A DNA stretch of 64,000 bases from contig CAWGLD010000004.1 in assembly GCA_963823335.1 (NCBI GenBank), positions 4,382 through 68,381 of the forward strand, in the 5' to 3' direction. Of the stretch, positions 1-64,000 are shown piece by piece (within the stretch, counting starts at the first letter, position 1; the number at the start of each line of letters is the position of its first letter). The notes beneath the pieces are model-generated. The model was not told the origin of the DNA. It saw only the letters and a program-made list of their open reading frames with translations, and made no database searches. The translations under genes were made by a program, and so were the position numbers. This stretch comes from an uncultured delta proteobacterium. GTDB lineage: Bacteria; Desulfobacterota; Desulfobacteria; Desulfobacterales; B30-G6.

Positions 1-732
1 CCCCATGGTGCCGGCCAGGGCCGTTATCGATATAATGGCAGGCGCCACGTCAATCGCCATCGGGGCAAAGGCATTCACAAAACACCAGGTGGACATACCG
101 GCGCAGATGCACTGTCCCAGTACAACACCAATGCCGCCCATGGCCTGTTTAACGCTAAAACCTGTTTCGATGGGTGTATATCCCATCTTGTTCAACAAAT
201 AATTGCCCGGTTTGATAAATAGATGGGGTCGAACCGCCATGGCACTTGTCAGGATAAAGAAGACGACCATAACTTTGGCAAAAACGGCCATCTCATCGGC
301 CAACGATGAAAACAAAAGCGGCATTGAAAGCAAAAGCGCTACCGCAATCGTCATGATGGTGGCCATGACAGGCACAACAGCGGTGATACTGCGCTGCACA
401 TTGTAACGGGACAGCAGATAAACGGCACTGCCCAAGACAGCGACCTTACCCGGAACGTATTTACCCAAAAAAGATATCCAGCTGATTGCTATCGCCACAA
501 TCATATCAAGCGGTTCATTAAAATATCTTAACAGCAGGCCATAAAGCAGCCCGACAAACAATCTGGTCGCGATCTCAAAAAGCGCGCTCAACCCCAGAAA
601 GCGCACGTCAACATCAAGCTCGTTAAAGCTTACATTTACAATGGCGCCTAAAATCGCCTTGCCGACGAAATAAAGCACGACGGCCAGTAAAAGTACTTTT
701 AAAAGCCGGACCCACAATAGCCTTTTGCCCAT
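1..732 (-). CDS. Polytopic membrane protein, C-terminus cut by window edge (flippase-like / lysyl-PG-synthase TM-region-like family is a guess)
   Basis: Absent from the ORF track because there is no stop in the window. The reverse strand is open from ATG 732..730 to position 1 (244 codons, MGKRLLWVRLLKVLLLAVVLYFVGK...). Very hydrophobic. Co-directional with the two glycosyltransferases. Confidence 0.55.
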   Translation of the reverse strand, partial: MGKRLLWVRLLKVLLLAVVLYFVGKAILGAIVNVSFNELDVDVRFLGLSALFEIATRLFVGLLYGLLLRYFNEPLDMIVAIAISWISFLGKYVPGKVAVLGSAVYLLSRYNVQRSITAVVPVMATIMTIAVALLLSMPLLFSSLADEMAVFAKVMVVFFILTSAMAVRPHLFIKPGNYLLNKMGYTPIETGFSVKQAMGGIGVVLGQCICAGMSTWCFVNAFAPMAIDVAPAIISITALAGTMG

Positions 733-781
733 TTGTATAAGAATTTTTTTACCTTTATTTTTTTAAAACGCCTAAACCTTT

Positions 782-1915
782 TCAAACGGCTATCGCTTTA
801 AAAATAATTTTTTCAATTTGAGCTTTGATAATTTGATTGGACAATCGGCGATGATACAATTTATTTCCTTTTTTCCCGATATCAGCGGCCATCTCCGGGT
901 TCTGCGCCAGTTTTAAAACGGCTTTTGACAAATCGAGCGGGTCGTCTAAATTGACCAGCAGTGCATCGTCGCCATCGGTAAACACTTTTTCACATGCGCG
1001 CGTGCGAGCCGTGATCAGAGGCTTGGCAGAGGCCAAGGACTGATAAGCCTTGTATGGAATAACCCGTTGGGCCTTTTCGGTATTGCCGAACACGCCTAAA
1101 CAACAGCCTGCAGTTTCAACATGTTTGCTGATCTCCGGCAATGGAATAAATCTGTTAATCCACGTTAGGTTTTTCAATTTCAGCTTTTCCAATAACATAG
1201 CGAAGTCTTGTCCGAGTTGTCCGTTGCCGATGACCAGAAACTTTATGTCCGTATGTTTTTCTTCAAGCAGCTTGGCCGCATGTGCCACAACTTCGGCACC
1301 ATGTAATGGGATAAACGTGCTCCAGAAAACCACCTGAAACAGTTTGCCCGAAGGGAAGCTAACAGGTGTCCAGAGTGATTCATCGACACCCACCGGGACC
1401 ACAGTTATCCGTTCGGAATCAATGTTGAAATCGTTTATGAACATTGCCGCGTTATCATCGGTATCCACCAAAACAGAATCAGCCGCCCGCAGCAAGCATT
1501 TTTCATAGTGCCAGATCAATCTGGCCGGCAGACTCGTTTTTTTAATTGTCTTGCGGTCTCGCACAGCCGTATCATAGATGCCGTAAAAAGCATCCAGCAC
1601 CACCGGTTTTTTTCTTAAACCGGCTAACATCAGCACCAGCCAGGCATCGGTGTGGGAGGGGTACGGTACAAAAACCAGATCGTGGGGGGGAAGGGTCAGG
1701 TATTTCAAGCCAAGCCACAGCCATCGCAAAGGTGCATGGACCAAGGCATGGACAATTTTGTTAAGCGGCTTGGCATCGGGGCGGGCAAATCCAAAATTGA
1801 TCGTGCAATAGGAGGTGCGCGAACAAATTTGCGAAAAAGCCCGGCATAAAACCGAATTACGCGCCGCCTCCGGTCCATTGTTGGACAGTCCGAATATCAC
1901 AACATGTTTCATCAC
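782..1915 (-). CDS. Glycosyltransferase, GT1/GT4 (GT-B) family
   Basis: 377-aa ORF. The C-terminal half has the GT-B donor-binding pattern (GVFGNTEKAQRVIPYKAYQSLASAKPLI...DGDDALLV). Confidence 0.8.
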   Translation of the reverse strand: MMKHVVIFGLSNNGPEAARNSVLCRAFSQICSRTSYCTINFGFARPDAKPLNKIVHALVHAPLRWLWLGLKYLTLPPHDLVFVPYPSHTDAWLVLMLAGLRKKPVVLDAFYGIYDTAVRDRKTIKKTSLPARLIWHYEKCLLRAADSVLVDTDDNAAMFINDFNIDSERITVVPVGVDESLWTPVSFPSGKLFQVVFWSTFIPLHGAEVVAHAAKLLEEKHTDIKFLVIGNGQLGQDFAMLLEKLKLKNLTWINRFIPLPEISKHVETAGCCLGVFGNTEKAQRVIPYKAYQSLASAKPLITARTRACEKVFTDGDDALLVNLDDPLDLSKAVLKLAQNPEMAADIGKKGNKLYHRRLSNQIIKAQIEKIIFKAIAV

Positions 1916-2042
1916 AAATCGCTTTCACTACCAGACCCCAAATAGCTGAGGTACGGAATTTTTATTGCTGGCATCACCACATGCTAACGTTCATGCTTAT
2001 TGAGATGTTGCATTGTCATGACATATTTCCCTGTGTTTATTA

Positions 2043-2891
2043 CTATTTATCAAATCGCATCTGGCAGATCTGCTCCGAAATAAGCCCCAGCATAAAAATT
2101 AGAATAGAGGTGGTAAATAAAAGCATGCTCATGTTGGTAAAACGGCCCTGTGTAAAAAAAGTATAGCCATAATAGCATAACCCCATCAAAAACATGACAA
2201 AACTGGCCGGAAGAAAAATCCGAAGGGGGGAGTAGAGTGTGCAGATTTTGACAATCACCATAATGAAATTGACACCATCCTTCAAGATATTGATATTGCT
2301 CCTTCCTTTATTTCGTTGGTGAACGGGTACAGGTAGGTATTTCACGCTTCTTCCCGTTCTGAGAACACCCAATGTCAAGGTGGTGGGATAGGAATAAGTG
2401 TTTGGCAGCAAATATAAAAATTCTCTCGCGACATCTGCCTTTAGGGCCCTGAACCCAGATGTCAGATCTTTAATTTTAAATTTTGCAACATAAGAGGCCA
2501 GTTTGTTGTACAGTGAGTTACCAAAAGCCCGCAGCCATGAGGCATGGCTCTTCAGTGTCCTTTCACCGACGACCATGTCAAATTCCGAAAGAAATTTCAC
2601 CATTGGTTCAATATCCCGGGGGTCGTGCTGGCCATCCCCATCCATAAAGACAAGATATTGAGCTCGGGATATCCGGATACCGGTTTTTACTGCTGCGCCA
2701 TTCCCTATATTGTACGGATGGGAATGCACCTGGGCACCGGCGTTTTTTGCAAGGTCAGCAGTCTTATCCGTGGAACCATCATCCACCACAATTATGTGGT
2801 AGTCGGGGTAGATGTCACGTATTTTTCTTACGATATTGCCAATAGAGTGTTCTTCATTGTACGCTGGAATAATAATAGAAACTGGGTGCAT
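2043..2891 (-). CDS. Glycosyltransferase family 2 (polyprenol-phosphate sugar transferase-like) with C-terminal TM helices
   Basis: IIIPAYNEE, VVDDGSTDKT and DGDGQHDP (DXD) motifs. Two C-terminal hydrophobic helices. Confidence 0.85.
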   Translation of the reverse strand: MHPVSIIIPAYNEEHSIGNIVRKIRDIYPDYHIIVVDDGSTDKTADLAKNAGAQVHSHPYNIGNGAAVKTGIRISRAQYLVFMDGDGQHDPRDIEPMVKFLSEFDMVVGERTLKSHASWLRAFGNSLYNKLASYVAKFKIKDLTSGFRALKADVAREFLYLLPNTYSYPTTLTLGVLRTGRSVKYLPVPVHQRNKGRSNINILKDGVNFIMVIVKICTLYSPLRIFLPASFVMFLMGLCYYGYTFFTQGRFTNMSMLLFTTSILIFMLGLISEQICQMRFDK

Positions 2892-3269
2892 AGTGTTATT
2901 TTAACCTGTTGGGGAAGATGATTTATGTTGATTTGTGACAGCTTCTTGCGTCACGGCTTTTGATTCGATGAATAGTAGCATTAATAGGCAATACATGCAA
3001 GCTGCACAAAGCTACGGGAACGACCATCCTCGAAGCGGGTTGCGAGGTTCTTCAATTCTCCGATGGTAATGAGTTAAAAAAACTATTTGTGCATTCAGCA
3101 GGTCTCTGCCTTAAAAAATGAATCCTGGTATTGATAATGGGTATCAGGTTATGATAGCATAGTGAATTCAGCGTGATCGACTCAGATAATAAGCTGGGAA
3201 ATGTAAATTCTTCAATAATTTCCGGGAAGGACAAGGCGGTACTTTCAAGGGGTTGAACAATGTCGAAGG

Positions 3270-3346
<77 letters not shown>

Positions 3347-3453
3347 ACAAGGGGTGGATTGAAAGCTCGACCGGTGCATAACATATGTTGAAATTCATGT
3401 CCATATAAATCCGTGCCAAAAGGAACCGGGCCGGAGTTACAAACAAATCACAG

Positions 3454-4461
3454 GTGATTGCCGACGTGACAAAAAAAAATAAATCTTCGAAAAAACCGCC
3501 AAAAAGGGCTACCCCTGATAAAAGGACTGCCAAAGAGTCTAAATCAACAATGAATACAAACGCAAAAAAGGATGCATCCGCTGAAAAATCGGTGGTCAAG
3601 TATGATCCGCTCCAGCGCTATCTGAATGAAATCAGTCAATATAATTTATTGACACGGGATGAAGAAAGAGAACTCGGCGCCCTGGTTCAGGAACACGGTG
3701 ACTCAAAAGCTGCTTACAGACTGGTAACTTCGAACCTCCGTCTGGTGGTTAAAATTGCATTGGAATTCCAAAGGGTCTGGATGCAGAATCTTCTGGACCT
3801 GATTCAGGAAGGCAACATCGGGCTCATGCAGGCAGTTAAAAAATTCGACCCTTATAAAAATGTAAAGTTTTCCTATTATGCGTCGTTCTGGATCAAAGCC
3901 TATATTTTAAAGTTCATCATGGACAACTGGCGCCTTGTTAAAATCGGAACGACCCAGGGACAACGAAAACTTTTTTTCAAACTGAAAAAAGAGAAGCAGC
4001 GGCTGATAGATGAAGGTTTCGATCCCAAACCGAAACTGCTTTCAGAGAAACTGGGTGTGTCTGAACGTGAAATCGTCGACATGGATCAACGTCTGAACGG
4101 TTGGGATGTGTCGCTGGATGCACCCCTGAAAGACGATTCCGATACCGAACGGATCGAGTTTCTGAGTACGGAAACAGCTTCCATCGAAGACAACGTAGCC
4201 AAAAAGGAGATGGAATTTCTGTTGCATGCCAAAATCGCGGAATTCAGGAAAAAAATGACCAAGCGTGAACTCGAAATATTCGATCAGCGCATTTTTTCTG
4301 ATAGCCCGGTAACGTTACAGGAAATCGGGGATCGATACGGCATATCCAGAGAAAGGGTTCGCCAGGTCGAAAAAAGTGTTGTCAAAAAAATGAGAGAGTT
4401 TTTCAAAAAAGAAATACCTGATTTCGACGTATACGCATATACGAACAGTCCTGAGACATGA
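3454..4461 (+). CDS. rpoH: RNA polymerase sigma-32-type factor (RpoH-like) with lysine-rich N-terminal extension
   Basis: RpoH-box-like QRKLFFKLKKEKQRL. Region 2 is LIQEGNIGLMQAVKKFDP...FWIKAYI; region 4.2 is LQEIGDRYGISRERVRQVE. The annotated start is GTG, and an internal ATG at 3550 is also possible. Confidence 0.85.
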   Translation: MIADVTKKNKSSKKPPKRATPDKRTAKESKSTMNTNAKKDASAEKSVVKYDPLQRYLNEISQYNLLTRDEERELGALVQEHGDSKAAYRLVTSNLRLVVKIALEFQRVWMQNLLDLIQEGNIGLMQAVKKFDPYKNVKFSYYASFWIKAYILKFIMDNWRLVKIGTTQGQRKLFFKLKKEKQRLIDEGFDPKPKLLSEKLGVSEREIVDMDQRLNGWDVSLDAPLKDDSDTERIEFLSTETASIEDNVAKKEMEFLLHAKIAEFRKKMTKRELEIFDQRIFSDSPVTLQEIGDRYGISRERVRQVEKSVVKKMREFFKKEIPDFDVYAYTNSPET

Positions 4462-6173
4462 TGAAGCTATATTTCCCCCGCCAATTGACGGCCGCAATAC
4501 TGACAATGTCCATTCTTGCCTGCGTACCAGCTGTTTCCAATGCACCACATGGAGGACTTGCGCCCGAAGACGTCTCCTTACGGATGGATAACAGTTATTA
4601 TTATTTTACCGAGGCACAACTGGCACTCAAGAAGGGCCAGGTGGATCACGCCATTCAGCTTCTTCAGAAAGCCACCGAGATCGACCCCGGATCGGTTTTT
4701 CTTTATCAGGAGCTCGCTTCTCTCTATCTGAGTCAAAAAAAGACCACGGAAGCCTTGCTCGCCCTTGAAAAAGGGCTTGCCATGAACCCGGATCATGTGG
4801 AAGCGCTTATACTTTACGGCAATATCAACCACACCCTCAAGCAGTTGGACAAAGCAAAGCAGGCCTATAAGAGGGCCATCGAATTAGCCCCGCAAAAGGA
4901 AGAACGGGTATATTTACTCCTGGGAGGTATCCTGATGGAGGAGGGTGAGCTCGACGACGCCTTTGATCTCTACCAGCAGTTAGTGGAATTATTTCCAGCA
5001 TCGTTTGCCGGCCATTTCTTTTTAGGAAAAATCCATGCTGAACAGGGTCGTTCCGATGAAGCGGAGGCCGCCTTCACCAGAGCGCTTGAACTGGAACCGG
5101 ATCTTGAAGAAGGCCGTTTCGAACTGCTCAAAATCTACCAGGCCGAAGGCGACAACGAAAAGGTACGTACCCTTTATCTGGAACTGCTCGATAATAATCC
5201 GAACAATACACACGCTGCCATGGAACTGGGTCTTTTCTATCAGAACAACGGGTTCATGGAAGAGGGTGAAATTCTGTTGAAAGATCTTGGTCTAAGAAGT
5301 GAACAGGATCCGGAGATCATCAGAAAGATTGTTCAGCTCTATATCGACCCCAAACAATACGACGATGCCATTGTCATACTCGAAGGCATGCTGAAGGGCA
5401 TGCCGGGCAACTCGGATTTACAATACCTGGCAGGGGTTTCCTACGATGGAAAAGGGGATGACGACAAAGCCATGGCGTATTTTAAGATGGTCACACCCGG
5501 CAACCGGTTCTATGAGAATGCCGTTGTGCACATCTCGATCCTTTATCAGGAGCAAGAAAAAATAACGGAGGCTATCGCCTACCTCAAGACAGCCATCGAG
5601 CATTACCCCGACAGCCCTGAATTCCTGCTTTATTTAGGATCTTTTTATGAAGAGATCGAGGCTTACGGTGACGCGGAAACGGCATTGAAAAAAGGTCTGG
5701 AGATCGACCCTGGTCATGCCCGGATTCAATTCCGACTGGGTGTCGTATATGACAAGTGGGGCAAGAAATCAGATTCCATCACTCATATGCGAAAGGTTAT
5801 CGCCCTGGAGCCTGAAAACGCCAATGCCTTGAATTACCTGGGATACACCTATGCCGATATGGGTGAAAATCTGGATGAAGCAGAATCCCTGATCCGCGAA
5901 GCATTGAAATTTAAACCCGATGACGGTTATATCACCGACAGTCTGGGCTGGGTTCTCTACAAAAAAGGTCTTTTTCAGGAAGCATTGATATATCTCGAAA
6001 AAGCTGTGAAACTGACCTCGGATGACCCCATTATCCTGGAGCATCTGGGTGACGTCTATTTACAAATCCATGACAAGGAAAATGCTTTAAAATATTACCA
6101 AGAGTCACTGCAAAAGAAAACCGAGGACACTGAAATTCTCGAGAATAAAATCAGTGATCTCCTGGAGCCGTGA
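4458..6173 (+). CDS. TPR-repeat protein with N-terminal signal/anchor
   Basis: 571 aa with many 34-aa TPR-like repeats (A..Y..AL...P....A...LG). ATGA overlap with the rpoH stop. Confidence 0.8.
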   Translation: MMKLYFPRQLTAAILTMSILACVPAVSNAPHGGLAPEDVSLRMDNSYYYFTEAQLALKKGQVDHAIQLLQKATEIDPGSVFLYQELASLYLSQKKTTEALLALEKGLAMNPDHVEALILYGNINHTLKQLDKAKQAYKRAIELAPQKEERVYLLLGGILMEEGELDDAFDLYQQLVELFPASFAGHFFLGKIHAEQGRSDEAEAAFTRALELEPDLEEGRFELLKIYQAEGDNEKVRTLYLELLDNNPNNTHAAMELGLFYQNNGFMEEGEILLKDLGLRSEQDPEIIRKIVQLYIDPKQYDDAIVILEGMLKGMPGNSDLQYLAGVSYDGKGDDDKAMAYFKMVTPGNRFYENAVVHISILYQEQEKITEAIAYLKTAIEHYPDSPEFLLYLGSFYEEIEAYGDAETALKKGLEIDPGHARIQFRLGVVYDKWGKKSDSITHMRKVIALEPENANALNYLGYTYADMGENLDEAESLIREALKFKPDDGYITDSLGWVLYKKGLFQEALIYLEKAVKLTSDDPIILEHLGDVYLQIHDKENALKYYQESLQKKTEDTEILENKISDLLEP

Positions 6174-6234
6174 TCTGCGCCGTGCAGAAAAGGTGCCTTC
6201 GGAAATTCGATTGTCTTTCGAATGAAATCCCCTC

Positions 6235-7026
6235 ATGATGAAACAATTCTTAGCCACATGCAGTGCCGTTCTTTTTATTCTCTCAGGATGTGCAGGACTA
6301 AAGGACCCGGGTGCGATAAAACCGATACAACCGGAATCGATACCGGGTCAAGAAATTGATCCGGCATCCGTTTTTGCCGATCTTGAGCAGACCAATTCCC
6401 GACTCGTCTCTTTTAAAGGTATTGGAAGGATCAAACTATGGAAACCTGATGGCCTGCAGAGCACACGGGTCGTATGGGCCGGATATCAATCGGAAAAGCT
6501 GCGACTGGAAATACTGGGTGTCGGCGGAAGGCCTTTTTCGAGTATTGTCTATGACGGCAGCCGACTTTATCTATCTCTCCATTCAGAACGCCGTTTCTAT
6601 CAAAAAATGACACGTCAGGCAGACCTCAGCCGTCTCATATCACTGCCGGTAACGGTCCATGATGTTCTTTGCATACTTGCCGGTCGTGTGCCACTCCTGA
6701 AGAATGCCACCCTGACCCTTGAAAGTGAATCCATCGGAAACCGCTATGTCCTTATTTTAAGAAAAGGATGGTTAAAAAAACGAACAGGAAAAATTTACCT
6801 GCTCGAAGACATGAAAACAGTCTGGAAATACGAGCTGTTTCAGGGAACGGATACACTTCTGTATCGGGTTGAATTTTTACGTCGCAAGCCATACGGTGAA
6901 TATCAACTCCCGGATATCCTGTTGTTTTCCAATGACCTGCAGACCAAAATCCGCATCGACGTCGACAACATATGGCCTGATGCAAATTTGCCATCCTCTG
7001 TTTTTGTACTCAAACCGCCGGAATAA
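6235..7026 (+). CDS. Lipoprotein, LolB-like/DUF4292-like
   Basis: Lipobox LSGCAG. Size and beta-rich composition fit. The family assignment is from memory of neighbours of TPR genes, not verified. Confidence 0.5.
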   Translation: MMKQFLATCSAVLFILSGCAGLKDPGAIKPIQPESIPGQEIDPASVFADLEQTNSRLVSFKGIGRIKLWKPDGLQSTRVVWAGYQSEKLRLEILGVGGRPFSSIVYDGSRLYLSLHSERRFYQKMTRQADLSRLISLPVTVHDVLCILAGRVPLLKNATLTLESESIGNRYVLILRKGWLKKRTGKIYLLEDMKTVWKYELFQGTDTLLYRVEFLRRKPYGEYQLPDILLFSNDLQTKIRIDVDNIWPDANLPSSVFVLKPPE

Positions 7027-7029
7027 TCG

Positions 7030-7812
7030 ATGAATGAAGCCAGGCACATAGCTTTAGAATCACGTCTCTCTCACTGTGAAAATGTTATCACCCTCGGTGT
7101 TAAACCTAACCTGGAGGATTATTCCAGCGAGGCTATGGCGCTGATTCGAAATGCAAATAAAATATATTATCCGTCCTCCTTTCATGCGGAACTGTTCCAC
7201 GCCATGGGTAAGGAAACATTTCCCAGTCCTCATAACTATTCGTTTGCACAAGATAAAATAAAACAGACCGCGCTGTTCAAACTACTGAATATTCCCCACC
7301 CCCGTACCAGGGTTTTTTATGGAAAACATCAAAAAACCTCGATTTTAAAACACTTTCAATTTCCTTTCATCGCAAAAATCCCGCGGGGATCTGCCATGGG
7401 GCGCGGTGTTTTTCTGATACAGAACCAGACTGACTGCCATCGCTATCTGTCCCTGGACACCCCCGCCTATATCCAGGAATATCTGTCCCTGGACCGCGAT
7501 ATACGGGTTGTGGTAATCGGCAAGGAAGTTGCACACGCTTACTGGCGGATCGCTGCCAAAGGTGAGTTTAGAAGCAACGTTGCCGCAGGCGCCAGCATCA
7601 GCCTTGAGCCCGTTCCCAGAGAAGCACACGCCCTGGCACTGCAGACTGCTCAAGCATGTCGCTGGAATGACGTGGGTATCGATATCTGCTCCCACAACGG
7701 GAAATTATTTGTCCTGGAAGCCAATATGAAGTATGGAAAAGAAGGATTTAGAGCCGCAGGCATGGATTATGTGAACATGATGGCACACAAGATCGCTAAC
7801 GGCGCCATATAG
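7030..7812 (+). CDS. ATP-grasp ligase (RimK-like)
   Basis: 260 aa. Pattern FPFIAKIPRGSAMGRGVFL...IQEYL...DIRVVVIG...WRI...FRSNVA.G is typical of the ATP-grasp fold. Confidence 0.75.
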   Translation: MNEARHIALESRLSHCENVITLGVKPNLEDYSSEAMALIRNANKIYYPSSFHAELFHAMGKETFPSPHNYSFAQDKIKQTALFKLLNIPHPRTRVFYGKHQKTSILKHFQFPFIAKIPRGSAMGRGVFLIQNQTDCHRYLSLDTPAYIQEYLSLDRDIRVVVIGKEVAHAYWRIAAKGEFRSNVAAGASISLEPVPREAHALALQTAQACRWNDVGIDICSHNGKLFVLEANMKYGKEGFRAAGMDYVNMMAHKIANGAI

Positions 7813-7816
7813 AGAA

Positions 7817-7860
7817 GGGTTCAAGGGTCCCGGGGGAGGGTGATACAAGGGTTCGAGGGT
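7817..7860 (+). repeat. G-tract module, family A copy 1 (GGGTTCAAGGGTCC..AGGGTGATACAAGGGTTCGAGGGT)
   Basis: Starts 5 nt after the stop at 7812. Near-identical copies at 20002-20040 and 37097-37135. Confidence 0.85.
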
Positions 7861-7905
7861 AGCTGACAGCTATCAGCGGCTTATCCGAACTGGGAGGAAA
7901 AATAT

Positions 7906-9087
7906 TTGAAGAAAATCAGAAATATGATGCGTGCCTTGAATGAAACCGAAACCGAAAGGTTTTCATCCACGGCAACAAAAAGCGGTCAGGGAATCAGACG
8001 CCGCCATGAGGCGCGGCTTGATTCTGACTACCGGCAACCCTTTTCTCTGGACGTGGATAGAATCCTGCACTCCCGGGCGTATGCCCGCTATATTGACAAA
8101 ACCCAGGTTTTCTACCTGATACAGAATGACCACATCACCCACCGTGTTCTGCACGTTCAGCTGGTATCCAAAATTGCCCGTACTGTTGGCCGGTTTTTAA
8201 GATTAAACGAAGACCTTATTGAAGCCATCGCCCTGGGTCACGATATTGGCCATACACCCTTTGGTCATGATGGCGAACGGTTCCTTTCGGATATCTGTCA
8301 TGCCAACGGCATTGGCCATTTTTTGCACAACATTCAGAGCGTCCAGTTTCTTGACCGGGTGGAACGATCTGGAAAAGGGTGGAATCTGTGTCTGCAAACC
8401 TTGGATGGGATCCTCTGCCACGATGGCGAAATACATAATATGTTACTTGAACCTATAGTAGATAAGACATTTGAATTACATGATATAGAAATATCAAACA
8501 AAAAGAAAGATCCCGACTATTCCCTAACGCCCATGACCATGGAGGGATGTGTGGTCAGGATGGCTGACACCATCAGCTATATCGGCCGGGATATTGAAGA
8601 TGCAATTCGTCTGGGGGTTATCCGACGGACTGATCTGCCGCATAATTGTGTTCAGCGCTTAGGAGACACCAACGGAACGATTGTTTACAGCCTCGTCACC
8701 GATGTCATTGAAAACAGCTTCCATCAACCGCACATAAGCTTCAGCAGACCCGTTTCCGAGGCCTTGAAAGAACTCAAACAATTCAACCTCGAAAGAATCT
8801 ATCTCAGCCCTCTGGTTAAAAAACATTATGAAGATATCAAATCCTTGTTCCATCTTCTGTTTGAACGGTTTTTATATGATGTAAAGAATGACAACAAGAA
8901 TTCAATCATTTTTTCAGCGTTCCTGGAAAATAAATCAGATGTCTACGTGGCTTCCCATCGATCCGAAGAGGTCGTAAGAGATTTCATTTCCGGCATGACG
9001 GATCGTTTTTTTCTCCGTCTGTGCCCTGACAAGATAAAACCCCTCATGAAAACCAATATCTTGGAATCTTATTGGGAAAACGGTTAG
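7906..9087 (+). CDS. HD-domain dGTP triphosphohydrolase-like protein
   Basis: HD motif region THRVLHVQLV...LGHDIGHTPFGHDGE. TTG start with GGGAGG 8 nt upstream. Confidence 0.8.
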   Translation: MKKIRNMMRALNETETERFSSTATKSGQGIRRRHEARLDSDYRQPFSLDVDRILHSRAYARYIDKTQVFYLIQNDHITHRVLHVQLVSKIARTVGRFLRLNEDLIEAIALGHDIGHTPFGHDGERFLSDICHANGIGHFLHNIQSVQFLDRVERSGKGWNLCLQTLDGILCHDGEIHNMLLEPIVDKTFELHDIEISNKKKDPDYSLTPMTMEGCVVRMADTISYIGRDIEDAIRLGVIRRTDLPHNCVQRLGDTNGTIVYSLVTDVIENSFHQPHISFSRPVSEALKELKQFNLERIYLSPLVKKHYEDIKSLFHLLFERFLYDVKNDNKNSIIFSAFLENKSDVYVASHRSEEVVRDFISGMTDRFFLRLCPDKIKPLMKTNILESYWENG

Positions 9088-9098
9088 CTATCTATTCC

Positions 9099-9836
9099 AT
9101 GCACCAGGAACGCACATATCGTAATCAACTATACCATGAGCGCTTGTGTTCTTTTCGAACCATCGTGAAAGAAACAGACCTGTTTATTCAGACCTGCATG
9201 AACCTGGATTCCGAGGCAAAAGAATCCATACTGTCGCACAGGGGCTGTATTGAATCTTTTGTCCAACAGCGTCCTGATTTCCTGACATCCCTGGTGCCCC
9301 TGCAAATCTCCAGTCCGGTTCCGGACATCATCGCGGACATGATGAACGCCGCCAACCGGTCCGGGGTCGGCCCCATGGCAGCCGTTGCCGGTGCTATCGC
9401 GGAACGTGTCGGTCATGACCTGCTGAAATTTTCAGGGGAAGTGATCATAGAAAACGGTGGAGATATCTTCATTCGAACCAACAAGCCTGTGACCATCGGG
9501 ATCTTTGCCAACCGCTCGCCATTGAGTATGCGCATCGGTCTTAAAATCGATAGCCATGATCGCCCCATGGCCGTTTGCACCTCTTCTGGAACCGTAGGTC
9601 ACTCCCTCAGCTTTGGTACAGCCGATGCCGTGACCGTGGTTTCGCGATCATGCTCGCTGGCCGACGCAGCCGCTACCGCTATCGCAAACCGGGTGAAACA
9701 AAAAGCAGATCTGAAGGATGCTATATCTTTTGCTAAAAATATCAAAGGGGTAAAAGGATTGATTGTCATTAAAAATGATAACGCAGGCATGTGGGGCGAT
9801 CTGGATGTTGTACAGCTTAAACAAAATAATGGTTGA
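9099..9836 (+). CDS. UPF0280/ApbE-like family protein
   Basis: The track ORF starts at TTG 9072 inside the upstream gene. ATG 9099 lies just after that gene's stop. Family assigned by overall resemblance only. Confidence 0.55.
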   Translation: MHQERTYRNQLYHERLCSFRTIVKETDLFIQTCMNLDSEAKESILSHRGCIESFVQQRPDFLTSLVPLQISSPVPDIIADMMNAANRSGVGPMAAVAGAIAERVGHDLLKFSGEVIIENGGDIFIRTNKPVTIGIFANRSPLSMRIGLKIDSHDRPMAVCTSSGTVGHSLSFGTADAVTVVSRSCSLADAAATAIANRVKQKADLKDAISFAKNIKGVKGLIVIKNDNAGMWGDLDVVQLKQNNG

Positions 9837-9886
9837 GTTTTAACCGTTTAAAAGGTAATAAACACACATGATAACATCCAATATAA

Positions 9887-10396
9887 ATGGCAACGGACGA
9901 TAAATTGAAGACGATGTGGGCACCTTGGCGCATGGAATACATCCTTGGAGACAAGGAGAAATCCTGTATCTTCTGCGATGCTCTGGATAAAAAAGATGAC
10001 TTGACGCTCTATAAAGGATCGACAACCCTGGTTGTTATGAACAAATTTCCATACATCAATGGTCATCTTCTGGTTGCGCCCGTAAGACATCTCGCATCCC
10101 TGGATCAGCTGAATCACATGGAGATGAGGGATCTGCTGCTCACCGTGGAGCGAGCCATTGATAATCTCAAGCAGCAGATGGCACCGGATGGATTCAATGT
10201 GGGCCTGAATCTGGGGCGGGTGGCAGGTGCCGGCGTGGAAGAGCATCTTCACTTTCATATTGTACCAAGGTGGTTCGGCGACGTGAACGCCCTGGCCGTT
10301 TTTGCTGATGTGCGTGTGATACCCGAACATTTGCAGGCCACCTACCAGAGCTTGAAGCCGCTCTTTAAAAGGCTTCCCGAAAACATCTGTCAATGA
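9887..10396 (+). CDS. HIT-family nucleotide hydrolase/transferase
   Basis: Histidine-triad motif EHLHFHIVPR. Also NKFPYINGHLLV. Confidence 0.85.
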   Translation: MATDDKLKTMWAPWRMEYILGDKEKSCIFCDALDKKDDLTLYKGSTTLVVMNKFPYINGHLLVAPVRHLASLDQLNHMEMRDLLLTVERAIDNLKQQMAPDGFNVGLNLGRVAGAGVEEHLHFHIVPRWFGDVNALAVFADVRVIPEHLQATYQSLKPLFKRLPENICQ

Positions 10397-10422
10397 ATTA
10401 TCTTCAAACAGGGAGATTAGAA

Positions 10423-10812
10423 ATGAAAAAAGCAAAGATCGCTTTCTGGTTGATCCTTTTAGGTTTTATTGCTTTGCTGTCCTATCAAAACTGGGATTTT
10501 TTCATGTCCGAGCATCGCCTTAGATTAGACCTGTTTGTGACGGACGAGTTCAGCACTCCGAACTTGCAAAACGCCATTCTCTTTCTAATTTTTTTCTTCC
10601 TTGGTCTTCTTGTCTCTTATTTCATCACCCTGGTTGAGCGCTTCAAATCAAGAAAAACCATCAAAATGTTAAATACCGCCCTGGAAATGAATCAGAAACA
10701 AATGGATGAATTAAAGAAAGAAATCCTGCTGTTTAAGGGTGAAACACCTCCCATTGCCAACCCCGATGTCACCACAGACCAAACTGAAGTCAAGGATTCT
10801 GATGTTTCATGA
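10423..10812 (+). CDS. Small two-TM membrane protein (LapA/DUF1049-like)
   Basis: ATG 10423 is preceded by GGGAGA. Two hydrophobic helices followed by a coiled, charged tail. Confidence 0.5.
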   Translation: MKKAKIAFWLILLGFIALLSYQNWDFFMSEHRLRLDLFVTDEFSTPNLQNAILFLIFFFLGLLVSYFITLVERFKSRKTIKMLNTALEMNQKQMDELKKEILLFKGETPPIANPDVTTDQTEVKDSDVS

Positions 10813-13469
10813 ACCCTTCTAGCGCTACCCCGATGATACAACAGTATCTGGCGGTCAAAGAAGAATACCCGGATGCCATCCTTTTATATCGAATGGGTGA
10901 TTTTTTCGAAATGTTCTTCGAGGATGCTGAAAAAGCATCCAGACTTCTGGATATCACTCTGACTTCGCGAAACAAGAAAGCAGACACCCCCATACCCATG
11001 TGTGGCGTACCACACCGCGCGGTTCAAGGCTACATCGCACGATTAATTGAAAAGGGCTACAAAGTCGCCATATGTGACCAGGTGGAGGATCCAAGTACGG
11101 CCAAAGGACTCGTGAAACGTGAAGTTGTTCGTGTCGTCACACCGGGGATGATTCTTGAAAATGAATTGTTAGACGAAAAATCAAACAATTATGTTCTTTC
11201 CGCAATATTCGAAAACAATCGGATCGGTTTATCTTATCTCGACATTTCCACGGGTACTTTTCGCATGATGGAAACCGGTGACATAGGGGCTGTCATCGAA
11301 GAAACCTTTCGTGTTTCACCCAGTGAAGTCATTCTTCCACCGCAGGAAGCTGTCGATCCTGATCTTGCTCGCTACCTCGAGGCCGTAAAAGAATTCCACC
11401 CCACCATTCTTGAAGCAAAAGCTTTTGAATACAGACCAGCCAGGGACCGTCTGCTCAAATCATTCGGAACTGTTTCTCTCGAAGGCTTTGGCTGTGAGAA
11501 GCTGCGGCAGGGCGTTCGTGCCGCCGGTGCACTGGTATTTTATGTTCAGCAGACCCAGAAACAGAAACTTGAACACATACGTCACATCGAGGTCTACAGT
11601 CTTGACAGTTACCTGTTCATGGATGACCAGTCTTATCAGAATCTAGAGGTTGAAAAGAACCTGCATTCCAGGACCCGTAAGGGCTCTTTGCTCAATACCA
11701 TGGACATGACCATGACCGCCATGGGCAGCCGTATGCTGAAACAGTGGCTGCGTTACCCCCTGACGGATCCAACACAGATCATATCTCGGTTTGACGCGCT
11801 TGACGAGTCCAGAAACCAGTATCAATCCACACGTGAGATACGTGATCACCTGCACAGGATTTACGATATTGAACGCCTGAGGAGTAAAATTTCCATGGGG
11901 CACGCCAATGCCCGGGATCTCCTGTCTTTGAAACAGTCGTTGCAAAATCTGCCGACCATCAGCGGCCTTCTCGCTACATTCCAGTCACCGCTGTTTGAGC
12001 TGTCTTTCGACCTGCAATCTTTAGAATCGATTGCCCGGCATATTGAACAGGCCATCCGGGAAGATGCGCCGCCCACACTCCATGAGGGTGGTATTGTCAG
12101 GGAAGGTTTCGACCCGGCTTTGGACGAACTCATACAGATCACCCGCGAAGGAAAAAGCTGGTTGGTAAACCTGGAAAAACAGGAAAGGGAGCGCACAGGC
12201 ATCACGGCCTTGAAAGTGCGTTACAACAAGGTCTTTGGCTATTATCTTGAAATTCCAAAAACACGTTTGAATGCCGTTCCAGCCCACTACATTCGAAAAC
12301 AGACTCTTGTAAACGCCGAGCGTTTCATTACCGAAGAGCTGAAAACATTTGAAGATAAAGTGATTGGTGCCGAAGACAAACGTGCTGAAATGGAGTTCGA
12401 AATATTGAACACCATCAAAGCACTGGTCATCGGAAAAAATGACGACCTGGAGACAGCGGGAGCTTTTCTGGCGCGTCTTGACTGTCTTCTTACCCTAGCT
12501 GTTCTTTCCCTGGAAAACAATTACACAAGACCCGATATCAACACAGAAGGTCTCTTGCATATCCAAGATGGCCGGCATCCTGTCATAGAAAAAATGATCG
12601 CAGGGGAAAGATTCGTTCCCAATACCCTGTCCATGGATAATCACCAAAACCAGGTTCTCATTATCACGGGACCCAATATGGCAGGCAAATCGACAATTCT
12701 ACGCCAAGTGGCTCTGACGGTCCTGATGGCACAGATGGGTTCTTTTGTCCCGGCAAAAAAAGCTTCCATCAGTGTGACGGATCGCATTTTTACGCGGGTT
12801 GGTGCGCTGGACAACCTGGCACAGGGTCAGAGTACCTTTTTGGTTGAAATGCAGGAAACAGCCAACATTCTCAACAATGCGTCGAGTGCGAGTCTGGTGA
12901 TCATGGACGAAATAGGACGCGGCACAAGTACATTCGATGGGTTAAGTATTGCATGGGCGGTAGCGGAGTTTCTGCACGACATCCACGGAACCGGAGTTAA
13001 AACACTTTTTGCCACTCACTACCACGAACTGACAGAGTTGGCCAAGGATAAGGAACGGGTAAAAAATTTCAATATCACCGTTAAAGAGTGGAATGATGAG
13101 ATTATTTTTCTGCGGAAGCTGGTGGAAGGTGGAACCAACCGCAGTTATGGCATTCAAGTTGCGAGACTCGCCGGAATACCCAGGACAGTGATTCAGCGCG
13201 CAACACGAATCCTTGCCGATATTGAAAGCAATAGCCCCACACTTCCACGTATGCGGGACCGGCGCAGGCCGACTGGAGGAGAACAGCCATCTCAGGTTCA
13301 ACTGGAGCTATTTAAAGGATATGACGATATTGTCATCAAGGAGATTCAAGCGTTGGATACGGCCCGTATGACACCGCTGGATGCACTCAATTTTCTCCAT
13401 TCGATACAGGATAAAATAAAGCCGAGACCGTTCGGGCATGACAGCGAAGCTCTACCTAAAAGGAATTGA
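10809..13469 (+). CDS. mutS: DNA mismatch repair protein MutS
   Basis: N-terminal TPMIQQYL..K......LLYRMGDFFEMF. Walker A GPNMAGKST. DEIGRGTSTFDG. 886 aa. Confidence 0.97.
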   Translation: MNPSSATPMIQQYLAVKEEYPDAILLYRMGDFFEMFFEDAEKASRLLDITLTSRNKKADTPIPMCGVPHRAVQGYIARLIEKGYKVAICDQVEDPSTAKGLVKREVVRVVTPGMILENELLDEKSNNYVLSAIFENNRIGLSYLDISTGTFRMMETGDIGAVIEETFRVSPSEVILPPQEAVDPDLARYLEAVKEFHPTILEAKAFEYRPARDRLLKSFGTVSLEGFGCEKLRQGVRAAGALVFYVQQTQKQKLEHIRHIEVYSLDSYLFMDDQSYQNLEVEKNLHSRTRKGSLLNTMDMTMTAMGSRMLKQWLRYPLTDPTQIISRFDALDESRNQYQSTREIRDHLHRIYDIERLRSKISMGHANARDLLSLKQSLQNLPTISGLLATFQSPLFELSFDLQSLESIARHIEQAIREDAPPTLHEGGIVREGFDPALDELIQITREGKSWLVNLEKQERERTGITALKVRYNKVFGYYLEIPKTRLNAVPAHYIRKQTLVNAERFITEELKTFEDKVIGAEDKRAEMEFEILNTIKALVIGKNDDLETAGAFLARLDCLLTLAVLSLENNYTRPDINTEGLLHIQDGRHPVIEKMIAGERFVPNTLSMDNHQNQVLIITGPNMAGKSTILRQVALTVLMAQMGSFVPAKKASISVTDRIFTRVGALDNLAQGQSTFLVEMQETANILNNASSASLVIMDEIGRGTSTFDGLSIAWAVAEFLHDIHGTGVKTLFATHYHELTELAKDKERVKNFNITVKEWNDEIIFLRKLVEGGTNRSYGIQVARLAGIPRTVIQRATRILADIESNSPTLPRMRDRRRPTGGEQPSQVQLELFKGYDDIVIKEIQALDTARMTPLDALNFLHSIQDKIKPRPFGHDSEALPKRN

Positions 13470-13472
13470 ACC

Positions 13473-15512
13473 TTGCAGTATTTTTTGCAGAAACATCTGA
13501 GTCCTAAAACAAGCCACCTGTATCTGATCGTGGTCCTGTTGCTCATCAGCCTTGCAATCGGACTCTGCTCATCCGATATCGCCTTGGCCAAAACAGCCAA
13601 ACACACATATATTGAAGCAAACAAGAAATATGCTTACCTGAAAAAAAACCCGAGGCTTCAGAAGTATCGGGATAAATGGTTTGCATGCATTGATCTGTTC
13701 AAGGACGTCTACCGAAAAGATCCTGATGGCCCCTGGGCAGCCGCCGGTATGTACAAGACCGGAGAACTCTATTACGAACTATACAAAATATCTTACAAGC
13801 CCTCCGATAAAACAGAGGCACTCGACACATTTCAACGCATCGTGAAACGATACCCGAACAGCCGATACAACCCAAAAGCCAAGGCCTTCATTGCCGCCGT
13901 CAATGGCAAGGTCGAACCGCCTCCGCAAAACAACTCCACTAACCAGGCCCAGCTCTTGAAGGATGCGGAAAATTGCTATCAGCATCTTCTCCGCAACACC
14001 TCATTGCAAAAATACCGAGACCGATGGCTCTCTTGTATCGACAAATACAAGGCAGCTCACTCCGCCGATCCCAATGGCCCCCATGCAGCGGAAGCCATGT
14101 ATCATTCCGGTGTATTGACTCACGAGCTCTACAAGCGATCTTTTGCATCTTTTGACAAGGCCAACACCCTGACACTGTTCAACAAAACGCTCCAGTCCTA
14201 TCCTGACAGTTCGTATGCTCGTGAAGCTGAAAAATATATTGCAGCCATTACAGGAAAGCCCGCAGAAACCGACCCCGCCGATGCCATCCAGCAGGTCATC
14301 GCTGAATCAGAGGCATCACCACCAGAGGACTTGCAAACCGTCACATTGGATAGCGGGTCTCACACCCTGATTCAGGGGCTGCGTCATTGGTCCAATCCGA
14401 GTTACACACGAATCGTCATCGATGCAAACAGGGAGACATCCTACCAGCATAGGCTTTTGAATCAAGACCCTTCCATCAACAAACCCAAACGACTCTATGT
14501 GGATCTCGATCAAAGCCGCCTCGGTGAAGACTTTGAAAAAGTTGTGCCCATCAACGACGACCTGCTCAGCAATGTGCGCGCAGGTCAATACACCAGCGAG
14601 TCCGTCAGGGTTGTCGTCGATATCAAGTCATTCAAGACATATAAGATTTTTTCATTACGCAACCCGTTCAGAATCGTCATCGATGTTTGGGGAATTGCCA
14701 CCGCTTCCAGCCCGCCGGCGGCAACCACCAAGGATATTTATCAGGATACGGCTAAAATTTCACCAAGCGCTCTGGCCAAGCAACTGGCGCTCGGTGTCAG
14801 CAATATTGTCATCGATCCTGGACATGGTGGACGGGATTATGGTGCCCCTGGATATTACAAGGGCGTCCACGAAAAAAAGATAGCCCTTGAACTCGCAAAA
14901 AAATTAGCCCAAAAAATTCGAACTGAACTTGCCTGTAACGTCTTCCTGACAAGGGAAACAGACAAGTACCTCACCCTGGAAGAAAGAACCGCAATCGCCA
15001 ACACGAAGAATGCGGACCTATTTATCTCCATTCATACAAATTCGGCTAAAGATCGAAGAGCCTTTGGCCTCGAAACGTATTTCCTGAATCTGGCAACGGA
15101 TAATGAGGCCATTCGTGTGGCAGCATTTGAGAATGCGACTTCGGAAAAAAACATCAGTGACCTTCAGACCATTCTGACAGACCTCATGCAGAATGCAAAG
15201 ATTAACGAGTCGAGTCGTCTGGCCGCACATGTGCAAAGCGAGTTGTCCCAACACCTGAAAAAATCATATAGCAAGATAAAAAGCAAAGGTATCAAGCAGG
15301 CACCCTTTTATGTATTACTCGGTGCCCAGATGCCGGCCATATTGATTGAAACGTCCTTTATCAGCAATCCACGCGAATGCAAGCGTTTATCGGACAGCCA
15401 CTACCAGACCAAGTTATGCGAGGGCATCGTCAACGGCATACGGGAGTATATCAAAGAAACCAACCCAACTGCATTGTTGAAAATCTCCCCCAAAACAAAA
15501 GTGAAAGGTTGA
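13473..15512 (+). CDS. N-acetylmuramoyl-L-alanine amidase (AmiC-like) with YbgF/TPR-like repeats and AMIN domain
   Basis: Amidase_3 motifs VIDPGHGGRDYGA and ISIHTNS. An AMIN-like segment (TRIVIDA...VVVDI) and a duplicated N-terminal repeat (LQKYRD.W..CID). Confidence 0.85.
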   Translation: MQYFLQKHLSPKTSHLYLIVVLLLISLAIGLCSSDIALAKTAKHTYIEANKKYAYLKKNPRLQKYRDKWFACIDLFKDVYRKDPDGPWAAAGMYKTGELYYELYKISYKPSDKTEALDTFQRIVKRYPNSRYNPKAKAFIAAVNGKVEPPPQNNSTNQAQLLKDAENCYQHLLRNTSLQKYRDRWLSCIDKYKAAHSADPNGPHAAEAMYHSGVLTHELYKRSFASFDKANTLTLFNKTLQSYPDSSYAREAEKYIAAITGKPAETDPADAIQQVIAESEASPPEDLQTVTLDSGSHTLIQGLRHWSNPSYTRIVIDANRETSYQHRLLNQDPSINKPKRLYVDLDQSRLGEDFEKVVPINDDLLSNVRAGQYTSESVRVVVDIKSFKTYKIFSLRNPFRIVIDVWGIATASSPPAATTKDIYQDTAKISPSALAKQLALGVSNIVIDPGHGGRDYGAPGYYKGVHEKKIALELAKKLAQKIRTELACNVFLTRETDKYLTLEERTAIANTKNADLFISIHTNSAKDRRAFGLETYFLNLATDNEAIRVAAFENATSEKNISDLQTILTDLMQNAKINESSRLAAHVQSELSQHLKKSYSKIKSKGIKQAPFYVLLGAQMPAILIETSFISNPRECKRLSDSHYQTKLCEGIVNGIREYIKETNPTALLKISPKTKVKG

Positions 15513-15522
15513 TGGGTTCCCC

Positions 15523-16422
15523 ATGATCTCCCTCATCCATAACGATGCAGCCAGGATACATCCTTATTTCATATTGATCAGTGGCATACTGGCGATTTCC
15601 ACAGGGGCCGTCTTTGTGCGCATGGCCGATGCACCCTCCCTGGTAATTGCCGCCTATCGCGTCGGGCTTGCTTCACTGCTGCTTGTGCCAATAGCATGCT
15701 GGAAAACCCGCAACGAGTTACGCGGTCTTTCTTCGAAAGACCTTAAAACGGCTTTCCTGGCCGGTGCTTTTCTGGCCCTGCATTTTGCTACATGGATTTC
15801 CTCTCTAGAGTTTACAGCCATCTCCAACAGCGTTGTTCTCGTCAGCACAAGCCCTCTATGGGTGGGGATCCTTGCGCCGCTCTTCATCAAGGAAAAAATA
15901 AAGCCCATGACCCTGTTAGGCATCCTTTTGAGCATTATCGGTTGTGTTATCATCGGGTCCGGGGATTTTGCCACTGGAGGAAGGGCACTCTGGGGAGACT
16001 TTTTGGCACTGATGGGCGGTCTTTGCGCTGCCGGGTATCTCATCCTGGGTAAAGCACTCCGCCAAAAACTTTCCCTGCTCGTTTATGTCTCTCTATGCTA
16101 CGGCAGTGCCGCCATTATTCTCTGGGCCGTGGTTCTGGTGATGGGCTTTCGGGTTTCAGGATTCAGCAACCAGACGATTGGGGCCATCTGGGCCATGGCA
16201 TTGATTTCACAAATTATCGGGCACAGCTGTTATAACTGGGCCTTACGATATTGCCGCACCACCTTGGTTGCCTTGAGCTTTCTGGGTGAACCGGTTGGCA
16301 GCACAATCCTGGCATATTTTATTTTCCGTGAAGAACTGACACTCACAAAAGCCGTCGGTGGACTCATTATTTTAGGTGCCATCTACCTGGCAGCCAGAAG
16401 TGAATCTGTTGCGGGAGAATAG
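15523..16422 (+). CDS. EamA/DMT-family transporter
   Basis: 299 aa with about 10 hydrophobic helices arranged as two EamA-like halves. Confidence 0.85.
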   Translation: MISLIHNDAARIHPYFILISGILAISTGAVFVRMADAPSLVIAAYRVGLASLLLVPIACWKTRNELRGLSSKDLKTAFLAGAFLALHFATWISSLEFTAISNSVVLVSTSPLWVGILAPLFIKEKIKPMTLLGILLSIIGCVIIGSGDFATGGRALWGDFLALMGGLCAAGYLILGKALRQKLSLLVYVSLCYGSAAIILWAVVLVMGFRVSGFSNQTIGAIWAMALISQIIGHSCYNWALRYCRTTLVALSFLGEPVGSTILAYFIFREELTLTKAVGGLIILGAIYLAARSESVAGE

Positions 16423-16458
16423 AAATTGACAAAAACTATATGTACGGAGGAACAAACT

Positions 16459-17250
16459 ATGGCATATGAGCACATTATTTTTGAAATCGAATCAGTATTG
16501 GCCACCATAACCTTTAACAGACCCAGGGCAATGAATGCGTTAAACAATGCCCTCATCGAAGAATTTTCCATGGCCCTCGACACGATCGCTTCCAATGAGG
16601 ATATCCGGGTGCTGATACTCACTGGGGCAGGTGATAAATCCTTCGTAGCCGGAGCTGACATCAATGAACTGGCCACATTTAACCCGCTTGAAGCAAAATT
16701 GTTCAGCAAGAATGGCCACCAGGCCATTCACAAACTCCAGACCCTGCCAATCCCGGTCATTGCCGCAGTTAATGGCTTTGCACTGGGGGGCGGAAGCGAG
16801 ATCGCGCTGGCTTGTGACTTTATTTATGCGTCCAAGAATGCAAAATTCGGTCTACCCGAAATTACGCTCGGTATCATACCTGGTTTCGGCGGGACCCAGC
16901 GACTTCCGAGGCTTATCGGTAAAAACTTGGCCAAAGAGCTTATTTTCAGCGGAAAGATGATCAATGCCGAGGAAGCCAAGCAGATGGGTATCGTTAACCA
17001 GGTCCACGAAGCAGAATCCCTGATGGAAGCAGTTCATACAACAGCCAACATGATTGCAACCAAAGGAAAGACGTCTCTTCGTGCAGCAAAGGAAGCCATA
17101 AACAGAGGCATGGACGTCGATCTTCATACAGGTTGCCAAATGGAAATCGATGCGTTTGCTCTGTGTATGGCAAGTGCGGATGCAAAAGAGGGTACCCATG
17201 CGTTTCTTGAAAAGCGTAAAGCACTTTTCAAGGGGTCCTTGACCGGATAA
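16459..17250 (+). CDS. Enoyl-CoA hydratase (crotonase family)
   Basis: AAVNGFALGGGSEIALACDFIYAS and LPEITLGIIPGFGGTQRL. ATG 16459 is preceded by GGAGG. Confidence 0.9.
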   Translation: MAYEHIIFEIESVLATITFNRPRAMNALNNALIEEFSMALDTIASNEDIRVLILTGAGDKSFVAGADINELATFNPLEAKLFSKNGHQAIHKLQTLPIPVIAAVNGFALGGGSEIALACDFIYASKNAKFGLPEITLGIIPGFGGTQRLPRLIGKNLAKELIFSGKMINAEEAKQMGIVNQVHEAESLMEAVHTTANMIATKGKTSLRAAKEAINRGMDVDLHTGCQMEIDAFALCMASADAKEGTHAFLEKRKALFKGSLTG

Positions 17251-17326
17251 TTATTTGACACAACACGCAATTTTGCGCTACAGTGGCCCTGTTTCCAACA
17301 ATGTCACGCACCATTGAAAGTTTTTT

Positions 17327-17398
17327 TCGCAACAATTTGCGAGGAATGTTCTGCCGTCCGGCAGTGCTTCGCAGCGACCGCAAGGAATTCTGTCTAAC
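17327..17398 (+). repeat. Palindromic module family E, copy E1 (partial)
   Basis: GAGGAATGTTCTGCCGTCCGGCAGTGCTTCGCAGCGACCGCAAGGAATTCTGTCTAA matches 27935-27990 and 41381-41436, with a compensatory hairpin change. Confidence 0.85.
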
Positions 17399-17402
17399 TC
17401 AG

Positions 17403-17654
17403 ATGCCAAAAAGAAACTCGCCACTACAGTTGAGGTGGGGAATATTGCTGCTTCTTGCAGGTCTGGGTGTTTTTTTTATGACACCCCAGAAAATGCAAGA
17501 GATTGAAAAGATAGAGCACTTTTCTTCATATATTCCTTTTATCTGGTTCTGTTTTTACTTTATGAGCATTCTGCTCATCGGCGGCGGGGTCAAAAAAATC
17601 TATCATAATTGTCGGCGCTCTGAGAATTCGAATGAAGCCGAAAACCAAAAATGA
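17403..17654 (+). CDS. Small membrane protein (hypothetical)
   Basis: The track ORF (17283) begins inside repeat E1. ATG 17403 yields an 83-aa protein with two TM helices. Confidence 0.35.
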   Translation: MPKRNSPLQLRWGILLLLAGLGVFFMTPQKMQEIEKIEHFSSYIPFIWFCFYFMSILLIGGGVKKIYHNCRRSENSNEAENQK

Positions 17655-17699
17655 AATCGTAACATGATTTTATGAAACAAAAGGGTAACGGGTAACCCC

Positions 17700-19997
17700 A
17701 TGGCAAATAGTGTAGATGCATCAACACAGGATGTCCAGAATCTCAAGACCGAAGTGGAATATCGCACCAAACTTCAGGAGATCGGGAACAAGCTGAACTC
17801 AGCCATAAATCTGGATGAAATCTTCATTGATCTTCAGGACGATGTAACATCACTTTTTGAGGCAAAGCGAATGACGGTGTATGTCGTCGATGGTGTCAAA
17901 AGGGAACTTGTATCACGCTTTAAAACTGGCGATGAGATTTCAGAAATACGTATCCCTGTCTCGAAAAGCAGTATCGCCGGTTACGCTGCTTTTAAACAAA
18001 AGGCCGTCAATATTACAAACGTCTACGACAACGAGGAAATTGCATCCATTGATCCCGATCTGCAGTTCGACAGCAGCTGGGATCAAAAAACCGGCTTTGT
18101 CACCAAGCAGGTCATCGCCCACCCGATCATTTTTCAAAAATACCTTCTGGGAGCGCTCCAGCTCGTAAACAACAAACAAGACCGCCCCTTTACCACCATC
18201 GATGATAAATATCTCGATGAACTGGCCAAGATTTTTGGTATCGCCCTGTACAACCAGAAACGTATCGCCAAAGGCAAAAACACAAAGTTTGACTATCTGT
18301 TGGAAAATCATCTGATCACCCAGAAAGAACTCAACAACGCCATTGCGGATTCTCGTAAAGGAAAACGATCCGTCTCCGATGTCCTGATGAAAGACCTCAA
18401 GATCAAAAAGGGGGAAATCGGAAAATCCCTGAGTCGCTATTACAAGACCCCGTTCATCGAGTACAACGCCAGGATTCCTATCCCGGGCGAACTGCTTTCG
18501 GGGATCAAAATTCCTTTTATGAGAAACAATCATTTCGTTCCAATCCGAATTGAAGAAGGAAAGCTGCTGATAGCCGTCGACAATCCCAATGACCTGCAGA
18601 AAATGGATCAAATAAAGGTCCTGTTTCCCGGGAAACAGATAAAATTCTGCGTTTCCCTCGAGGAAGACATCCTCAGTTTCATCAAGCTCTTTACACAAGA
18701 TGATAAACAGATGGCCGAGATCGATGATATTCTCAGCCAGCTACAGAATGAAGCCGAGGAAATCGAAGAAGCGGAATCCGCCGTTGGAGATGAAGACAGT
18801 GCTGTGGTTCAGGTTGTCAACAAGATTATTATTGACGCCTACAATCGCGGGGCTTCTGATATTCACATTGAACCGTATCCGGGAAAACAGAATACAGAAG
18901 TCCGGATTCGAATCGATGGCGCCTGCACGCTGTATCAAACGATTCCTTTCAGTTACAAGGCCGCAGTGGTTTCACGTATCAAAATCATGTCCGACCTCGA
19001 TATTGCTGAACGAAGAAAACCCCAGGACGGCAAGATAAAATTCAAGAAATATGGCGGCAAGGATATCGAGCTCCGGGTGGCGACCGTTCCCACCCAGGGT
19101 GGTCTCGAAGATATCGTCATGCGTATTCTCGCAGCGGGGGAACCGCTCCCATTGAACAAAATGGGGTTTTCAGAAAGCAACTACGATAACTTTATCAGCA
19201 TCGTGACACAACCGTATGGCATTATCTTTGTCTGCGGGCCAACTGGTTCCGGAAAGACCACCACGCTGCATTCCGCCCTGGGCTACATCAATAAAACTGA
19301 AACCAAAATATGGACAGCCGAAGACCCGGTGGAAATCACACAGCGCGGTCTTCGACAGGTTCAGGTCAAACCCAAGATCGGTTTCGATTTTGCGGCTGCC
19401 ATGCGCGCTTTTTTGAGGGCGGATCCCGATGTCATCATGGTGGGTGAAATGCGGGACAAGGAAACAACCTCCATCGGTATCGAAGCTTCCCTGACAGGCC
19501 ATCTGGTTTTTTCGACCCTGCATACCAACAGCGCGCCGGAAAGCATTACAAGATTACTGGATATGGGCATGGATCCCTTTAATTTTGCCGACGCCATTCT
19601 CGGCATCATGGCCCAGCGTCTGGTTCGAACTCTTTGTAAAGAATGCAAAAAGGCTTACAATCCCTCCAAAGAGGAATATGACGAACTGCTTAGGGAATAC
19701 GGCGAAGAAGAGTTCAACAAAAACGTCAAGATTCCCTTCTCGGACGATCTTACCCTGTACAAAGTAGAAGGGTGCGAAGCCTGTCACAGTACCGGGTATC
19801 GCGGTCGGATGGCACTCCATGAGCTGCTCATGGGTACGGATGAAATGAAGAAATTGATTCAATCAAAAGCACAAATGGAAACTATCCGCAAACAAGCGCT
19901 TTTAGATGGCATGACCACATTGAAACAGGACGGTATTCAAAAAGTGTTTGGCGGGAATGTTGACTTGATGCAAGTAAGAAAGGTTTGTATCAATTAA
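17700..19997 (+). CDS. GspE/PilB-family secretion ATPase with N-terminal GAF and T2SSE_N (MshEN-like) domains
   Basis: Walker A VCGPTGSGKTTTL. MVGEMRD. GHLVFSTLHTN. Tetracysteine CKECKK...CEACHSTGYRGR. The N-terminal roughly 180 aa is GAF-like. Confidence 0.9.
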   Translation: MANSVDASTQDVQNLKTEVEYRTKLQEIGNKLNSAINLDEIFIDLQDDVTSLFEAKRMTVYVVDGVKRELVSRFKTGDEISEIRIPVSKSSIAGYAAFKQKAVNITNVYDNEEIASIDPDLQFDSSWDQKTGFVTKQVIAHPIIFQKYLLGALQLVNNKQDRPFTTIDDKYLDELAKIFGIALYNQKRIAKGKNTKFDYLLENHLITQKELNNAIADSRKGKRSVSDVLMKDLKIKKGEIGKSLSRYYKTPFIEYNARIPIPGELLSGIKIPFMRNNHFVPIRIEEGKLLIAVDNPNDLQKMDQIKVLFPGKQIKFCVSLEEDILSFIKLFTQDDKQMAEIDDILSQLQNEAEEIEEAESAVGDEDSAVVQVVNKIIIDAYNRGASDIHIEPYPGKQNTEVRIRIDGACTLYQTIPFSYKAAVVSRIKIMSDLDIAERRKPQDGKIKFKKYGGKDIELRVATVPTQGGLEDIVMRILAAGEPLPLNKMGFSESNYDNFISIVTQPYGIIFVCGPTGSGKTTTLHSALGYINKTETKIWTAEDPVEITQRGLRQVQVKPKIGFDFAAAMRAFLRADPDVIMVGEMRDKETTSIGIEASLTGHLVFSTLHTNSAPESITRLLDMGMDPFNFADAILGIMAQRLVRTLCKECKKAYNPSKEEYDELLREYGEEEFNKNVKIPFSDDLTLYKVEGCEACHSTGYRGRMALHELLMGTDEMKKLIQSKAQMETIRKQALLDGMTTLKQDGIQKVFGGNVDLMQVRKVCIN

Positions 19998-20001
19998 TAC
20001 A

Positions 20002-20040
20002 GGGTTCAAGGGTCCGAGGGTGATACAAGGGTTCGAGGGT
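20002..20040 (+). repeat. G-tract module, family A copy 2
   Basis: Begins 5 nt after the stop at 19997. Five GGG runs. Confidence 0.85.
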
Positions 20041-20060
20041 GTGTTCTGGGGGAGGGTGAT

Positions 20061-20084
20061 GTAGCGCGGCGCTTTAGCGCTGCA
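20061..20084. repeat. GTAGCGC...GCGCTGCA hairpin module (family F)
   Basis: GTAGCGCGGCGCTTTAGCGCTGCA. A related module, GTAGCGCAGGTCTTCAGACCTGC...CTGCGCTAG, lies at 49340-49380. Confidence 0.6.
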
Positions 20085-20095
20085 TTACTCGTTTT

Positions 20096-20140
20096 CATTC
20101 GATGTTGGATGTTCAGCGTTCGATGTTGGACGTTCATCTT
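20096..20140 (+). repeat. Solo arm of palindrome family D (TCGATGTTGGACGT words)
   Basis: CATTCGATGTTGGATGTTCAGCGTTCGATGTTGGACGTTCATCTT matches the right arm of the complete palindrome at 63474-63513. Confidence 0.8.
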
Positions 20141-20197
20141 CATGATATCATGACAGAAGGCCCTGTCTTCTTTCTCGGACTGATTCCGCCAGAAAAA

Positions 20198-22039
20198 TTA
20201 TCTCTGCCCATCCCCAACCGCCAGCGCCTCCTCGAATCTCGCTATCTGCTCCTGGTAATAGACCCGGTCCTTTTTTGCAATCGCCAGGGCTTCCTTCTCT
20301 ATTGCCAGGGCGGCCTCAGTCTCACCATTGATAAAATAGCTTTCGGCAAGTGTGTCCAGAACATGGGCTTCCCTTTCAAGGCCAACGGCTCTTTTGGCCA
20401 GGGTAAGTGCTCTTTCCGGATTGCGAAAGTTTTTATCTTCACATGTGGCGTAAAGCCATGCCAGATTATTGAGTGCTCTTGAATGCTGCCCGGCCAGTTC
20501 AATGGCTTTTTCGTATTGGAATGCCGCATCACCATAGTTGTTTCTGCTGAAATAAAGATCTCCCATCAGGGTATACAGATCCGCATTGTCAGGCGTTTTT
20601 GCAAGCTCCTTTCCAATAACCTTTTCAAAATAATGGGTATTGAGTACCGCTCCGGCTTCACCGTAATTGAGTTGATACCCAACACCGCCTATCAGAACGA
20701 GCCCCACCAGATATACCCCGATGAACTTGCGCACTTTGCTGTCATGCCTGCCGACATGGGTTCGATTTTTCTCACATTTTTGTAAAAACTCGATCCGTTC
20801 GGCAATGCTGAAATGATGCCAATTGGGTTTGTCGGGTGATTGCCTGCCGGCTATGGATATCTTTTTCAGGGTACTGATAAGGGGTACGGCGGTGTCGAAT
20901 ATCGTGTACACATACGCATCGGCCTGGCGTTCAAAATTGCGCATGAAAAAACCAAAAATAAAACGAAAATAAGTTAGAAAGGTCGCAATAATGACCAGAC
21001 TGAAGAGAATAGATGTGACCGTGACCGGGTTGAAACCCATGCGGTTAAAAGCCCTGACAAGAGGGTCGACGTAAATCATGGCATAGACAATCAAATCCAG
21101 AAACGAGAATGAAATGATCATGTAGCCCACGAAAAAGAAGAGGTAAAACAACAGATGGCGCTTTTTTACGTGTCCTATTTCATGGGCGATAACGGCGTCC
21201 ACTTCCTGTGGATCCAGGAAATTCAGCAGAGCACGCGTCACCAGAATATAGCGGAACCTCTTTAACAGTCCCATGACACCGGCCGTGATGATCCTGCCTT
21301 CAAAAATCGGCCAGTTGAGTATATCCCGGTATCCCAGATTAACAGATTGGCAGAGTTTTTCGATGCGGGTGCGGTGCTCCCCCTGTGCCAGGGGCCCGCA
21401 ACCCCAGAACTTTTGGATCAACAGGGGACCCATCATGGCAACGATGACCAGAAAGACCATAAAATATAAGATTTCACCCTCCGGGGTGGAGAGAAAACGT
21501 GTGAAAACTCCCATGGGCAGGATATGAATAATATCGGAGAAGCCTGAAATAAAGACCCAGGGGAGTAGTACCGGCATGGAAAAAGAAATATTGGATGTCA
21601 CATAAGCCCGCCTGCCGATCCTGGCATGATACAGCATTTGATAGGATCGGTGAGCACATGCCCAGAGAACGGACAGGTAGGCAATAAACAGCAGTATGAA
21701 CAGGATTGCCTGCAATGTTGGAAAAAGAACAAAAAGACGGAAGTTCGATACAAAGGATGAGATATTCAGCCCGTATATATCCACGGCAAAGATGAGAATG
21801 GCCAAAATTGAGTGCCGGGTGAGCAGCGATGTGAACCGGGAGTCAATCTCCGCATCACCACGGGGTGTTATCCTTCGGTTCAAACGCTGGAATTGTCGCC
21901 ATGTATATACCGTGTAGACAAACAGCAAAAATAGAAATAAAAAAAGACTCTGGAGTGCCGTAAAGTTGGTTGTGTCGGATGGCTGATAGGTGGAGTAGAC
22001 CAGCAGGGCGATAATAAAATAGAAAAAATTAGCAAACAT
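20198..22039 (-). CDS. M48-family zinc metalloprotease, polytopic, with C-terminal TPR domain
   Basis: HEIGHVKKRH (HExxH). Multiple N-terminal TM helices. C-terminal TPR repeats. Confidence 0.85.
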   Translation of the reverse strand: MFANFFYFIIALLVYSTYQPSDTTNFTALQSLFLFLFLLFVYTVYTWRQFQRLNRRITPRGDAEIDSRFTSLLTRHSILAILIFAVDIYGLNISSFVSNFRLFVLFPTLQAILFILLFIAYLSVLWACAHRSYQMLYHARIGRRAYVTSNISFSMPVLLPWVFISGFSDIIHILPMGVFTRFLSTPEGEILYFMVFLVIVAMMGPLLIQKFWGCGPLAQGEHRTRIEKLCQSVNLGYRDILNWPIFEGRIITAGVMGLLKRFRYILVTRALLNFLDPQEVDAVIAHEIGHVKKRHLLFYLFFFVGYMIISFSFLDLIVYAMIYVDPLVRAFNRMGFNPVTVTSILFSLVIIATFLTYFRFIFGFFMRNFERQADAYVYTIFDTAVPLISTLKKISIAGRQSPDKPNWHHFSIAERIEFLQKCEKNRTHVGRHDSKVRKFIGVYLVGLVLIGGVGYQLNYGEAGAVLNTHYFEKVIGKELAKTPDNADLYTLMGDLYFSRNNYGDAAFQYEKAIELAGQHSRALNNLAWLYATCEDKNFRNPERALTLAKRAVGLEREAHVLDTLAESYFINGETEAALAIEKEALAIAKKDRVYYQEQIARFEEALAVGDGQR

Positions 22040-22267
22040 GGGAGCCTTTGGTTTAACCCGAACATTTCATGAAACTTGACGATGAATTCTAAATTTGAAT
22101 TTGCATCATTAGGTTTCATTATGCAAGAAGCCATTTCAAAAATAGGATTTTGGTTTTAGATCAAGGCGAGATTGAGTTTCAACCCGGAGGAATACTATAG
22201 TATTTCGAGGAGTTGGAAGTTAATCTCAACGCAGAGATTGGGCCAAAAGACAGTTTTGAAAAGGCTT

Positions 22268-22795
22268 CTATTTGTAGTATCTCTCTTTCTCACTATATAT
22301 ACACCCGCAGTAAGACTGTCGATACATCTTGAGCGCTTTTGAAGTTTCAATACCTTCTTTCCAGCCGGTCCGGAAGTCCTGATAGTAAAACGGTATGCCC
22401 ATGGCTTTGCCCACGGATTCACCGATGGATTTGATCTCCTCGTGTTTCTGGTATTTACTGTACAACAGGCTGCTGGTAAAATAGTCGAATTTGCCGTGTA
22501 TTGCCATACGGGCCGTGGAACTGAGGCGATCATGGTAGCAGTAGGTACAGCGGTCTTTCTCCCTAAAGGCAACATTTCGAAGAAATTTTTCCATCTCGTA
22601 TCCTTCCGAATAGATAACACGCAGCCCAATGGAATCCGCGTATGTCTCAAGGGTCTTTCTTCGTTTCAAACACTCCGTATAGGGATGGATATTGTGGCCG
22701 TAAAAATATCCCATCACGTCAAAATCTGCCTGTTGTAACAGCCCGATGGGGACAATGGCACAGGGTGCGCAGCAGGTGTGCAATAATATTTTCAT
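22268..22795 (-). CDS. queH: Epoxyqueuosine reductase QueH (DUF208)
   Basis: LLHTCCAPC at the N-terminus and YCGCIYS near the C-terminus. Confidence 0.85.
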   Translation of the reverse strand: MKILLHTCCAPCAIVPIGLLQQADFDVMGYFYGHNIHPYTECLKRRKTLETYADSIGLRVIYSEGYEMEKFLRNVAFREKDRCTYCYHDRLSSTARMAIHGKFDYFTSSLLYSKYQKHEEIKSIGESVGKAMGIPFYYQDFRTGWKEGIETSKALKMYRQSYCGCIYSEKERYYK

Positions 22796-23475
22796 GCGCG
22801 TTCTCCAAAAATGGCTGTCCCGATACGAACAAAGGTGGCACCTTCCTGAATGGCCACCTCAAAATCGCCGGTCATTCCCATGGAAAGCTCGTCCATTGCA
22901 ACACCTGGGATCTTCATGGCACGAAGTTGATCCCCTAGTTGTCTCAAGGTCTTGAAATAGGGTCGCGCCTTTTCCGGAGCGTTAAAATAGGGCGGCATGG
23001 TCATGAGGCCCTTGACTTGAAGATGGGGTAGTTGACTCATCTCGGTCACGAGCCGGGCCGTGTCCTCCAAGAGAACACCGGACTTGCTGGTTTCTTCTGC
23101 GATGTTGACCTGAACCAGCACGTTCTGTATTTTGCCGATCTTCCCGGCCTGTTTGTCTATTTCTATTGAAAGTTTCAGGGAATCGACGGAATGGATCAGA
23201 TCGAATATTTTTACCACGTATCTGGCTTTGTTTGACTGAAGGTGCCCGATAAAATGCCAGGAAAGAGGATGCGCATAGAGGGCATTGAATTTATCCCGGG
23301 CTTCTTGAACATAGCTTTCACCCAACACAGTTAGGCCCAGTTCGATGGCTGTCAGAAGCCTTTCAACGGGTACGGTTTTAGTCACGGCAACCAGTTGGAC
23401 ATCCTCGGGCCGTCGCCCGGAATCTGCAGCTGCTGTCGCGATTCTACGCCTTACCATTGATAATCGGTCTTTCAA
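22792..23475 (-). CDS. yggS: YggS-family PLP-binding protein
   Basis: LVAVTKT (PLP Lys), HFIGHLQSNK, LSMGMTGDFEVAI. ATGA overlap with queH. Confidence 0.9.
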   Translation of the reverse strand: MKDRLSMVRRRIATAAADSGRRPEDVQLVAVTKTVPVERLLTAIELGLTVLGESYVQEARDKFNALYAHPLSWHFIGHLQSNKARYVVKIFDLIHSVDSLKLSIEIDKQAGKIGKIQNVLVQVNIAEETSKSGVLLEDTARLVTEMSQLPHLQVKGLMTMPPYFNAPEKARPYFKTLRQLGDQLRAMKIPGVAMDELSMGMTGDFEVAIQEGATFVRIGTAIFGERA

Positions 23476-24068
23476 TATATCTCCCTTTCTATGATGCCGT
23501 TTTTCAAAAGATGCTCAAGCACCTCACAGACCGGCAGCCCAACGACATTGGTATACGACCCGCAAATCCGCTTGACCAGAAACGAACCCAGCCCCTGAAT
23601 GGCATATGCGCCGGCTTTGTCATAGGGCTCTTGGGTCTGAATGTACCATTCGATGTCCGCTTGACTGAGATTCCTGAAATGAACATCTGTTTTTTCAACA
23701 CCGGAGATACAGGTTTGCGTGGCTTCACAAAAAATGGCATACCCGCTAAAAACTTCATGGATCTGTCCATTCAATTGCTGAATCATCCGCCGGGCTGTTT
23801 CAATGGAATCCGGTTTACCTAGAATCTCGCCCTGAATGAGAACAATGGTGTCGGCACCGATGACCCAGCTTTCAGGGTAAGCAGCGGCAACGTCCCTGGC
23901 CTTGGCCTCCGCCAGAGTCTTAACAAGCTTTTCAGGTGTCCTGATATCGATACCGTTCTCATCCACGCAACTTGGAATGACCGCAAAAGTGAGACCCGCC
24001 TGCTCCAGAAGATCTTTGCGCCTGGGAGATTTGGATGCCAGAATGAGAGGAGGGGATTTCGTTTTCAT
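23472..24068 (-). CDS. maf: Maf-like nucleoside-triphosphate pyrophosphatase
   Basis: LILASKSPRRKDLL, GADTIV, AGAYAIQG. An internal ATG at 24068 is preferred over the track start at 24101. Confidence 0.9.
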   Translation of the reverse strand: MKTKSPPLILASKSPRRKDLLEQAGLTFAVIPSCVDENGIDIRTPEKLVKTLAEAKARDVAAAYPESWVIGADTIVLIQGEILGKPDSIETARRMIQQLNGQIHEVFSGYAIFCEATQTCISGVEKTDVHFRNLSQADIEWYIQTQEPYDKAGAYAIQGLGSFLVKRICGSYTNVVGLPVCEVLEHLLKNGIIEREIY

Positions 24069-24298
24069 ATGGGTTGATGCCCTTGATCCCAAAAACGACA
24101 ACGTCGCGTCATATAAATTTATAAAACAAATTTATTATCAGATGCTCTTCCGCTTAGCAAGCATCGATACATGGTTCTGGCCGGCAATACAAACCGGTAT
24201 AAAAATCTGATTGACTTTGTGCTGACCTTCAGAAAACCCAAACATCTTGGCTTGACAATGGTTTCGTTAATCGATACATCTCAATCCATCCAAAATAC

Positions 24299-24387
24299 GC
24301 CTGGGTGGCGGAATAGGTAGACGCAAGGGACTTAAAATCCCTCGGCCCTTAGTGGCTGTACGAGTTCAATTCTCGTCCCGGGCACCA
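24299..24387 (+). tRNA. tRNA-Leu (anticodon UAA), long variable arm, CCA encoded
   Basis: GCCTGGGTGGCGGAATAGGTAGACGCAAGGGACTTAAAATCCCTCGGCCCTTAGTGGCTGTACGAGTTCAATTCTCGTCCCGGGCACCA. Cloverleaf drawn by hand. TTGACA lies about 45 nt upstream. Confidence 0.9.
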
Positions 24388-24636
24388 TGATATCAAGGGG
24401 TTAGCCGACATGCTGGCCCTTTTTTCTTTAGGTGTTGACTTGAATTTACACAATCGTATTTGTCCAGATTGTCCCACCGATGAACAGTTGTATCACCCAA
24501 AAGTGTTTGCACTGACATAATTCAAACCGTAGGTTTAATGATAAAAACTGACCTTGCGCGGCAAGCTTCAAATCTTTAGTTTGCCACAATTCTTTAGCGA
24601 TAACGTAATATTACTCTGGCCTGATTATGCTTTCCA

Positions 24637-24735
24637 TAAATATTCCGGTAGCCGGTGTGCGAAAATAATCACAACTGGTCAAAGCTTGTATTCATAGGCC
24701 CCTCCGTGGTACGCTGGGCATGACCAGATGGTATC
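24637..24735 (+). repeat. Direct repeat R1 (partner R2 at 27610-27701)
   Basis: Two identical 20-mers (CCGGTGTGCGAAAATAATCA and GGGCATGACCAGATGGTATC) bracket a 49-nt core. The core has the same length as in R2 but is diverged. Confidence 0.8.
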
Positions 24736-24840
24736 AGCTTGATAAATGGGCATCTCCATTTATCACCACTTGGCATAATCTTGTAATACTGGCAAGTAAT
24801 CTCAGGTTTGATAATCTATTTTGTATCGTAGGATCTGTTT

Positions 24841-25278
24841 ATGAAAATTACCTATATATTTTTTGGATCTGTTTATGGGATTTTTATCTTATTTGTCAGT
24901 ATTGGCAGTGCAGCCAATTACACATTTACCTGTGACAAACCCCATCGAAATGACAATGTAATTGGATACAAGGTCTATTACAGGTTGAATTCCGGTACAT
25001 ACGATGGAGAATTTGAGCGGTGTCAAACTACCGATCCGAAATTTGATCGTGTTAAACATACTGGAAAATCGATTTGCCGGATGTTGCTGAAGAATACTGT
25101 TTTGCCGCTACAGCTTGGGAGCTGATGATTTCGAAAGCAATCCTTCCTAATGAAATTGGCTACGGTACGACCTGCGGTCAAATAAATTACGTAACAATCG
25201 GTGGAGCATGGTGGTGGCGATGGAGGCGGCGGCGGTGGTGGTGGTGGATGTTTTATTGGGGCGATGGAAGTGGAATGA
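24841..25278 (+). pseudogene. FN3-like secreted protein, multiply frameshifted paralogue of 25291-25731
   Basis: The signal peptide and Y.F.CD..H.ND.V.GY.VYYR align to the downstream copy. The LPDV.EEYCF..TA, NEIG.GTTCGQI and Gly-run+CFI segments are found in three different frames. Confidence 0.7.
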
Positions 25279-25290
25279 TAAAGGACGATT

Positions 25291-25731
25291 ATGAAAATTG
25301 CCTTTATGTTTATTGTATCCGTTCTGGGATTATGTATCTTTTCCGTCAATGTAGGTCGTACAGGCGAATACCACTTTGTCTGGGATCCACACCCCAATGA
25401 CCAGGTTGTTGAATTTAGGATCTATTACAGGATTAATTCCAGTCTTTACAATAAGACAGATTTTGAACCGGTGCAAATTAGCAATCCGAAATATAATCCA
25501 ACCAAGCCAGACTGGATATTAGTATTGCCGGATGTTACTGAAGAATACTGTTTTACCGTTACAGCGGTCGACGATAATGGTTATGAAAGTCATCATTCCA
25601 ATGAAATAGGCATGGGCACGACATGCGGTCAAATAGTTAATGATGGCAGTGTAAATGATGGTAGGAGCGGAGGTGGCAGATGTTTTATTTTACAGGGCAT
25701 TCTACATGACAAACGATGGGATTCTTATTAA
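25291..25731 (+). CDS. FN3-like secreted protein, C-terminally truncated right after a GGG(R)CFI motif
   Basis: Signal peptide. An FN3-like EYCFTVTAVDDNGYESHHSNE strand pattern. A Gly-rich linker followed by CFI, then unrelated sequence. Confidence 0.6.
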   Translation: MKIAFMFIVSVLGLCIFSVNVGRTGEYHFVWDPHPNDQVVEFRIYYRINSSLYNKTDFEPVQISNPKYNPTKPDWILVLPDVTEEYCFTVTAVDDNGYESHHSNEIGMGTTCGQIVNDGSVNDGRSGGGRCFILQGILHDKRWDSY

Positions 25732-26197
25732 ATCTTTTGTTTTCGGTCCTGCCTTGGAATCCGATTACGGGTCAAGTTTAGAAATACTCTACAAAATACT
25801 TAAGGGAAAATACCCGATGGTGCCAAAACTTGGTTTCGAGATTGTAGACGTCAGGGATGTTGCCGCTCTACACCGCTTGGCATACGAATCTCCCGATGCT
25901 ATAGGAAGACGCTTTCTCTGTTCAAGTGGGTTTCGGTGGTTGAAGGACATGTCTATATTTATTCGTGAAAAATTTCCTGAACATCGGGAAAAGATATCTG
26001 TCAGGGAAATGCCGAATTTACTTTTCAAAATCATTTCATTTTTCGATGGTAGTGCTGCCAGGTTTGTACCCTATTTGGAAATTAAAAGAGAGATGGATAT
26101 CAGCCCTGCACGGGAGGTGCTTGGATGGAATCCCAGGTCGCCAGAAGAATCTATTAAATCAGGTGCTCGTAGCCTTATTGATTTTGGGATTGTATAG
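25720..26197 (+). pseudogene. 5'-truncated NAD-dependent epimerase/dehydratase (extended SDR, aldehyde/flavonol-reductase-like) fragment
   Basis: Only the C-terminal roughly 160 aa is present (FVFGPALE...VDVRDVAALH...LGWNPRSPEESI). No Rossmann GxxGxxG N-terminus. Confidence 0.7.
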
Positions 26198-26273
26198 GCA
26201 AAATATAATTTAGATTTCCAAAATGGGAAGGATCCAAAACAATACTATCTATAGCTTTAACCGGGAGGAAAGT

Positions 26274-26810
26274 ATGACATCACTCACAGACCGAATGATT
26301 CGGGCAGCAAAACTGGATACAAGCCTTTATGAAGAGGTCGAAGCGGATAAAGAGGCCATGGGACAAGCCATGACAGTTGTTATTCTTTCCAGTGCTGCAG
26401 CAGGAATCGGAACTATCGGTGCAGCAGGGCTGAAGGGTCTTATTTTCGGAACCATAGCTGCTCTTGCAGGCTGGTTTATCTGGGCGTATTTGACATATGC
26501 TATTGGGACAAAGTTATTAGCTGAGCCACAAACAAAAGCAGACTATGGGGAATTACTGCGTACTATCGGTTTCTCCAGCTCTCCTGGAGTGCTTCGTATT
26601 TTTAGTATCATTCCCATGCTTGGGAACATCCTAAATTTGATTTGCGGTATCTGGATGCTGGTAGCGATGGTCATTGCCGTAAGACAAGCACTTGACTATA
26701 AAAGTACTTGGCGGTCAGTTGCTGTTTGCCTTATTGGTTTTATTGTTCAACTAATTGTTTTTGGTTTGTTTTTTCGGTTGGTAGGGGGATTCGGACCTTC
26801 ACAACCATAG
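26274..26810 (+). CDS. Yip1-domain membrane protein
   Basis: ATG 26274 follows GGGAGGA. The N-terminal MIRAAKLD..LYEEVE is followed by 4-5 TM helices, typical of bacterial Yip1-like proteins. Confidence 0.7.
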   Translation: MTSLTDRMIRAAKLDTSLYEEVEADKEAMGQAMTVVILSSAAAGIGTIGAAGLKGLIFGTIAALAGWFIWAYLTYAIGTKLLAEPQTKADYGELLRTIGFSSSPGVLRIFSIIPMLGNILNLICGIWMLVAMVIAVRQALDYKSTWRSVAVCLIGFIVQLIVFGLFFRLVGGFGPSQP

Positions 26811-26903
26811 TTTATATTTTAGGCTTTTCTCCCGATTTGTTGTAGAAATGCTGTTGGTGGAAGCCTTGTCGAAATCGGGATCGCTATCGGGATCGGGATC
26901 GAG

Positions 26904-27299
26904 ATGGTATTAGGTCATGAAAAATTAGACGTTTACCGCCTTTCAATCGGCTATGTCGCATGGGTTTATGAAAAGTGTGCCAGGCTGAGAGGCGTCCATC
27001 GTTCAGCAAGAGACCAGTGGCTTCGAGCCAGCCAGTCGATTGCGCTTAATATTGCAGAAGGCAACGGTAAGACAGCGAAGGCTGATCGGCGGCGATATTT
27101 CGAAATAGCGCGTGGGTCGGCATTGGAGTGTGCCGCAATCCAAGATGTCTTGGTAGTCGGAAAAGGTTTGGATAAAGTAGAAAGCCGGCAGCGCAAAGGT
27201 GAATTGGACCGCATTGCTGCAATGCTTAGTCGATTGGGCGGCAGGGGTTATAGCGTAAAGGAAGGGTTCGGGGAATACGGCTATACTGAACGGCAATAG
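26904..27299 (+). CDS. Four-helix-bundle protein (23S rRNA intervening-sequence protein / Avd-like family)
   Basis: KLDVYRLS...QWLRASQSIALNIAEGNGK...RRYFEIARGSALECAA, the family signature recalled for PF05635/TIGR02436-type proteins. Confidence 0.9.
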   Translation: MVLGHEKLDVYRLSIGYVAWVYEKCARLRGVHRSARDQWLRASQSIALNIAEGNGKTAKADRRRYFEIARGSALECAAIQDVLVVGKGLDKVESRQRKGELDRIAAMLSRLGGRGYSVKEGFGEYGYTERQ

Positions 27300-27403
27300 C
27301 GAGCGCATTCCCCGTAGCTTGCTGCGGGGTTAGCGAGCGAATCAAATAGATAAAATCCTTACCGCGAAGATTCCCTGCAGCTTGCTGCAGGGTACTCTTC
27401 AAT
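27298..27403 (-). repeat. Palindromic module family E, copy E2 (inverted relative to E3/E4)
   Basis: The reverse complement reads ATTGAAGAGTACCCTGCAGCAAGCTGCAGGGAAT...TTCGCTCGCTAACCCCGCAGCAAGCTACGGGGAATGCGCTCGCT. Confidence 0.8.
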
Positions 27404-27609
27404 TCGATCCCGATCCCGATCCCGATAGCGATTTCGATAAGATATAGCCCGAGCTGTATTTCTCTTGACCCGAATTTTGGAGCCCTTTCCTCCAACTAAA
27501 TTGGGAGAAGATCCATATTTTATTCCCGCATTATAATAGATATCTCCTAATTTCCGAGATCTCAATAGAATGCGATACAGCTCCAACAAAACAAGGTTAA
27601 CAGACCCCT

Positions 27610-27701
27610 AAATATTTCCGGTGTGCGAAAATAATCATCACCGACCACTTTTTGTATTGATGGGGATCTTCGCTATACGTTGGGCATGACCAGATGGTAT
27701 C
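27610..27701 (+). repeat. Direct repeat R2 (partner of R1)
   Basis: See R1. It has the same two 20-mers in the same orientation, 2.97 kb downstream. Confidence 0.8.
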
Positions 27702-27910
27702 GGTAATAATTTTCTTGACATTGCCCGGAGCCCATAATATTTAAATTTTAATGTCGTGCTCATCTGAAGCTCAATCTCACCTCCAATGCGACCTACATCT
27801 TCTAGCTCTAATTTCGCTAATTTAATTCTGCATCGTACCGCACTTTCTGAACCTCTCCGCTAAAGTAGATAACGGTTTCTCGCATTTTTTTACCTAATAA
27901 TCAGGTGAGG

Positions 27911-28055
27911 ATTGAAGAACCTCGCAGCAAGCTACGAGGAATGTTCTGCTGTGCGACAGTGCTTCGCAGCGACCGTAAGGAATTCTGTCTAATTTAGATT
28001 CGCTCGCTAACCCCGCAGTAGGCTACGGGGAATGCGCTCGCTGTTGCGGTTCAAT
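27911..28055 (+). repeat. Palindromic module family E, copy E3 (full length)
   Basis: Three hairpins: CCTCG-CAGCAAGCTA-CGAGG, CTGCTG-TG-CGACAG and CCCCG-CAGTAGGCTA-CGGGG. Nearly identical to 41357-41525. Confidence 0.85.
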
Positions 28056-28084
28056 AAACCGTAAACGAGAGGTGAATAGACAAT

Positions 28085-28342
28085 ATGAAGACATTAGACG
28101 AACGCAAAAAAGAGTTTGCTATCACTTCTGATAATCTGACAGCGTATTGGAGAGAAGGTAAAAGAGATCTAAAACGATTCAATAAACTTGTGAAGCTGTA
28201 TAAGATTGCCGGTGATAATTTAACCAACCACCCAGACTATGAAGAGCCTATGCTCCGGCTGGCAAGCGAGCATTATTATAGGCGATACTACTGGCTGGCG
28301 GGTATTTACCGGCACAATCATACCGAGAAGCATGTCAGATGA
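28085..28342 (+). CDS. Hypothetical 85-aa protein
   Basis: GAGAGG RBS 8 nt upstream. No recognisable motif. Confidence 0.35.
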   Translation: MKTLDERKKEFAITSDNLTAYWREGKRDLKRFNKLVKLYKIAGDNLTNHPDYEEPMLRLASEHYYRRYYWLAGIYRHNHTEKHVR

Positions 28343-28430
28343 TTCTTTAGGTACTACGACCGCCGTGTATCTATAAAGACCATACACGCATCACACCACG
28401 CTTTAGCCTGCGTATGAATTTAATTATAAT

Positions 28431-28762
28431 GGATCATCTCCCAAAGAGTTGATCCAAATTAAGGATTCAAGGATTCCAGGGGCCCAGGGGTCGAGTGAGA
28501 TGAAGTGAGGTGCCAGCTAAATGCTTAAGAATTATAAAGAGTTAAATGTCTGGAAAAAAGCGTATAAACTTTGTTTGGATAAACGATGATATCCGGTGAT
28601 TTGGATTATATGAACAAGGAAAAGCTTCAGGGTTTAAGAGAGGCGCTTGGGAATGTAGAGAGAATGCTAAAAGCCATGATCACATCCCTGGAAAACAAAC
28701 ACTTGAATCCTTGAATCCTGGATTCCTTGAACCCTTTCTCCCAACTTATTGGGAGAAGATCC
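28431..28762 (+). mobile_element. Cassette copy C1: 4HB pseudogene with internal deletion, full termini
   Basis: GGATCATCTCCCAAAGAGTTGATCC...TCTCCCAACTTATTGGGAGAAGATCC. Remnants MLKNYKELNVWKKAYKLCLDKR* and, out of frame, GDLDYMNKEKLQGLREALGNVERMLKAMITSLENKHLNP*. Confidence 0.75.
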
Positions 28763-28785
28763 ATATATTTTAACGAGGTGAGTTA

Positions 28786-29019
28786 ATGGATGCCTTGGCA
28801 ATTGCAATTGTCTTATCATTAGTGGGTCTGCTGCTTCTTCTGTTTTTAGATATGCGAAATGTACTCTTCCGTAGAATAAATATAAAGCGTTCAAGAAGAG
28901 AACGACGTAAAAGTTTTATTGCTTCAAAAAACCGCATGAGGAGATCTGGTAATGATCGCAGACAGTCAGCGCAAAGCCTAAGTTATAGTAACGAAAAATT
29001 GAAATTCAGAGGTCTATAG
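28786..29019 (+). CDS. Hypothetical membrane-anchored, arginine-rich protein
   Basis: GAGGTGA RBS. One N-terminal TM helix, then RSRRERRK...RRSGNDRRQ. Confidence 0.35.
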   Translation: MDALAIAIVLSLVGLLLLLFLDMRNVLFRRINIKRSRRERRKSFIASKNRMRRSGNDRRQSAQSLSYSNEKLKFRGL

Positions 29020-29448
29020 TGGTTGAAATGCGGAACGGCAAAGAGCGCAGGCTCATAAAGAAAAGAGATGTGGCCGTACTTCTTCATACAGTGGCCCAGA
29101 AAGAAGGGCTATCAAGTACCGCAGAAGTGACAAAGACAGGAGGTTAAAAGATTAGGATTTCACATCATCATAGGGGTGCTTATTGTTGGGACATAAGAGG
29201 TACCCGTGATAGGATGATCTCTCTAAATATTTTAGTTTTGCCCATGGGCTGTGCTTGTCGCAGCCCTATTTATTTTGTTCATAAATTGACATGCCCAGCA
29301 GAATATGATCATTTAAAATAAATACCCCACAAGTATTAACCTGATTCTATTCAGAAATATTATTACATAAAATTCTTGTTTCAGCCGACACTACTATATC
29401 TGATTATCAAGTGCCATGGATAAAACACCTCAAAAGGAAGGCGATGAT

Positions 29449-30409
29449 ATGAGTAGGACAACGAAAAAACTTCTTGTAATAGTTCCTGTAATCATTCTTT
29501 TGGTCTTAATTTCCTGTTATTTTTTATTCCCAGGAGCTATCTTTAAAACTCTGGTAAAAATGGAAAGAAATGCGGCTGGTCTTGAACAAAGAAGCATAGA
29601 AGTGGGCAATCTGCACATCGAATATTTAGAAGGTGGCAAAGGGGAAGTGTTGGTATTACTGCACGGATTTGGTGGAAATAAAGACAATTGGACACGAGTG
29701 GCAAAGTATCTCACACCTCATTTTAGGGTAATTGCCCCTGATCTTCCAGGTTTTGGAGAAAGTTCAAGTGATATGGGGGCTTCATACACCTATGCCGCAC
29801 AAGTTGACCGACTGCATGAATTTATTAGGGCGTTAGAGTTGGGTGTATTCCATCTTGCAGGCAATTCGATGGGAGGTAATATTGCTGGCAATTATACAGC
29901 AAAATTTAATGATGAAATTAGTAGCTTGTGGCTTATTGCTACAGGTGGGATTATTTCATCACAACCAAGTGAACTGAGCCAAAGATTAAAATCAGGCGCC
30001 CGGAATCCTTTTGGTCGTGGAAAATACGGAAGAATACGATCAGCTATTAGATTTCATTTTTGTTAATATACCTCCTATTCCTGGCGCAATAAAACGGTAC
30101 CTCACTCAGGAAGCCATAGATCATCGTCCGCTTAATGAAATAATCTTTAAGCAAATTACATCTACTGATACTGATAATTTTGTTCCTCTCGAAGTGCTGC
30201 TTAAGAATGCGCAAACCAAAACCTTAATTTTATGGGGGGATAATGATAGAGTACTACATATGTCTGGAGCTAAAATTCTCGAATCAGTCATGCCAAATGC
30301 AAAAAGTGTTATCATGAAAAATATTGGTCATGTTCCTATGGTGGAAAAACCTCAAGAATCTGCGAATATTTTTTTGAACTTTATCGGGAAAAAGGACTCG
30401 CAAGTCTAA
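29449..30409 (+). pseudogene. Alpha/beta-fold hydrolase, frameshifted near 30005-30013 (or a sequencing error)
   Basis: HGFGGNKDNW and nucleophile elbow GNSMGG lie in ORF 29416-30066. The C-terminal WGDNDRV...GHVPMVEKP (catalytic His) lies in ORF 30011-30409, in another frame. Confidence 0.75.
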
Positions 30410-30921
30410 GTTGTCTTGAATTGAACTTGTGATGTGGATAGTTGGTACGATCCTACAGATGTATCAGTACTTTTGCTATACCCACCAAGATAGGGCGTTT
30501 GTCATAATAACCTTCCGATAGCGGCGGTTTTTTGAGCCCGCAAGGGAGTATATATGACATCTAATATGGCATATGGTTCCGTAAACGTCTAGTTTTTTTG
30601 TTGATGAAATCAACACCTAGCGGTTGTCACCATCTGAATAATTTCACCTGCACGTGCCCAAAACCTGCCTGATCGTAAATTAGACCAAACGGAATATATT
30701 TTAATGACAACCGCTATAAACTCATCCATATTTCCATACAATGTGACCTTTTATACATAAACCATTAACAATGGAAATGAATATCATTCCATGAAACTTA
30801 CTATTATAACTATAAATAATTGTATTTAAAAATGTCATTTATGATGGCATTATTATTGCTTATTAATAGGATAACTCACAATTGATGTGCTTAACATATT
30901 TAGGATAGGAGAGTGCATAAA

Positions 30922-31200
30922 ATGGAAGCAGCATATGACTTTGATGGATATAGAAGAATAAATGAAAGGAAAAACTACCATAAGGAAGTATCATTTTCCA
31001 CAGAATCGATGATTTTTCCTGCAACGATAAAAAATCTTAGCATGGGGGGCGCGCTTGTTGGCACCACAAGTATACCTAAAATAAAAACAGGGATAAAAAT
31101 AATTATTACTATTCCTTTTGCAAACAAACCAGGCTGTATGAAAAGAAAAGCAATAGTCTTGTGGGCCGAAAATGATCAATTTGGCATTCAGTTTATTTGA
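30922..31200 (+). CDS. PilZ-domain protein
   Basis: RRINERK (RxxxR-like) and NLSMGGAL (D/NxSxxG). GGAG lies 9-10 nt before ATG 30922. Confidence 0.75.
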   Translation: MEAAYDFDGYRRINERKNYHKEVSFSTESMIFPATIKNLSMGGALVGTTSIPKIKTGIKIIITIPFANKPGCMKRKAIVLWAENDQFGIQFI

Positions 31201-31367
31201 AAAATGCAAGAAAATATTCTGATTCTATTGTTACCAATGTATAACCAACCGGGGTGTCACTCATGAGATTGGCAGGCATAGATTGGCTGATTTTATCCAA
31301 GAAATAACCCGGCATGTGCGATTTAATGGTTAGATGGAACTTATCAGACCAATAGGAGAATAATTAA

Positions 31368-31518
31368 ATGTATTTTTACGATTTTCAATGTCAAGGATGT
31401 GGTTGGGACATGGAGAGATTGGTATCTCGCTATGTGATCGAGATTAAATGCCCGATGTGCGGCTACATGTCACAGAAACAGATGGCAGCACCCAAAAAGG
31501 AAAATTAAAAGGCCAATA
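31368..31518 (+). pseudogene. FmdB-type zinc-ribbon small protein, apparent 1-nt frameshift
   Basis: MYFYDFQCQGCG... stops after 25 codons. The second knuckle, IKCPMCGY...KGQ*, continues in the +1 frame from 31441. GGAG RBS upstream. Below the track's length cutoff. Confidence 0.4.
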
Positions 31519-31910
31519 ACGTAAGATTGTATTTACAATTCTCAAATCTGCGATACCTCCAAAACCTGTGATATTTATTATTCACATATCATGAAACGCC
31601 ATTTTCCGGTTAGGCTTCCTACGCCCCGTGAGGCGATGTCTCCCCGGCATCATGGCCGGGTGCCCACACTTATGAACGCTTCGGGCCGTTCATTATTCAC
31701 CACGGATTTCAATTTCAAAGAGCACAATGTTAATGAATCGCTTATCCCAAAAACAAAAATCATCAAAAAAATCGGAGCCAGATTATATATGTTACCAATG
31801 GGGGGTAGGCATTTGGCCCCCGGTAGTGGGCTATCAAAATATTTTTTTTATTGTTCTCTTGTCTTAACAGCATTGGTGATATCGGACGATATAAATAACG
31901 ATTGGAGAAA

Positions 31911-32834
31911 CTAAAAACGTGAGATGTGAGACGTAAGACGTGAGACGGGGAGCAGAGGGTATGTCGTCAAAACATCAATTTGATGAATCAGGTAATCAGA
32001 AAAAAAAGCGTCAGACCAAAGACTCAACTTATCTTGATGCGCTACATTCCTCAAGAATGGCTCAACGTCTTTTTTGGCCAGATCGAAATCAATCTCCTTG
32101 ATCTTGGCAGACAGCAGTTCAAGCAGTTTTTCTCTGGTCAACGCCTCGGAGGTATCAATATGACCTGTTTGCACCATCTTGTTTTTAAGAAATCCCAGAT
32201 CACATGGGGTATTGTTTTTCACAAACCAAACTAAATCATACCAATCCCGGCCCTTGATGTTGGTTCTCACGGTTCGGCACAATAGTGCATGCATTTTGCC
32301 GGCAAGCAGACAGGGCAGTGTCATGGTTTTAATGGTAAACGGAATCGGATTCAGATGATATTTGGTGTCACTGGCAAACCCTGTGACCGGATCTTGATCA
32401 ATTTCCAATTTGATCTTCATCACGGCATTTTTATGGGTTTTCAGATTTGAATCAATTTTTAATAAATGGATCAGTGTATTGGCTTTTATAAAAGCCGAGT
32501 CTACCGTGCTTTTATTCTTTTTGTTGATTTCTTCTGTGGAAACCTCAAAACCCCACAACGCCAGCTCTGATTTTACCGCTTCAAGATACTTTTTAAGGTT
32601 GAAGTCCTTTTCCGGCTGAATTAGAGAAAAATCTACATCCTCGGAGAAACGATCCAACTTGTGAAGAATTCGTAATGCGCTTCCCCCGTAAAAAACAGCT
32701 TTTTCATAAAATTTTGAACGCCATAAACCAAGCAGAATGATCTCCTGTATGATCTCTTTCAACGCATTTTCATGATCATGAATTGTGTGCAATTCATACC
32801 TGCGGAGCATTTGATCAACCTTATCATCAAACAT
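31911..32834 (-). CDS. AbiEii/AbiGii-family nucleotidyltransferase toxin (type IV TA / abortive infection)
   Basis: FYGGSALRILHKLDRFSEDVDFSL (the NTase motif of DUF1814). 8-nt overlap with the upstream antitoxin. The last roughly 12 codons run into a CGTGAGA word repeat. Confidence 0.85.
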   Translation of the reverse strand: MFDDKVDQMLRRYELHTIHDHENALKEIIQEIILLGLWRSKFYEKAVFYGGSALRILHKLDRFSEDVDFSLIQPEKDFNLKKYLEAVKSELALWGFEVSTEEINKKNKSTVDSAFIKANTLIHLLKIDSNLKTHKNAVMKIKLEIDQDPVTGFASDTKYHLNPIPFTIKTMTLPCLLAGKMHALLCRTVRTNIKGRDWYDLVWFVKNNTPCDLGFLKNKMVQTGHIDTSEALTREKLLELLSAKIKEIDFDLAKKDVEPFLRNVAHQDKLSLWSDAFFSDYLIHQIDVLTTYPLLPVSRLTSHISRF

Positions 32835-33444
32835 GGCCTTCCTTTACGCAGTTGACCAGCAGCTTTATGCCCTGCCTGCCATATACGGCTGAGATTTCTT
32901 CCAACAATGATATTTCAAGATTCCTGCCGCCACTGTAATCCAATCGCATCAATTCCAGGTATTCCTTCATTTCATTTTTTGTTGAAATATGAGGCTGTGC
33001 CGCTGTGATATCGCATAACGCTTTTTCAGGGGAAGCAATCAGGATATTTTTATGATCCCCTGCATCCTCAAGCCGAATACCAATATTGAACGCTGCCTTT
33101 GGACAATACAAATAAGAAAATCGGCCCACCTGAGTCTCAAACTGCTTTTTTCTTTTTGCCGTCATGCTGATGATGAGCTCAACACGCTCTGGTATCATGT
33201 CCCAGAATGCCAATGCAGTTTGACCCGTGATGTAAGACGGTCCATAAATCAGATTTGCCAAGACAAACTTGTTGTATGGCTTGTTATACACCTTGCCCAG
33301 TACGTAAAGCCCTTTTTTAACCCTTAAAATATCTTTATTCTGGATGAGACTTCGGATCTTGTCTCTGGGTTTTTTGTAATCCCTTAACGCGTGCAGCAGC
33401 AAATTGTAATCAAATTCCGCAGGTAGTTGTATTAAGTTATTCAT
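32827..33444 (-). CDS. AbiEi-family antitoxin (transcriptional regulator-like)
   Basis: 205 aa. N-terminal wHTH-like segment (IRSLIQNKDILRVKKGLYVL). GPSYITGQTALAFW is typical of AbiEi. Position is immediately 5' of AbiEii. Confidence 0.8.
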   Translation of the reverse strand: MNNLIQLPAEFDYNLLLHALRDYKKPRDKIRSLIQNKDILRVKKGLYVLGKVYNKPYNKFVLANLIYGPSYITGQTALAFWDMIPERVELIISMTAKRKKQFETQVGRFSYLYCPKAAFNIGIRLEDAGDHKNILIASPEKALCDITAAQPHISTKNEMKEYLELMRLDYSGGRNLEISLLEEISAVYGRQGIKLLVNCVKEGHV

Positions 33445-33700
33445 AGTTTTGCAACCAGTATGTCTAATTTTTTGGACATATTGGTTGACTATAAGGTAAT
33501 ATGAGTGAATTTGTCAATGAAAAAGTTCAGGTCGTCTATGCCCGGTGGTGTGAGAGAGGGGGGTCGTGAGGCCTCCCCTACTCGATACTGGATTGTGCAG
33601 CTTGATATATGGATGGTAACCTGTTTTTTTCATCTTGATCATCTCCAACAACCATGGCAGTATCTCAACAGCACCAATCCTCTTCCAAGGAGGTCCCACC

Positions 33701-33934
33701 ATGTCCAGCCACGCATCCAATGCTAAGCTACTCTTCACCAATTGTATCAATCTCAACTCAAGAAGCTGCCGGTATACAAAGAAACCTGAAACTATCCTGT
33801 CCCTGTTCAGCGATCCAGAAAATTTCGCGGTCAGTGATCAGAAGATTCACGAACTGAACGACATATGTTCCCAATGTGATTCATACCATATGCCTGACAA
33901 ATTAAAAGATTTGGATCATCTCCCAAAGAGTTGA
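33701..33934 (+). CDS. Small Cys-rich protein (CX8C...CX2C), 3' end replaced by insertion of cassette C2
   Basis: Strong AAGGAGG lies 8 nt before ATG 33701. The reading frame enters the element at 33913, and removing the element restores ...PDKLKDLQ*. Confidence 0.45.
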   Translation: MSSHASNAKLLFTNCINLNSRSCRYTKKPETILSLFSDPENFAVSDQKIHELNDICSQCDSYHMPDKLKDLDHLPKS

Positions 33935-34174
33935 TCCAAATTAAGGATTCTAGGATTCCAGGAGTCCAGGGTTCGAGTGAGATGAAGTGAGGCATCAGCT
34001 AAATGCTTAAGAAGTATAAAGAGCTAAAAGTCTGGAAAACAAACACTTGAATCCTTGAATCCTGGACTCCTTGTACCCTTTCTCCCAACTAACCCTCATG
34101 TCCGGGGCGGTCACAACGAAGGATGAAAATATTGATGAGAATGATGGCTATTTTCATATAAATTGGGAGAAGAT
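33913..34174 (+). mobile_element. Miniature cassette copy C2 (ORF deleted) with a nested 72-nt insert in the terminal hairpin loop
   Basis: Flanked by ATTAAAAGATTT on both sides (33901-33912 and 34173-34184, with the rightmost AT shared with the element end). Confidence 0.8.
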
Positions 34175-34259
34175 TAAAAGATTTGCAGTGACCGTTGCGA
34201 TTCGTGCTATTTATACTTGCCTTATCTGCTTCCTGTAACTATATTGGATGATTAATTTT

Positions 34260-34454
34260 GGATCATCTCCCAAGGAGTTGATCCAAATTAAGGATTCAAG
34301 GATTCCAGGGGTCCAGGGCTCGAGTGAGATGAAGTGAGGCATCAGCTAAATGCTTAAGAATTATAAAGAGTTAAAAGTCTGGAAAACAAACACTTGAATC
34401 CTTGAATCCTTGACTCCTTGAACCCTTTCTCCCAATCTAATTGGGAGAAGATCC
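34260..34454 (+). mobile_element. Miniature cassette copy C3 (same deletion junction as C2)
   Basis: GGATCATCTCCCAAGGAG...ATGCTTAAGAATTATAAAGAGTTAAAAGTCTGG|AAAACAAACACTTGAATCC...TTGGGAGAAGATCC. Flanks are TTAATTTT / ATAACTTTTT. Confidence 0.8.
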
Positions 34455-34481
34455 ATAACTTTTTACAGAGGAGGATAGACA

Positions 34482-34838
34482 ATGAAGGAGTTTGATGTAG
34501 CGCTGAAAGCAGTAGCAGAAGGTCTGAAAACCATAGCGCAGGGCATGGAGAAGATAGCTGAGAAATTGGAGGAAAGTGTTCCCGATAAACAGGCCAAGGC
34601 TCAGCCTGCGCGTAAACCTGCCAAAAAACCAAAGAAAGTACCGGCAAAGAAAGCTGTGAAAAAAACTGCGGCAGATGCAGTGTTGGCGATAGTCAACAGA
34701 TCAAAAAAGGGTGTCAATGGTGCGACTCTTGCGGAAAAGACAGGCTACGACAGCAAAAAAGTTGCCAATATTGTTTTCAAATTGAGGAAGCAGGGCAAGA
34801 TTAAGAGCGTTGGTCGGGGTGTTTACGCGAAGGCGTAA
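34482..34838 (+). CDS. Histone-H1-like lysine/alanine-rich DNA-binding protein with C-terminal winged-helix-like segment
   Basis: GGAGGA RBS. The central segment is KQAKAQPARKPAKKPKKVPAKKAVKK. Confidence 0.6.
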   Translation: MKEFDVALKAVAEGLKTIAQGMEKIAEKLEESVPDKQAKAQPARKPAKKPKKVPAKKAVKKTAADAVLAIVNRSKKGVNGATLAEKTGYDSKKVANIVFKLRKQGKIKSVGRGVYAKA

Positions 34839-35055
34839 ATAGTGGAAAATTCCGACGCTTTCTCTAACCATTCGCACGGATGGCAGTTGCTTGACAAAAA
34901 GGTCATTTTTATGTAGCATAAATGTTCCACTGTCTGGAATAATGCTTTTTAGGACACAAGGTAACTTGTTGCGGTTTTCATTAGAAGTTATCTCAAAAGA
35001 GTTTTTTGGCCCAGTTGATGACTTCTAATAAGATGCCTTATAGCCCGGTGAAACG

Positions 35056-35442
35056 ATGATTATCCATTTTTTAAAAAGACTTCTCACCCTTAGATTCCGT
35101 AAACGGCCGCGATTCAACGCACGGGACGGTGTGTATGTCATCATGGAAAACTCGGCCAGATCAAACCAGATCCACAACATCAGTATGGGAGGGCTGGCTT
35201 TTGATTATGAAGATACCGGTTATCTCATCGGACAAAGAGCCTATGAATTAAAAGTTATGAGTGACCAGAATCTAAAACTCGATCGCATACCCTTCAAGAG
35301 GGTTTCTGATTTTTCGGTGGGCGAAGTGTTGTATCCCTACCGGAAAATAAAGCGACAGTCTGTACAGTTTGGAGGATTGACGAGCTCCCAGAAAGTGCAA
35401 CTCAAGCATTTCATCAAAAACAACACCATCGGCAGGGCCTGA
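35056..35442 (+). CDS. PilZ-domain protein
   Basis: RFRKRPRF (RxxxR) and NISMGGLAF (NxSxxG). Confidence 0.75.
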   Translation: MIIHFLKRLLTLRFRKRPRFNARDGVYVIMENSARSNQIHNISMGGLAFDYEDTGYLIGQRAYELKVMSDQNLKLDRIPFKRVSDFSVGEVLYPYRKIKRQSVQFGGLTSSQKVQLKHFIKNNTIGRA

Positions 35443-35529
35443 ACACGACAGGGTGCCCTTAAATAATTGTATTTGTTAAGCAGGGCTGTTTGCGCTGCTT
35501 TTTTTTTGTAACGTTCCTCATGGTCCTAC

Positions 35530-35730
35530 ATGGAAAATATCGTTAATATTATCAAAACTATCCCCATCCTGATAGCCGCCATCCTGCTCGGCAACTGGTT
35601 TCTGTCTGAACTCAAACGTGCCAATGCAACCGGCAAACCCTGGTACACGGCCTATATTTCGATACCGGGATTGTTGATACTGCTGGCCATACTCGTAACC
35701 CCCCTAGTCCTATGGCTGATGTCACATTGA
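35530..35730 (+). CDS. Small two-TM membrane protein
   Basis: 66 aa with two hydrophobic helices. Overlaps the helicase start by 19 nt. Confidence 0.4.
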   Translation: MENIVNIIKTIPILIAAILLGNWFLSELKRANATGKPWYTAYISIPGLLILLAILVTPLVLWLMSH

Positions 35731-37085
35731 AAATCGTGCTGTCCAAAGACCTGAAGCTTTCCGATCTTCCCAAAGCACTCAAGACAGAACTCATCGGCAA
35801 ACTGACCATTCCCAATCCCAAATGGCTCGAAAACGCCAGAATGGGAAGATGGAACCGGAATGTTCCCAAACTGCTTCGCTTTTTCCACCGTTACAAAGAA
35901 ACTCTTTGGATTCCCAGGGGATACCTGCGACAGTTAATTATGATGTGCCGGCATTACAATATTTCATACCAGATGGAGGATCTCAGACGAAACCTGCCAT
36001 CAGCAAATTTTTCGTTTCAGGGTGAATTAAAACCTTTTCAGAAAAAGGCTGTCGACAAAATGCTCAGCAGAGATTTTGGGACGCTGAATTCACCTACAGG
36101 CAGCGGCAAGACCGTCATGGGTCTCTTTATGATCGCCCACAGACAGCAACCTGCACTGGTGGTCGTTCACACAAAAGATCTGGCCTATCAGTGGATTGAA
36201 CAAATTATACGCTTTTTGGGAATCCCGGAATCGCAAATCGGAATGATTGGATCCGGAAAAAAACAGATTGGGGATGCGATTACCGTCGCACTCGTCCAGT
36301 CCCTTTATCGTTGTGCAGATGTCGTATCAAAGAGGGTGGGGCACATCATCGTTGACGAGTGCCATCGGACTCCGAGCCGGACCTTCACGGACGCTGTGAC
36401 CGAATTTGATGCGAGATACATGCTTGGCCTGTCAGCCACCCCTTTTCGCAGGGACAACCTTTCAAATTTGATATTCTGGCATCTGGGTGATGTGCACCAT
36501 TCTGTGGACAAAGCCCATCTGATCGAGGAAGGGCATATTCTCGAAGCTGAAATTATCCTTCGTGAAACTGATTTCGAACCATACCACGACCCTGTGAACA
36601 GCTACAGCAAAATGCTGTTGGAATTGACCATGAACGATGAGCGAAACCATCTCATTGCATCGGACGTGGTCAAAGAGATTCAAAAGGGTGATGGCATCTG
36701 CCTCGTGCTTTCAGACAGAAAGAGACATTGTGAAACACTGCTGTCGCTTCTGCGGTATAAACATCGTGTGGAGGCCGATCTCTTGACGGGTGATCTGTCC
36801 AACGAGCAGCGGCAACACGTGCTTCAGCGGATCAAGGCCGGCCTGGTCCCGGTTGTAATTGCCACCGGCCAGTTGGTGGGGGAGGGGTTTGACTGCCCCA
36901 ATCTGACAACTCTTTTCCTGGCCACACCGATCCGTTTCAGCGGGAGGGTCCTTCAATATCTTGGAAGGGTTCTCAGGCCAGCGACCGACAAAAGAAGCGC
37001 CAGGGTCTACGATTATGTCGACGTCAAAGTCGGTGTACTCCAGTCCGCCGCAAAGCATCGGCAAAAAGTCTATGCAGGCATGTGA
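35712..37085 (+). CDS. SF2 DEAD/DEAH-box helicase (XPB/ERCC3- or type III res-subunit-like)
   Basis: Motif I SPTGSGKT, motif II VDECH, motif III LSATP, motif VI QYLGRVLR. Confidence 0.85.
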   Translation: MADVTLKIVLSKDLKLSDLPKALKTELIGKLTIPNPKWLENARMGRWNRNVPKLLRFFHRYKETLWIPRGYLRQLIMMCRHYNISYQMEDLRRNLPSANFSFQGELKPFQKKAVDKMLSRDFGTLNSPTGSGKTVMGLFMIAHRQQPALVVVHTKDLAYQWIEQIIRFLGIPESQIGMIGSGKKQIGDAITVALVQSLYRCADVVSKRVGHIIVDECHRTPSRTFTDAVTEFDARYMLGLSATPFRRDNLSNLIFWHLGDVHHSVDKAHLIEEGHILEAEIILRETDFEPYHDPVNSYSKMLLELTMNDERNHLIASDVVKEIQKGDGICLVLSDRKRHCETLLSLLRYKHRVEADLLTGDLSNEQRQHVLQRIKAGLVPVVIATGQLVGEGFDCPNLTTLFLATPIRFSGRVLQYLGRVLRPATDKRSARVYDYVDVKVGVLQSAAKHRQKVYAGM

Positions 37086-37096
37086 GTGGCAAATAA

Positions 37097-37135
37097 GGGT
37101 TAAAGGGTCCGAGGGTGATACAAGGGTTAGAGGGT
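37097..37135 (+). repeat. G-tract module, family A copy 3
   Basis: Begins 12 nt after the stop at 37085: GGGTTAAAGGGTCCGAGGGTGATACAAGGGTTAGAGGGT. Confidence 0.85.
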
Positions 37136-37140
37136 GGCTG

Positions 37141-37405
37141 ACGGCGATGAACCTCCACCCGAGGATCGGGTGGGCTCAAGAAGCCCCCTCGAAGGGGGCT
37201 GGAATATCCAATATCGAATATCGAATACATGAATTTCGAAGTGATGCTTCCCGGTTTTTAGAATAAAGGAAGATAGAGCGCAGCGATACAACACTTCAAT
37301 ATTGAACATTCCTTGTTCGACATTCGATATTTTCCTTTTTAATTTTCACCGTATCGGTAGAACCTTTCCGGGTTCTCCACCATGGTTGGAAGTTTTTAGA
37401 TCAGA
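37141..37405 (+). repeat. Mosaic element family B, copy B1 (complete: hairpins, ATATCGAA-word arms, short ORF remnant, tail hairpins)
   Basis: Arms at 37203-37227 and 37315-37333 are inverted. GCCCCCTCGAAGGGGGC hairpin. The tail GAACCTTTCCGGGTTCTCCACC...TTTTAGATCAGAA is shared with B2 and B4. Confidence 0.8.
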
Positions 37406-37463
37406 ACAAGCGGACAGCAGCATCCCAGCTTCCCAGCAGTCTAGCTTCCCAGCATAAAAAGGC

Positions 37464-38435
37464 TTAGTCGAGTCGGGTGATACCCTCGGTTTTTGCAGCA
37501 GTCAGGGCATCCATAAACTCGTTTCTGGACACGGCTCTTTGAAGCGCTTTGGCACCCATGGCACTTCCACAAGGCCGGTACTGTGACATGATGTTGACAT
37601 AGGTGTTGGTGGATATTTCCCGGGCGATAAATCGCATGATTTCACGTGTACCAGCCTTTCCTTCGGGCAATACAAGATGGCGAACCAGCAAGCCCCTCCG
37701 AGCGTTACCCTGTTTGTCGAGAACCAGATCCCCAACCTGGCGGTACATCTCCCGTATAGCTTTCCTGGCGACTTCTGCATAGTCCGGCGCCTGACAGGTC
37801 ATTTCAGCGATATCTGAATCCCAGAACTTGAAATCCGGCATGTAGATGTCAAAGACACCGTCCAGCAGCCTCAGTGTTTCGACCCGGTCATACCCCCCTG
37901 AATTGTAAACCAGTGGTATGGTCAGCCCCTGGTTACATGCCATTTCCACCGCGGACAATATCGACGGCACGACATGAGACGGTGTCACGAAGTTGATATT
38001 CCGGCAGCCTTCATTCTGCAGTGAGAGCATCATGGATGCCAGTTGCGCGTCGGTTACCTCATGGCCGAAGCCCTGGTGACTGATATCAAAATTCTGGCAG
38101 AAGTCGCACAGCAAGTTGCAATGAGTAAAGAATACGGTTCCGGAACCATGCAATCCAACAAGAGGTGTTTCTTCTCCAAAATGAGGGTGAAAACTGGAAA
38201 CCCACGCCTTTTCGAATGTTTTGCAGACACCTGTTTTCCGGCGGTCTGTACGGTCCACATTACACTGGCGGGGACACAAACAGCAGGAGCGCAACCGGCG
38301 TCTGGCCTCCTTTACCCGCTGTCTGAGCTGGCCCGAGCGATGACTTCTCATATAGGCAGGTTCAAAATCGGTCACAAACAAACCCCTTTGGATATACTGT
38401 CCGTACCGGCTTTCGTTCTTCTGACCTAAAACCAC
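37464..38435 (-). CDS. Radical SAM protein (PflX-like activating-enzyme family)
   Basis: CNLLCDFCQN (CxxxCxxC). Upstream Cys cluster CCLCPRQCNVDR. The track start is a GTG inside repeat B4, so the true start is probably ATG 38351. Confidence 0.8.
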   Translation of the reverse strand: MVLGQKNESRYGQYIQRGLFVTDFEPAYMRSHRSGQLRQRVKEARRRLRSCCLCPRQCNVDRTDRRKTGVCKTFEKAWVSSFHPHFGEETPLVGLHGSGTVFFTHCNLLCDFCQNFDISHQGFGHEVTDAQLASMMLSLQNEGCRNINFVTPSHVVPSILSAVEMACNQGLTIPLVYNSGGYDRVETLRLLDGVFDIYMPDFKFWDSDIAEMTCQAPDYAEVARKAIREMYRQVGDLVLDKQGNARRGLLVRHLVLPEGKAGTREIMRFIAREISTNTYVNIMSQYRPCGSAMGAKALQRAVSRNEFMDALTAAKTEGITRLD

Positions 38436-38525
38436 AACCTATGGTGGAGGATCGAAAAGGTTCAAGCGATCCGGTGTAAATTGAAAGATAACTATCGAAT
38501 GTCGAACAAGAAATGTTCAATTATG
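38427..38525 (-). repeat. Family B copy B4 (right half only, inverted)
   Basis: Aligns by eye, with many matches, to the reverse complement of 37295-37400. Confidence 0.8.
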
Positions 38526-38590
38526 ATTTTTCTTAAATATTCCATAGGCCACCCTACGGCGGACACGCTTTTGGATATTTTTTAAGGCTT

Positions 38591-39001
38591 CTACCTGGAG
38601 AACAGCGTCTTAAGATAAGAACTGTCTGACGCTTTTTCATAGACCATATCCTGCAGAATGCCCTGGGGGCTGAACCAAAAGATCAGCGTATCGTAGCGTG
38701 CCAACGCACCTGTTGCTGAAAATTCAACAGTTCCGCCTGTGGCCACATCGAGCACCGGAAGCCCCAGGGAAAGACCGCTCTCCTGAAACAGGGAGCGCCG
38801 GTAGACGAGCAGATCCGTGTTGTCGAGAGAATGGATCTCATCGGGTGCCCCCAGACTGATCAATACATCGCCGATGGTTGTCTTGTCTAAAGGGTAAGCA
38901 TCACCCGGATCTTCGATCTCCAGGCCCTCAACCCTGCGTTCGTAACGGTAGGAAAGGCATCCCGTGAGACCCAGCAGAAGACTGCCGATCAAGACCGTCA
39001 T
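38591..39001 (-). CDS. Lipoprotein (hypothetical), paralogue of the upstream gene
   Basis: Lipobox LLGLTGC. Shares the LG.P......SN....Y.YRRS pattern with 39015-39395. Confidence 0.6.
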   Translation of the reverse strand: MTVLIGSLLLGLTGCLSYRYERRVEGLEIEDPGDAYPLDKTTIGDVLISLGAPDEIHSLDNTDLLVYRRSLFQESGLSLGLPVLDVATGGTVEFSATGALARYDTLIFWFSPQGILQDMVYEKASDSSYLKTLFSR

Positions 39002-39014
39002 TATGAAAGAATGA

Positions 39015-39395
39015 TTAAAACGGCAAGCCATATCCAGCCTTATCTGCATTCAAACTCGCACCATAGTGCGTCAAGAGATCGTTCTGGTCAAAGAAAAAAA
39101 CAATCTGATCGACCTGGGTGTCGTAATTTGCAAAACTGAGGAGCACCAGCCATATCAGTGTCGCTTTGGCAACTGAGCGACGATAAATATATGCGTTCCC
39201 ATTGGACAACTCCACCACACGCGTGGGCGCGCCGAACAGTCCAGAGATATCTGCAGCCGTTGTTGTACCCGGCTCAATCGACTCGATAACATCGGGATCG
39301 AATGAATGGTAATCCTTATTGGTGCCAAAGACAAAACACCCTGTACAAAGAAGTATGAATCCTATGGCCAATGGAAATAAGAATCTGTGGATCAT
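39015..39395 (-). CDS. Lipoprotein (hypothetical)
   Basis: Lipobox ILLCTGC. The track N-terminus (to 39458) lies in repeat B2, so ATG 39395 is preferred. Confidence 0.6.
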   Translation of the reverse strand: MIHRFLFPLAIGFILLCTGCFVFGTNKDYHSFDPDVIESIEPGTTTAADISGLFGAPTRVVELSNGNAYIYRRSVAKATLIWLVLLSFANYDTQVDQIVFFFDQNDLLTHYGASLNADKAGYGLPF

Positions 39396-39402
39396 GTGCT
39401 TA

Positions 39403-39565
39403 GTTCTCCTCAGCTTATGGAACAAAAGAAGATAGAGCGCAGCGATACAACACGTCAATATTCTACATTCCTTGTTCGATATTCATTATTCTCTTTTGTT
39501 TTCACCGGATCGGTAGAACCTTTCCGGGTCCTCCACCGGAGGTGGAGCTTTTAGATCAGAAATAA
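39403..39565 (+). repeat. Family B copy B2 (right half)
   Basis: CAGCTTATGGAACAAAAGAAGATAGAGCGCAGCGATACAACACGTCAATATTCTACATTCCTTGTTCGATATTC...CTCCACCGGAGGTGGAGCTTTTAGATCAGAA. Confidence 0.85.
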
Positions 39566-39832
39566 AGTACCAGCCCCACCGATAAATGCAACCGAAATAT
39601 GTTTACAATATATGGCAAAATTGCCAAATCTGTGTTAATGCAGGACGAGACTATCAACTAAATCGTTACACAACTTTACCAAAGGCGACGTTCTCGCTTC
39701 TATGGGAGTCAAAGGAGACGGCATGTCTCCGTAAGTTCAGGTTCGGAACCGCGTGCCAAGCACGCGGTTTGTAGAACAATAAATTCTTGATTAATTTATA
39801 ACCAACGCAACATACTGTTCAAGGAGAAAAAA

Positions 39833-40225
39833 ATGAAAATTATGGTTTGCTTTGATGGTTCCAATTCATCCAAAGAGGCAGTTCGTCTGGCCACTGAGCA
39901 TGCGCGGGCCTTTGGTGCATCAATCGATATTGTCACATCGATGGTGAAAGGGACCGAGTCTGAAAGAGAAGATATCGGTAAGGCGGAGCTCGATCTTGAA
40001 TATGAAAAAAACATCATCGTCAATGAAGGTGTTCCATGTGAATACCACCTGTTGATCCGGGGTCTTTCCGCTGGAGAAGATCTCCTTCGCTATGCTGAAG
40101 AACAGAAAATCGACGAGATCATCATCGGCATCAAACGCCGCTCCAAGGTTGAAAAAATTGTATTTGGCTCGACGGCTCAATATATCATTCTAAAGGCGCT
40201 TTGCCCGGTAGTCACGGTTAAATAA
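39833..40225 (+). CDS. Universal stress protein (UspA family)
   Basis: MKIMVCFDGS...IIIGIKRRSKVEKIVFGSTAQYIILKALCPVVTV. Confidence 0.85.
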   Translation: MKIMVCFDGSNSSKEAVRLATEHARAFGASIDIVTSMVKGTESEREDIGKAELDLEYEKNIIVNEGVPCEYHLLIRGLSAGEDLLRYAEEQKIDEIIIGIKRRSKVEKIVFGSTAQYIILKALCPVVTVK

Positions 40226-40350
40226 CACCTAAGAGAAGCGACTGCCGATCTTACCGTATCTACGGCGTCAGATGCCATACCGCATAGTTCACTATAGCGG
40301 AACAACATCTTCCTTGTAACTACGGCAACCTCGACAATCGCTCAATCTTG
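40226..40350 (-). repeat. Diverged repeat Y (partner X at 59478-59600)
   Basis: A perfect 22-mer, ACGGCAACCTCGACAATCGCTC (40322-40343), is the reverse complement of 59485-59506. The flanks align with substitutions. Confidence 0.7.
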
Positions 40351-40391
40351 GTGACAGTAAAATTGTTACACGATTTTATAGGGGATCACGA

Positions 40392-41273
40392 ATGAATGGA
40401 AATTTGTTTCTGAAACTGGTGAATGACAGAATCGTTTTCTTTGACGGTGCCATGGGAACCATGCTGATGGAAGCCGGCCTTCAACCCGGCGGTGTCCCGG
40501 AAATGTGGAATCTCGAGAAACCCGAGCTTGTCATGGGTGTTTACCAGCAATATTACACTGCCGGTGCCGACGTTGTTCACACCAACACTTTTGGTGGGTC
40601 AGCACTCAAGCTCAGCATCAAGGGTCACGCCGATCAAATGGAAGCGATCAACCTGGCAGCGGTCCGACTTGCCAGACGCGTATGCCCGGAAAACGCCTTT
40701 GTGGCAGGTGACATCGGGCCAAGCGGAAAGATGCTAAAACCCATGGGGGAGGCGACATTCGAATCATTGGAAGATGCTTTCTTTTTCCAGGCCTCGGCAC
40801 TCATCAAAGGTGGCGTTGACATCATCAGCATCGAAACCATGTTTTCCCTTGATGAAGCGACCGCTGCACTCAAAGGCGCCAAACGCGCAGGTGATATCCC
40901 TGTCATTGCCGGTATTACCTACAACAGGACACCCAATGGTTTCTTCACCATGATGGGCGAAACCATTGAGCAATGTGCCACAAGACTGGCGGAGAATGGC
41001 GCGGATGCCGTGGCCTGCAATTGTACACTCGGCAGCAGCGAGATCATTGAACTCACACGGGAACTGCGCAAAGCCACCACCAAGCCCATTTTGATTCAAC
41101 CCAACGCCGGGAAACCAGTCCCAAAAGACGACATCATCATTTATGAACAGACACCATCGGAGTTTGCCGCTGATATAAAACGGATCATCGATGAAGGCGC
41201 TGACATGGTGGGAGGCTGTTGTGGTACCAATGCCGCATTTGTCAAAGAAATGGTCAGGACCCTCGGCAAATAA
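40392..41273 (+). CDS. Homocysteine S-methyltransferase-domain protein (MetH N-terminal-module-like)
   Basis: FFDGAMGTML, TNTFG, C-terminal GGCCGT zinc-ligand motif. Confidence 0.85.
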   Translation: MNGNLFLKLVNDRIVFFDGAMGTMLMEAGLQPGGVPEMWNLEKPELVMGVYQQYYTAGADVVHTNTFGGSALKLSIKGHADQMEAINLAAVRLARRVCPENAFVAGDIGPSGKMLKPMGEATFESLEDAFFFQASALIKGGVDIISIETMFSLDEATAALKGAKRAGDIPVIAGITYNRTPNGFFTMMGETIEQCATRLAENGADAVACNCTLGSSEIIELTRELRKATTKPILIQPNAGKPVPKDDIIIYEQTPSEFAADIKRIIDEGADMVGGCCGTNAAFVKEMVRTLGK

Positions 41274-41356
41274 ATTCGCTTTGCAAATTTATTAAATGCG
41301 ACTTCGTCGCTTCTATCGACGAAAGGTAGATAACGGATCCAAAAGGCCCGGCACTG

Positions 41357-41525
41357 ATTGAAGAACCTCGCAGCAAGCTACGAGGAATGTTCTGTCGTGC
41401 GACAGTGCTTCGCAGCGACCGTAAGGAATTCTGTCTAATTTAGATTCGCTCGCTAACCCCGCAGCATGCGAAGCACTGCCGGACGGCAGAACCTACGGGG
41501 AATGCGCTCGCTGTTGCGGTTCAAC
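41357..41525 (+). repeat. Family E copy E4, with a 28-nt nested insert in the third hairpin loop
   Basis: Identical to E3 except for a CT/TC swap and the insert CATGCGAAGCACTGCCGGACGGCAGAAC (41465-41492). Confidence 0.85.
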
Positions 41526-41676
41526 ACTACATTCGAATTTGGATCATTAGGTATTGTTCAGGACTTCGAATTTTGTGCTTCGGATTTAAGTATATAGCGA
41601 TATCGGCACAGCCAAACATCTCTGGCATGACCCAAAGAGCCAGGTTTTAAATGATAGAACAAAGGGAGGTAGAAAA

Positions 41677-42669
41677 ATGAAAAGAATGACATTTTTATGG
41701 ACTGCCATCACAATCCTCGGTCTGGTCTTGCCGATGACTGTGTCCGCCGAAATGATTCGCATCGGGGAAGCACAGATTGTTTCGCACCCGGCCCTGGATA
41801 ACGATTCCAAGGGTTTCAAAATCGCCCTGGAAGAAGAAGGCTTCATCGAGGGTCAGAACATCATTATCGATCGTCAGAATGCCCAGGGCGAACAACCGAA
41901 TTGTGCCATCATTGCAAGGAAATTCGAAGATGACAGGGTTCACTTGATTCACGCCATCAGCACACCCAATGCCCAGGCTTCGGTGAAAGTATCAAAAACC
42001 ATCCCGATCGTTTTTTCATCTGTGACGGATCCTGTCGCCACCGGCATCGTACCAAAACTCGGTCCCACTGGGACCCATGTTACGGGCGTAAGCGACCGCT
42101 GGCCCATCGAGCTGCAGTGCAGAATGTACCAGGATCTGGTCCCTTACGCTAAACGGTGGGGAACCATCTACAACCCTGGTGACGTCAACGTGACGTTTCA
42201 TATCCAGGAAATGAAATCCGCCGTCGAGAAAATGGGTGCAAAACTGGTGGAGGCCCATATATCCAACAGTTCAGAGGTATTGCAGGCCGCACAAAGTCTG
42301 GTGGGTCGTGTAGATGCCATCCATATAACATCGGACAACACAGCAGTTTCGGCCTTCGAGTCCATTACCAAGGTTTGCAATGACAACAATATTCCTCTCT
42401 TTGCCGGTGACCGTGACAGCACAGCCAGAGGTGCCGTGGCAGCCTATGGGCTCGACTATTTCATGATCGGCTACACGGCCGGGAAAAAAGCTGCCCAAAT
42501 ACTCAAAGGTGAAGATCCCGCCCAGATACCTGCGGGTCTGGCCTCGGGGTACAGTTTGTGGGTCAGTCTGAAACACGCCCAGGAACAAGACCTGAAACTA
42601 CCGCGCACATTGATCGAAAAAGCATCCGACAAACTCTGGGACGAGCAGGGACAGGTTATTAAACAATAG
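41677..42669 (+). CDS. ABC transporter substrate-binding protein (PF04392-like, COG2984 group)
   Basis: Signal peptide. Periplasmic-binding fold pattern. Followed by a cognate permease and ATPase. Confidence 0.8.
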   Translation: MKRMTFLWTAITILGLVLPMTVSAEMIRIGEAQIVSHPALDNDSKGFKIALEEEGFIEGQNIIIDRQNAQGEQPNCAIIARKFEDDRVHLIHAISTPNAQASVKVSKTIPIVFSSVTDPVATGIVPKLGPTGTHVTGVSDRWPIELQCRMYQDLVPYAKRWGTIYNPGDVNVTFHIQEMKSAVEKMGAKLVEAHISNSSEVLQAAQSLVGRVDAIHITSDNTAVSAFESITKVCNDNNIPLFAGDRDSTARGAVAAYGLDYFMIGYTAGKKAAQILKGEDPAQIPAGLASGYSLWVSLKHAQEQDLKLPRTLIEKASDKLWDEQGQVIKQ

Positions 42670-42687
42670 GATGAGTGTTTCAAATTT

Positions 42688-42930
42688 TGGATCATCTCCA
42701 GAAGAGTTAATCCAAACTGAGTCTCCACCCGCGGAGCGGGCGGGCTCAGGATGCCCCCTCGAAGGGGGCTATAATATCCAATATCGACTATCGATTACAT
42801 GAATTTCGAAGTGATGGTTCTCAGCTTATGGTACAAAAGAAGATAGAGCGCAGCGATACCACACGTCAATATTCTACATTCCTTGTTCGATATTCATTAT
42901 TCTCTTTTATTTTCACCCGATCGGTATTCG
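42688..42930 (+). repeat. Family B copy B3, with a cassette-type left terminus GGATCATCTCCAGAAGAGTTAATCC
   Basis: It combines the C-family terminus with B-family internal modules. The right tail is truncated before the ABC permease start. Confidence 0.8.
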
Positions 42931-42948
42931 TAATTATTTGGTGGCAGG

Positions 42949-43851
42949 ATGTTTTTCGAAGGTATATTGAGAGTTGTGCCGGTTTCTCTTGAGTTGGGTC
43001 TCGCCTATGCGCTGGTTGCGTTGGGCATCGTCATCAGCTTTCGAATTCTTGCATTTCCGGACCTGACGGTAGACGGAAGTTTTGCATTGGGGGGCGCCGT
43101 TACCGCCCGTCTGATCATAGAGGGCGTCTCCCCCCTTTACAGTATTCTTGTTGCCGTTGTCTGTGGATTTGTTGCCGGCTGTTGTACGGGTTTTCTCAAT
43201 ACCCGTTTAAAAATCAACAGCCTCCTGGCCGGTATTCTGATGATGACCATGCTCTATTCCATCAATCTGCGCATCATGGGCCGGTCCAACATTCAATTAT
43301 TGACAGTCGATACCATCCTGACCCCCCTTGAAAATCTGGATATCAATCGCTTTATCCCCATCATTCTCTTTTTTCTCTTTGTTACCATCGTGATGAAGAT
43401 ACTCCTGGATCTCTTTCTGCACACCCAGATTGGTTTCGCCATGCGGGCCACAGGTGACAACGAACAGATGATACGCACACTAGGCGTAAATACGGACCAC
43501 ATGACCATTCTCGGGTTGGGTATTTCCAACGCTTTCGTGGCATTGTCCGGCGCCCTGGTATCGCAGGATCAAGGCTTTGCAGATATCGGTATGGGGATCG
43601 GCATGATCGTATCCGTGCTGGCGGCCATCATTATCGGGGAGACCCTCATCAAGGCAAAATCCGTACAGCGCATGACACTGGCGGCCATTATCGGATCGAT
43701 TATTTACAAGCTGATTATTTCCATCGGCTTACGGCTTGGCCTGGCCCCCACCGATTTGAAAATGGCCACTGGCATCATGGTCATTTTGGCTCTCGGTATA
43801 CCTGCCCTGAAAAAAGGGAAGGAAGAAAAGATACATCTGAGAGGCATATGA
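42949..43851 (+). CDS. ABC transporter permease (COG4120-like)
   Basis: 300 aa with about 8 TM helices, between the SBP and ATPase genes. Confidence 0.8.
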   Translation: MFFEGILRVVPVSLELGLAYALVALGIVISFRILAFPDLTVDGSFALGGAVTARLIIEGVSPLYSILVAVVCGFVAGCCTGFLNTRLKINSLLAGILMMTMLYSINLRIMGRSNIQLLTVDTILTPLENLDINRFIPIILFFLFVTIVMKILLDLFLHTQIGFAMRATGDNEQMIRTLGVNTDHMTILGLGISNAFVALSGALVSQDQGFADIGMGIGMIVSVLAAIIIGETLIKAKSVQRMTLAAIIGSIIYKLIISIGLRLGLAPTDLKMATGIMVILALGIPALKKGKEEKIHLRGI

Positions 43852-44633
43852 TGCTGCAACTGAAAGCTATCAGGAAAGTGTTCAATGCCGGGACCCCGGA
43901 TGAGAAAGTTGCCATTGACGATATCCATCTTTCATTGAAGAATGGTGATTTTGTCACCATTATCGGCAGCAACGGGGCCGGAAAAACCACCTTGTTGAAC
44001 CTAATCACCGGAACCTGCCTGGCGGACGATGGCAGTGTTTTCATCGATGGACTGAATGTCACCCACCTCCCGGAACACAAACGCGCAGCCTACATGGGGC
44101 GTATTTTTCAAAATCCTCTCATGGGAACGGCTTCCTCCATGACCATCGAGGAAAACCTCGGCATGGCTGATCTGAGGGGCAGAACCCGAACCTTGCGATG
44201 GGGTGTTTCCCGGGCCCGGCGTGCGCACTACATCCAGTTGTTGAAAAAAATGAAATTAGGCCTGGAAGACCGCTTGAAACAGTCGGTAAACCTCCTTTCC
44301 GGTGGTCAGCGCCAGTCTTTGACACTCCTGATGGCAACCTTGTCGCTTCCCAAGCTGTTGCTCATGGATGAACATACCGCTGCGCTCGATCCCAAGACCG
44401 CCGTGCGGGTGATGAAACTGACGGCGGAAATCGTTCACCAGCATCAACTCACCGCCATCATGGTGACGCACAACATGGAACAGGCCATCAAATACGGTAA
44501 TCGCCTGATCATGCTGCATGAAGGCAGGGTGAAGATGGACATCCATGGCAAAGAAAAGGAATCCTTTACGGTGGAAGAGGCGGTCAAACGATTTGGTTCA
44601 ACCCTCAAAGACGAGACCCTGCTGTCCTGCTGA
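43848..44633 (+). CDS. ABC transporter ATP-binding protein
   Basis: Walker A GSNGAGKTT, signature LSGGQRQ, Walker B LLLMDEHTAALD. Confidence 0.92.
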   Translation: MMLQLKAIRKVFNAGTPDEKVAIDDIHLSLKNGDFVTIIGSNGAGKTTLLNLITGTCLADDGSVFIDGLNVTHLPEHKRAAYMGRIFQNPLMGTASSMTIEENLGMADLRGRTRTLRWGVSRARRAHYIQLLKKMKLGLEDRLKQSVNLLSGGQRQSLTLLMATLSLPKLLLMDEHTAALDPKTAVRVMKLTAEIVHQHQLTAIMVTHNMEQAIKYGNRLIMLHEGRVKMDIHGKEKESFTVEEAVKRFGSTLKDETLLSC

Positions 44634-44719
44634 CATGGCCAGAGGACCAGGTTTTTTCAATGATAAAGTAAAAGAATTGATCCGGATCTCAAAAACCAGG
44701 CAAAAAAAGAATTGCAACC

Positions 44720-46003
44720 ATGAGAATCATCACCACCCATCGAAATTCAGATTTTGACGCGCTGGCGTCTGTAATGGCTGTCAGAATTCTCTTTCCCGAC
44801 GCAATTCCCGTTCTTCCTAAACAGATCAATCCCAATGTAAAGGCATTTTTGTCGATCCACAAGGATGTTTTCGATACCCATACCGTCAATGAGGTGGATC
44901 TGGCCCTGGTGGGGCACCTGATGGTCGTTGATACCAACAAATGGGAGCGCCTGGAGGGGATGGAGAGCCTCAAGACAAGAAACGATCTCGATATCCAGCT
45001 CTGGGATCATCACCCCATACGTGGCAATATCGACACCCCCTGGATGGTCAGTGAGCTTACCGGAGCCACCATTACCCTGCTGCTCCGCAGAATCAAACAG
45101 GAGCGAAAGATTCTAAGCCCCATTCAGGCAACCCTTTTTCTCCTGGGGATCTACGAAGACACGGGCAATCTGACCTTCCCATCAACCACGGCGGAAGATG
45201 CATATGCTGCGGCCTATTTGTTGGAGCGAAAAGCCGATTTGATGGTGGCCACATCCTTTTTACGGCCGGCTTATGGTGAAAAACAGAAAGAGATTCTTTT
45301 CAACATGCTTCAGGATGCCGAACGTATTCATGTAAAGGGCCACACCATCAGTGTCTGTCACATAGATATCGACGGTCATGTAGAAAGCCTGGCGGTGGTC
45401 ATGCGCATGTATCGCGAGATATTGAATGTCGATGCCGCCGTCGGAATCTTCGCCAACAAGCAGCGAAATACCTGCATGGTCATCGGCCGGAGCCATGCTG
45501 ATGAAATCGACATCGGTCTTGTCATGCGGGGTCTTGGCGGTGGTGGGCACCCTGGGGCCGGCTCTGCCATGTTGAAAGACAGTCATCCGGACACTGTTCG
45601 TGAAAAGATCATGGCCCTGATTCAGGGAAATCAGCCGGCATCGGTTCAAATAAGCGACATCATGTCTTTTCCGGTGGTAACGGCGCGCTCCAGCGACAGT
45701 ATGGAAGAAGTGGCTTTTCTGTTGCGTAATAAAGGATGTACGGGCGTACCGATACTGGAAAACGATGAACTTGTGGGGATTATCTCCAGACGGGATTTTA
45801 GAAAAATAAAAAAAGCGACCCAGCTGAAATCGCCGGTAAAGGCGTATATGAGCAGAAATATCGTCACCATTTCTCCGGGCACGAGCCCGACCCAGGCAGC
45901 AAACCTGATGGTGAAATACGATGTTGGGCGGCTTCCTGTGGTGCAAAACAACCGGGTTATCGGAATTGTGACCCGCTCTGATACGATGCTTTACTTTTAC
46001 TGA
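44720..46003 (+). CDS. DHH/DHHA1 phosphoesterase with C-terminal CBS pair
   Basis: HRNSDFDALAS, LWDHH, GGGGHPGAGSA (DHHA1). Two CBS repeats follow (MSFPVVTA...; MSRNIVTI...). Confidence 0.8.
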   Translation: MRIITTHRNSDFDALASVMAVRILFPDAIPVLPKQINPNVKAFLSIHKDVFDTHTVNEVDLALVGHLMVVDTNKWERLEGMESLKTRNDLDIQLWDHHPIRGNIDTPWMVSELTGATITLLLRRIKQERKILSPIQATLFLLGIYEDTGNLTFPSTTAEDAYAAAYLLERKADLMVATSFLRPAYGEKQKEILFNMLQDAERIHVKGHTISVCHIDIDGHVESLAVVMRMYREILNVDAAVGIFANKQRNTCMVIGRSHADEIDIGLVMRGLGGGGHPGAGSAMLKDSHPDTVREKIMALIQGNQPASVQISDIMSFPVVTARSSDSMEEVAFLLRNKGCTGVPILENDELVGIISRRDFRKIKKATQLKSPVKAYMSRNIVTISPGTSPTQAANLMVKYDVGRLPVVQNNRVIGIVTRSDTMLYFY

Positions 46004-46081
46004 TCAATTACCAGGGGTTTTCGTCAGCCCACGCCTTGTTCTTGGGTGCGATCTGGCATTTAAACCACTTAGGCTAATCAT

Positions 46082-46594
46082 TCAGCGTTTGGTCTCATGT
46101 TGCTGAATTATATGCTGTATTTTTTCTTCAACATAGGCGCTAAGATCCGCAATGGTTTCAGAGGATATGTACCCTATATCCCGGGCCAGGCTTTCCACTT
46201 TTTCTTCATCGATGCCTGTGACCTTGTTGACCAGAAAAGCGTCAACTTCTCCTTCTTCCAGGCATTTTCCACAGGCCCCTACAGCACCGATAAAATTATC
46301 CTCCACAAAAACCGGCACCACAATCTTGACAATACCGGCATCGCACTCCTCAACAACCGTCTGCCGGCTGTTGCGAGCCATGACAGCCAGGTTCATGTGC
46401 GCCACTGCACAAATAAAGCTTTGGCCCTTGTCAGTCGCTTTGATCTCCGGACACAAGCGGTTCACCCAGGATTTATAAGGTGTAATCCGAATGCCTTCCG
46501 TGTTGAAGACATTGGTATCCAGCCCATATCGTTCATGAATCTCTTTCTCCAAATTCATCCATTCTTCCACCGACAAAAGATCATTCAATTCCAT
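46082..46594 (-). CDS. Stand-alone PocR-type sensory domain protein
   Basis: 170 aa. The pattern ...LCPEIKATDKGQSFICAVAH...ECDAGIVKIVVPVFVEDNFIGAVGACG matches the recalled PocR ligand-binding domain layout. 14-nt overlap with oleD. Confidence 0.65.
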   Translation of the reverse strand: MELNDLLSVEEWMNLEKEIHERYGLDTNVFNTEGIRITPYKSWVNRLCPEIKATDKGQSFICAVAHMNLAVMARNSRQTVVEECDAGIVKIVVPVFVEDNFIGAVGACGKCLEEGEVDAFLVNKVTGIDEEKVESLARDIGYISSETIADLSAYVEEKIQHIIQQHETKR

Positions 46595-47645
46595 GTTCCA
46601 TCCAATCCTTTAGTTTCTTCAATCCCTCCGTTAGCGAGACTTCCGGTACATAACCCAGATCCCTTTTAGCGGCCCCGATGTCGAACCAGTGACTTTTGGA
46701 GAGCTCGTTGGCAAGAAAGCGGGTCATTCGGGGTTCAGAAGCGATTCCAAGACTTTTATAAACACATTCCAGAACCCAGCCGATGGCGTACGCCAGACCT
46801 TTGGGAATCGATTTCCTTACCGGAGGCTGACCGGCTGCAGCCAACAGGTGGTTCACCATGTCCCACAGATAAACAGGCTCTCCCTGGCTGATAAAATAGA
46901 TACGGCCTGAAAGCTGCGGGTTTGTCATCAGCTTTTCGGCAGCCAGGATATGGGCCTGGGCCGCATTATCGATATAGGTTGTGTCGATACGGTTTTTTCC
47001 GTCACCAACCCGCCTGAGAGTCTTGGCCTGTTTGATAATTCTAGGCACAAACTGGGTGTCTCCCGGTCCCCATATCAAATGGGGTCGCAGTATGATTGCC
47101 CGCACGACATCTTTCTCACATGCCTGGACAACAAGCTGTTCAGCCTTGGCTTTTGTTTTCTGGTAGGAGGTCTGATAGCGACCGGGGTAGGGGGCCGACT
47201 CATCCACACCCATCACGTCGGCATCCCCGTCATAAACCACACTGGGCGAACTGGTATGAATCAGATAGCCAATCTCTTGCCGTTCGCAGGCTTCTACAAT
47301 GTGGTGGGTACCAACGACATTGGTCTCATGATATCCTTGATAGGGACCCCACATCCCGCCGGTTTTGGCCGCCACATGAAACACAAGATCCCTTTCCTGA
47401 CAAGCCCGTTCCACGGCGACCGGATCACTGATATCTCCCTGAATCTGTTCTATTCTGAGTAGATCGAGTTCCGGATATAGCTTGCGGCTCATGGATCTGA
47501 CATTTGGCGTATATCCCAAAAGGCGTTTGACAATCGCTTTTCCAAGAAACCCACCGCCGCCCGTCACAAGTACCCGTGCGTCTTTAAGAGGGGTGATCCC
47601 TGCACTTGTTCCATCGGTTTTCACCGCACTCTGGCCTCCGCCCAA
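46581..47645 (-). CDS. oleD: OleD, NAD(P)-dependent 3-beta-HSD/extended-SDR reductase of the olefin pathway
   Basis: VLVTGGGGFLG, YQKTK (YxxxK). Last gene of a FabH-like / hydrolase / AMP-ligase / SDR series. Confidence 0.85.
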   Translation of the reverse strand: MGGGQSAVKTDGTSAGITPLKDARVLVTGGGGFLGKAIVKRLLGYTPNVRSMSRKLYPELDLLRIEQIQGDISDPVAVERACQERDLVFHVAAKTGGMWGPYQGYHETNVVGTHHIVEACERQEIGYLIHTSSPSVVYDGDADVMGVDESAPYPGRYQTSYQKTKAKAEQLVVQACEKDVVRAIILRPHLIWGPGDTQFVPRIIKQAKTLRRVGDGKNRIDTTYIDNAAQAHILAAEKLMTNPQLSGRIYFISQGEPVYLWDMVNHLLAAAGQPPVRKSIPKGLAYAIGWVLECVYKSLGIASEPRMTRFLANELSKSHWFDIGAAKRDLGYVPEVSLTEGLKKLKDWMEHGIE

Positions 47646-49285
47646 ACTGTCAGCTTCTCACGAAATATCTTTGAATTGTGCCGTATATCCACTGGAAATG
47701 CCTTGTGAAACAAGAAGGTGTCGATTTCCTGGGTAAGGACAGACTCTTTGGCGAGTTCCAACAGCTCTTCGATTATCTTGCGCTTGTTTTTCTTCTGACG
47801 GTTTTTTTCCAGTTCAATGCATATAACCGGTTTTTGGTTAGGGCGCGGCCTCACCCCCACCAGGGCACTTCTGAAAACCTGGGGATGACGATTGAATATC
47901 GCCTCACAGGGAATGGTAAACAGGGTCTGGGTCTTTGTTATGATACGGTGGCTTTTTCTTCCGCAAAACCAGAGTCGTTTTTCCCTATCGATCCACCCAA
48001 GATCTCCCATGCGGTGCCACAGACTGGTGCTCTCTTCTATTTTGGAAAGCAAGTCATCCCGTTTTCTTTCAAAATACTGGTGGGTTACCAGATCACCTTT
48101 GACCGTAATCTCGCCGATTTCACCGTCCGGAACAACCAGATCATTGGACCATTGGGGAATCATGTCGTCACTTATGCGGATGATACGTACCTTCAATCCC
48201 GGCAAAACCCGACCGACGCAGATTCCATAACCCTGTTCGCTCAACTGGCGTGTCTTTTCCAGGATCTCATGGCTCCCCATGACCGATACCGGCATGGCTT
48301 CGGTGGCCCCGTATCCGGGAAAAATTTCGGTTTCCGGTTCCAGAAGGTGACTGAAACGCTCAAGGTTGTCGGGTAATGCCGGCGCACCAGCCGAAATCAC
48401 CCTTTTCAGTGATGGAAGCTTGATGTTCAGAGCCTGACCGTATCGTCCCACCCGGTTGAGCAGTGCCGGAGACGCAAACATATTTGTCACACCATGATTC
48501 AGAATCAGCTCGATAATACGTTCAGGGTTCACCTGTGCCGGTTTGGTGGGATCCATGTCCGGTATCACGGCAGTCATACCGAGCGCTGGATCGAACAGTG
48601 CAAACAGCGGAAATGTCGGCAAATCGATTTCACCGGGCGCAATCTCAAATCGCTCCCTGATATGTCGTACCTGGGCATCGAAGATGCCGTGGGTATAGAC
48701 AACACCCTTTGCCGGTCCTGTACTGCCGGTGGTAAAGAGAATTGCCGCTGTTTCGTCCTTGTGGGTTTTTGCCATTGGAAATGGTTTCCAGGGTGTTCTG
48801 CGAATATCTGAAAGCCTGGGGCCGCCCCAAAACCATCGCTTACCGACCGTTATGGACATATTCAATGATTTAAAATAACTGGGCGTGCACATACGCAATG
48901 CATGGGCCAGGGGTATACCGATAAAAGCGGTTGCTTTGCTCTCTGACAGACAGTTGAGCATTCTCTTGATTCCCATTCCCGGATCCACCACCACGGGTAC
49001 CGCGCCGGTCTTAAAAAGAGCAAACGTCAGGGCAAAGAATTCAAGACCCGGTTTTAGCATCAGAATAGTCCGGGTACCCTGTTTGATACCATGTCGAATG
49101 AGGCCGTGTGCCAGGCAATCGGACTCCCTGTCCAACTGTCGGAAGGTGAGATGAGCGTAGGCGATTCCCCTGTCCCGGTTCTGCGGCAACGGGCAAACCA
49201 CAGCCCGGGTGTAGGGTTGCTTGCGTGCCATTTCCCGAAGCAGGGAGGCCACATTCACCATTCTATCTTCTGGTATTTCATTCAT
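47621..49285 (-). CDS. oleC: OleC, AMP-dependent synthetase family (beta-lactone synthetase)
   Basis: AMP-binding motifs FTTGSTGPAKGV and GYGATE. 25-nt overlap with oleD. Confidence 0.85.
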   Translation of the reverse strand: MNEIPEDRMVNVASLLREMARKQPYTRAVVCPLPQNRDRGIAYAHLTFRQLDRESDCLAHGLIRHGIKQGTRTILMLKPGLEFFALTFALFKTGAVPVVVDPGMGIKRMLNCLSESKATAFIGIPLAHALRMCTPSYFKSLNMSITVGKRWFWGGPRLSDIRRTPWKPFPMAKTHKDETAAILFTTGSTGPAKGVVYTHGIFDAQVRHIRERFEIAPGEIDLPTFPLFALFDPALGMTAVIPDMDPTKPAQVNPERIIELILNHGVTNMFASPALLNRVGRYGQALNIKLPSLKRVISAGAPALPDNLERFSHLLEPETEIFPGYGATEAMPVSVMGSHEILEKTRQLSEQGYGICVGRVLPGLKVRIIRISDDMIPQWSNDLVVPDGEIGEITVKGDLVTHQYFERKRDDLLSKIEESTSLWHRMGDLGWIDREKRLWFCGRKSHRIITKTQTLFTIPCEAIFNRHPQVFRSALVGVRPRPNQKPVICIELEKNRQKKNKRKIIEELLELAKESVLTQEIDTFLFHKAFPVDIRHNSKIFREKLTVWAEARVR

Positions 49286-49531
49286 AGGCAGTAAGCAGTC
49301 AATGTCATTGATGTAAGGTGATTCCCGGTACCGTGTAATGTAGCGCAGGTCTTCAGACCTGCAAAAAAGCTCTGCGCTAGATCATTAAGTTAACGGCATT
49401 GAGCAAGCAGCAAGTTGCAAGCAGCGTATCGCTTGAGGCTTAGAGCTTCAAGCCTCAACTTTCGGTTTTATCATCGATAGCTTAACGCTTATTGTTAACT
49501 GCTAACAGTTTTAATTACAACAAGTTATAGA
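49286..49531. repeat. Mosaic of palindromic modules filling the oleB-oleC spacer
   Basis: F-type hairpin 49340-49380. GCAAGCA words 49401-49425. Hairpin TTGAGGCTT-N8-AAGCCTCAA 49433-49458. TAAC/TAAG words at both ends. Confidence 0.7.
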
Positions 49532-50452
49532 TCAATCTCTTAAACTGTCTTCTAACATGAAGTTACGGATGCGGTCAATGACTGTCTCTGCGGCATCCTC
49601 CAGGATATAATGACCGGCATCCGCAAAGGTATGCACACGGGCGTCGGGAAACCGATGACGCCACTCATGGAGATATGCCTTCGTAAAAACAAAATCCTTC
49701 ATGCCCCAGCAGATAAGCATGGGCAAATTTCTCAGACGGTGCAATTCGTTCTGTACCGCTTTCACCGTTTTAAAACTTGGATCGCCTGGTTTGATAGGGA
49801 TGTCTTCCACAAACTTGAGGGTTGCAATCCGGTTCTGCCAGCAGTTGTATGGCGCCAGTAGCCCCGATCTCACATCACCGGGCAGACCCTTGGTCGTTGC
49901 CATGAAAAGGGCGCTGCGTGCAAAAGCGTTGAATCCTAAAACCGCCAGTTTTGCAAAGGGCTTGACATGGCGGATCAATCGCAGCCTGAAGGGCAGGGAA
50001 CGGCCCTGGGGGGGGAAGAACGCTGCGGTGTTGAGCAGGATAATTTTATCTATGCGCTCCAAATGCCTGAGAGCATAAGCGATACCGATCATACCGCCCC
50101 AATCGTGGAGTACTAAGGTTATTTTCTCTTTTATTTCCAAGTGATGGATGAAGCTTTCCAGATCGTCGACCCGGCAGTCAAGCGTATAACCATAGTGCTC
50201 CAGGCCTGGTTTCTCTGATAACCCACAGCCGATATGATCCACTGCGATCGCCCTGAAGTCCGGAGAGAGATCCTGAATGAGTCTGCGGTAATAAAACGAC
50301 CAGGTCGGGTTGCCATGCACCATGATGACCGGCGGTCCTGCCCCTTGGTCCACATAGTGATACTTGAACCCATTCACGTCCATAAAACGGGATTCGAATG
50401 GATACAGGTGCCGGCATTTCGATAAATCAATGGGCTTTGGTTTTATTTTCAT
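49532..50452 (-). CDS. oleB: OleB, alpha/beta hydrolase (haloalkane-dehalogenase-like; beta-lactone decarboxylase)
   Basis: HGNPTWSFYYR, LHDWGG. C-terminal catalytic His context GHYILED. Confidence 0.85.
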   Translation of the reverse strand: MKIKPKPIDLSKCRHLYPFESRFMDVNGFKYHYVDQGAGPPVIMVHGNPTWSFYYRRLIQDLSPDFRAIAVDHIGCGLSEKPGLEHYGYTLDCRVDDLESFIHHLEIKEKITLVLHDWGGMIGIAYALRHLERIDKIILLNTAAFFPPQGRSLPFRLRLIRHVKPFAKLAVLGFNAFARSALFMATTKGLPGDVRSGLLAPYNCWQNRIATLKFVEDIPIKPGDPSFKTVKAVQNELHRLRNLPMLICWGMKDFVFTKAYLHEWRHRFPDARVHTFADAGHYILEDAAETVIDRIRNFMLEDSLRD

Positions 50453-50495
50453 CAGCTACCCTCCAAACCTCAGACCCTCCAACCCTCTGTTTCTA

Positions 50496-51536
50496 TCACC
50501 ACTTTATTCCCAGCATCAAACAATTCAACCCGCTACCGATACCCAGCATCCCCACCAGATCACCTGCCTTGAAAAAATCACGCTCGGCGGCGATGGCGGC
50601 TGTAATGGGCAGGGATACGGTCCCGATATTGCCCAGGTACTGAAAGGTTGCAAAATCGCGTTGTCTGGGAATACCGATGGCTCTCAGGATCGTGTCCTGG
50701 TGGGTCGAACCGACCTGGTGGCAGACAGTTCTGTCTGGTTGTTCTGCGGTAAGTGAGAGCGTCTGGCGAAATTCCCGGTATGTCTCTATACCCAGTGCGA
50801 CGCCATGCTTCAAAACCCCCACAGAGTCCGTGTTCATGACCTGTTTTCCCACAGCAGATATCCCGCTGTCAGGTCCCCAGGTGCAGAGATTGTGGTGTTC
50901 GGTGGCGCATCGACAGGCCCCCCCCAGGAGTCGGTGATCTTGATCAGACAGGGACGCATCCGTCAGGAGTACGGCAACAGCCCCTGACCCGCCCGTCAGG
51001 GTGGCGACTGTCTGCTTGAACACATCCATGTTTCCGGCGCTCAGCATTCTTTGGATGGTGCTGTCGACAATCTCACGGGCGGATTCACAGGACACCACAA
51101 GCCCGGCAGATACCTGGCCGAGTTCGATGGCATTGGCCACCTGAACCAAACCATTCAGGATTCCGAGACATGCATTGGAAACATCGTAAACCACTGTGTC
51201 CGGTCCGAGACCCAGACCGTTGGATACAGCACACGCTGTAGCCGGTTCCAGGTTATCGCGACACACACCGCCGTACACCAGCATCTGGATTGATCGGGGG
51301 TCTATGCCAGCCGCGGCAATGGATTTTTCCCCCGCAAGAATCGCTCCCTGTGCCATCCGGAACCCCGGATCCCAGAATCTTCTTTCGCGAATACCCGTGA
51401 GGGACTCCAACTGCCCTTTCTGAAAGTGAAGCACATCGTACAGCGGCGCCAGACGCTTTTCCAGATCCGCTGACGTCACGACATTCGGCGGAAGTTCATA
51501 TCCAAAGGAGGCAATACTGACTTTTGAGTATTTCAT
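50496..51536 (-). CDS. oleA: OleA, FabH-like thiolase performing head-to-head Claisen condensation
   Basis: DVSNACLG (Cys), EPATA, HQVG (His), GNIGTVSLP (Asn). Start moved to ATG 51536 because the track N-terminus (KHQTPNTKHQT...) is a translated GGTGTTT repeat. Confidence 0.85.
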   Translation of the reverse strand: MKYSKVSIASFGYELPPNVVTSADLEKRLAPLYDVLHFQKGQLESLTGIRERRFWDPGFRMAQGAILAGEKSIAAAGIDPRSIQMLVYGGVCRDNLEPATACAVSNGLGLGPDTVVYDVSNACLGILNGLVQVANAIELGQVSAGLVVSCESAREIVDSTIQRMLSAGNMDVFKQTVATLTGGSGAVAVLLTDASLSDQDHRLLGGACRCATEHHNLCTWGPDSGISAVGKQVMNTDSVGVLKHGVALGIETYREFRQTLSLTAEQPDRTVCHQVGSTHQDTILRAIGIPRQRDFATFQYLGNIGTVSLPITAAIAAERDFFKAGDLVGMLGIGSGLNCLMLGIKW

Positions 51537-51596
51537 GTTTTTTGGTGTTTGGTGTTTGGTGTTTTGTGTCTGGTGTTTTGTGTTTGGTGTTTGTTT
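51537..51596. repeat. GGTGTTT/GTGTTTT word array in the spacer between the megasynthase and oleA
   Basis: TTTGGTGTTTGGTGTTTGGTGTTTTGTGTCTGGTGTTTTGTGTTTGGTGTTTG. Followed at 51635-51655 by CAGCATCCCGGCTTCCCGGCC, a near copy of 37418-37438. Confidence 0.8.
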
Positions 51597-51677
51597 TAGG
51601 GCTAAACGCATCAATGATGACATCGAGCTGTAATCAGCATCCCGGCTTCCCGGCCTTATAGCCTCATGGCCTCCCAG

Positions 51678-54600
51678 CTATCTGTCAAGCGGGACCAGCC
51701 CGATGGAAAATTGTTCCATATGATAGATGGGCAGCCCGTCGACTGTCAACAGGCCATCGGCGGTGAGCACGGGAAATGGCTCTTCCACCACGTTTGTCAC
51801 CAGGGCAAGAAGCTCGATATGCCTGTTTTCTGGTGTGATTTGTCCACGATAGGTCCATCGATGACGGATATCCGATTTCAAGGTAAAGCAGTGATCGTCC
51901 CCCAGATGCGGCCATCGATCCAGGGCCATGAATTTCAGCACTTGTATCAGAGACTCCAGACCCAGCGACCCCGGGCAGACCGGATCACCCAGAAAATGAG
52001 CCTTGAAAAACCATTCCTTGGGCAGAACTTTTTTGGAGGCCCGGATGATACCGTATCCATGGGGTCCGCCTTCCGGGAAATAGGCCTCGATGTTATCGAT
52101 CATGCGTATGGCCCGTCCCGGCAACACCGCATTTTCATGGACATGACCGGATAAATCGTCCGGTGCCGTGGGTGTATGATCCACCATCGCTGTCTGCCTG
52201 TTGGTCACCGAATCCTCAGGCAGGGTATAGCGAGACATATCGATCTGATGCAATCCTACCTGCGCTGCGAGAGCTTCCTGGGTAAAAAAACCGAAATGTG
52301 TCTGCCCCTGATAAATCTTCTGCCCGGATTGTAATATCTGGAAATCAAAGTGCTCGATAATCATGTCACCGGCTTCAGACACCTGGGTCAGACGCGCTCG
52401 CGTGGTCAGGGGTCCTTTTTTTGCAGGCACATCCCTGCATAGTTCAGCAATACCACCCAGATTTCTGAATCTGAGATCTTTTTCACTTTGTAAGGCCGAA
52501 CCCAGGTATGCCGCCAGCCAGCCGCAGGGCTGAAGCGCAATTTCATTCAAAACGCAAAATGGCATAACAGGTGTACGGTTGGCCCTGAAAAACCAGTCAC
52601 CCGGGTCGATATCCACCTCGGACTCGATCCAATCACCGGGTTTTAATACCCAGGGCTCCGGTGCAACGTCAACCACCCGGTCCATGAAAAGATAGGGCGG
52701 TCTGGGCAACCTGGCAATGAAGCGCTGTTTGTCAAATACCTGATAGGGTTTTCCAAATGCTATAGAGGGTCTGCCGAACGAGAATTCCTCCAGCAGTTTC
52801 CGACTGAATGTTCTTGTACCGTTCTCTTTTTTTTCGGAAGGGTAGCGTTTTTCTGTGGTGATCTGCTGTGGGCCGATTTTCCAAATGCGTTCGATCTCTT
52901 CACGCGTGCCCTGGGTCAGTTTCATGGAAATACTGTCAAAATAAACAATGTACGACCCATCGGCGGTCATGTGGGCATCGGCAATCGCATATGGCTCCGG
53001 GTCATAGCCCATCTCTTTGATGTCGATTTCATATACAACATGTCGGGTGTTCGGTGTTACCGGTCCACGGCATTTCAGCACACTTTCAACCCCCACAACC
53101 GGTTCATAGCAGGCGCTTTCATTTTCACTGATCCATCCGATACGTTGCAGAAATATCCGCAATGTGTGTGCACAGCATTCGTACATGAGCGTGCCCGGCA
53201 TGACCATGTCATCGACGAAATGACAGGTCAGGTACCAATCGTCCGGATGAATATCCGCTTCGGCACGTATCAAGCCCTTACCAAAGGTCCCTCCATAGGG
53301 GTCGAATGTGAGAACACGATCGATGAGGTGCATGCGCCCGCCCGGCAGCCACAGAGAAGAAGCGATGCTTTTACCCTGAAACGCAGTACCAAATGCGTCC
53401 CCGAGTCGGCCTGACCTCAGGGCATCCAGGGCGGCCTCGGAAAATGTTTCAATTGTTACCGGGGCCGGATGCCGCCACTCAGCACCAAAATCTTCTTGCC
53501 TGCGAGTTCCATCCATCTTTTTAGCGACAATACCCCCGGAATTCCGCACCTCCTCCTCGGTAAAGAAGCCTGCACAGCCGTTTTTCATCTGAATGAACAG
53601 GTTGTCTTCGATAAACCCTTTGAATTTAAAGAAGAAAAGGTGCGTGTCTCCCTGACGGATAAATTTTTCGATCTCGATGTCGTAGCGAATCGTCTCGCCC
53701 GGCTGTGGCAGTCCCCTGAAAAACGTCACACAGGCATCCAGCAACCGATAGGTTCTGCGGCCCTTGACCACATGATCGATCCCCAGATACGAACTGAGGA
53801 ACAAATCTGCCTGACCAGCCTCCACCGAGATACAGGCAGGCGCGCGGTTACCATCCAGATACCAGGCCTCTGGAAGAACATCGTGTTCGGTCACAATCCG
53901 GCCAGTGCCCAGAGAACACTTTTCACCCACAAGGGAAACAACCCGATCCACGAGCATGAGGGGTTCGTCCGGAAGCCGCACCCGGGCCTGGTAGGTGTCG
54001 ACCACCTGGAATTCAGGACCGAATACCTCGGCCACAGATCCTGTAGCAAAAGTCAGACAGTCTTTCCTGGAATAAAGCGGGGTAACCCCTGATGAGGTCT
54101 GGTGCGTCCCGGGGCCTTTGGCAATGACCCCGGTTTTACGGATCTGCTTCATATGACCGGACAGGAGCTGGGCCTGCAGTGCCATGGCCTCCTGGTAGCC
54201 CTTTGTCATCTGGCTGGAAAATTCCAGGAACTGCTTGTGTGTTTCGGTGGTTGTCTGGGCATTTTCCTGAACAGACCGCATGAGGTCCCGGACTATCTGG
54301 CTGGAGACACTTTCGTGCAGCGGCCCTGAAATGGAATCCCTCCCCAACGGACGCTCGTTGGGTTCATGGATTTTCGATTTTTCCCCAGCTGAAATGCGTG
54401 AATCAATATGGCCCGGCAGTAAAGGTGGCGGCCCGGGGAAGGGCAGGGGAGCACCGACACGCAGATGGATTTGACGCGATGATTCTTTTTTGGATCCGGT
54501 TGCCGGTCCTGACAATGTATCATCATATACCTGATTCATTTCAGGAGGATACGAAAGACCTCCATATAATTTGTCGAGATGGACACCCACTTTTGCTGCG

Positions 54601-57600
54601 CTGAGCGCGCCCAACAGCTTCAATATTGAAAGGTATTCGTTGTCTTGGCTTGAACTGACAGCCAAAGCAAGATGGGGGCGACCTTCGAGCGTCTGCCCTA
54701 TCATTCGTGTGCAGGATGCCCGGGGTCCCATTTCGACAAAAACACGGATACCATCGTCATAGGCCTGTTCAATGGTGCGGGTAAAGTCGAACCCGTTGCG
54801 TGCCTGATCCAGTATGGATGCAGCAGCGTTTTCACTGGTCAGGTCATATGTATGGCCCCATGCACAACTGTAAAAACGCATAGTTGCGGATATGTCAGTG
54901 GGGTACAGATGAAGTTGGCGGTAAGCCTCCTCCACAGGTCTGAGCGCATCACAGTGAACCGTCACGACACCGTCAAGGGGAACGGCGTTACACCCCAGCA
55001 TTTTGACGACCTTCCAGATTGATTCTTTCTCGCCGCCTAACACCGATTCCCTGGGTGAATTAATGATCAGCAGACGGGTCATGGGAAATTGTTTAACAAC
55101 AGACATGACCTCGTCTGCCGCCCGATCAACCGCAACCACCTGCCATTCAAATCGTTTTTCAGGTTCGATGTTCCACGCCTTCCGGAGGGATAGACAGGGC
55201 CCGGTCAAGTCTGTCTTGAACAATGGTGATTCGAGCATCCGTTTCAAAAGCCGGTCTTGACCTTTCCAGACACCCATGGCAACCAAGCCAGCGGTTTCCC
55301 CGAGGCTGTACCCGATGACCGCCCTGGGTGGCGCCATGAACTGCTGCATCAGTCTGGCCGTGACAACCCCGTGCATTACCTGCCCGAAAATCGCCAACAG
55401 CGGATCGGCATGGATCCGATGCAAGGCCTGTATTTCCCATTGGTTTTCCCAGGACATCCGATAAGGCACAAAGCATTCGGGAATCATTTGCCTTTTCAAT
55501 TGCCCGGTTTCTGCATCCACCTGACCTATAAGCAATGGCCATTGGACCCCCATGTCCCGTCCCATACCAAGATAATGGTTTCCGGAGCCAGGAAAAACAA
55601 AGGCAATGCCGGCCGACTCCCCCAGGGGCTCGGGTGTGTAAAAGATGTTTGCATGCCCCGGAGAAGCGTCTGTCTTCCCTGAAGAAACGAGCTGTTTGGC
55701 TCTAAGAATCATGTTTTCGGCATCGTGAATATCTTTGACCACCAGGCTGAGCGCTCTTTTCTTACCCGGGGGTCTAGGTCTCTTATTTTCGTACCAGACC
55801 CGCGCGAGCCACTCCAGGGGTACGTCCATGGAATCCCATTTCCGGATCTGTTTCCAAAGGGTTTCCAGACCATCTAAAATCTCCTGGTCATGATCGCCTT
55901 CCACGACAAAAAGACCGCTGGACTGGTATCCCAGAGGGCGAAGTTTTTCCTGAACGAATCCAGGGGGCGATACCATCCCGGGGTCTTCATACCCTTCCAG
56001 AAGGACATGCATGCAGTTTCCATCGGACGTCATGGCACCCACACAGGCCCGGCGAGGATTGGTTTCCCGATCCCGATACCAGTACTGAGGTTTGATGGGA
56101 ACATGAAAACGTTCTTCCCATGCGATATCTCCGGGCCGTCGATAATCCGGCATGGGTGGTAAAAGGGCATGGTAAAGACACAGGCTTGTTTTCACAAGGG
56201 AAGACAAGCCTGATGCGGCACCCATGTGTCCCACAATCGCTTTGGTGCTGCTGACGGCGCAATGCAAGCCCTTTTCGGTCAAAACGGTATTCAATACCTT
56301 TGATTCCACGACATCTTCGGTAGGAATACCGCTTCCGTGTGCCTCATAGAGGCTGATATCCGACGACCCCACACGAGCATCCTGAATGGCACGCTCCAGG
56401 GAAACTTGGTATGCTTCCTGTGTTACGCCCCCACCTTCCGTCGCCATCCCACTGGCAGCGCCGAAGCCATTGACAATCGCATAAATACGATCTTTTTCCG
56501 CAATGGCGTCTTCCAGGCGTTTGAGCACCAGTGCCAGGCCGCCTTCTCCGGGAAGCGTCCCCTTAGCAGATGAATCAAAGGGCAATACAGGCGCTGTCTC
56601 GGAACAGGGTCGGGTCTGATGGTGTGTGGCCAGATATCTGATATCTCCGGTAAAATCCACAGCACCCACCAGCATCATGTCTGTGTCATTGTCCTGCAAG
56701 GCCCGGACACCTATTTCGAGGGCTTTGATACCGGAAGCTTCTTCGCAGGAGACAACAAAACTGGGCCCACCCAACAGAAATTCCTTGGCAATCCGGCTTG
56801 CAATGACACTGGTCAATGCACCCAGAGTCCGGTTGGATGTCAACGGTCGGCTTATAGAAGCTTTCAGGGAACGGACCCACTGGGCGGCATGGGGGTCCTG
56901 AAGGTTCAAGCCATATTTTTTTTCCCATCGGCGGATGCTTTCATTCACGATCCATCTTAAATGAAAATTGGTGGCCTCAAAGTCAAAATCCGCTCCCACC
57001 ATCACGCCCATGCGTGTCCGTTTCTCCCTGAGGGCAACACCGGCATCGATGAGAGCGTTTCGACAGAGCTTCATCATGAGCAGATGCTGCGGCAGAATAT
57101 CCGGTATTTCATTGGGGGGAACGTGAAACAGACCCATATCCAGGGCAACATCTTCCATGAACGCACCGTGTTCCGGAACCACCTGCCGGAAATAGGTATC
57201 CGGTCCGATTTGTGTGCCCCGAAGACGAGAGTGATGTTCGATGATGGATTGCCCCTTGAAAACAGCCTCCTGAAAAGCCCTCAGGGTCGACAGTTTCCCC
57301 ATGGCAGCGCTCATTCCGATAATCGCCACCAGGGGTTTTTCACTTGTCGATGTTTTAGAATAACCGTCTTCATCACCGTTCCCGGGGACAGCGTGATGTT
57401 GCAGATTTATGGTACCTCCAGCTCGCCTATTGGGACGGGTCCATTCTTCCAGAAGCATGTGGGCATTGATACCGCCGAATCCAAATGCGCTCACAGCGGC
57501 ACGACGGGGGGTGTCGGCATCTCGTAGACCCCAGTCGGTCACTTCGGTCTGGACCCTAAAAGGACTGTCGATCAAAGGACTGTTATCTGTCGGCTCCGAA

Positions 57601-58817
57601 TAGTTGTTTGATGGCGGTATGTTTTTATGTTTTAATGCAAGTAATACTTTAAGTGTTCCGGCTGCCCCGGCACCTGTTAGCAGATGCCCGATAGTAGCTT
57701 TGACCGAGCCGATGGGACAGACACCGGCATGGGTTGCAATGCCCTGCCACAGGGTTGCGAGACTGCTCAGTTCGGTATGATCCCCAAGGGGTGTGCCTGC
57801 CCCGTGGCATTCAATCAGGTCGACCTGATCCGGTGTCCACCCGGTGGTGTCATAGGCCATGCGCATGGCCCTTACCTGGCCTTCGCTCTTGGGCGCCAGG
57901 AGACTACCCCCCATATCGTTGGAAAGCCCGATGCTTTTGATGACCGCCAGTATATTGTCCTGGTCCCTTACAGCATCCTTCACCCGTTTCAGCACAAACA
58001 TGCCGGCACCTTCCCCGACAACCAAACCATCCGCAGATTTGTCAAAAGGTGCGCAACGACCCGACGGTGACAACGCGCGAAGCTGGGAGAACCCAACCTG
58101 CGTGTAAAGGCAGTCAGGCCGGGAGACCCCCCCCACCAACATGGCATCTGCCCTGTGTTGTGCCAGGGCATCGCAGGCAAGTTTGAATGCCACCAGCGAT
58201 GATGCACAGGCCGCATCCAGGGTATATGTACCGTTTCCGAGACCAAGGCCTTTGGCCAGCAACGCTGCTGGAAAACCGGTCATTTTGCCGGCCAGGCACT
58301 GGTTTCTGGTCAAAACCGACGCAATATCCCGGATCATGGGATCAAATAATCGTTTTTCGAGATAAGCCCCCAGAATTTTCTCCGCAACCAAAGAGGAAGC
58401 CTGCGTAGGAAGGGCGATGGCGGCCAGAATCACACCGGTTCGTTTCCGGTCGATGAATTCATGCCTGGCAGTGTAAAAAGCCTCTCTACCTGCGTGCAGC
58501 ACGATTCGGTGAAGTGGGTCAAGATCACGAACCAGGTCCTGGTCAAGATCCATATTGTCAAAACAGTAGTCGATATCCCGGTTCAGAAGGCAGGCTATCC
58601 TGGATATGGCTTTGTCGGGCCGCAGTTTATCTGCGGTCATCACAGCAGGGCCAACCCGCCAACGATCTTTTCCAACCACCTGGCAGGCATCTCTTTTATG
58701 AAGCAGATTATCCCAGAAGACATCCAGGGTGGTCGCGCCGGGTAAGAGTCCGGCCATACTGACAATGGCGATATTGTATGGCCGGGATGTTTGCATATAT
58801 TTGGTATCTTTCTGCAT
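51678..58817 (-). CDS. PUFA-synthase-type megasynthase, PfaC/Pfa3-like: KS - CLF(KS-like, Cys replaced) - AT - 2x FabA-like DH; no ACP, KR or ER recognised
   Basis: KS motifs DAACASS, ECHGAGT, KATIGHLLTGAG. Second KS-like domain has VSCEEASG at the active-site position. AT has GYSLGE. DH motifs are HFVDDMVMPGTLMYE and HFLGDPVCPGSLGLE. 2379 aa. Confidence 0.85.
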   Translation of the reverse strand: MQKDTKYMQTSRPYNIAIVSMAGLLPGATTLDVFWDNLLHKRDACQVVGKDRWRVGPAVMTADKLRPDKAISRIACLLNRDIDYCFDNMDLDQDLVRDLDPLHRIVLHAGREAFYTARHEFIDRKRTGVILAAIALPTQASSLVAEKILGAYLEKRLFDPMIRDIASVLTRNQCLAGKMTGFPAALLAKGLGLGNGTYTLDAACASSLVAFKLACDALAQHRADAMLVGGVSRPDCLYTQVGFSQLRALSPSGRCAPFDKSADGLVVGEGAGMFVLKRVKDAVRDQDNILAVIKSIGLSNDMGGSLLAPKSEGQVRAMRMAYDTTGWTPDQVDLIECHGAGTPLGDHTELSSLATLWQGIATHAGVCPIGSVKATIGHLLTGAGAAGTLKVLLALKHKNIPPSNNYSEPTDNSPLIDSPFRVQTEVTDWGLRDADTPRRAAVSAFGFGGINAHMLLEEWTRPNRRAGGTINLQHHAVPGNGDEDGYSKTSTSEKPLVAIIGMSAAMGKLSTLRAFQEAVFKGQSIIEHHSRLRGTQIGPDTYFRQVVPEHGAFMEDVALDMGLFHVPPNEIPDILPQHLLMMKLCRNALIDAGVALREKRTRMGVMVGADFDFEATNFHLRWIVNESIRRWEKKYGLNLQDPHAAQWVRSLKASISRPLTSNRTLGALTSVIASRIAKEFLLGGPSFVVSCEEASGIKALEIGVRALQDNDTDMMLVGAVDFTGDIRYLATHHQTRPCSETAPVLPFDSSAKGTLPGEGGLALVLKRLEDAIAEKDRIYAIVNGFGAASGMATEGGGVTQEAYQVSLERAIQDARVGSSDISLYEAHGSGIPTEDVVESKVLNTVLTEKGLHCAVSSTKAIVGHMGAASGLSSLVKTSLCLYHALLPPMPDYRRPGDIAWEERFHVPIKPQYWYRDRETNPRRACVGAMTSDGNCMHVLLEGYEDPGMVSPPGFVQEKLRPLGYQSSGLFVVEGDHDQEILDGLETLWKQIRKWDSMDVPLEWLARVWYENKRPRPPGKKRALSLVVKDIHDAENMILRAKQLVSSGKTDASPGHANIFYTPEPLGESAGIAFVFPGSGNHYLGMGRDMGVQWPLLIGQVDAETGQLKRQMIPECFVPYRMSWENQWEIQALHRIHADPLLAIFGQVMHGVVTARLMQQFMAPPRAVIGYSLGETAGLVAMGVWKGQDRLLKRMLESPLFKTDLTGPCLSLRKAWNIEPEKRFEWQVVAVDRAADEVMSVVKQFPMTRLLIINSPRESVLGGEKESIWKVVKMLGCNAVPLDGVVTVHCDALRPVEEAYRQLHLYPTDISATMRFYSCAWGHTYDLTSENAAASILDQARNGFDFTRTIEQAYDDGIRVFVEMGPRASCTRMIGQTLEGRPHLALAVSSSQDNEYLSILKLLGALSAAKVGVHLDKLYGGLSYPPEMNQVYDDTLSGPATGSKKESSRQIHLRVGAPLPFPGPPPLLPGHIDSRISAGEKSKIHEPNERPLGRDSISGPLHESVSSQIVRDLMRSVQENAQTTTETHKQFLEFSSQMTKGYQEAMALQAQLLSGHMKQIRKTGVIAKGPGTHQTSSGVTPLYSRKDCLTFATGSVAEVFGPEFQVVDTYQARVRLPDEPLMLVDRVVSLVGEKCSLGTGRIVTEHDVLPEAWYLDGNRAPACISVEAGQADLFLSSYLGIDHVVKGRRTYRLLDACVTFFRGLPQPGETIRYDIEIEKFIRQGDTHLFFFKFKGFIEDNLFIQMKNGCAGFFTEEEVRNSGGIVAKKMDGTRRQEDFGAEWRHPAPVTIETFSEAALDALRSGRLGDAFGTAFQGKSIASSLWLPGGRMHLIDRVLTFDPYGGTFGKGLIRAEADIHPDDWYLTCHFVDDMVMPGTLMYECCAHTLRIFLQRIGWISENESACYEPVVGVESVLKCRGPVTPNTRHVVYEIDIKEMGYDPEPYAIADAHMTADGSYIVYFDSISMKLTQGTREEIERIWKIGPQQITTEKRYPSEKKENGTRTFSRKLLEEFSFGRPSIAFGKPYQVFDKQRFIARLPRPPYLFMDRVVDVAPEPWVLKPGDWIESEVDIDPGDWFFRANRTPVMPFCVLNEIALQPCGWLAAYLGSALQSEKDLRFRNLGGIAELCRDVPAKKGPLTTRARLTQVSEAGDMIIEHFDFQILQSGQKIYQGQTHFGFFTQEALAAQVGLHQIDMSRYTLPEDSVTNRQTAMVDHTPTAPDDLSGHVHENAVLPGRAIRMIDNIEAYFPEGGPHGYGIIRASKKVLPKEWFFKAHFLGDPVCPGSLGLESLIQVLKFMALDRWPHLGDDHCFTLKSDIRHRWTYRGQITPENRHIELLALVTNVVEEPFPVLTADGLLTVDGLPIYHMEQFSIGLVPLDR

Positions 58818-59047
58818 TATTGGGCTCTACATACCCGAGTCATACCCATATTTCAACTACGAATAAATTCGCTTCACGAATTTATAATACTGGTTTTAAA
58901 TACGTACTATATGCGAATTTTTGCAGGATTGCATTTTGATTTGGTTATGGGAAACTGACCATACTACGCCTGCCGGCAGAACAGATGGGCCTGACATGCT
59001 GATGCCTTGTCAGGCAAAATACGAATCTCTAATAGGAGGAAAACGCC

Positions 59048-59329
59048 ATGATGAGAACACAGAAATGGATCACGATTTTTATGCTGATAACCCTGGTCAT
59101 GCTTACGGGCAGTTATGCACTGGCCGAGGAACAGGGAAAAATCAACATCAATACAGCCACGGTGGAAGAACTGGTACAACTGGAGCGTGTCGGTCCCAGA
59201 TACGCAGAAAAAATAGTTGCCTTTCGTCAGGAGAACGGTCCCTTTAAGGCGCCTGAGGAGATCATGCTGGTAGCGGGCATCGGTGAGAAGACCTTCGAAA
59301 TCAATAAAGACCGGATCGTCATTAAATAA
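59048..59329 (+). CDS. ComEA-like helix-hairpin-helix DNA-binding protein with signal peptide
   Basis: ININTATVEELVQLERVGPRYAEKIVAFRQENGPF...LVAGIGEKTFE. AGGAGGA RBS. Confidence 0.85.
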   Translation: MMRTQKWITIFMLITLVMLTGSYALAEEQGKININTATVEELVQLERVGPRYAEKIVAFRQENGPFKAPEEIMLVAGIGEKTFEINKDRIVIK

Positions 59330-59477
59330 TAATGCCTGGACTGTAGACAACTGATAGTGTGCGACCCCGCGGGCTCCCGTCCTATCATCTCAAAGGAGTC
59401 ATTTCATTCGATCAAGGCAATGCGTTAGCCTTTCCCGCTATTTCATCCCGCGGGGTCAGCCGTTCAGGTCAGGAACA

Positions 59478-59600
59478 CCGAATCGAGCGATTGTCGAGGT
59501 TGCCGTTCGGCAAGGCAGCTGCGGGTTCCGCGAATGTAAACTAGCGGGATCGTACGGACGCTGCAGACTGCGGTACGTCAGCAGTCCCAGCGGGTTGCAG
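59478..59600 (+). repeat. Diverged repeat X (partner Y at 40226-40350) within the long leader of the 4HB-ERCC4 operon
   Basis: Contains the perfect 22-mer GAGCGATTGTCGAGGTTGCCGT (59485-59506), followed by hairpins with substitutions relative to Y. Confidence 0.7.
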
Positions 59601-59695
59601 ATTTTGAATTAAATGAATCAAATCCTTTGAAAGATGGGTTGCCGAACCCCAAGGAAGATCTGAACCGCCATTTAGGTAAAAGAAAGGAGAGAGCC

Positions 59696-60106
59696 ATGGA
59701 CTACGCCTACCAACGACTGGACATCTGGAAAAAGGCGGTCGATCTTTCCATCAAGGTCATTCAATGTATCGCCGAAGTGGCCAATGAGGTTGAAACACAG
59801 CGCCTTACCGAGGAAATCGAAATGAGTGCCGTCAATATTGCCACAAACATCGCCAAGGGAAAAGCCTGTTTGTCGGAGGAGGATTTCATTTATTATCTGT
59901 TTTTGTCAAAAAGATCACTGTATGAAACCATGACACTGCTGGAAATTCTCAAAGCCAAACAGTTGATTACCGACGAGTGCTACATGGAAATCGAAACAAA
60001 AGGAAAAAACATCACTGGAATGCTGATTGAATTTATCCGCTCAGTCAAAGAAACCGGCAGCCCCTATCAGGCAGAAAACTACCAGGCTGCTTACAGAAAC
60101 CGATAG
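59696..60106 (+). CDS. Four-helix-bundle protein (divergent 23S-IVS-protein/Avd-like), copy a
   Basis: RLDIWKKAVDLSIKV...SAVNIATNIAKGK...FLSKRSLYETMTLLEIL. AAGGAGAG RBS before ATG 59696 (the track start at 59627 is less likely). Confidence 0.8.
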   Translation: MDYAYQRLDIWKKAVDLSIKVIQCIAEVANEVETQRLTEEIEMSAVNIATNIAKGKACLSEEDFIYYLFLSKRSLYETMTLLEILKAKQLITDECYMEIETKGKNITGMLIEFIRSVKETGSPYQAENYQAAYRNR

Positions 60107-60121
60107 AACAAAAGGAGATAA

Positions 60122-60514
60122 ATGATGACCTATATCTATGAAAAGCTCGACGTCTGGCAAAAAGCCATGCAGTTTGCCGGGGATGTCATTGATTCCATGT
60201 CGATGATGAACAGCAAAGACTACCATCAAGAGATTTTAGAGAAAACAGAAGGGAGTGCAGCCGGTATCGCCGGCGCCATTGCCATGGGAAAATCCTACAG
60301 TTCAAAACACGATTTCGCCAGACATCTGTATCATTCCAGGGGCGCCTTGTACGAAACCATGACTCTGTTGGAGTTGTTGAAACGTAAACGCCTCGTTGCC
60401 GAAGATAAATTTGCTGATTTCGACACCAGGGCAAACCAACTGACCGCCATGCTGACCGCCCTGATTAAATCGATTTACACACCCAAATCGGACAATGGCA
60501 AACAATCATCATAA
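60122..60514 (+). CDS. Four-helix-bundle protein, copy b (paralogue of copy a)
   Basis: KLDVWQKAMQFAGDV...GAIAMGKSYSSKHDFARHLYHSRGALYETMTLLELL. AAGGAGA RBS. Confidence 0.8.
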   Translation: MMTYIYEKLDVWQKAMQFAGDVIDSMSMMNSKDYHQEILEKTEGSAAGIAGAIAMGKSYSSKHDFARHLYHSRGALYETMTLLELLKRKRLVAEDKFADFDTRANQLTAMLTALIKSIYTPKSDNGKQSS

Positions 60515-61157
60515 GCGTCAACCTCCTGAGATGAGGCTGATAATTTCAGTCGATTACAGAGAAAGGCCTTCCGGACTTCCCGATCTTCTGGTTGATGCAG
60601 GATTTGAGGTGGCTATAGTCAAGCTCCCTTATTGTGACTACATAATTAACCATGGAATATCCATCGAAAGAAAAACCGGCAGGGATTTCGCTATCTCAAT
60701 CATCGACGGCAGACTATTTAAACAGGCCAGTTGGATGCGAAAGCGAACCAATCGGCCTGTTTTTCTCCTGGAAGGAAGTCCGTTTCATGTCGATGTGGAC
60801 ATACATAAGAAGGCGATTAAGGGCGCAATGCTTTCTATACAAGTCGCATGGAGCATCCCCATCATTTATTCTCGATCTATGGAGGAAACATGCAATATTT
60901 TCAGAACACTGGCAACCCAGCAGGAAAACCAGACCGAACGCCTGGAACTCAGGCACGGTTTTCGATCCAAACGGATGATCTCAAAACGGTTGTATCTTCT
61001 ACAAGGGCTTCCAAATATTGGTCCGGTTATGGCTCTGAGATTGATCAGACATTTTAAAACAGTCCACCGTGTTATGAACGCCAGTATCGATGAATTAACG
61101 GAAGTGGATGGCATTGGGGAAGATACTGCTGATAAGATCCAGGAAATTCTCCGGTAA
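60495..61157 (+). CDS. ERCC4-domain (XPF/Mus81/Hef-type) nuclease with C-terminal (HhH)2
   Basis: VDYRE...CDYII...ISIERKTGRDFAISIIDGRLFKQ...PVFLLEG. The HhH segment is LQGLPNIGPVMALRL...EVDGIGEDTADKI. Overlaps 4HB-b by 20 nt (alternative ATG at 60531). Confidence 0.9.
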   Translation: MANNHHKRQPPEMRLIISVDYRERPSGLPDLLVDAGFEVAIVKLPYCDYIINHGISIERKTGRDFAISIIDGRLFKQASWMRKRTNRPVFLLEGSPFHVDVDIHKKAIKGAMLSIQVAWSIPIIYSRSMEETCNIFRTLATQQENQTERLELRHGFRSKRMISKRLYLLQGLPNIGPVMALRLIRHFKTVHRVMNASIDELTEVDGIGEDTADKIQEILR

Positions 61158-61213
61158 ATTCGTTTAAGCAACATGGTATAGAATATAGATAAGCCACGCA
61201 AGTGGCGTCAAAT

Positions 61214-61248
61214 AAAATCGGATAGTTTAACTATCCGATTTTATTTTT
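61214..61248 (+). terminator. Rho-independent terminator of the 4HB-4HB-ERCC4 operon
   Basis: AAAATCGGATAG-TTTAA-CTATCCGATTTT followed by ATTTTT. A perfect 12-bp stem. Confidence 0.8.
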
Positions 61249-61477
61249 GGATTGACAATCCCCGTCAAAGATGTTCATATCCTGAACGCATATTTTTACT
61301 CTATCCAGACAATCCAATCAGCAGCATCAAAAAGGTTATTTTTGTTGCCCGTGTAACCCACCCGGCGGAGCTATGAGAAAGCCCAGTATCACGCGTCCTA
61401 TTTTCCGAACATTATTATGACAAGCGGTATAAAGCGGCCAAGCCGCGCAGAATAAATTTGCGGAGCATAATTTATCG

Positions 61478-62059
61478 ATGAATCACCAAGATATCCGAAC
61501 CCTGAAAATTCTTGAAGAAATCGAGAAGGGCTCCCGATTGAGCCAGCGCTCCCTGGCAAAGCATCTCAATGTTTCTCTGGGCTTGGTAAACTCACAATTA
61601 AAACGCCTGGCTGACAGAAGCTTTTACACGGTTGGCAGCATACCGAAAAACCGGATCACGTATATTCTAACGCCGAAAGGTATTGAAGAAAAAAACCGGC
61701 TCACCTATGAGTATATTCAGTTCTCTTTGCAATATTATATAGATATACGTCATAAAATAAAGCGTACCCTCAACAAATTGGTAGATGACGGCACGCACAG
61801 TATCATATTTTACGGCACCAGCGACCTGGCAGAAATTACCTATGTCTCACTCCAGCAAACACCGCTGAAATTCAAAGCACTGGTGGATCATGATCATAAA
61901 GGCAACCTGTTTTTTGGTCATCGCATCCAATCATTTGATGCGCTCGACATTATAAACTTCGATAAAATCCTGATCACCGCCTTTTCCACCACGGAAAATC
62001 CCGTGGATGTATTGATGAAAAAGAATGTTCACAAGGATAAGATCATTTTGATCACATAA
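61478..62059 (+). CDS. Winged-helix (MarR/Rrf2-like) regulator with C-terminal alpha/beta domain
   Basis: N-terminal LKILEEIEKGSRLSQRSLAKHLNVSLGLVNSQLKRL. The C-terminal half is unassigned. Confidence 0.55.
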   Translation: MNHQDIRTLKILEEIEKGSRLSQRSLAKHLNVSLGLVNSQLKRLADRSFYTVGSIPKNRITYILTPKGIEEKNRLTYEYIQFSLQYYIDIRHKIKRTLNKLVDDGTHSIIFYGTSDLAEITYVSLQQTPLKFKALVDHDHKGNLFFGHRIQSFDALDIINFDKILITAFSTTENPVDVLMKKNVHKDKIILIT

Positions 62060-62068
62060 TGAGGGCCT

Positions 62069-63316
62069 ATGAATTCAGATAGAGAGAAACTCAATCAGCT
62101 GATACAAAAAGGCGTTGCTATTCCCAACCCTGATAGCGTCGAAATCGGTGAGGATGTCAAGGTCGAAAACATATCCGGTGACGGCGTCACGATTCATTCA
62201 GGGTGTCGCCTGTTTGGAAAATCGACCCTTATCATGGGTCAGACCCAGATCGGATATGAAGCCCCTGTTACCATCCAGGACTGCCAGCTCGGTCCTCGCG
62301 TCACCCTCAAAGGGGGGTTTTTCAAAGAATCTGTTTTCCTGGAAAAGACCAGTGCCGGAAGTGGCTCGCATGTCAGGGAAGGGTGTGTTTTTGAAGAAGA
62401 GGCCAGTATTGCCCATACCGTAGGTCTCAAACAAACCATTCTGTTTCCTTTCGTTACCCTTGGCAGCCTGATAAATTTCTGTGACTGCCTCATGGCAGGG
62501 GGCACCAGTAGAATAGATCACAGTGAGGTTGGCAGTGCCTACATTCATTTCAATTTTACCCCCAACCAGGACAAGGCAACAGCCTCTCTTGTGGGTGATG
62601 TGCCGAGAGGGGTCATGCTTGATCAACCGCCGATTTTTCTGGGAGGGCAGGGGGGTCTGGTAGGACCCAGCCGCCTGTCCTTCGGGACAGTCATTGTAGC
62701 CGGCACCATATTTCGCAAAGATGTAACCAGGCCCGGGAGAATGATCTTCGAAGGTGCCGGAAAAGGAGGCGATGTCCCTTTTGTTCCCGGACTCTACCGA
62801 GGCATCAAGCGCATCGTGGTGAACAACATCCTTTATATCGGAAACCTCATCTCTCTCCTGCATTGGTATCAACACGTGCGATCTCTTTTTATTTCAGATA
62901 ATTTCCCGCATACACTCCAGGCAGCCGCCATGGAAAAATTGAAGTTTATCATCCAGGAACGCATCCAGCGATTACGTCAGCTGATAGAAAAAATGCCCTT
63001 ATCCATTCAAAAATACAAGGATATGTATCGCATGGATGCCGGTGCAAAAATCGTGATTCAGCAAAAAGAACTGCTTGCAAAACGGAGCGCCATCATCGAC
63101 TGCCTGCTTTCCATGGAGGCGTATCCGGGAGACACCGCCCTGCGCGATCAATTTTTGGGCCGCGCGGTAAACACTTCGCAGGACAATGGCAAAAATTACA
63201 TCAAGACGGTCCAGGCCCTTGATCCCAAAGTAAAACAGACGGGAAGCGACTGGCTCCAGGGAATTGTGGATAAGACCCTTTCCGAGGTGTTGGAGATTCT
63301 GCCGTGTTTTCGTTAG
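62069..63316 (+). CDS. Left-handed beta-helix (hexapeptide-repeat) protein, GlmU-C-terminal-like, with helical C-terminal extension
   Basis: Repeating [LIV]-G-x4 pattern between about aa 20 and 240. Located just upstream of glmM. Confidence 0.55.
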   Translation: MNSDREKLNQLIQKGVAIPNPDSVEIGEDVKVENISGDGVTIHSGCRLFGKSTLIMGQTQIGYEAPVTIQDCQLGPRVTLKGGFFKESVFLEKTSAGSGSHVREGCVFEEEASIAHTVGLKQTILFPFVTLGSLINFCDCLMAGGTSRIDHSEVGSAYIHFNFTPNQDKATASLVGDVPRGVMLDQPPIFLGGQGGLVGPSRLSFGTVIVAGTIFRKDVTRPGRMIFEGAGKGGDVPFVPGLYRGIKRIVVNNILYIGNLISLLHWYQHVRSLFISDNFPHTLQAAAMEKLKFIIQERIQRLRQLIEKMPLSIQKYKDMYRMDAGAKIVIQQKELLAKRSAIIDCLLSMEAYPGDTALRDQFLGRAVNTSQDNGKNYIKTVQALDPKVKQTGSDWLQGIVDKTLSEVLEILPCFR

Positions 63317-63381
63317 ACGATGTTTTGAAACCACATGCAGAATTTCTTACAGCGCTAAATTGTTTTAATGCTGGGAACCAA

Positions 63382-63513
63382 ATGAACATCGAACATCGAA
63401 CGTCCAACATTGAATTTTGAATTTAAAAAGATGAAGAAACAGAAATATTTCGATATTGGTTTTTTTGTTTCCATTCGACATTGGACGTTCGATGTTCGAT
63501 GTTGGACGTTCAT
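63382..63513. repeat. Complete palindrome of family D (arms of TCGATGT/TGGACGT words, about 59-nt loop)
   Basis: The left arm ATGAACATCGAACATCGAACGTCCAACATTGAA and the right arm TTCGACATTGGACGTTCGATGTTCGATGTTGGACGTTCAT share a 23-nt perfect complementary core. Confidence 0.85.
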
Positions 63514-63549
63514 CTTTATAAAATCATCGTTGTCCGGAGGATTTTATTT

Positions 63550-64000
63550 ATGACAAAACTTTTCGGCACCGACGGTATCCGGGGAAGGGTCAACCAGTCT
63601 CCCATGACCCCTGAGATGGCATTGAGGGTGGGGAAAGCCGCTGCTGTCTTCTTCCACAGCGATACCTCCCACAAACGTCCCAAAATAGTCATTGGAAGAG
63701 ATACCCGTCTTTCGGGCGCTATGATCGAATCCGCACTGGTATCCGGGTTGTGCGCCCTGGGAGCGGATACATATCTGGCTGGCGTTCTGCCCACTCCGGG
63801 TGTGGCCTGTCTCACCACTCATTTGGGGGCGGATGCCGGTATCGTTGTCTCGGCTTCTCACAACCCCTTTTATGACAACGGGATCAAATTTTTCAACCAC
63901 AGAGGATTCAAACTCAGCGATGCCATGGAAAACGACATGGAACAGTGGATCCTCGATACGCATAGAGAACAACCCTTTATCGCAGATAACGCCATCGGAA
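63550..64000 (+). CDS. glmM: Phosphoglucosamine mutase GlmM, N-terminal 150 codons (runs off window)
   Basis: Absent from the ORF track because there is no stop. MTKLFGTDGIRGRVN...VVSASHNPFYDNGIKFF (active-site Ser). GGAGG lies 9 nt upstream. Confidence 0.93.
   Translation, partial: MTKLFGTDGIRGRVNQSPMTPEMALRVGKAAAVFFHSDTSHKRPKIVIGRDTRLSGAMIESALVSGLCALGADTYLAGVLPTPGVACLTTHLGADAGIVVSASHNPFYDNGIKFFNHRGFKLSDAMENDMEQWILDTHREQPFIADNAIG

Follow-up and report, generated by a model that had tools for sequence, protein, structure and literature searches.

Inverted arrays of lineage-specific tandem words around PF05635 genes, read as IVS-type hairpin elements outside rRNA

The analysed stretch of DNA, a 64,000-nt segment from an uncultured delta proteobacterium (hereafter the window), carries inverted arrays of short tandem words around four-helix-bundle (4HB) genes of the PF05635 family and around remnants of such genes. 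In the best reading these elements are kin of the intervening sequences (IVS) of 23S rRNA, which encode the same protein family, and represent IVS-type hairpin-ORF elements outside rRNA, accompanied by decayed MITE-like copies. A probability of about 0.5 was assigned to the proposal that the paired arrays are the two arms of such elements, in which a PF05635 gene is enclosed by lineage-specific inverted words and the stem formed on the transcript is cut by RNase III. Among the "hypothetical" small proteins of environmental bacteria, those of PF05635 rank with the commonest, and the origin, mobility and function of the 23S rRNA IVS and of the S23p/Avd-like ORF have been questions since the early 1990s. 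If free-standing genes of this family are systematically wrapped, the arms, gene and terminal hairpins form a defined and testable unit with a simple sequence signature by which further elements can be found, and culturable hosts exist, such as Pelovirga terrestris M08fum (L011), Thiorhodococcus mannitoliphagus DSM 18266 (L054) and Kiritimatiellaeota B1221 (L045). Such wrapping would also account for the variable low-complexity heads and tails that gene callers give these proteins, and may account for the recovery of many 4HB genes on short contigs.

The word arrays listed in a sequence-only reading of the window were all recovered by TRF and by reading of the sequence, with coordinates that were exact or within a few bases. 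Altogether, 21 merged arrays with a period of 6–9 and a score of at least 30 were detected, compared with 4.0 ± 1.9 in 100 dinucleotide shuffles; at a score of at least 40, 11 arrays were observed against 0.06 in the shuffles. The enrichment over shuffled sequence was thus ~5-fold for period 6–9 arrays and ~180-fold for strong ones. Fifteen of the 21 arrays fall within the 18% of the window that lacks ORFs of at least 100 aa, and the strong arrays counted as coding lie at ORF ends (31917-31947, 51541-51593 and 63487-63511, the last inside a doubtful ORF). Nearly all of them are thus intergenic. In a biased sample of loci totalling 309 kb, the density of arrays beside 4HB genes was 14 times that in the remainder. 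The view that the arrays arose by replication slippage between genes and have neither a function nor a real link to an ORF draws on the fact that some listed arrays are unpaired or weak (49402-49425 has a TRF score of 34, and 37418-37455 has 66% matches), but it conflicts with the excess of strong arrays, with the recurrence of the architecture and word core in many phyla and with the far better pairing of cognate flanks than of control segments. Slippage is already contradicted for the paired arms and is possible only for the weakest solo arrays; as a general explanation it is extremely improbable.

The hb1 cassette (26809..27514, plus strand) is a whole hairpin element with outer pairing segments, arms and a 4HB ORF. 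Copies in L049 and L001 are 97–98% identical to it and have the same ends in unrelated flanks, and the intact relative folds into a single closed hairpin. The left arm (26865..26905, plus strand; TRF and inverted repeat) is a period-6 array, (GAAATC/GGGATC/GCTATC)n, that ends at the start codon of the ORF (26904..27299, plus strand), which matches PF05635 (Pfam E = 1.3e-18) and TIGR02436 (NCBIfam E = 3.4e-17) and is shortened to 131 aa by an insertion. This 112-nt hairpin-rich insertion (27289..27400, plus strand) splits the ORF from its tail and is related to a repeat at 27910-28056 and 41356-41524; it is missing from the contig of sister strain L165, which is nonetheless 99.7% identical around the site and has an intact hb1 ORF of 143 aa. 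The right arm (27401..27447, plus strand), recognized from its translation, homologue tails and TRF, is the ancestral C-terminal tail FDPDPDPDSDFDKI*, encoded by (GATCCC/GATAGC/GATTTC)n. The two (GATCGG) arms, 26865-26902 and 27404-27441, are 87% complementary (inverted repeat I4/I5), with a local alignment score of 51 compared with a shuffle maximum of 20. At the right end lies a terminal hairpin/TIR motif common to C1–C3, CCTTTCCTCCAAC-TAA-ATTGGGAGAAGATCC (27480..27514, plus strand; direct-repeat family D7), in whose loop L165 has an extra 38 nt. Furthermore, proteins P0001 and P0002 are each 98% identical to the window protein; the left arm of P0002 is longer by one GGGATC unit, and in its tail a CCC word is replaced by AGC. 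Together with the strain-variable heptamer number of the Coxiella IVS, these changes show that arms turn over by whole words, which are gained, lost or replaced.

Three C-type cassettes, all on the plus strand, were delimited by alignment to the full-length cassette in L126. C1 (28429..28765) has a 178-nt internal deletion and consists of a left terminal hairpin, a left arm (28461-28497), ORF remnants, a right arm (28702-28736) and a right terminal hairpin. C2 (33909..34178; also supported by its D-repeat family) retains 12 N-terminal and 5 C-terminal codons and has an insertion of ~70 nt within the right terminal hairpin. C3 (34257..34450; also supported by direct repeats) is the same deletion derivative as C2, with 96% identity, and folds as three hairpins (z = -5.6). 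The AAGGATTC arms are inverted at 28461-28480 / 28702-28736 in C1, 33944-33977 / 34046-34079 in C2 and 34290-34316 / 34393-34427 in C3, and the arm alignment scores were 32 for C1 and 33 for C3, compared with shuffle maxima of 26 and 23. A second composite element of the same type (42683..42930, plus strand; direct-repeat families D3, D4 and D6) begins with the C-type left terminal hairpin motif. The TIR motif GGATC(A/T)TCTCCCAA / TTGGGAGAAGATCC is present in C1–C3, at the left end of the 42683 element, at the right end of hb1 and, in the L001 copy of hb1, also at the left end; terminal hairpins like those of the window cassettes also occur in L084 and L126.

The hairpin-wrapped 4HB architecture recurs in ~155 loci from many phyla. 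The sample, 76 genome loci for hb1 and 79 metagenome loci for the C-type, covers two lineages and their sub-lineages. Relatives of the C-type, which carry PF05635 according to profile matches, were retrieved with a composite query made of window N- and C-terminal fragments and a middle part composed to resemble the family; only the retrieved natural proteins were used, and identities to the query are uninformative on the window. In the hb1 lineage, the 5′ flank is complementary to the 3′ coding end in the 76 genome loci, which span ~15 phyla, with a duplex energy of -45 kcal/mol compared with -35 kcal/mol for controls (better in 55 of 67 loci, p = 1e-7). For the C-type, the energy was -54 kcal/mol compared with -33 and -25 kcal/mol for controls (better in 49 of 52 loci), and period-8 arms were found in ~70 of the 79 metagenome loci. 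The placement of the arms relative to the gene is also regular: the left array reaches the RBS or start codon and the right array spans the final codons, the C-type left arm often stopping 2–4 nt short of the ATG and its right counterpart often beginning 13–15 nt ahead of the stop codon. In the hb1 lineage the right arm is translated into a DPDSDFD tail (D-x-D-x type), and distant members change both arms together, to GAGTAC/GTACTC (EYEYEY), GAGCAC/GTGCTC (EHEHEH) or GATTAC (DYDSD).

Different cassette families use different words, as had been proposed from the sequence, namely GAT-NNN hexamers in hb1 and AAGGRKTC octamers in the C-type. The accompanying claim, that arm sequence is unrelated and selection acts on the stem only, did not hold, since the word core is kept within each lineage even though ORF dS is saturated (~1.7–2). 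Cognate arms share vocabulary (cosine 0.66 vs. 0.43, a value reached in 0 of 10,000 permutations), and the core is retained in the non-coding left arm in 47 of 61 C-type and 53 of 70 hb1 loci, compared with 1–3 in control segments. Furthermore, with dN/dS values of 0.06 and 0.10 the 4HB protein shows strong purifying selection. Across phyla, the arms accompany the gene. Selection does not act on a precise stem either, because word variants do not follow a mirrored order in the two arms beyond the effect of their shared vocabulary: in both families there was no excess of mirrored order over shuffled order. A precisely co-varying stem was therefore rejected. In addition, the lengths of the strictly periodic runs on the left and right were uncorrelated by a crude measure.

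These features are relevant to a second explanation, in which the arrays are sub-terminal repeats, inverted at the two ends of the element, to which a sequence-specific factor (the 4HB pentamer or an unlinked transposase) binds, complementarity is a by-product of orientation and the word is an address used in DNA mobility or RNA autoregulation. Such sites would fit the conservation of the word core in non-coding arms, the unmirrored word order, the lack of a G.U excess, the possession of its own word by each 4HB lineage and the fixed element ends in different contexts; moreover, relatives are homopentameric (2GSC, five chains) and the arrays contain ~4–8 units. However, the scanned ORFs in the vicinity of the cassettes included no transposase or integrase, we know of no catalytic or sequence-specific binding activity of 4HB proteins, word conservation in hb1 is partly due to coding for the D-x tail, and the hairpin at 63382-63513, with 23 perfect base pairs including variant words, fits true pairing. 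Overall, we consider the binding-site explanation somewhat unlikely.

In the preferred IVS-type reading, the two arrays on a read-through transcript would form a helix of 30–45 bp, and could do so in several alternative registers. RNase III would cut this helix, as it does in the homologous 23S rRNA elements, and by analogy with the rRNA IVS such register-tolerant stems are probably RNase III substrates. This cut would release the element from the transcript of the host and control whether the 4HB protein is expressed; for hb1 the cut would also take away the stop codon. Mismatches in the arms were of the G.U and A.C types in similar numbers (41 vs. 51 in one family and 78 vs. 59, p = 0.12, in the other), with no bias in either family, and therefore the mismatch test does not decide between RNA and DNA pairing. 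The cassettes are significantly co-oriented with neighbouring genes (50 of 66 and 47 of 70), which is uninformative because it is no more than typical of bacterial genes. Several features run counter to the preferred reading, namely the missing G.U excess, the unmirrored order, the uncorrelated run lengths, the conservation of a word core where a pure stem could drift, the position of every element outside rRNA and the existence of two intact 4HB genes that are armless.

The identical hb1 element, with identical ends, occurs in three different contexts; the gene and its arms form one unit in both inheritance and horizontal spread, and deletion derivatives persist as MITE-like hairpins. The flank comparisons gave no clear or consistent target-site duplication. 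The cassettes lie between protein-coding ORFs; according to an Rfam scan of the window, none is in rRNA. The scanned neighbours were Yip1, small unknown ORFs and an ERCC4 nuclease. Alternatively, the elements may be REP/REPIN or IS200-type DNA hairpins moved in trans as single strands by an unlinked Y1 (RAYT-like) transposase, with the ORF-less hairpin as the basic unit and the 4HB gene as a passenger in the loop. ORF-less tandem-word hairpins are indeed numerous, some at high copy number on one contig; compared with L165, small strain-polymorphic inserts lie one in a hairpin loop and one at a stem junction; and the symmetric mismatch classes and lack of a clear target-site duplication agree with this alternative. 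On the other hand, arm type follows the 4HB lineage in many phyla and purifying selection on the protein is strong, which is not how a random passenger would behave; in two unrelated lineages the arms directly adjoin the translation signals, and no RAYT or other Y1 transposase was found among the scanned part of the window ORFs. Movement by a Y1 transposase is quite improbable. Like the cassettes, the REP/REPIN repeats, which RAYT transposases mobilise, are short palindromic intergenic hairpins that are nested, clustered and close to gene ends (PMC3116915); they differ from the cassettes, in which arms are periodic and some loops contain a conserved gene.

The sequence-only reading knew of no described element class with these properties, which was too strong, as in 23S rRNA IVS the same gene is framed by terminal repeats that form a stem. 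IVS with an S23p ORF are known from Coxiella burnetii, Leptospira, Xanthomonas and Brucella and are regarded as selfish or possibly mobile (PMC4990558 and papers cited there). In Coxiella, terminal repeats around the gene form a 28-bp stem, which RNase III cuts, and the 5′ part has 2–3 tandem GACAGAT units, strain-variable in number, next to the start codon (PMC4990558). Compared by description, the cassettes share with these IVS a PF05635/TIGR02436 protein whose ORF is bracketed by inverted repeats able to form a long stem of ~20–30 bp or more. In contrast, they lie between protein-coding genes, whereas the IVS occupy helix 25 or 45 of 23S rRNA. Both cassette arms consist wholly of lineage-specific, conserved tandem words, and one arm is translated. 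The cassette protein is under strong purifying selection, the Coxiella ORF is in decay, and RNase III cleavage is an experimental finding for rRNA IVS only (PMC4990558). A literature search, mostly without subscription-journal papers, found no description of this architecture outside rRNA. A broader proposal is that PF05635 genes with lineage word arrays form a widespread and unrecognised class of autonomous hairpins, of which the rRNA IVS are a special case, that the pentamer reads its own word on RNA or DNA for processing or mobility and that ORF-less hairpins and solo arrays are non-autonomous derivatives; this is distinctly unlikely.

Similarities to bacterial MITEs were also apparent. Terminal inverted repeats and several copies per genome are present, and C2, C3 and the ORF-less hairpins resemble non-autonomous derivatives. 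However, the cassette arms are tandem words of 6–8 nt and not unique repeats, the full-length form encodes a 4HB protein instead of a transposase, and no clear target-site duplication was found. The Neisseria Correia/NEMIS elements are likewise small multi-copy intergenic hairpins with terminal inverted repeats; NEMIS transcripts fold into long stems, and a proposed mode of action of these MITEs is that RNase III cleaves the mRNAs of neighbouring genes (PMC2229807).

The view that arms are tandem-word arrays around 4HB ORFs or remnants was upheld for the paired cassettes, whereas four or five arrays are unpaired leader or trailer repeats and are not arms. The paired words of hb1 and the C-type flank 4HB ORFs or remnants; the GAACATC type never does, and two intact 4HB genes are armless. 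The other listed arrays are of two kinds, ORF-less tandem-word hairpins that stand alone (GAACATC and ATATCGA types) and unpaired arrays in leaders or trailers, beside start and stop codons. One ORF-less hairpin (37202..37338, plus strand; TRF, sequence and alignment) has (GAATATC/CAATATC)n and TTCGACATTCGATATT arms; the arm score of this ATATCGAA hairpin was 27, compared with a shuffle maximum of 22. Another (63382..63513, plus strand; TRF, inverted repeat and fold) has (GAACATC)n / (GATGTTC)n arms, a 40–57-nt loop and a fold z of -7.3. Hairpins of the GAACATC type also occur in L032, L126 and viral contigs; the 10 paired examples in viral contigs have loops of 29–148 nt without a 4HB gene, and PF05635 was found in none of the best 120 of 280 proteins that translate such arrays. 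The TCGATGT/GAACATC hairpin at 63382-63513 was therefore dropped as the arms or footprint of a 4HB cassette, because its type never encloses a 4HB gene. No Rfam family covers the hairpins, two tRNAs being the only matches in the window.

Solo arrays were found for the GAACATC and the C-type words. A right arm of the GAACATC type (20096..20140, plus strand; direct-repeat family D11) is 84% identical to 63467-63527. An array with C-type left-arm vocabulary (20001..20041, plus strand; direct-repeat family D9) begins 4 nt past the stop of a T2SSE gene, and its copies at 7821-7861 and 37096-37136 likewise begin just past stop codons. These arrays (7817, 20002 and 37097) had been listed as a separate word, GGGTTCAA/GGGTCCGA, and instead share the vocabulary of the AAGGATTC left arms, [ACG]AGG[AG][TG]TC, compiled from 79 C-type loci. 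A C-type right-arm array, (ACCCTCAA)n (50458..50487, plus strand; TRF and sequence), occupies the spacer between two minus-strand genes. No complementary partner was found near the arrays at 31917, 51541, 37418, 51635, 49402, 7817, 20001, 37096 and 20096, and the GGTGTTT, CGTGAGA, CTTCCCRGC and GCAAGCA arrays, previously taken for arms, are unpaired and adjoin start or stop codons. Thus, (TCTCACG) x 4.4 forms the last 12 codons of the AbiEii ORF (31917..31947, minus strand; TRF), and (GCTGGGAA)n lies 9 nt past the stop of a radical-SAM gene (37418..37455, minus strand; TRF), with a second array of this type past the stop of a 2379-aa ORF (51635-51655). The (AAACACC) x 7.6 leader array (51541..51593, minus strand; TRF and sequence) is not an arm; it ends 4 nt before the ATG at 51536, the likely start of a FabH-like gene, and lacks a Shine-Dalgarno sequence. 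Cyanobacterial STRR repeats are comparable intergenic heptamer direct repeats. This leader and other solo arrays resemble the STRR and TAACTGA repeats, tandem 7-nt leaders that end a few bases before the start, often without a Shine-Dalgarno sequence; ending as a heptamer leader is a property of 51541-51593 only and not of the paired arms. The TAACTGA heptamers, known from Beggiatoaceae, cyanobacteria and Bacteroidetes, lack an inverted partner and have no reported 4HB link, "four helix" and "S23" having 0 mentions in the paper (PMC4679880).

Two tandem intact 4HB ORFs (59696..60514, plus strand; Pfam), at 59696-60106 and 60125-60514 (E = 8.8e-20 and 3.5e-18), lie upstream of an ERCC4-HhH nuclease gene; no arms were found around them, and the alignment scores were at shuffle level. 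PDB entry 2GSC (XCC0516; five chains deposited) was matched by the C-type protein (E = 3.5e-27) and hb1 (E = 4.4e-6), and its structure is a homopentameric toroid (PMC4990558). PF05635/PF22296 matches place the cassette protein in the same fold family as bAvd, the DGR accessory protein. A DGR reading was rejected because no reverse transcriptase was found; unlike in a DGR, the scanned ORFs beside the cassettes include neither this enzyme nor a template/variable repeat. To our knowledge, Avd genes are not enclosed by tandem-word stems. The hb1 homologues number 7645, and some database records name these proteins "bAvd family".

Tandem Repeats Finder and direct reading of the sequence recovered word arrays at essentially all positions where the sequence-only reading had placed them. 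After merging of overlapping Tandem Repeats Finder rows, the window contained 21 arrays of period 6–9 with a score of at least 30, compared with 4.0 ± 1.9 in 100 dinucleotide-preserving shuffles, and 11 with a score of at least 40, compared with 0.06. Fifteen of the 21 arrays fell within the 18% of the window outside ORFs of at least 100 aa, and the strong arrays inside coding sequence were located at ORF extremities. Pairing was evaluated by local alignment of one flank with the reverse complement of the other. The score exceeded the shuffle maximum for hb1, the four-helix-bundle (4HB) cassette with GATCGG-type arms (51 vs. 20), for the C-type cassettes C1 (28429–28765; 32 vs. 26) and C3 (34257–34450; 33 vs. 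23), and for the hairpins at 63382 (47 vs. 22) and 37202 (27 vs. 22). Moreover, the predicted folds of C3 (z = −5.6) and of the 63382 hairpin (z = −7.3, 23 consecutive pairs) were far better than those of shuffles. Given the array excess, the pairing scores and the folds, the reported word arrays and their inverted pairing are real.

The hb1 ORF (26904–27299), which lies between the GATCGG arms, encodes a PF05635/TIGR02436 "four helix bundle protein", a family named for the ORF of 23S rRNA intervening sequences (IVSs); among solved structures, its nearest relative is XCC0516 (PDB 2GSC, five chains). Alignment to a full-length metagenomic cassette identified the AAGGATTC cassettes C1, C2 (33909–34178) and C3 as internally deleted copies of a second 4HB lineage, the C-type, with a 178-nt deletion in C1 and one larger deletion common to C2 and C3, the junction of which falls in the 8-nt direct repeat CTGGAAAA. 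Two more intact 4HB ORFs are arranged in tandem (59696–60106 and 60125–60514), and flank alignment against shuffles detected no arms at either. In the same region (59696–61157), these armless genes immediately precede an ERCC4-HhH nuclease gene (60495–61157; overlap of 20 nt), with which they may form an operon.

Detectable homologues of hb1 numbered 7645, and the best 120 of these showed 78–98% identity. The 80 hb1 genome loci came from Desulfobacterota, Verrucomicrobiota, Kiritimatiellia, Acidobacteriota, Planctomycetota, Gammaproteobacteria, Nitrospirota, Zixibacteria and others. The tails of the homologous proteins (e.g. FDPDPDSDFD, DFDTDFDFDPED and DADFDSDFD) are the in-frame translation of the right arm (GAT CCC GAT AGC GAT TTC), and the reverse complement of the right-arm array immediately precedes the ribosome-binding site. 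In distant members (57–60% identity), both arms had changed jointly: L075 and L080 carry the arms CTCGTACTCGTA/GAGTACGAGTAC and the tail EYEYEY, L069 carries CTCGTGCTCGTG/GAGCACGAGCAC and EHEHEH, and L070 has a GATTAC word and the tail DYDSD. Across 56 loci, cognate arms resembled each other in vocabulary more than non-cognate arms did (cosine 0.66 vs. 0.43), a likeness to which kinship contributes and which none of 10,000 permutations reached. Furthermore, the duplex between the 5′ flank and the 3′ end was better than that of control segments in 55 of 67 loci (median −45 vs. −35 kcal/mol, p = 1e-7).

The C-type lineage was retrieved with a query composed of the N- and C-terminal fragments from the window and a family-like filler between them; only the retrieved natural proteins were used. 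Period-8 arms were present in about 70 of the 79 metagenome loci (63–85% identity), with left arms drawing on the vocabulary [ACG]AGG[AG][TG]TC and right arms on its complement. The ATG often followed the left arm at a distance of 2–4 nt, and the right arm commonly started 13–15 nt before the stop codon. The proteins share a uniform C-terminus, KSLENKHLNP followed by the stop, and those with an upstream-called start begin with MKGSRGQGFKESSEM-, which is the left arm translated. The cognate duplex was better than the controls in 49 of 52 loci (−54 vs. −33 and −25 kcal/mol). In addition, the outer hairpins of L084 and L126 are those of the window copies (left TGGATCATCTCC-AAAGAGTTGATC, right CTTTCTCCCAAC-TAA-TTGGGAGAAGAACC). 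The GGGTTCAA/GGGTCCGA arrays at 7817, 20002 and 37097, each of which begins 2–10 nt past a stop codon, had been regarded as a word of their own; the left arms of the 79 loci identify them as partnerless C-type left-arm vocabulary.

The 4HB proteins are strongly constrained, with a dN/dS of 0.06 for hb1 and 0.10 for the C-type (dS saturated, ~1.7–2). The lineage's word core was also retained in the non-coding left arm, at 47 of 61 C-type and 53 of 70 hb1 loci, whereas control segments 200 nt further out contained it at only one and three loci, respectively. This retention despite saturated dS contradicts the proposal that selection acts on the stem and not on its sequence. The order of word variants was not mirrored between the arms in the C-type (0.626 vs. 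0.654 ± 0.014 after word-order shuffling) or in hb1 (0.696 vs. 0.706 ± 0.010), and G·U-compatible mismatches were not in excess over A·C ones (41 vs. 51; 78 vs. 59, p = 0.12). Since the core is kept and the order is unmirrored, the conserved entity is a pair of oppositely oriented arrays of the lineage's word, one on either side. The word's constant core by itself ensures extensive pairing in several registers. Arm change proceeds by whole units, a mode also reported for the Coxiella IVS heptamers: two database homologues, P0001 and P0002, are each 98% identical to the window hb1 protein, and in P0002 the left arm is longer by one GGGATC unit and a CCC word of the tail is replaced by AGC.

On a read-through transcript, the arms would pair into a 30–45-bp helix that encloses the ORF exactly. 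RNase III cleaves a stem of this kind in the homologous elements borne by rRNA (PMC4990558), and the same processing has been proposed for Neisseria MITE hairpins in mRNAs (PMC2229807). The stem would be well placed to gate 4HB expression, because a cut would take away the stop codon in the hb1 lineage and because the right arm would mask the purine-rich C-type words (AAGGA, GAGG), which resemble Shine-Dalgarno sequences. With tandem words, pairing would withstand register shifts and indels of units, and neither arm would be structured alone. Alternatively, the words could serve as sites to which the pentameric 4HB protein or a transposase binds, which fits both the conservation of word sequence and the unmirrored word order at least as well as the stem does.

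What the loci document is an architecture that is conserved and widespread, words that are tied to gene lineages, arms that turn over unit by unit, and decay to ORF-less derivatives. Among known classes, the 23S rRNA IVS with an S23p ORF comes closest; it has in common with the window elements the gene family, an inverted repeat around the ORF and variable-number tandem units. However, the window elements lie outside rRNA, the location that defines that class, and RNase III cleavage would extend to them by analogy. MITEs, REPINs and heptamer direct-repeat leaders also share some traits. A search of the full-text literature, with most subscription journals outside its scope, turned up neither an account of non-rRNA 4HB genes wrapped in lineage-specific tandem-word arms nor one of the translated D-x tail. 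An S23p gene in an inverted repeat is already known from IVSs; what appears to be new is the wrapping of non-rRNA 4HB genes by such arms.

The hb1 element was also found in L049 and L001 at 97–98% identity, with the same ends (window ~26809/26828 to 27514) and unrelated flanks. Flank comparison revealed no consistent target-site duplication, and no transposase was found among the scanned ORFs. A terminal motif common to hb1 and C-type cassettes, GGATC(A/T)TCTCCC(A/G)A/TTGGGAGAAGATCC, was located at the right end of hb1 in the window and at its left end in L001. Comparison with the sister-strain contig L165 (99.2–99.7% identical) showed only two length differences in 3 kb, both small inserts (112 nt and 38 nt). 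The hairpin-rich 112-nt insert (27289–27400; L165 near 4067) lies at the loop/right-arm junction of the hb1 hairpin and truncates the window ORF, splitting it from a tail that is still readable at 27403–27447 as FDPDPDPDSDFDKI and a stop; the sister strain, 99.7% identical around the site, does not have the insert and encodes an intact 143-aa protein. On the opposite strand, the insert is ~87% related to a dispersed repeat (27910–28056 and 41356–41524). In the sister strain alone, the 38-nt AAGGATGAAAATATTGATGAGAATGATGGCTATTTTCA occupies the loop of the hb1 right terminal hairpin (window site 27496; L165 about 4159–4216); it also occurs inside the C2 right terminal hairpin in the window (34114–34174) and appears to be a tiny nested mobile insert. 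Judged from these two strain-specific inserts, small hairpin elements are still moving in this lineage, with loops or stem junctions as landing sites.

A tRNA gene (24299–24384) borders a lower-GC stretch (~24–36 kb) that contains the cassettes and an AbiEii/AbiEi pair, and the 1.1 kb directly after it (24429–25529) differs in sequence in L165; the region looks like a tRNA-adjacent variable island. Three co-linear direct repeats between 25057–25184 and 25508–25635 (451-nt spacing, 83–85% identity) indicate a local tandem duplication of an unannotated segment.

The assignment of word arrays to 4HB cassettes held for hb1 and the C-type and failed for the other words, which formed ORF-less hairpins or were unpaired. 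The GAACATC/GATGTTC hairpin (63382–63513; solo arm 20096–20140) is a member of a widespread ORF-less hairpin family, with further copies in L032 (Lentisphaerae) and L126. None of 10 paired hairpins of this type (loops 29–148 nt) in 64 viral-contig stretches enclosed a 4HB gene, and PF05635 was found in none of the best 120 of 280 database "proteins" that are translations of such arrays; the reading of 63382–63513 as the footprint of a 4HB cassette was therefore rejected. More than 10 such arrays or hairpins with similar CT-rich loops occur on one 40-kb "viral" contig (IMGVR_UViG_3300012347_000612; L170, L181, L200, L226 and L230), suggesting a high-copy hairpin repeat in that genome. The ATATCGA-type hairpins (37202–37338 and 42775–42905; related copies 38484–38526 and 39455–39484) are likewise ORF-less. 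The words at 26865–26905, 37202–37227 and 63382–63414 have a common core, ATCGAA/TTCGAT, at a spacing of 6, 7 or 7–8 (hb1 ATCGNN, ATCGAAC and ATCGAAT); either kinship or chance may explain the likeness.

No partner was found for the (AAACACC), GCYGGGAA or (TCTCACG) arrays. The minus-strand (AAACACC) × 7.6 leader (51541–51593) stops 4 nt short of the start codon (ATG, 51536) of a FabH-like gene, is CA-rich without a Shine-Dalgarno sequence and resembles the TAACTGA leaders of Beggiatoaceae. The (TCTCACG)n array makes up the final 12 codons of the AbiEii ORF, and the minus-strand GCYGGGAA arrays (37418–37455 and 51635–51655) lie directly past the stop codons of minus-strand genes. Together with 7817–7861, 20001–20041 and 37096–37136, the latter are solo octamer arrays that start 2–25 nt from the stops of five genes, each reading in the same sense as the gene upstream of it. 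A 2379-aa ORF occupies 51678–58817 on the minus strand. Short GC-rich hairpins at 20060–20085 and 49338–49362, each after TGTAGCGC (GTAGCGCGGCGCTTTAGCGCTGC and GTAGCGCAGGTCTTCAGACCTGC), adjoin word arrays and may represent a further small repeat family.

Follow-up and report, generated by a model that had tools for sequence, protein, structure and literature searches.

The segment at 26822-27514 of the window, by which we mean the whole 64,000-nucleotide stretch of Desulfobacterales DNA analyzed here, is likely to be a non-autonomous DNA transposon (a mobile insertion cassette, the gene-carrying counterpart of a MITE) with an older, stem-closed cargo; we give this explanation as a whole a probability of about 0.75. 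Three layers can be distinguished in it: a transposase-less shell of the ISL3 type, a PF05635 gene cassette with its stem, and a later 113-nt repeat. The features that delimit the shell are as follows.

26814-26821, no strand: left copy of the target-site duplication, ATATTTTA, read from the sequence and present as a single copy in L137 and L140
26822-26838, + strand: left terminal inverted repeat of ISL3 type, GGCTTTTCTCCCGATTT, whose counterpart in the relative L135 is GGCTCTTCTCCCGATTT
27498-27514, + strand: right terminal inverted repeat, AAATTGGGAGAAGATCC, which pairs with the left terminus
27515-27522, no strand: right copy of the target-site duplication, ATATTTTA, from the sequence and the L137/L140 comparison

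The element measures 693 bp, as read from the sequence, and its termini (26822-26838 and 27498-27514) match each other in inverted orientation over 17 nt at 82%. Its insertion target was ATATTTTA, 3 nt past the stop codon (26808-26810) of a Yip1-family membrane-protein gene, and the window copy represents the filled site behind this gene, with non-coding DNA on the other side. Two related metagenome contigs, L137 and L140, share about 92% identity with the window over 26214-26821 and match it again from 27515, but contain no element and only a single ATATTTTA, which is also the 8-nt overlap of the two matching segments. Because this site is empty and holds a lone ATATTTTA, all 693 bp must have entered as a single unit that duplicated 8 bp of the target site. 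If L137 and L140 were deletions rather than empty sites, a precise excision that also removed one copy of the 8-bp repeat would be needed. Most of the related loci come from metagenome assemblies, in which chimeras at repeats are possible.

The terminal motif TTGGGAGAAGATCC (at most 2 mismatches) occurs 7 times in the window against 0.69 expected, a count reached in 0 of 100 shuffles, and these occurrences mark three smaller copies at 28431-28762, 33913-34176, and 34260-34454. The terminal-repeat family, with terminal inverted repeats of 14-22 nt, is found at no fewer than 36 loci, spread over 8 or more Desulfobacterales MAGs. The two flanks are identical at 8/8 positions in 11 of 29 family copies and at 7/8 in 3 more, against a null of 0.12% for 8/8 obtained from mismatched pairings. 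The central claim of the first-pass annotation, a mobile unit without a recombinase that has termini, a duplication, and a PF05635 ORF in a stem, is thereby supported. Its end at 27514 and the likeness of its inverted termini to those of the three smaller window copies held, and the start that it placed at 26821 is corrected to 26822; the 7-bp flanking repeat that it reported, ATATTTT, is real but 8 bp long. As for the checks it had named, the termini were found at other loci and empty sites were found in relatives, and a chance origin of the flanks in AT-rich DNA is rejected by the 11/29 perfect cases and the empty sites.

The smaller copies in the window are the following.

28431-28762, + strand: copy B, a 332-bp MITE with termini of the same type and arms of 8-mer words (AAGGATTC)
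33913-34176, + strand: copy C, a 264-bp MITE with an internal insertion of ~70 nt and a decayed right tip (GATTA)
34260-34454, + strand: copy D, a 195-bp MITE and the most deleted derivative, with flanks matching at 6/8

Both the N-terminal and the C-terminal end of a different four-helix-bundle gene survive as remnants in copy B, and alignment of the small copies shows that B, C, and D arose by internal deletion from a sister element with this gene as cargo. The L018 fragment scores 70.8 bits with PF05635. Copy C is flanked by a perfect 8-bp duplication, AAAGATTT, at 33905-33912 and 34177-34184, and deleted, gene-less copies of the family still show perfect duplications. A decay series is visible here, from gene-carrying cassette to MITE to bare hairpin. 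Two side observations belong to these copies. Copies B (flanks 3/8) and D have no duplications, which speaks against the main explanation. Random capture of a passenger, for its part, fails to explain two unrelated four-helix-bundle genes in one type of shell.

The four-helix-bundle gene is the only ORF in the element, and no recombinase or transposase gene is found there. The mobilizer is most likely an ISL3-family DDE transposase encoded elsewhere in the genome and acting in trans, as inferred from the similarity of the ends to ISL3 ends and from the 8-bp AT-rich duplications, which match those of ISL3 controls; mobilization in trans by an unknown activity, as proposed earlier, is thus refined. 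The ends compared, GGCTCTTCTCCCGATTTGTTG (L135) and GGATCTTCTCCCAATAAGTTGGGAG, agree with ISL3 ends at about 17 of the first 22 nt. The element ends and the ISL3 elements L141, L142, L143, and L043 have the same opening 8-10 nt, GG(C/A/G)TCTTC(T)C, with CCCGAT...TGGTGG-like motifs after them. Annotated ISL3 elements have the ends GGCTCTTCTCTGAACATGGTGG and GGGTCTTCCCCGATCATGGTGGGAAGGC and the 8-bp duplications ATAAAAAC and ATGCATAT, likewise AT-rich. The control ends were read directly; automatic inverted-repeat detection on plasmid ISL3 controls gave poor answers. A phmmer search with 5 ISL3 transposases found no match in the window and, among all the ORFs examined, only the unrelated L043 copy. 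An ISL3 transposase with matching GGATCTTCTCCCAA-type ends is absent from the window, from 36 x 8 kb of related MAG sequence, and from ~100 other loci; this search left out the host genome beyond the window and the complete MAGs. When the ORFs of the 36 MAG loci were compared all against all, the only recurrent proteins were sigma-54-type activators and orthologues. Two long family copies were considered as transposase carriers and rejected: by eye, the ORF of L009 (1067 bp) is cytidylate-kinase-like and that of L020 (1583 bp) is MBL-fold-like.

The element resembles the mobile insertion cassettes and MITEs derived from insertion sequences such as ISL3 in its terminal inverted repeats, fixed 8-bp duplication, AT-rich targets, lack of a transposase gene, multiple copies, and decay through internal deletions, and its ends start with GG(C/A)TCTTC as do those of the annotated ISL3 elements examined. 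It differs from them in that no matching full-length ISL3 element has been seen and that it carries as cargo a four-helix-bundle gene closed by a stem of its own. Moreover, the small MITEs here go back to a cassette with a gene as cargo and not to an insertion sequence that encodes a transposase, and two four-helix-bundle clades occupy one type of shell.

Spread by an RNA-based or single-strand-hairpin route (retro-insertion, IS200/IS605, or REP-RAYT), which had been offered as an alternative, is very unlikely for the outer unit. In its favor, the entire unit folds into a long hairpin, and an ORF that looks by eye like a group II intron reverse transcriptase, although not HMM-tested, adjoins a family copy in L022. 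However, precise 8-bp duplications with terminal inverted repeats of 14-22 nt are the signature of DDE transposition, and neither an HUH/Y1 transposase (by eye) nor a reverse transcriptase lies near the element. IS200/IS605 and REP elements have no duplications and no terminal inverted repeats, and the element differs from them in both respects.

The shell encloses the cargo, of which the parts are listed here.

26853-26865, + strand: 5′ strand of the outer helix, GTTGGTGGAAGCC, pairing with 27485-27496 (fold and family-wide covariation)
26868-26903, + strand: 5′ arm of tandem NTCGNN words (GTCGAA ATCGGG ATCGCT ATCGGG ATCGGG ATCGAG), abutting the start codon
26904-27299, + strand: gene for a four-helix-bundle protein (PF05635/TIGR02436) of 131 aa, with an intact core and last codons, RQ and stop, from the nested insertion
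27290-27402, no strand: nested 113-nt palindromic repeat of two hairpins, CCCCGTAGCTTGCTGCGGGG and CCCTGCAGCTTGCTGCAGGG, absent in L135 and present in L001 and L002
27403-27446, + strand: 3′ arm of NNCGAN words (TTCGAT CCCGAT CCCGAT CCCGAT AGCGAT TTCGAT) plus AAGATATAG
27485-27496, + strand: 3′ strand of the outer helix, CTTTCCTCCAAC (fold and family covariation)

The ORF passes both family models, with 67.6 bits for PF05635 (cut-off 33.8, profile positions 1-105 of 106) and 62.6 bits for TIGR02436 (cut-off 24), and PDB entry 2gsc (XCC0516) matches the protein at E = 4e-6. The motif GxxRxxxSxxxNxxE (PMC3936711) is met as R-ASQ-S-IAL-N-IA-E in ...WLRASQSIALNIAEG..., with Q in place of the leading G. 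Its homologues in the PF05635 family number at least 7,624 proteins at E ≤ 1e-5, which is near the number of candidates scored, and many of the best matches sit on short, repeat-like contigs. The gene is under very strong purifying selection (dN/dS 0.03-0.12), with synonymous sites mostly saturated. To our knowledge, PF05635 has no assigned function outside diversity-generating retroelements, and the fold is not known to have catalytic activity. Avd of those retroelements belongs to the same fold superfamily (PF05635, bAvd-like), but the bAvd model PF22296 gave no match to the window protein at E ≤ 0.01, and the element differs in having no reverse transcriptase and no template/variable repeat pair nearby. 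The only ORFs longer than 150 aa at 24.1-29.4 kb are 25655-26197, without a Pfam match, and the Yip1 gene.

The 3′ end of the gene has been altered by the 113-nt repeat, which separates codon E129 from the ancestral acidic tail, and the ORF consequently ends in ...GYTERQ and a stop; the relatives P0001 and P0002 (98% identical) read ...GYTEFDPDPDPDSDFDKI. The 3′ arm is the ancestral code for this tail, FDPDPDPDSDFDKI followed by a stop, now severed from the ORF. Further copies of the repeat lie at 27910-28053, 41356-41523, and 17327-17404 as well as in L011 and L031. The uninterrupted copy L135 sits behind a TusA gene, whereas L002 contains the insert and has a left flank different from that of the window copy. 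The repeat arrived later, in the tail-coding region, and the composite kept transposing, the tail-truncated form being found at a second site in L002.

The arms pair over 38 nt (26865-26902 with 27404-27441) at 87% complementarity, and they are imperfect because the order of the hexamer words differs slightly between the two sides. The fold of the complete unit is a hairpin running from end to end (z = -5.5), and the same is true of the uninterrupted L135 (z = -4.1). The leader of a cassette, made of NTCGNN hexamers, is the reverse complement of the 3′ end of its own gene, made of NNCGAN hexamers that encode an acidic (Asp/Glu-x)n tail. Indeed, the ungapped complementarity score of leaders is 18.0 with their own tails, 9.9 with the tails of other loci, and 5.9 with shuffles, and the overlap of hexamer types between leader and own tail is 0.246 vs 0.093 (permutation p < 1e-4). 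Co-variation of hexamer types between leader and tail extends over about 70 relatives that represent several phyla. Strands of the outer helix, too, score better with their own partners than with others (p < 1e-4), and the covarying pairs of this helix across the family are GTTGGGGC/GCCCCAAC, GTTGGCGA/TCGCCAAC, and GTTCTGGC/GCCAGAAC. Of 55 open cases, 54 read the 3′ arm in the Asp/Glu-x frame. Every hexamer carries an invariant CG dinucleotide that the protein sequence alone would not demand, and the words are conserved while synonymous sites are saturated.

This closure, with its co-varying hexamer types, has been conserved in hundreds of relatives belonging to several phyla, the majority of which have no transposon ends, and the cargo is a separate, older unit. 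Termini and stem are separable layers, since among ~85 cassette loci only the A-type copies (window, L001, L002, and L135) have the termini, and the stem accompanies the gene in every context examined. The first-pass annotation had treated termini and stem as one device, and this failed. Its ORF in the loop of a near-perfect stem of about 33 nt held with the correction to 38 nt and 87%, its intact four-helix-bundle gene held for the core but not for the severed tail, and its check of the ORF against family HMMs was passed.

As a mechanism, we propose that the ISL3-family transposase would move the unit in trans into an AT-rich target. The cassette would then be transcribed by read-through from the upstream host gene, an inference made without expression data; read-through is likely because there is no recognizable promoter and the element lies directly behind a host gene. 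A scan for promoters and terminators found nothing above shuffle expectation and no such site in the element on the + strand. The stem of ~35 bp probably lets host RNase III excise the cassette from the host transcript, or control its translation; this is inferred by analogy with the intervening sequences (IVS) of 23S rRNA, and no processing data are available. Coxiella is among the cases in which RNase III has been documented to cut IVS stems (PMC4990558). Correia/nemis elements of Neisseria are hairpin-forming MITEs that are processed by RNase III when co-transcribed. They are alike in being intergenic, right behind a gene, with inverted ends and a transcript that would fold into a long stem; the element differs in its conserved protein gene, its 8-bp duplication instead of TA, and its termini.

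The ORF-carrying 23S rRNA IVS of Leptospira, Coxiella ("S23p"), and Xanthomonas encode proteins of the same PF05635 family. As here, the two ends of the unit pair into a long stem with the ORF in its loop, the stem contains short tandem words, and ORF-less hairpin derivatives exist. In Coxiella, the number of heptameric repeats upstream of the IVS is variable (PMC4990558). "IVS-like", as the element was first described, remains an analogy only: the element is intergenic, and rRNA flanks are absent from all of the roughly 130 related loci. Rfam detects only two tRNAs in the window, and no locus gave a blastn match to the E. coli rrnH operon. In addition, the 3′ arm here is coding sequence for the acidic tail, and direct DNA-level evidence of insertion (empty site plus duplication) exists here but is missing from the IVS literature.

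It is possible that the arms act in DNA instead, as portable homology or recombination sites (hairpin or cruciform) for exchange, deletion, or copying of cassettes, with the ISL3-type shell as one of several vehicles. Several points favor this. First, arm mismatches are as often of the A:C type (36) as of the G:U type (35); in the absence of a G:U excess, there is no evidence for action of the stem in RNA as opposed to DNA. Second, the same cassette and downstream DNA occur with different upstream DNA, the junction lying exactly at the 5′ arm (L039 vs L040; L042 vs L043/L052). Third, ORF-less hairpins of arm words stand in tandem around the four-helix-bundle gene in L101 and L115, and L145 retains the 5′ arm alone, fused to the start of a host gene. 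The CG fixed in each hexamer beyond the need of the protein also fits. On the other hand, the cassettes have no associated recombinase, the different-upstream cases may be assembly chimeras at repeats, the in-frame translation of the 3′ arm (54/55) fits an mRNA feature, and processing of the homologous rRNA family takes place at the RNA level (PMC4990558).

A further alternative, which we regard as unlikely, is that the four-helix-bundle protein would be an accessory factor for spread or retention of the element, for example a nucleic-acid-binding cofactor that recognizes the word-repeat stem. Avd plays such an accessory role for the reverse transcriptase of diversity-generating retroelements. 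In support, two PF05635 clades, the A-type (6-mer words) and the B-type (8-mer words), share the ISL3-like kind of shell, and the strong purifying selection, the thousands of homologues with many best matches on short repeat-like contigs, and the arm words kept at saturated synonymous sites all point the same way; a mobility role for the IVS ORF was proposed by Ralph and McClelland (cited in PMC4990558). Against it, gene-less deleted copies have perfect duplications, the tail-truncated composite still reached a second site, the fold has no known catalytic activity, and PADLOC defense-system models gave no match for the three four-helix-bundle proteins or the ERCC4 neighbor.

On the preferred reading, a non-autonomous transposon with stem-closed cargo, the filled and empty sites prove DNA insertion of an ORF-in-stem unit of the PF05635 family, and the leader is antisense to its own acidic-tail codons with co-varying hexamers; this sequence is therefore constrained both as protein and as nucleic acid. 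Neither of these, nor the decay series from cassette through MITE to bare hairpin, was found in the literature searched, which likewise held no prior description of PF05635/TIGR02436/"S23p" as a mobile cassette or of ISL3-derived MITEs. The origin of ORF-carrying rRNA intervening sequences is still described as unclear (PMC4990558). A bolder reading, possible but no more than that, is that PF05635 genes with word-repeat stems are widespread selfish cassettes in their own right, that the stem lets them sit harmlessly in any host transcript, including rRNA, where they are seen as IVS, that the stem is perhaps also a site of copying, exchange, and reduction to ORF-less hairpins, and that ISL3-type shells are secondary vehicles which captured cassettes more than once. 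If true, it would give a concrete and testable DNA-level answer to the question, now 30 years old, of how rRNA intervening sequences originated. Annotators should be aware that certain four-helix-bundle genes recorded as "hypothetical intergenic", and certain MITEs, belong to one and the same system.

As a minor observation, a cassette without transposon ends is also seen as a filled and an empty site (L039 vs L146), with an imperfect repeat of 5-6 bp, CTTAC/CTTGAC.

The ORF at 26904-27299 clearly belongs to PF05635 (67.6 bits; cut-off 33.8) and TIGR02436 (62.6 bits; cut-off 24), and the nearest solved relative of its protein is XCC0516 (PDB 2gsc). Its left arm is a hexamer run (GTCGAA ATCGGG ATCGCT ATCGGG ...) and its right arm reads CCCGAT AGCGAT TTCGAT .... 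The placement of a four-helix-bundle family ORF inside a stem by the first-pass annotation thus held, as did its flanking direct repeat, for which the claimed 7 bp is corrected to 8 bp; the claimed element start, 26821, was off by one base and becomes 26822. As RNA, the 693-nt element folds from end to end (z = -5.5).

Features of the window element
26223-26810: Yip1-family membrane-protein gene directly upstream (homologues carry PF04893)
26814-26821 and 27515-27522: 8-bp flanking direct repeat, ATATTTTA
26822-26838 with 27498-27514: terminal pair outside the arms, GGCTTTTCTCCCGATTT with AAATTGGGAGAAGATCC
26853-26865 pairing 27485-27496: outer helix
26865-26902 and 27404-27441: arms flanking the ORF, 38 nt, 87% complementary
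27290-27402: 113-nt palindromic repeat between core and tail of the four-helix-bundle gene

These 693 bp are a single insertion with an 8-bp target duplication at the Yip1 locus. The orthologous locus is found on two metagenome contigs (L137 and L140; ~92% nucleotide identity to the window), which read CCATAG TTT ATATTTTA TTCCCGCATTATAA... at the site. Their alignment to the window stops at 26821 and resumes at 27515, overlapping by exactly the 8 nt ATATTTTA; therefore, the whole unit was inserted and 8 bp were duplicated. A second site is occupied in L002, whose element is 99.6% identical and has a left flank different from that in the window, and a third in L135, behind a TusA gene, where the left end of the element is GGCTCTTCTCCCGATTTG. 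At L135:880-1000, the right end of this A-type element (6-mer arm words) abuts the interior of the sister B-type (8-mer words) without a B-type left terminus (...TTGGAGAAGAACC ACCCAAATTAAGGGTTCAAGG...), a fused or nested pair.

With 2 mismatches at most, the window has 7 matches to the terminal motif TTGGGAGAAGATCC where 0.69 would be expected, which upholds the earlier claim that three smaller copies there have similar ends.

Small copies marked by TTGGGAGAAGATCC-type termini
28431-28762: copy B
33913-34176: copy C
34260-34454: copy D

The right-end pattern was found in 36 loci from at least 8 Desulfobacterales or 'delta proteobacterium' MAGs (one genome per species was scanned), in copies usually of 144-340 bp. 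Both ends are present in 29 copies: the 8-bp flanks are the same in 11 of these and agree at 7/8 in a further 3. Mismatched flank pairs give 8/8 in only 0.12%; shared termini and non-chance flanks, two of the four checks attached to the earlier reading, thus came out in its favour. Copy C has a perfect duplication, AAAGATTT, at 33905-33912 and 34177-34184; no perfect 8-bp duplication flanks copies B and D. The outer shell is moved by DNA transposition with 8-bp duplications. In alignment A1, nested internal deletions of a single longer element account for B, D and the MAG copies. This element has the same termini, 8-mer-word arms (AAGGATTC / GAATCCTT) and a different four-helix-bundle gene, of which the first ~20 codons (MLKNYKELKVWKKAYKLCL...) and last ~40 (...VERMLKAMIKSLENKHLNP*) are seen. 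A longer copy, L018, still scores 70.8 bits against PF05635, and copy B folds into a hairpin from end to end (z = -4.7). The same kind of shell thus holds two distinct four-helix-bundle clades, which is not easily accounted for by random capture of passenger genes.

Two long 'copies', L009:6285-7351 (- strand coordinates; 1067 bp) and L020:3727-5309 (1583 bp), have family termini at their borders but enclose unrelated genes (by eye, cytidylate kinase-like and MBL-fold hydrolase-like) and have no duplication at their flanks; instead of single elements, these could be composites or pairs of separate ends. A group II intron reverse transcriptase-like ORF (by eye only) at L022:8-1575 ends ~200 nt upstream of a family-copy right end and could be an intron inserted into an element.

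No transposase was found in the element, the window or the fetched loci, except for an unrelated ISL3 in L043; the host genome beyond the window lay outside the search. The ends of the family (GGCTCTTCTCCCGATTTGTTG, GGATCTTCTCCCAATTTAGTTGGAGGAAAGGGC, GGATCTTCTCCCAATAAGTTGGGAGAAAGG) were compared with ends read from annotated ISL3 elements on plasmids, namely a Shewanella copy (ends GGCTCTTCTCTGAACATGGTGGAG and GGCTCTTCGTTGTTATTGGTGGAA, duplication ATAAAAAC) and ISKox3 (ends GGGTCTTCCCTTGTTGTGGTGG and GGGTCTTCCCCGATCATGGTGGGAAGGC, duplication ATGCATAT). Both groups have the GGNTCTTC start, a CCCGAT/CCCAAT block, a TGG-rich inner block and a small internal palindrome. Judged from sequence alone, by the likeness of ends and the length of the AT-rich 8-bp duplications, the shell would most probably be moved by an ISL3-family transposase supplied in trans; this remains an inference because a matching full-length element has not been seen. 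The window element behaves as a mobile insertion cassette or MITE, a class of which it shows every testable defining feature. It has the protein family and ORF-in-a-stem design of rRNA IVSs but lies outside rRNA, and was rejected as an IVS for that reason; identity with a diversity-generating retroelement was also rejected. In the literature, PF05635 proteins count as uncharacterised and the origin of IVSs as unclear, transposition being only a hypothesis (PMC4990558, PMC3936711, PMC11270868). Neither ISL3-type cassettes with a four-helix-bundle gene nor closure by leader and tail hexamers was described in the literature searched.

The cargo is a unit separate from the shell and much more widespread. 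Among 7,682 candidates scored, 7,624 proteins passed E <= 1e-5, a count close to the scoring ceiling. The best 120 are 78-98% identical, many on short, repeat-like contigs; those with a source name bear the labels Thermodesulfobacteriota, Desulfobacteraceae, Deltaproteobacteria, Desulfuromonadales, Syntrophotaleaceae and Lentisphaerae. A metagenome scan gave at least 528 relatives, of which 80 loci were retained. Across ~85 cassette loci compared, arms occur in nearly all, and ISL3-like ends only in the A-type copies (window, L001, L002, L135). An NTCGNN hexamer run lies just 5′ of the start codon and an NNCGAN run just 3′ of the conserved core, the latter in frame and open in 54/55 open cases and encoding an acidic (Asp/Glu-x)n tail, e.g. 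FDPDPDSDFD.

Paired word types of leader and tail
ATCGGG leader: DPDP tail
GTCGTT leader: DNDN tail
CTCGTG leader: EHEH tail
CTCGTA leader: EYEY tail
ATCGCC leader: DGDG tail
ATCGAA leader: DFDF tail

Leaders score 18.0 in complementarity with their own tails, against 9.9 with those of other loci and 5.9 with shuffles, and word-set overlap with the own tail is 0.246 versus 0.093 (permutation p < 1e-4). The gene is closed off by its leader and tail in a conserved manner, and the word types of the two sides co-vary. The outer helix also covaries in about one third of loci (GTTGGGGC/GCCCCAAC, GTTGGCGA/TCGCCAAC, GTTCTGGC/GCCAGAAC). Purifying selection on the protein is strong (dN/dS 0.03-0.12 where measurable, most pairs being saturated at synonymous sites); arm words persist despite this saturation, every hexamer with a fixed CG, more than codons need.

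The element begins 12 nt past the Yip1 stop codon and no promoter-like site was found inside it, from which transcription by read-through is inferred without expression data. By analogy with rRNA IVSs (PMC4990558), the stem would then act as double-stranded RNA that RNase III processes or that controls translation. With no wobble bias among arm mismatches (35 vs 36), action at the RNA level remains unproven. Alternatively, the arms may act at the DNA level, which several observations fit equally well: cassettes whose upstream flanks have been swapped (L039/L040, L042/L043), hairpins without an ORF in L101 and L115, and a solo 5′ arm in L145. The comparative loci are mostly metagenome contigs or MAGs, in which chimeric joins at repeats are possible.

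The ORF-less hairpins (L101:2890-2975 and 3410-3620; also L115) are built of the cassette arm words, each with 5′-type words, a short loop and 3′-type words, and flank a four-helix-bundle gene in tandem on either side; they are similar to ORF-less IVSs and resemble cassettes minus the gene. The solo arm belongs to one orthologous site seen in three states.

States of the ABC-transporter ATPase/threonine-aldolase site
L146:2466-2500: empty, the two genes 35 nt apart
L039:2921-3496: full cassette between the two genes
L145:941-1018: solo 5′ arm with ribosome-binding region, fused to the aldolase start

L039 and L146 record an independent cassette insertion, whose junction has no repeat beyond an imperfect one of 5-6 bp (CTTAC/CTTGAC). 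In L145, the remnant arm is now the leader of the host aldolase gene.

Here 98%-identical relatives read ...GYTEFDPDPDPDSDFDKI; the window copy has ...GYTERQ* instead because the 113-nt palindromic repeat was inserted between core and tail. Since L002 carries the same insert, the composite was transposed further after the tail had been cut off, and an intact protein is dispensable in cis. The repeat belongs to a second palindromic family (113-168 nt, paired hairpins such as CCCCGTAGCTTGCTGCGGGG, ends TTGAA...TTCAA).

Copies of the second palindromic family
27290-27402: window
27910-28053 (- strand): window
41356-41523: window
17327-17404: window
L011:3613-3727 and L031:5521-5630: among the MAG copies

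All four ISL3-type elements lie within window 24299-35000, a repeat-rich stretch of decayed look with few long ORFs that follows a tRNA gene (24299-24384). It contains an apparently frameshift-split alpha/beta-hydrolase gene (29416-30066 and 30011-30409) and an AbiEii toxin gene (31911-32834; 98.5 bits), is followed by a ResIII/DEAD helicase gene (35712-37085), and might be an integration hot spot or variable island. Elsewhere in the window, at 59693-61157, two tandem PF05635 genes (59693-60106, 71.3 bits; 60125-60514, 66.2 bits) without flanking word-repeat stems are overlapped and followed by an ERCC4 and helix-hairpin-helix nuclease gene (60495-61157; ERCC4 89.8 bits), perhaps another functional setting of the family, with a structure-specific nuclease.

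Follow-up and report, generated by a model that had tools for sequence, protein, structure and literature searches.

C2, a 264-nt element at positions 33913..34176 of the window (the whole 64-kb stretch of DNA analysed in this work), is a small non-autonomous transposon that has genuinely been inserted here, and the family to which it belongs is mobile. The anatomy of the element, its derivation from a cassette carrying a PF05635 gene, the presence of the family at multiple insertion sites and the 8-bp duplication of an A/T-rich target were shown, and C2 probably belongs to the MITE or mobile insertion cassette type of non-autonomous DNA transposons, having arisen from the PF05635 cassette and duplicated 8 bp of its target. 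The element is of an ordinary kind; it is the cargo, a four-helix-bundle gene of the type found in intervening sequences (IVSs), that is unusual. The earlier note on this DNA missed this identity of the cassette, a decayed gene for the 23S rRNA IVS protein (PF05635) lying in an IVS-like hairpin. The features described below are on the plus strand, the two copies of the target duplication having no strand.

Structure of C2 and of the parent cassette

Alignment of the three window copies (C1, C2 and C3) and BLAST comparison with full-length copies identified C2 as a miniature deletion derivative of the PF05635-gene cassette, about 192-195 nt long if its loop insert is disregarded. It begins at 33913 with GGATCATCTCCCAA, and its left terminal inverted repeat (TIR) forms a local hairpin, GGATCATCTCCCAAAGAGTTGATCC (33913..33937), which was present in every fold; the left TIR was invariant across 12 aligned copies, an invariance for which the search pattern had partly selected. 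The 5' arm of the central stem (33943..33979), made up of degenerate GGATTC/GGGTCC-type units, pairs with the 3' arm at 34044..34080, which in intact copies also codes for the last residues of the protein (...ENKHLNP*). All that is left of the PF05635 gene are 15 codons, MLKKYKELKVWKTNT* (34003..34050), in which a deletion between two CTGGAAAA repeats has joined N-terminal codons to the last codons; more of the two gene ends survives in C1. The right terminal hairpin, TCTCCCAA...TTGGGAGA followed by the terminal AGATTA, occupies 34081..34176 and includes the right TIR TTGGGAGAAGATTA (34163-34176; family consensus ...GATCC).

RNA folding gave the left hairpin, the long stem and the right hairpin, with z = -4.8 for C2 and -4.8 to -7.2 across the elements folded. 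Covariation in the stem was uninformative, the ends of the 12 copies being 95% identical, and the sole structural argument comes from the relative E0, whose stem, at the same position, is built of unrelated sequence (GGGATC units). At Rfam gathering thresholds the window contained two tRNAs only and no rRNA, and a promoter and terminator scan of 33400-34600 found nothing above background. An integron cassette was considered and rejected, as no attC-like feature was noticed in the element and no integrase was found nearby; a terminator-type repeat was ruled out by the lack of a T-run.

The parent cassette is ~510 bp long and consists of the TIR GGATC(A/T)TCTCCCAA, a stem of ~35 bp and one PF05635 ORF. 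Its TIRs are 14-17 nt long (GGATCATCTCCCAA ... TTGGGAGAAGATCC) with a small local hairpin in each, and the single gene inside the stem, of about 123 codons, encodes a four-helix-bundle protein of PF05635/TIGR02436. PF05635 is the Avd-like 23S rRNA IVS protein family, found in 23S rRNA intervening sequences. Related uncultured deltaproteobacterial MAGs contain intact copies, and full-length copies with an ORF matching PF05635 are present at loci L009 and L047; in profile searches the intact ORF of L009 matched PF05635 with E = 1.7e-40 and TIGR02436 with 5e-40. The family end patterns are GGATC(A/T)TCTCCCAA and GG[ACT]TCTTCTCCC. In C1 and C3 the left end GGATCATCTCCCAA matches the reverse complement of the right end, GGATCTTCTCCCAA, at 13 of 14 positions; the right end of C2 is TAATCTTCTCCCAA.

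C2 differs from C1 and C3 by an insert of about 70 nt at 34090..34161, bounded by TAA/TAA, which separates TCTCCCAA from TTGGGAGA of the right-end hairpin. The earlier description of this segment as a 72-nt insert in the terminal-hairpin loop agrees with the alignment and the fold, as does its own 8-bp stem TGAAAATA/TATTTTCA. The suggestion that the loop tolerates or attracts nested insertions finds no support: such an insert was found in one of 17 copies, and neither the window nor the 48 loci contained a second copy of it (BLAST, word size 7; chance matches only), nor did an exact scan of IMG/VR.

Distribution of the family

The window holds two siblings of C2. C1 (28431..28762) is a 332-nt form whose flanks match at 3 of 8 positions, i.e. 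have no recognisable duplication; the same form was found at another locus, L030, where it is flanked by a perfect CAAAAATA duplication. C3 (34260..34454) is 195 nt long, has the same deletion form as C2, flanks (TTAATTTT / ATAACTTT) matching at 6 of 8 positions, and ends 27 nt upstream of the ATG at 34482. A solitary left-end module, GGATCATCTCCAGAAGAGTTAATCC (42689..42713), is joined to a different repeat family. The intact relative E0 occupies 26814..27522 with its duplications. The element itself (26822-27514) has the TIR GGCTTTTCTCCCGA / TTGGGAGAAGATCC, with arms of 17 nt and 82% identity, a 38-nt stem of GGGATC units, and an intact PF05635 gene at 26904-27299. BLASTP detected no similarity between the PF05635 proteins of E0 and of the C-family. 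Taken as a whole, the window has four PF05635 genes, three decayed family copies and one solitary left end, and several further repeat families in it resemble hairpin debris. PF05635 genes lacking the TIR module were seen in L035 and as a tandem pair at 59627-60514.

A search with the left-end pattern found six copies in two related MAGs (CAWKCS01 and CAVUUM01) and copies on 20 metagenome contigs, at unrelated loci. The 195-nt form occurs at three sites (C2, C3 and L033), the 332-nt form at two (C1 and L030), and an identical 271-nt form at two sites of one MAG (L010 and L011). For the 195-nt and the 332-nt form, the loci differ from one genome to another, and the flanking repeat differs with the locus. 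Copies lie between protein genes or at gene ends. No copy was found among the viruses of IMG/VR, and on plasmids the only similarity was that of the coding region to Nostoc four-helix-bundle genes.

Proposed mobilization in trans and possible role of the PF05635 protein

The following course of events would account for C2. Recombination between the two CTGGAAAA repeats would have removed almost the whole gene, leaving a form of ~195 nt which kept both ends and the stem and could still transpose. This form would then have inserted into a small Cys-rich ORF, at the A/T-rich octamer AAAGATTT of its unconserved 3' tail; repair of the 8-bp staggered cut would have duplicated the octamer, and a piece of ~70 nt would later have entered the loop of the right-end hairpin. 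The transposase would act in trans, and would probably be a DDE enzyme making 8-bp staggered cuts. If transcribed, the long stem would be a putative RNase III substrate, by analogy with rRNA IVSs.

An enzyme of the ISL3 family is the leading candidate for this transposase because of the GGCTCTTC-like ends and the 8-bp duplications: for ISL3 elements and their MITEs, direct repeats of 8 bp and termini of the sequence GGCTCTTCG are reported (PMC6305408 Table 3; PMC11448079). Read inward, the right ends of the family are GGATCTTC, GGCTCTTC (L040) or GGTTCTTC (L030, L033, L048). They match the ISL3 terminus at 7-8 of 9 positions (GGATCTTCT; GGCTCTTCT in L040), and the left end matches it at 6 of 9 (GGATCATCT). 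There is no transposase in cis, the only ORF within the element being the four-helix-bundle gene or its remnants. A Pfam scan of 40 window ORFs detected no transposase domain; for L009-L034 the 33 ORFs of at least 300 aa were only listed. An autonomous partner with matching ends was found neither in the window nor among the ORFs listed for the fetched loci.

Two PF05635 genes without detectable BLASTP similarity, those of E0 and of the C-family, share one chassis of TIR, stem and 8-bp duplication. This would be unexpected for a random passenger and points to a possible importance of the protein for the element. The four-helix-bundle protein could itself be the mobility factor, either as a novel transposase or as an obligatory cofactor, and intact cassettes such as E0, not a classical IS, would then mobilize the miniatures. 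This would fit with the maintenance of intact ORFs in L047, L040, L048 and E0, with the more than 7,900 close homologues, and with the fact that no other gene was ever found within the element. The idea that the IVS ORF is a mobility component is an old one (Ralph & McClelland 1993, as cited in PMC4990558). We nevertheless regard it as rather improbable for this family: many PF05635 genes, such as those mentioned above, have no TIR module, and a known transposase family is a simpler explanation of the GG-TCTTC ends and the 8-bp duplications. Moreover, we know of no nuclease or integrase fold in a four-helix bundle of ~120 aa. In a broader version of the idea, hairpin mini-transposons that have TIRs and make 8-bp duplications would form an ancient and widespread class, defined by the PF05635 gene. 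The classical ORF-bearing 23S rRNA IVSs would have come about by insertion of such elements into rRNA, and the protein would either act in transposition itself or recruit a host enzyme. This is a speculation, and an unlikely one.

Target-site duplication

The earlier note had reported ATTAAAAGATTT on both sides of C2, and this 12-mer does occur at 33901-33912 and 34173-34184, its only two positions in the 64 kb of the window (0.02 expected by chance). The duplication proper is the octamer AAAGATTT at 33905..33912 and 34177..34184. Transposition with target-site duplication had been proposed from C2, and the flanked insertion and the mobility of the family stand; the length of 10-12 bp does not. 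When flanks were compared over 17 independent complete insertions, the family was found to duplicate 8 bp of A/T-rich target. The duplication is a perfect 8/8 in eight insertions (C2, E0, L009, L010, L025, L030, L040 and L047), the flanks match at 7 or more of the 8 positions in 10 and at 6 or more in 13 of the 17, and four copies (C1, L012, L013 and L015) have no recognisable duplication. Over all 17, 108 of 136 flank positions match, compared with a permuted mean of 62.8 +/- 6.2, and none of 50,000 permutations reached this total. The duplicated octamers are 90% A/T and differ between insertions. C2 is also not the only clean case in the window, since E0 is flanked by a perfect ATATTTTA duplication (26814-26821 and 27515-27522).

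It remains to explain the longer identity at C2, which is 12 nt, or 13 nt with the next G. The right end of C2 is GAAGATTA, as against GAAGATCC in its siblings, and it was this difference that left the earlier note undecided between 10 and 12 bp. The family might make 10-12-bp duplications, of which C2, with a slightly truncated right end lacking the usual CC, would display the true length. This is quite unlikely. In the seven other perfect cases the identity ends at exactly 8 bp, without a single match at the next base. Variation within the family is greatest in the last 4-5 bases of the right end, which vary in half of the copies (ATCC, ATTC, ATCT, AACC, AGCC). The end of C2 together with its flank is as long as the consensus end plus 8 bp, the extra ATTA replacing the usual terminal ATCC at the same length, so that a change of CC to TA suffices and no truncation is needed. 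Furthermore, the length of a duplication is set by the stagger of the cut, and a truncated end would not lengthen it. We infer that the extra ATTA reflects two substitutions in a variable tip which match the target by chance, not a longer duplication; it must be noted that under the 8-bp model the 12-13-nt identity of C2 needs a coincidence of roughly 1-3%.

The small hairpins at both ends could be taken to suggest an HUH enzyme (IS200/IS605 TnpA or the REP-associated RAYT) acting on single-stranded hairpin ends; the distantly Avd-like ORF (PF22296 and NF033474, both below cut-off) and the RVT_1 gene adjoining one copy, L046, could suggest an RNA route through a reverse transcriptase and an Avd-like protein. 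Both are very unlikely. HUH transposition duplicates no target, whereas a fixed 8-bp duplication is the rule here, and the targets differ with no fixed short motif at the insertions. Retro-insertion would lead to variable duplications and 5' truncations, not to paired TIRs, the reverse transcriptase of L046 interrupts the right stem of the element and is a secondary insertion, not a partner, and the Avd equivalog score is 30 bits with a cut-off of 80.

The target gene

C2 was inserted into the end of a small Cys-rich ORF. Translation confirmed that this ORF, preceded by the Shine-Dalgarno sequence AAGGAGG (33688..33694), runs into the element: as now read (33701..33934; 77 aa, CX8C...CX2C), it starts at ATG 33701, reads ...CDSYHMPDKLKDL and continues with DHLPKS* inside C2, the last six codons thus lying within the element. 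It was likewise confirmed that removal of C2 and one repeat gives GAC AAA TTA AAA GAT TTG CAG TGA, i.e. ...DKLKDLQ*; the unoccupied site would contain a single AAAGATTT within ...GACAAATTAAAAGATTTGCAGTGA.... The rest of the target (34186..34253) begins with CAG TGA, of which TGA (34189-34191) is the stop codon of the reconstructed ORF. When the reconstructed protein of 72 aa was used as query, only homologues of 65 aa were found, six in number and with 63-75% identity, all ending ...CDSYQM[S/N]*, and the leader and RBS of the ORF are conserved in the homologous metagenome loci L001 and L004. These comparisons show the small ORF to belong to a genuine, conserved family of Cys-rich proteins of 65 aa, of which residues 1-64 are the conserved core. 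Since all six homologues stop seven codons ahead of the reconstructed stop, the PDKLKDLQ tail is lineage-specific, with C2 inserted in an unconserved tail and the conserved protein left untouched. The earlier statement that the insertion lies three codons before a stop codon is therefore formally true, but overstated.

The homologous loci L001-L006 have a tandem paralogue in place of the tail seen in the window, and no element; tandem paralogues of the small ORF were found in L001, L004 and L005. One frame over in 34186..34253, KICSDRCDSCYLY... resembles the C-terminal Cys motif of the family (shuffle p about 0.004-0.013), and the segment could be what is left of a second tandem paralogue, although the resemblance is suggestive only. 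The uninterrupted ...PDKLKDLQ* expected in relatives was looked for and neither this protein, a close relative of the locus, nor an empty site was found in the databases. BLAST of the fetched loci against the window and against each other revealed no orthologous unoccupied site for C2 or any other copy, and exact-protein look-ups with the two neighbouring genes returned the same organism only, in contigs that break inside repeats. Short-read contigs from four other samples extend from the neighbouring gene across the left junction of C2 and cover the first ~26 nt of the element, so that this junction is not an assembly artefact; for the right junction, look-ups returned no record of an ORF spanning insert and junction. 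That the 12-nt repeat is a chance or pre-existing duplication around a vertically inherited regulatory hairpin would agree with the failure to recover an empty site and with the fixation of the element in all samples with this organism, but is extremely unlikely, given that the 12-mer occurs in 64 kb only at the two element boundaries, that small-ORF loci in other metagenomes have no element there, and that boundary-anchored repeats are found at sixteen other insertions in unrelated loci.

Significance and comparison with known systems

Taken alone, C2 is nothing unusual, being one MITE copy inserted where a small gene has a dispensable tail; the interest lies in the family. How ORF-bearing rRNA IVSs originated is a question that dates from the early 1990s, and transposition has been put forward as an answer but not demonstrated (PMC4990558). 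In the present family, the same kind of ORF and of stem comes with clear TIRs, with an 8-bp target duplication that is statistically solid over 17 chromosomal sites, and with a graded series of deletion derivatives which are still mobile. The TIRs and the duplication at 17 sites make the transposition hypothesis for IVS origin testable, and ISL3 is a concrete candidate enzyme family to seek. The family also explains the abundance of four-helix-bundle genes and hairpin debris in some large genomes.

It is useful to compare the family with systems that share some of its features. With the Avd proteins of diversity-generating retroelements (DGRs) it has in common the four-helix-bundle fold family and weak matches to PF22296 and NF033474, with scores that do not reach the family cut-offs (33 vs 40 bits and 30.4 vs 80 bits, respectively). 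Neither template/variable repeats nor a cognate reverse transcriptase (RT) adjoin the copies, and no RT gene lies beside the window copies.

The Correia elements duplicate TA, have no ORF and show no sequence similarity to the present family. These MITEs of Neisseria have TIR hairpins that RNase III cleaves (PMC10969869). In common with them, the family is a small TIR element which forms a long hairpin once co-transcribed and lies beside genes, with many copies placed shortly before start codons; in the window, the genes at 34482 and 28787 are examples of those that begin 20-28 nt downstream of a copy.

ISL3 elements and their MITEs, such as the Microcystis aeruginosa MITE with GGCTCTTCG ends (PMC11448079) and ISArsp7 (PMC6305408), share with the family the 8-bp direct repeats and a right end of the GG-TCTTC type, in 7-8 of the first 9 bases. 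This link rests on short terminal similarity and on duplication length, and we treat it as a lead: the left end agrees at only 6 of 9 positions, and neither the window nor the ORF lists of the fetched loci showed a DDE_Tnp_ISL3 gene.

MITEs and mobile insertion cassettes (MICs), for example MIC231 of the IS231/IS4 group, have several features in common with the family. The shared features are the short, TIR-bounded structure without transposase, the fixed-length duplication, the dispersed copies, the deletion derivatives consisting of ends only and, in longer forms, a passenger ORF other than a transposase. The differences are that no cognate IS was found here in the window or the fetched loci, that the passenger is always PF05635, and that the gene is enclosed in a long stem, which is not the ordinary anatomy of a MITE or MIC.

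The 23S rRNA IVSs with an S23p/PF05635 ORF, known from Leptospira and Coxiella burnetii, have long been suspected to originate from a transposable element (PMC4990558). They are located in helix 9, 25 or 45, in contrast to the family copies, which are intergenic or at gene ends, and full-text literature searches found neither an outer TIR module nor 8-bp duplications reported for them, nor any description of PF05635 cassettes with TIRs or target duplications. The two have the same ORF family in common, as well as a long stem in which complementary termini enclose the ORF, short repeat units in or beside this stem, and the tendency of the ORF to decay while the RNA structure persists.

Results

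The miniature element C2 (33913-34176) lies between two copies of ATTAAAAGATTT (33901-33912 and 34173-34184), a sequence absent elsewhere in the window (0.02 expected). C2 begins with GGATCATCTCCCAA at 33913 and is homologous to two neighbouring copies, C1 (28431-28762) and C3 (34260-34454). A small cysteine-rich ORF, starting with the ATG at 33701 after AAGGAGG, reads ...CDSYHMPDKLKDL and then through six codons inside C2; when C2 and one repeat were deleted in silico, ...DKLKDLQ* was restored. The flanking repeat, the ORF running into C2, its reconstruction and the extra loop bases of C2 (about 70) had been described in the earlier note and were confirmed here. Short-read contigs from four other samples cross the left junction, extending from the adjacent gene ~26 nt into the element; the junction is therefore genuine and the insertion fixed in the organism.

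The centre of C2 and C3 reads ATG CTT AAG AA(G/T) TAT AAA GAG (C/T)TA AAA GTC TGG AAA, joined to ACA AAC ACT TGA. C1 retains more of the gene, both N-terminal (MLKNYKELNVWKKAYKLCLD...) and C-terminal (...LREALGNVERMLKAMITSLENKHLNP*). The deletion that produced C2 and C3 ran between two CTGGAAAA repeats, located in the N-terminal VWK and the C-terminal LENK codons. When reference genomes were scanned with the left-end pattern, two MAGs labelled 'uncultured delta proteobacterium MFD03804' yielded six copies. One of the copies, L009 (510 nt), has a complete ORF, which matched PF05635 (23S rRNA-intervening sequence protein, E = 1.7e-40) and TIGR02436 (four helix bundle protein, 5e-40). Models of Avd, the related DGR accessory protein, matched below threshold only, and Avd identity was rejected on this score and on the lack of an RT or repeats. 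The predicted RNA fold (z-scores -4.8 to -7.2) consists of a terminal hairpin on the left (GGATCA...TGATCC) and another on the right (TCTCCCAA-CTAA-TTGGGAGA), with a ~35-bp stem around the ORF between them. An RNA-family scan found no rRNA in the window.

An intact divergent relative, E0 (26822-27514, 693 nt), has the terminal inverted repeats (TIRs) GGCTTTTCTCCCGA and TTGGGAGAAGATCC, a 38-nt stem of GGGATC units and an intact PF05635 gene (26904-27299). With its flanks (26814-27522) it shows a perfect 8-bp duplication, ATATTTTA. C2 had been regarded as the clearest case in the window; E0 is equally clean and carries a live ORF.

The copy set was enlarged by a metagenome scan (20 further contigs) and by look-ups of close protein homologues (L040, L047 and L048; L numbers denote loci from other genomes or metagenomes). 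With ends anchored at GGATC... and ...GATCC, 17 independent complete insertions were examined for matches between the 8-nt sequences flanking the element on either side. All eight positions matched in C2 (AAAGATTT), E0 and L040 (both ATATTTTA), L009 (TTATCTCA), L010 (AAAAGAAT), L025 (GTATTTAA), L030 (CAAAAATA) and L047 (AAATTACG), seven in L014 and L033, and six in C3, L011 and L048; C1, L012, L013 and L015 had no recognisable repeat. Altogether 108/136 positions matched, a total reached in 0/50,000 permutations; permuted pairs gave 62.8 +/- 6.2. A and T make up 90% of the octamer bases. Identical deletion forms recur at different loci (195 nt in C2, C3 and L033; 332 nt in C1 and L030; 271 nt in L010 and L011), so the miniature forms were still moving once the deletions had taken place. 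Transposition of the family is into A/T-rich DNA, of which 8 bp are duplicated. One-ended remnants, either solitary left-end modules or left element halves, are also common (window 42689-42713; L016/L023, L020, L017, L019, L022); these run straight into a different repeat family or into unrelated sequence.

The transposition with target duplication proposed for C2 in the earlier note is thus upheld, but its length of 10-12 bp is not: in all seven other perfect cases the ninth base is mismatched, and the C2 right end is as long as the consensus. The expected right end plus duplication is GAAGATCC/AAAGATTT and C2 has GAAGATTA/AAAGATTT, the sole difference being CC>TA. ATTA precedes the octamer in the C2 target, which brings the identity to 12 nt; the next base, G, is also shared and makes it 13. 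Variation within the family is greatest in the last 4-5 right-end bases (ATCC, ATTC, ATCT, AACC, AGCC, ATTA). The stagger of the target cuts sets the duplication length, so shortening an end should not lengthen the duplication. In our reading C2 was a standard 8-bp insertion, and its additional identity is a coincidence of low probability (roughly 1-3%, the flank being A/T-rich); that local repair or conversion produced it is conceivable. The reconstructed empty site is identical under an 8-bp or a longer duplication.

Only C2 has the ~70 additional loop bases (34090-34161), which lie between TCTCCCAA and TTGGGAGA, have TAA at both edges and contain an 8-bp stem of their own. No second copy was found in the window, the 48 fetched loci or IMG/VR, and the corresponding loop of the other 16 complete copies contains no insertion. 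One instance among 17 is insufficient for the suggestion that the loop attracts nested insertions. In L046 (1411-3438), a copy with an ORF 94% identical to that of L009, the right stem arm is split by inserted DNA with a 102-aa ORF and an RVT_1 reverse transcriptase; the insert is probably a group II intron for which the hairpin was the target.

Six metagenomic homologues of the small ORF (63-75% identity) share its leader, RBS and CX8C and CX2C motifs, and comparison of these sequences identifies the ORF as real. All six are 65 aa long and end ...CDSYQM[S/N]*, seven codons short of the reconstructed stop, and the homologue search found the PDKLKDLQ tail nowhere beyond the window ORF. C2 changes only Q* to DHLPKS*, leaving the 64 conserved residues intact. 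At the homologue loci a second small gene, paralogous (31% identical), begins 14 nt downstream. Since the window lacks this gene, and since KICSDRCDSCYLY, read one frame over from the tail, resembles the C-terminal ...LNDICSQCDSY motif (shuffle p about 0.004-0.013), C2 probably sits in the relic left by deletion of the second paralogue. The four-cysteine family (CX8C...CX2C; window 33701-33895, L001, L004, L005) was previously unannotated, matches no Pfam family, and has a conserved leader and usually two tandem paralogues. Immediately upstream, at 31911-33444 (- strand), lies a gene for a 307-aa AbiEii-family nucleotidyltransferase toxin (PF08843), overlapped by an upstream 205-aa gene with no Pfam match, which by position would be the putative antitoxin of an AbiE-type pair.

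Discussion

Paired TIRs, and a duplication whose length is fixed at 8 bp, point to a DDE-type transposase, which would make 8-bp staggered cuts. Comparison of ORFs with Pfam found no transposase gene in the element or window, nor was one seen among the fetched loci as far as inspected, so the enzyme would have to act in trans. In the inward direction the right ends read GGATCTTC, GGCTCTTC (L040) or GGTTCTTC (L030, L033, L048); ISL3-family elements (PMC6305408) and a Microcystis MITE attributed to ISL3 (PMC11448079) have GGCTCTTCG ends and 8-bp repeats. The left end matches the ISL3 terminus at 6/9 positions only, and no partner IS was seen in the window or fetched loci. Judged by termini and duplication length, an ISL3-family enzyme is a candidate, a lead and not a test. 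That the four-helix-bundle protein itself is needed for mobility seems unlikely. In favour of it, the E0 and C-family proteins share the same chassis without BLASTP similarity to each other, which is odd for a random passenger; against it, many PF05635 genes lack the TIR module (L035; window 59627-60514). The fixed duplication makes HUH/hairpin and RNA-mediated mechanisms less likely.

The window genes just mentioned are two tandem PF05635 genes (59627-60106 and 60122-60514) without the hairpin/TIR chassis, followed, with overlap, by an ERCC4 and helix-hairpin-helix nuclease gene (60495-61157). Here the protein may serve in another way, as part of an operon.

In five of the complete copies checked (C1, before 28787; C3, before 34482; L009; L012; L048), the right end precedes a co-oriented start codon by 20-28 nt and lies just before the Shine-Dalgarno sequence; in L014 the spacing is ~75 nt. 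Such placement suggests that A/T-rich leaders are preferred as targets or, alternatively, that selection has favoured an effect on the message downstream. The left TIR GGATCATCTCCCAA (33913-33926) resembles at 11/14 positions GGATCACCTCCTTA, the 3' end of E. coli 16S rRNA; the right TIR (34163-34176) is correspondingly Shine-Dalgarno-like, and TTGATCATCTCCAAC occurs within the conserved leader of the small ORF (33634-33649). The likeness could be chance, or could bear on translation or an rRNA connection. If co-transcribed, the long stem would be a predicted RNase III substrate, like rRNA IVSs (PMC4990558) and Correia elements (PMC10969869); after cleavage, the downstream message would start with the right-end hairpin.

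Several other short repeat families with oligomer units (GGGTTCAAGGGTCC..., TTCGATGTTGGA..., CCCCGCAGCAAGCTACGGGG...) occur in the window (7821-7861, 20001-20151, 37096-37396, 39409-39552, 42718-42926 and 63467-63527; also 17315-17428, 27910-28054 and 41356-41524). They resemble the stems or ends of further hairpin cassettes that have decayed, thus the window appears littered with such debris.

The C2 family is a MITE or mobile insertion cassette, a known kind of element. Its anatomy is that of an ORF-bearing rRNA IVS (PMC4990558), but it does not belong to that class as defined, since it is not in rRNA. Transposition of IVSs was proposed decades ago and left open (PMC4990558), and in the literature searched we found no description of IVS-protein-gene cassettes having TIRs and 8-bp target duplications. 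What makes this family interesting is the cargo, an IVS-protein gene.
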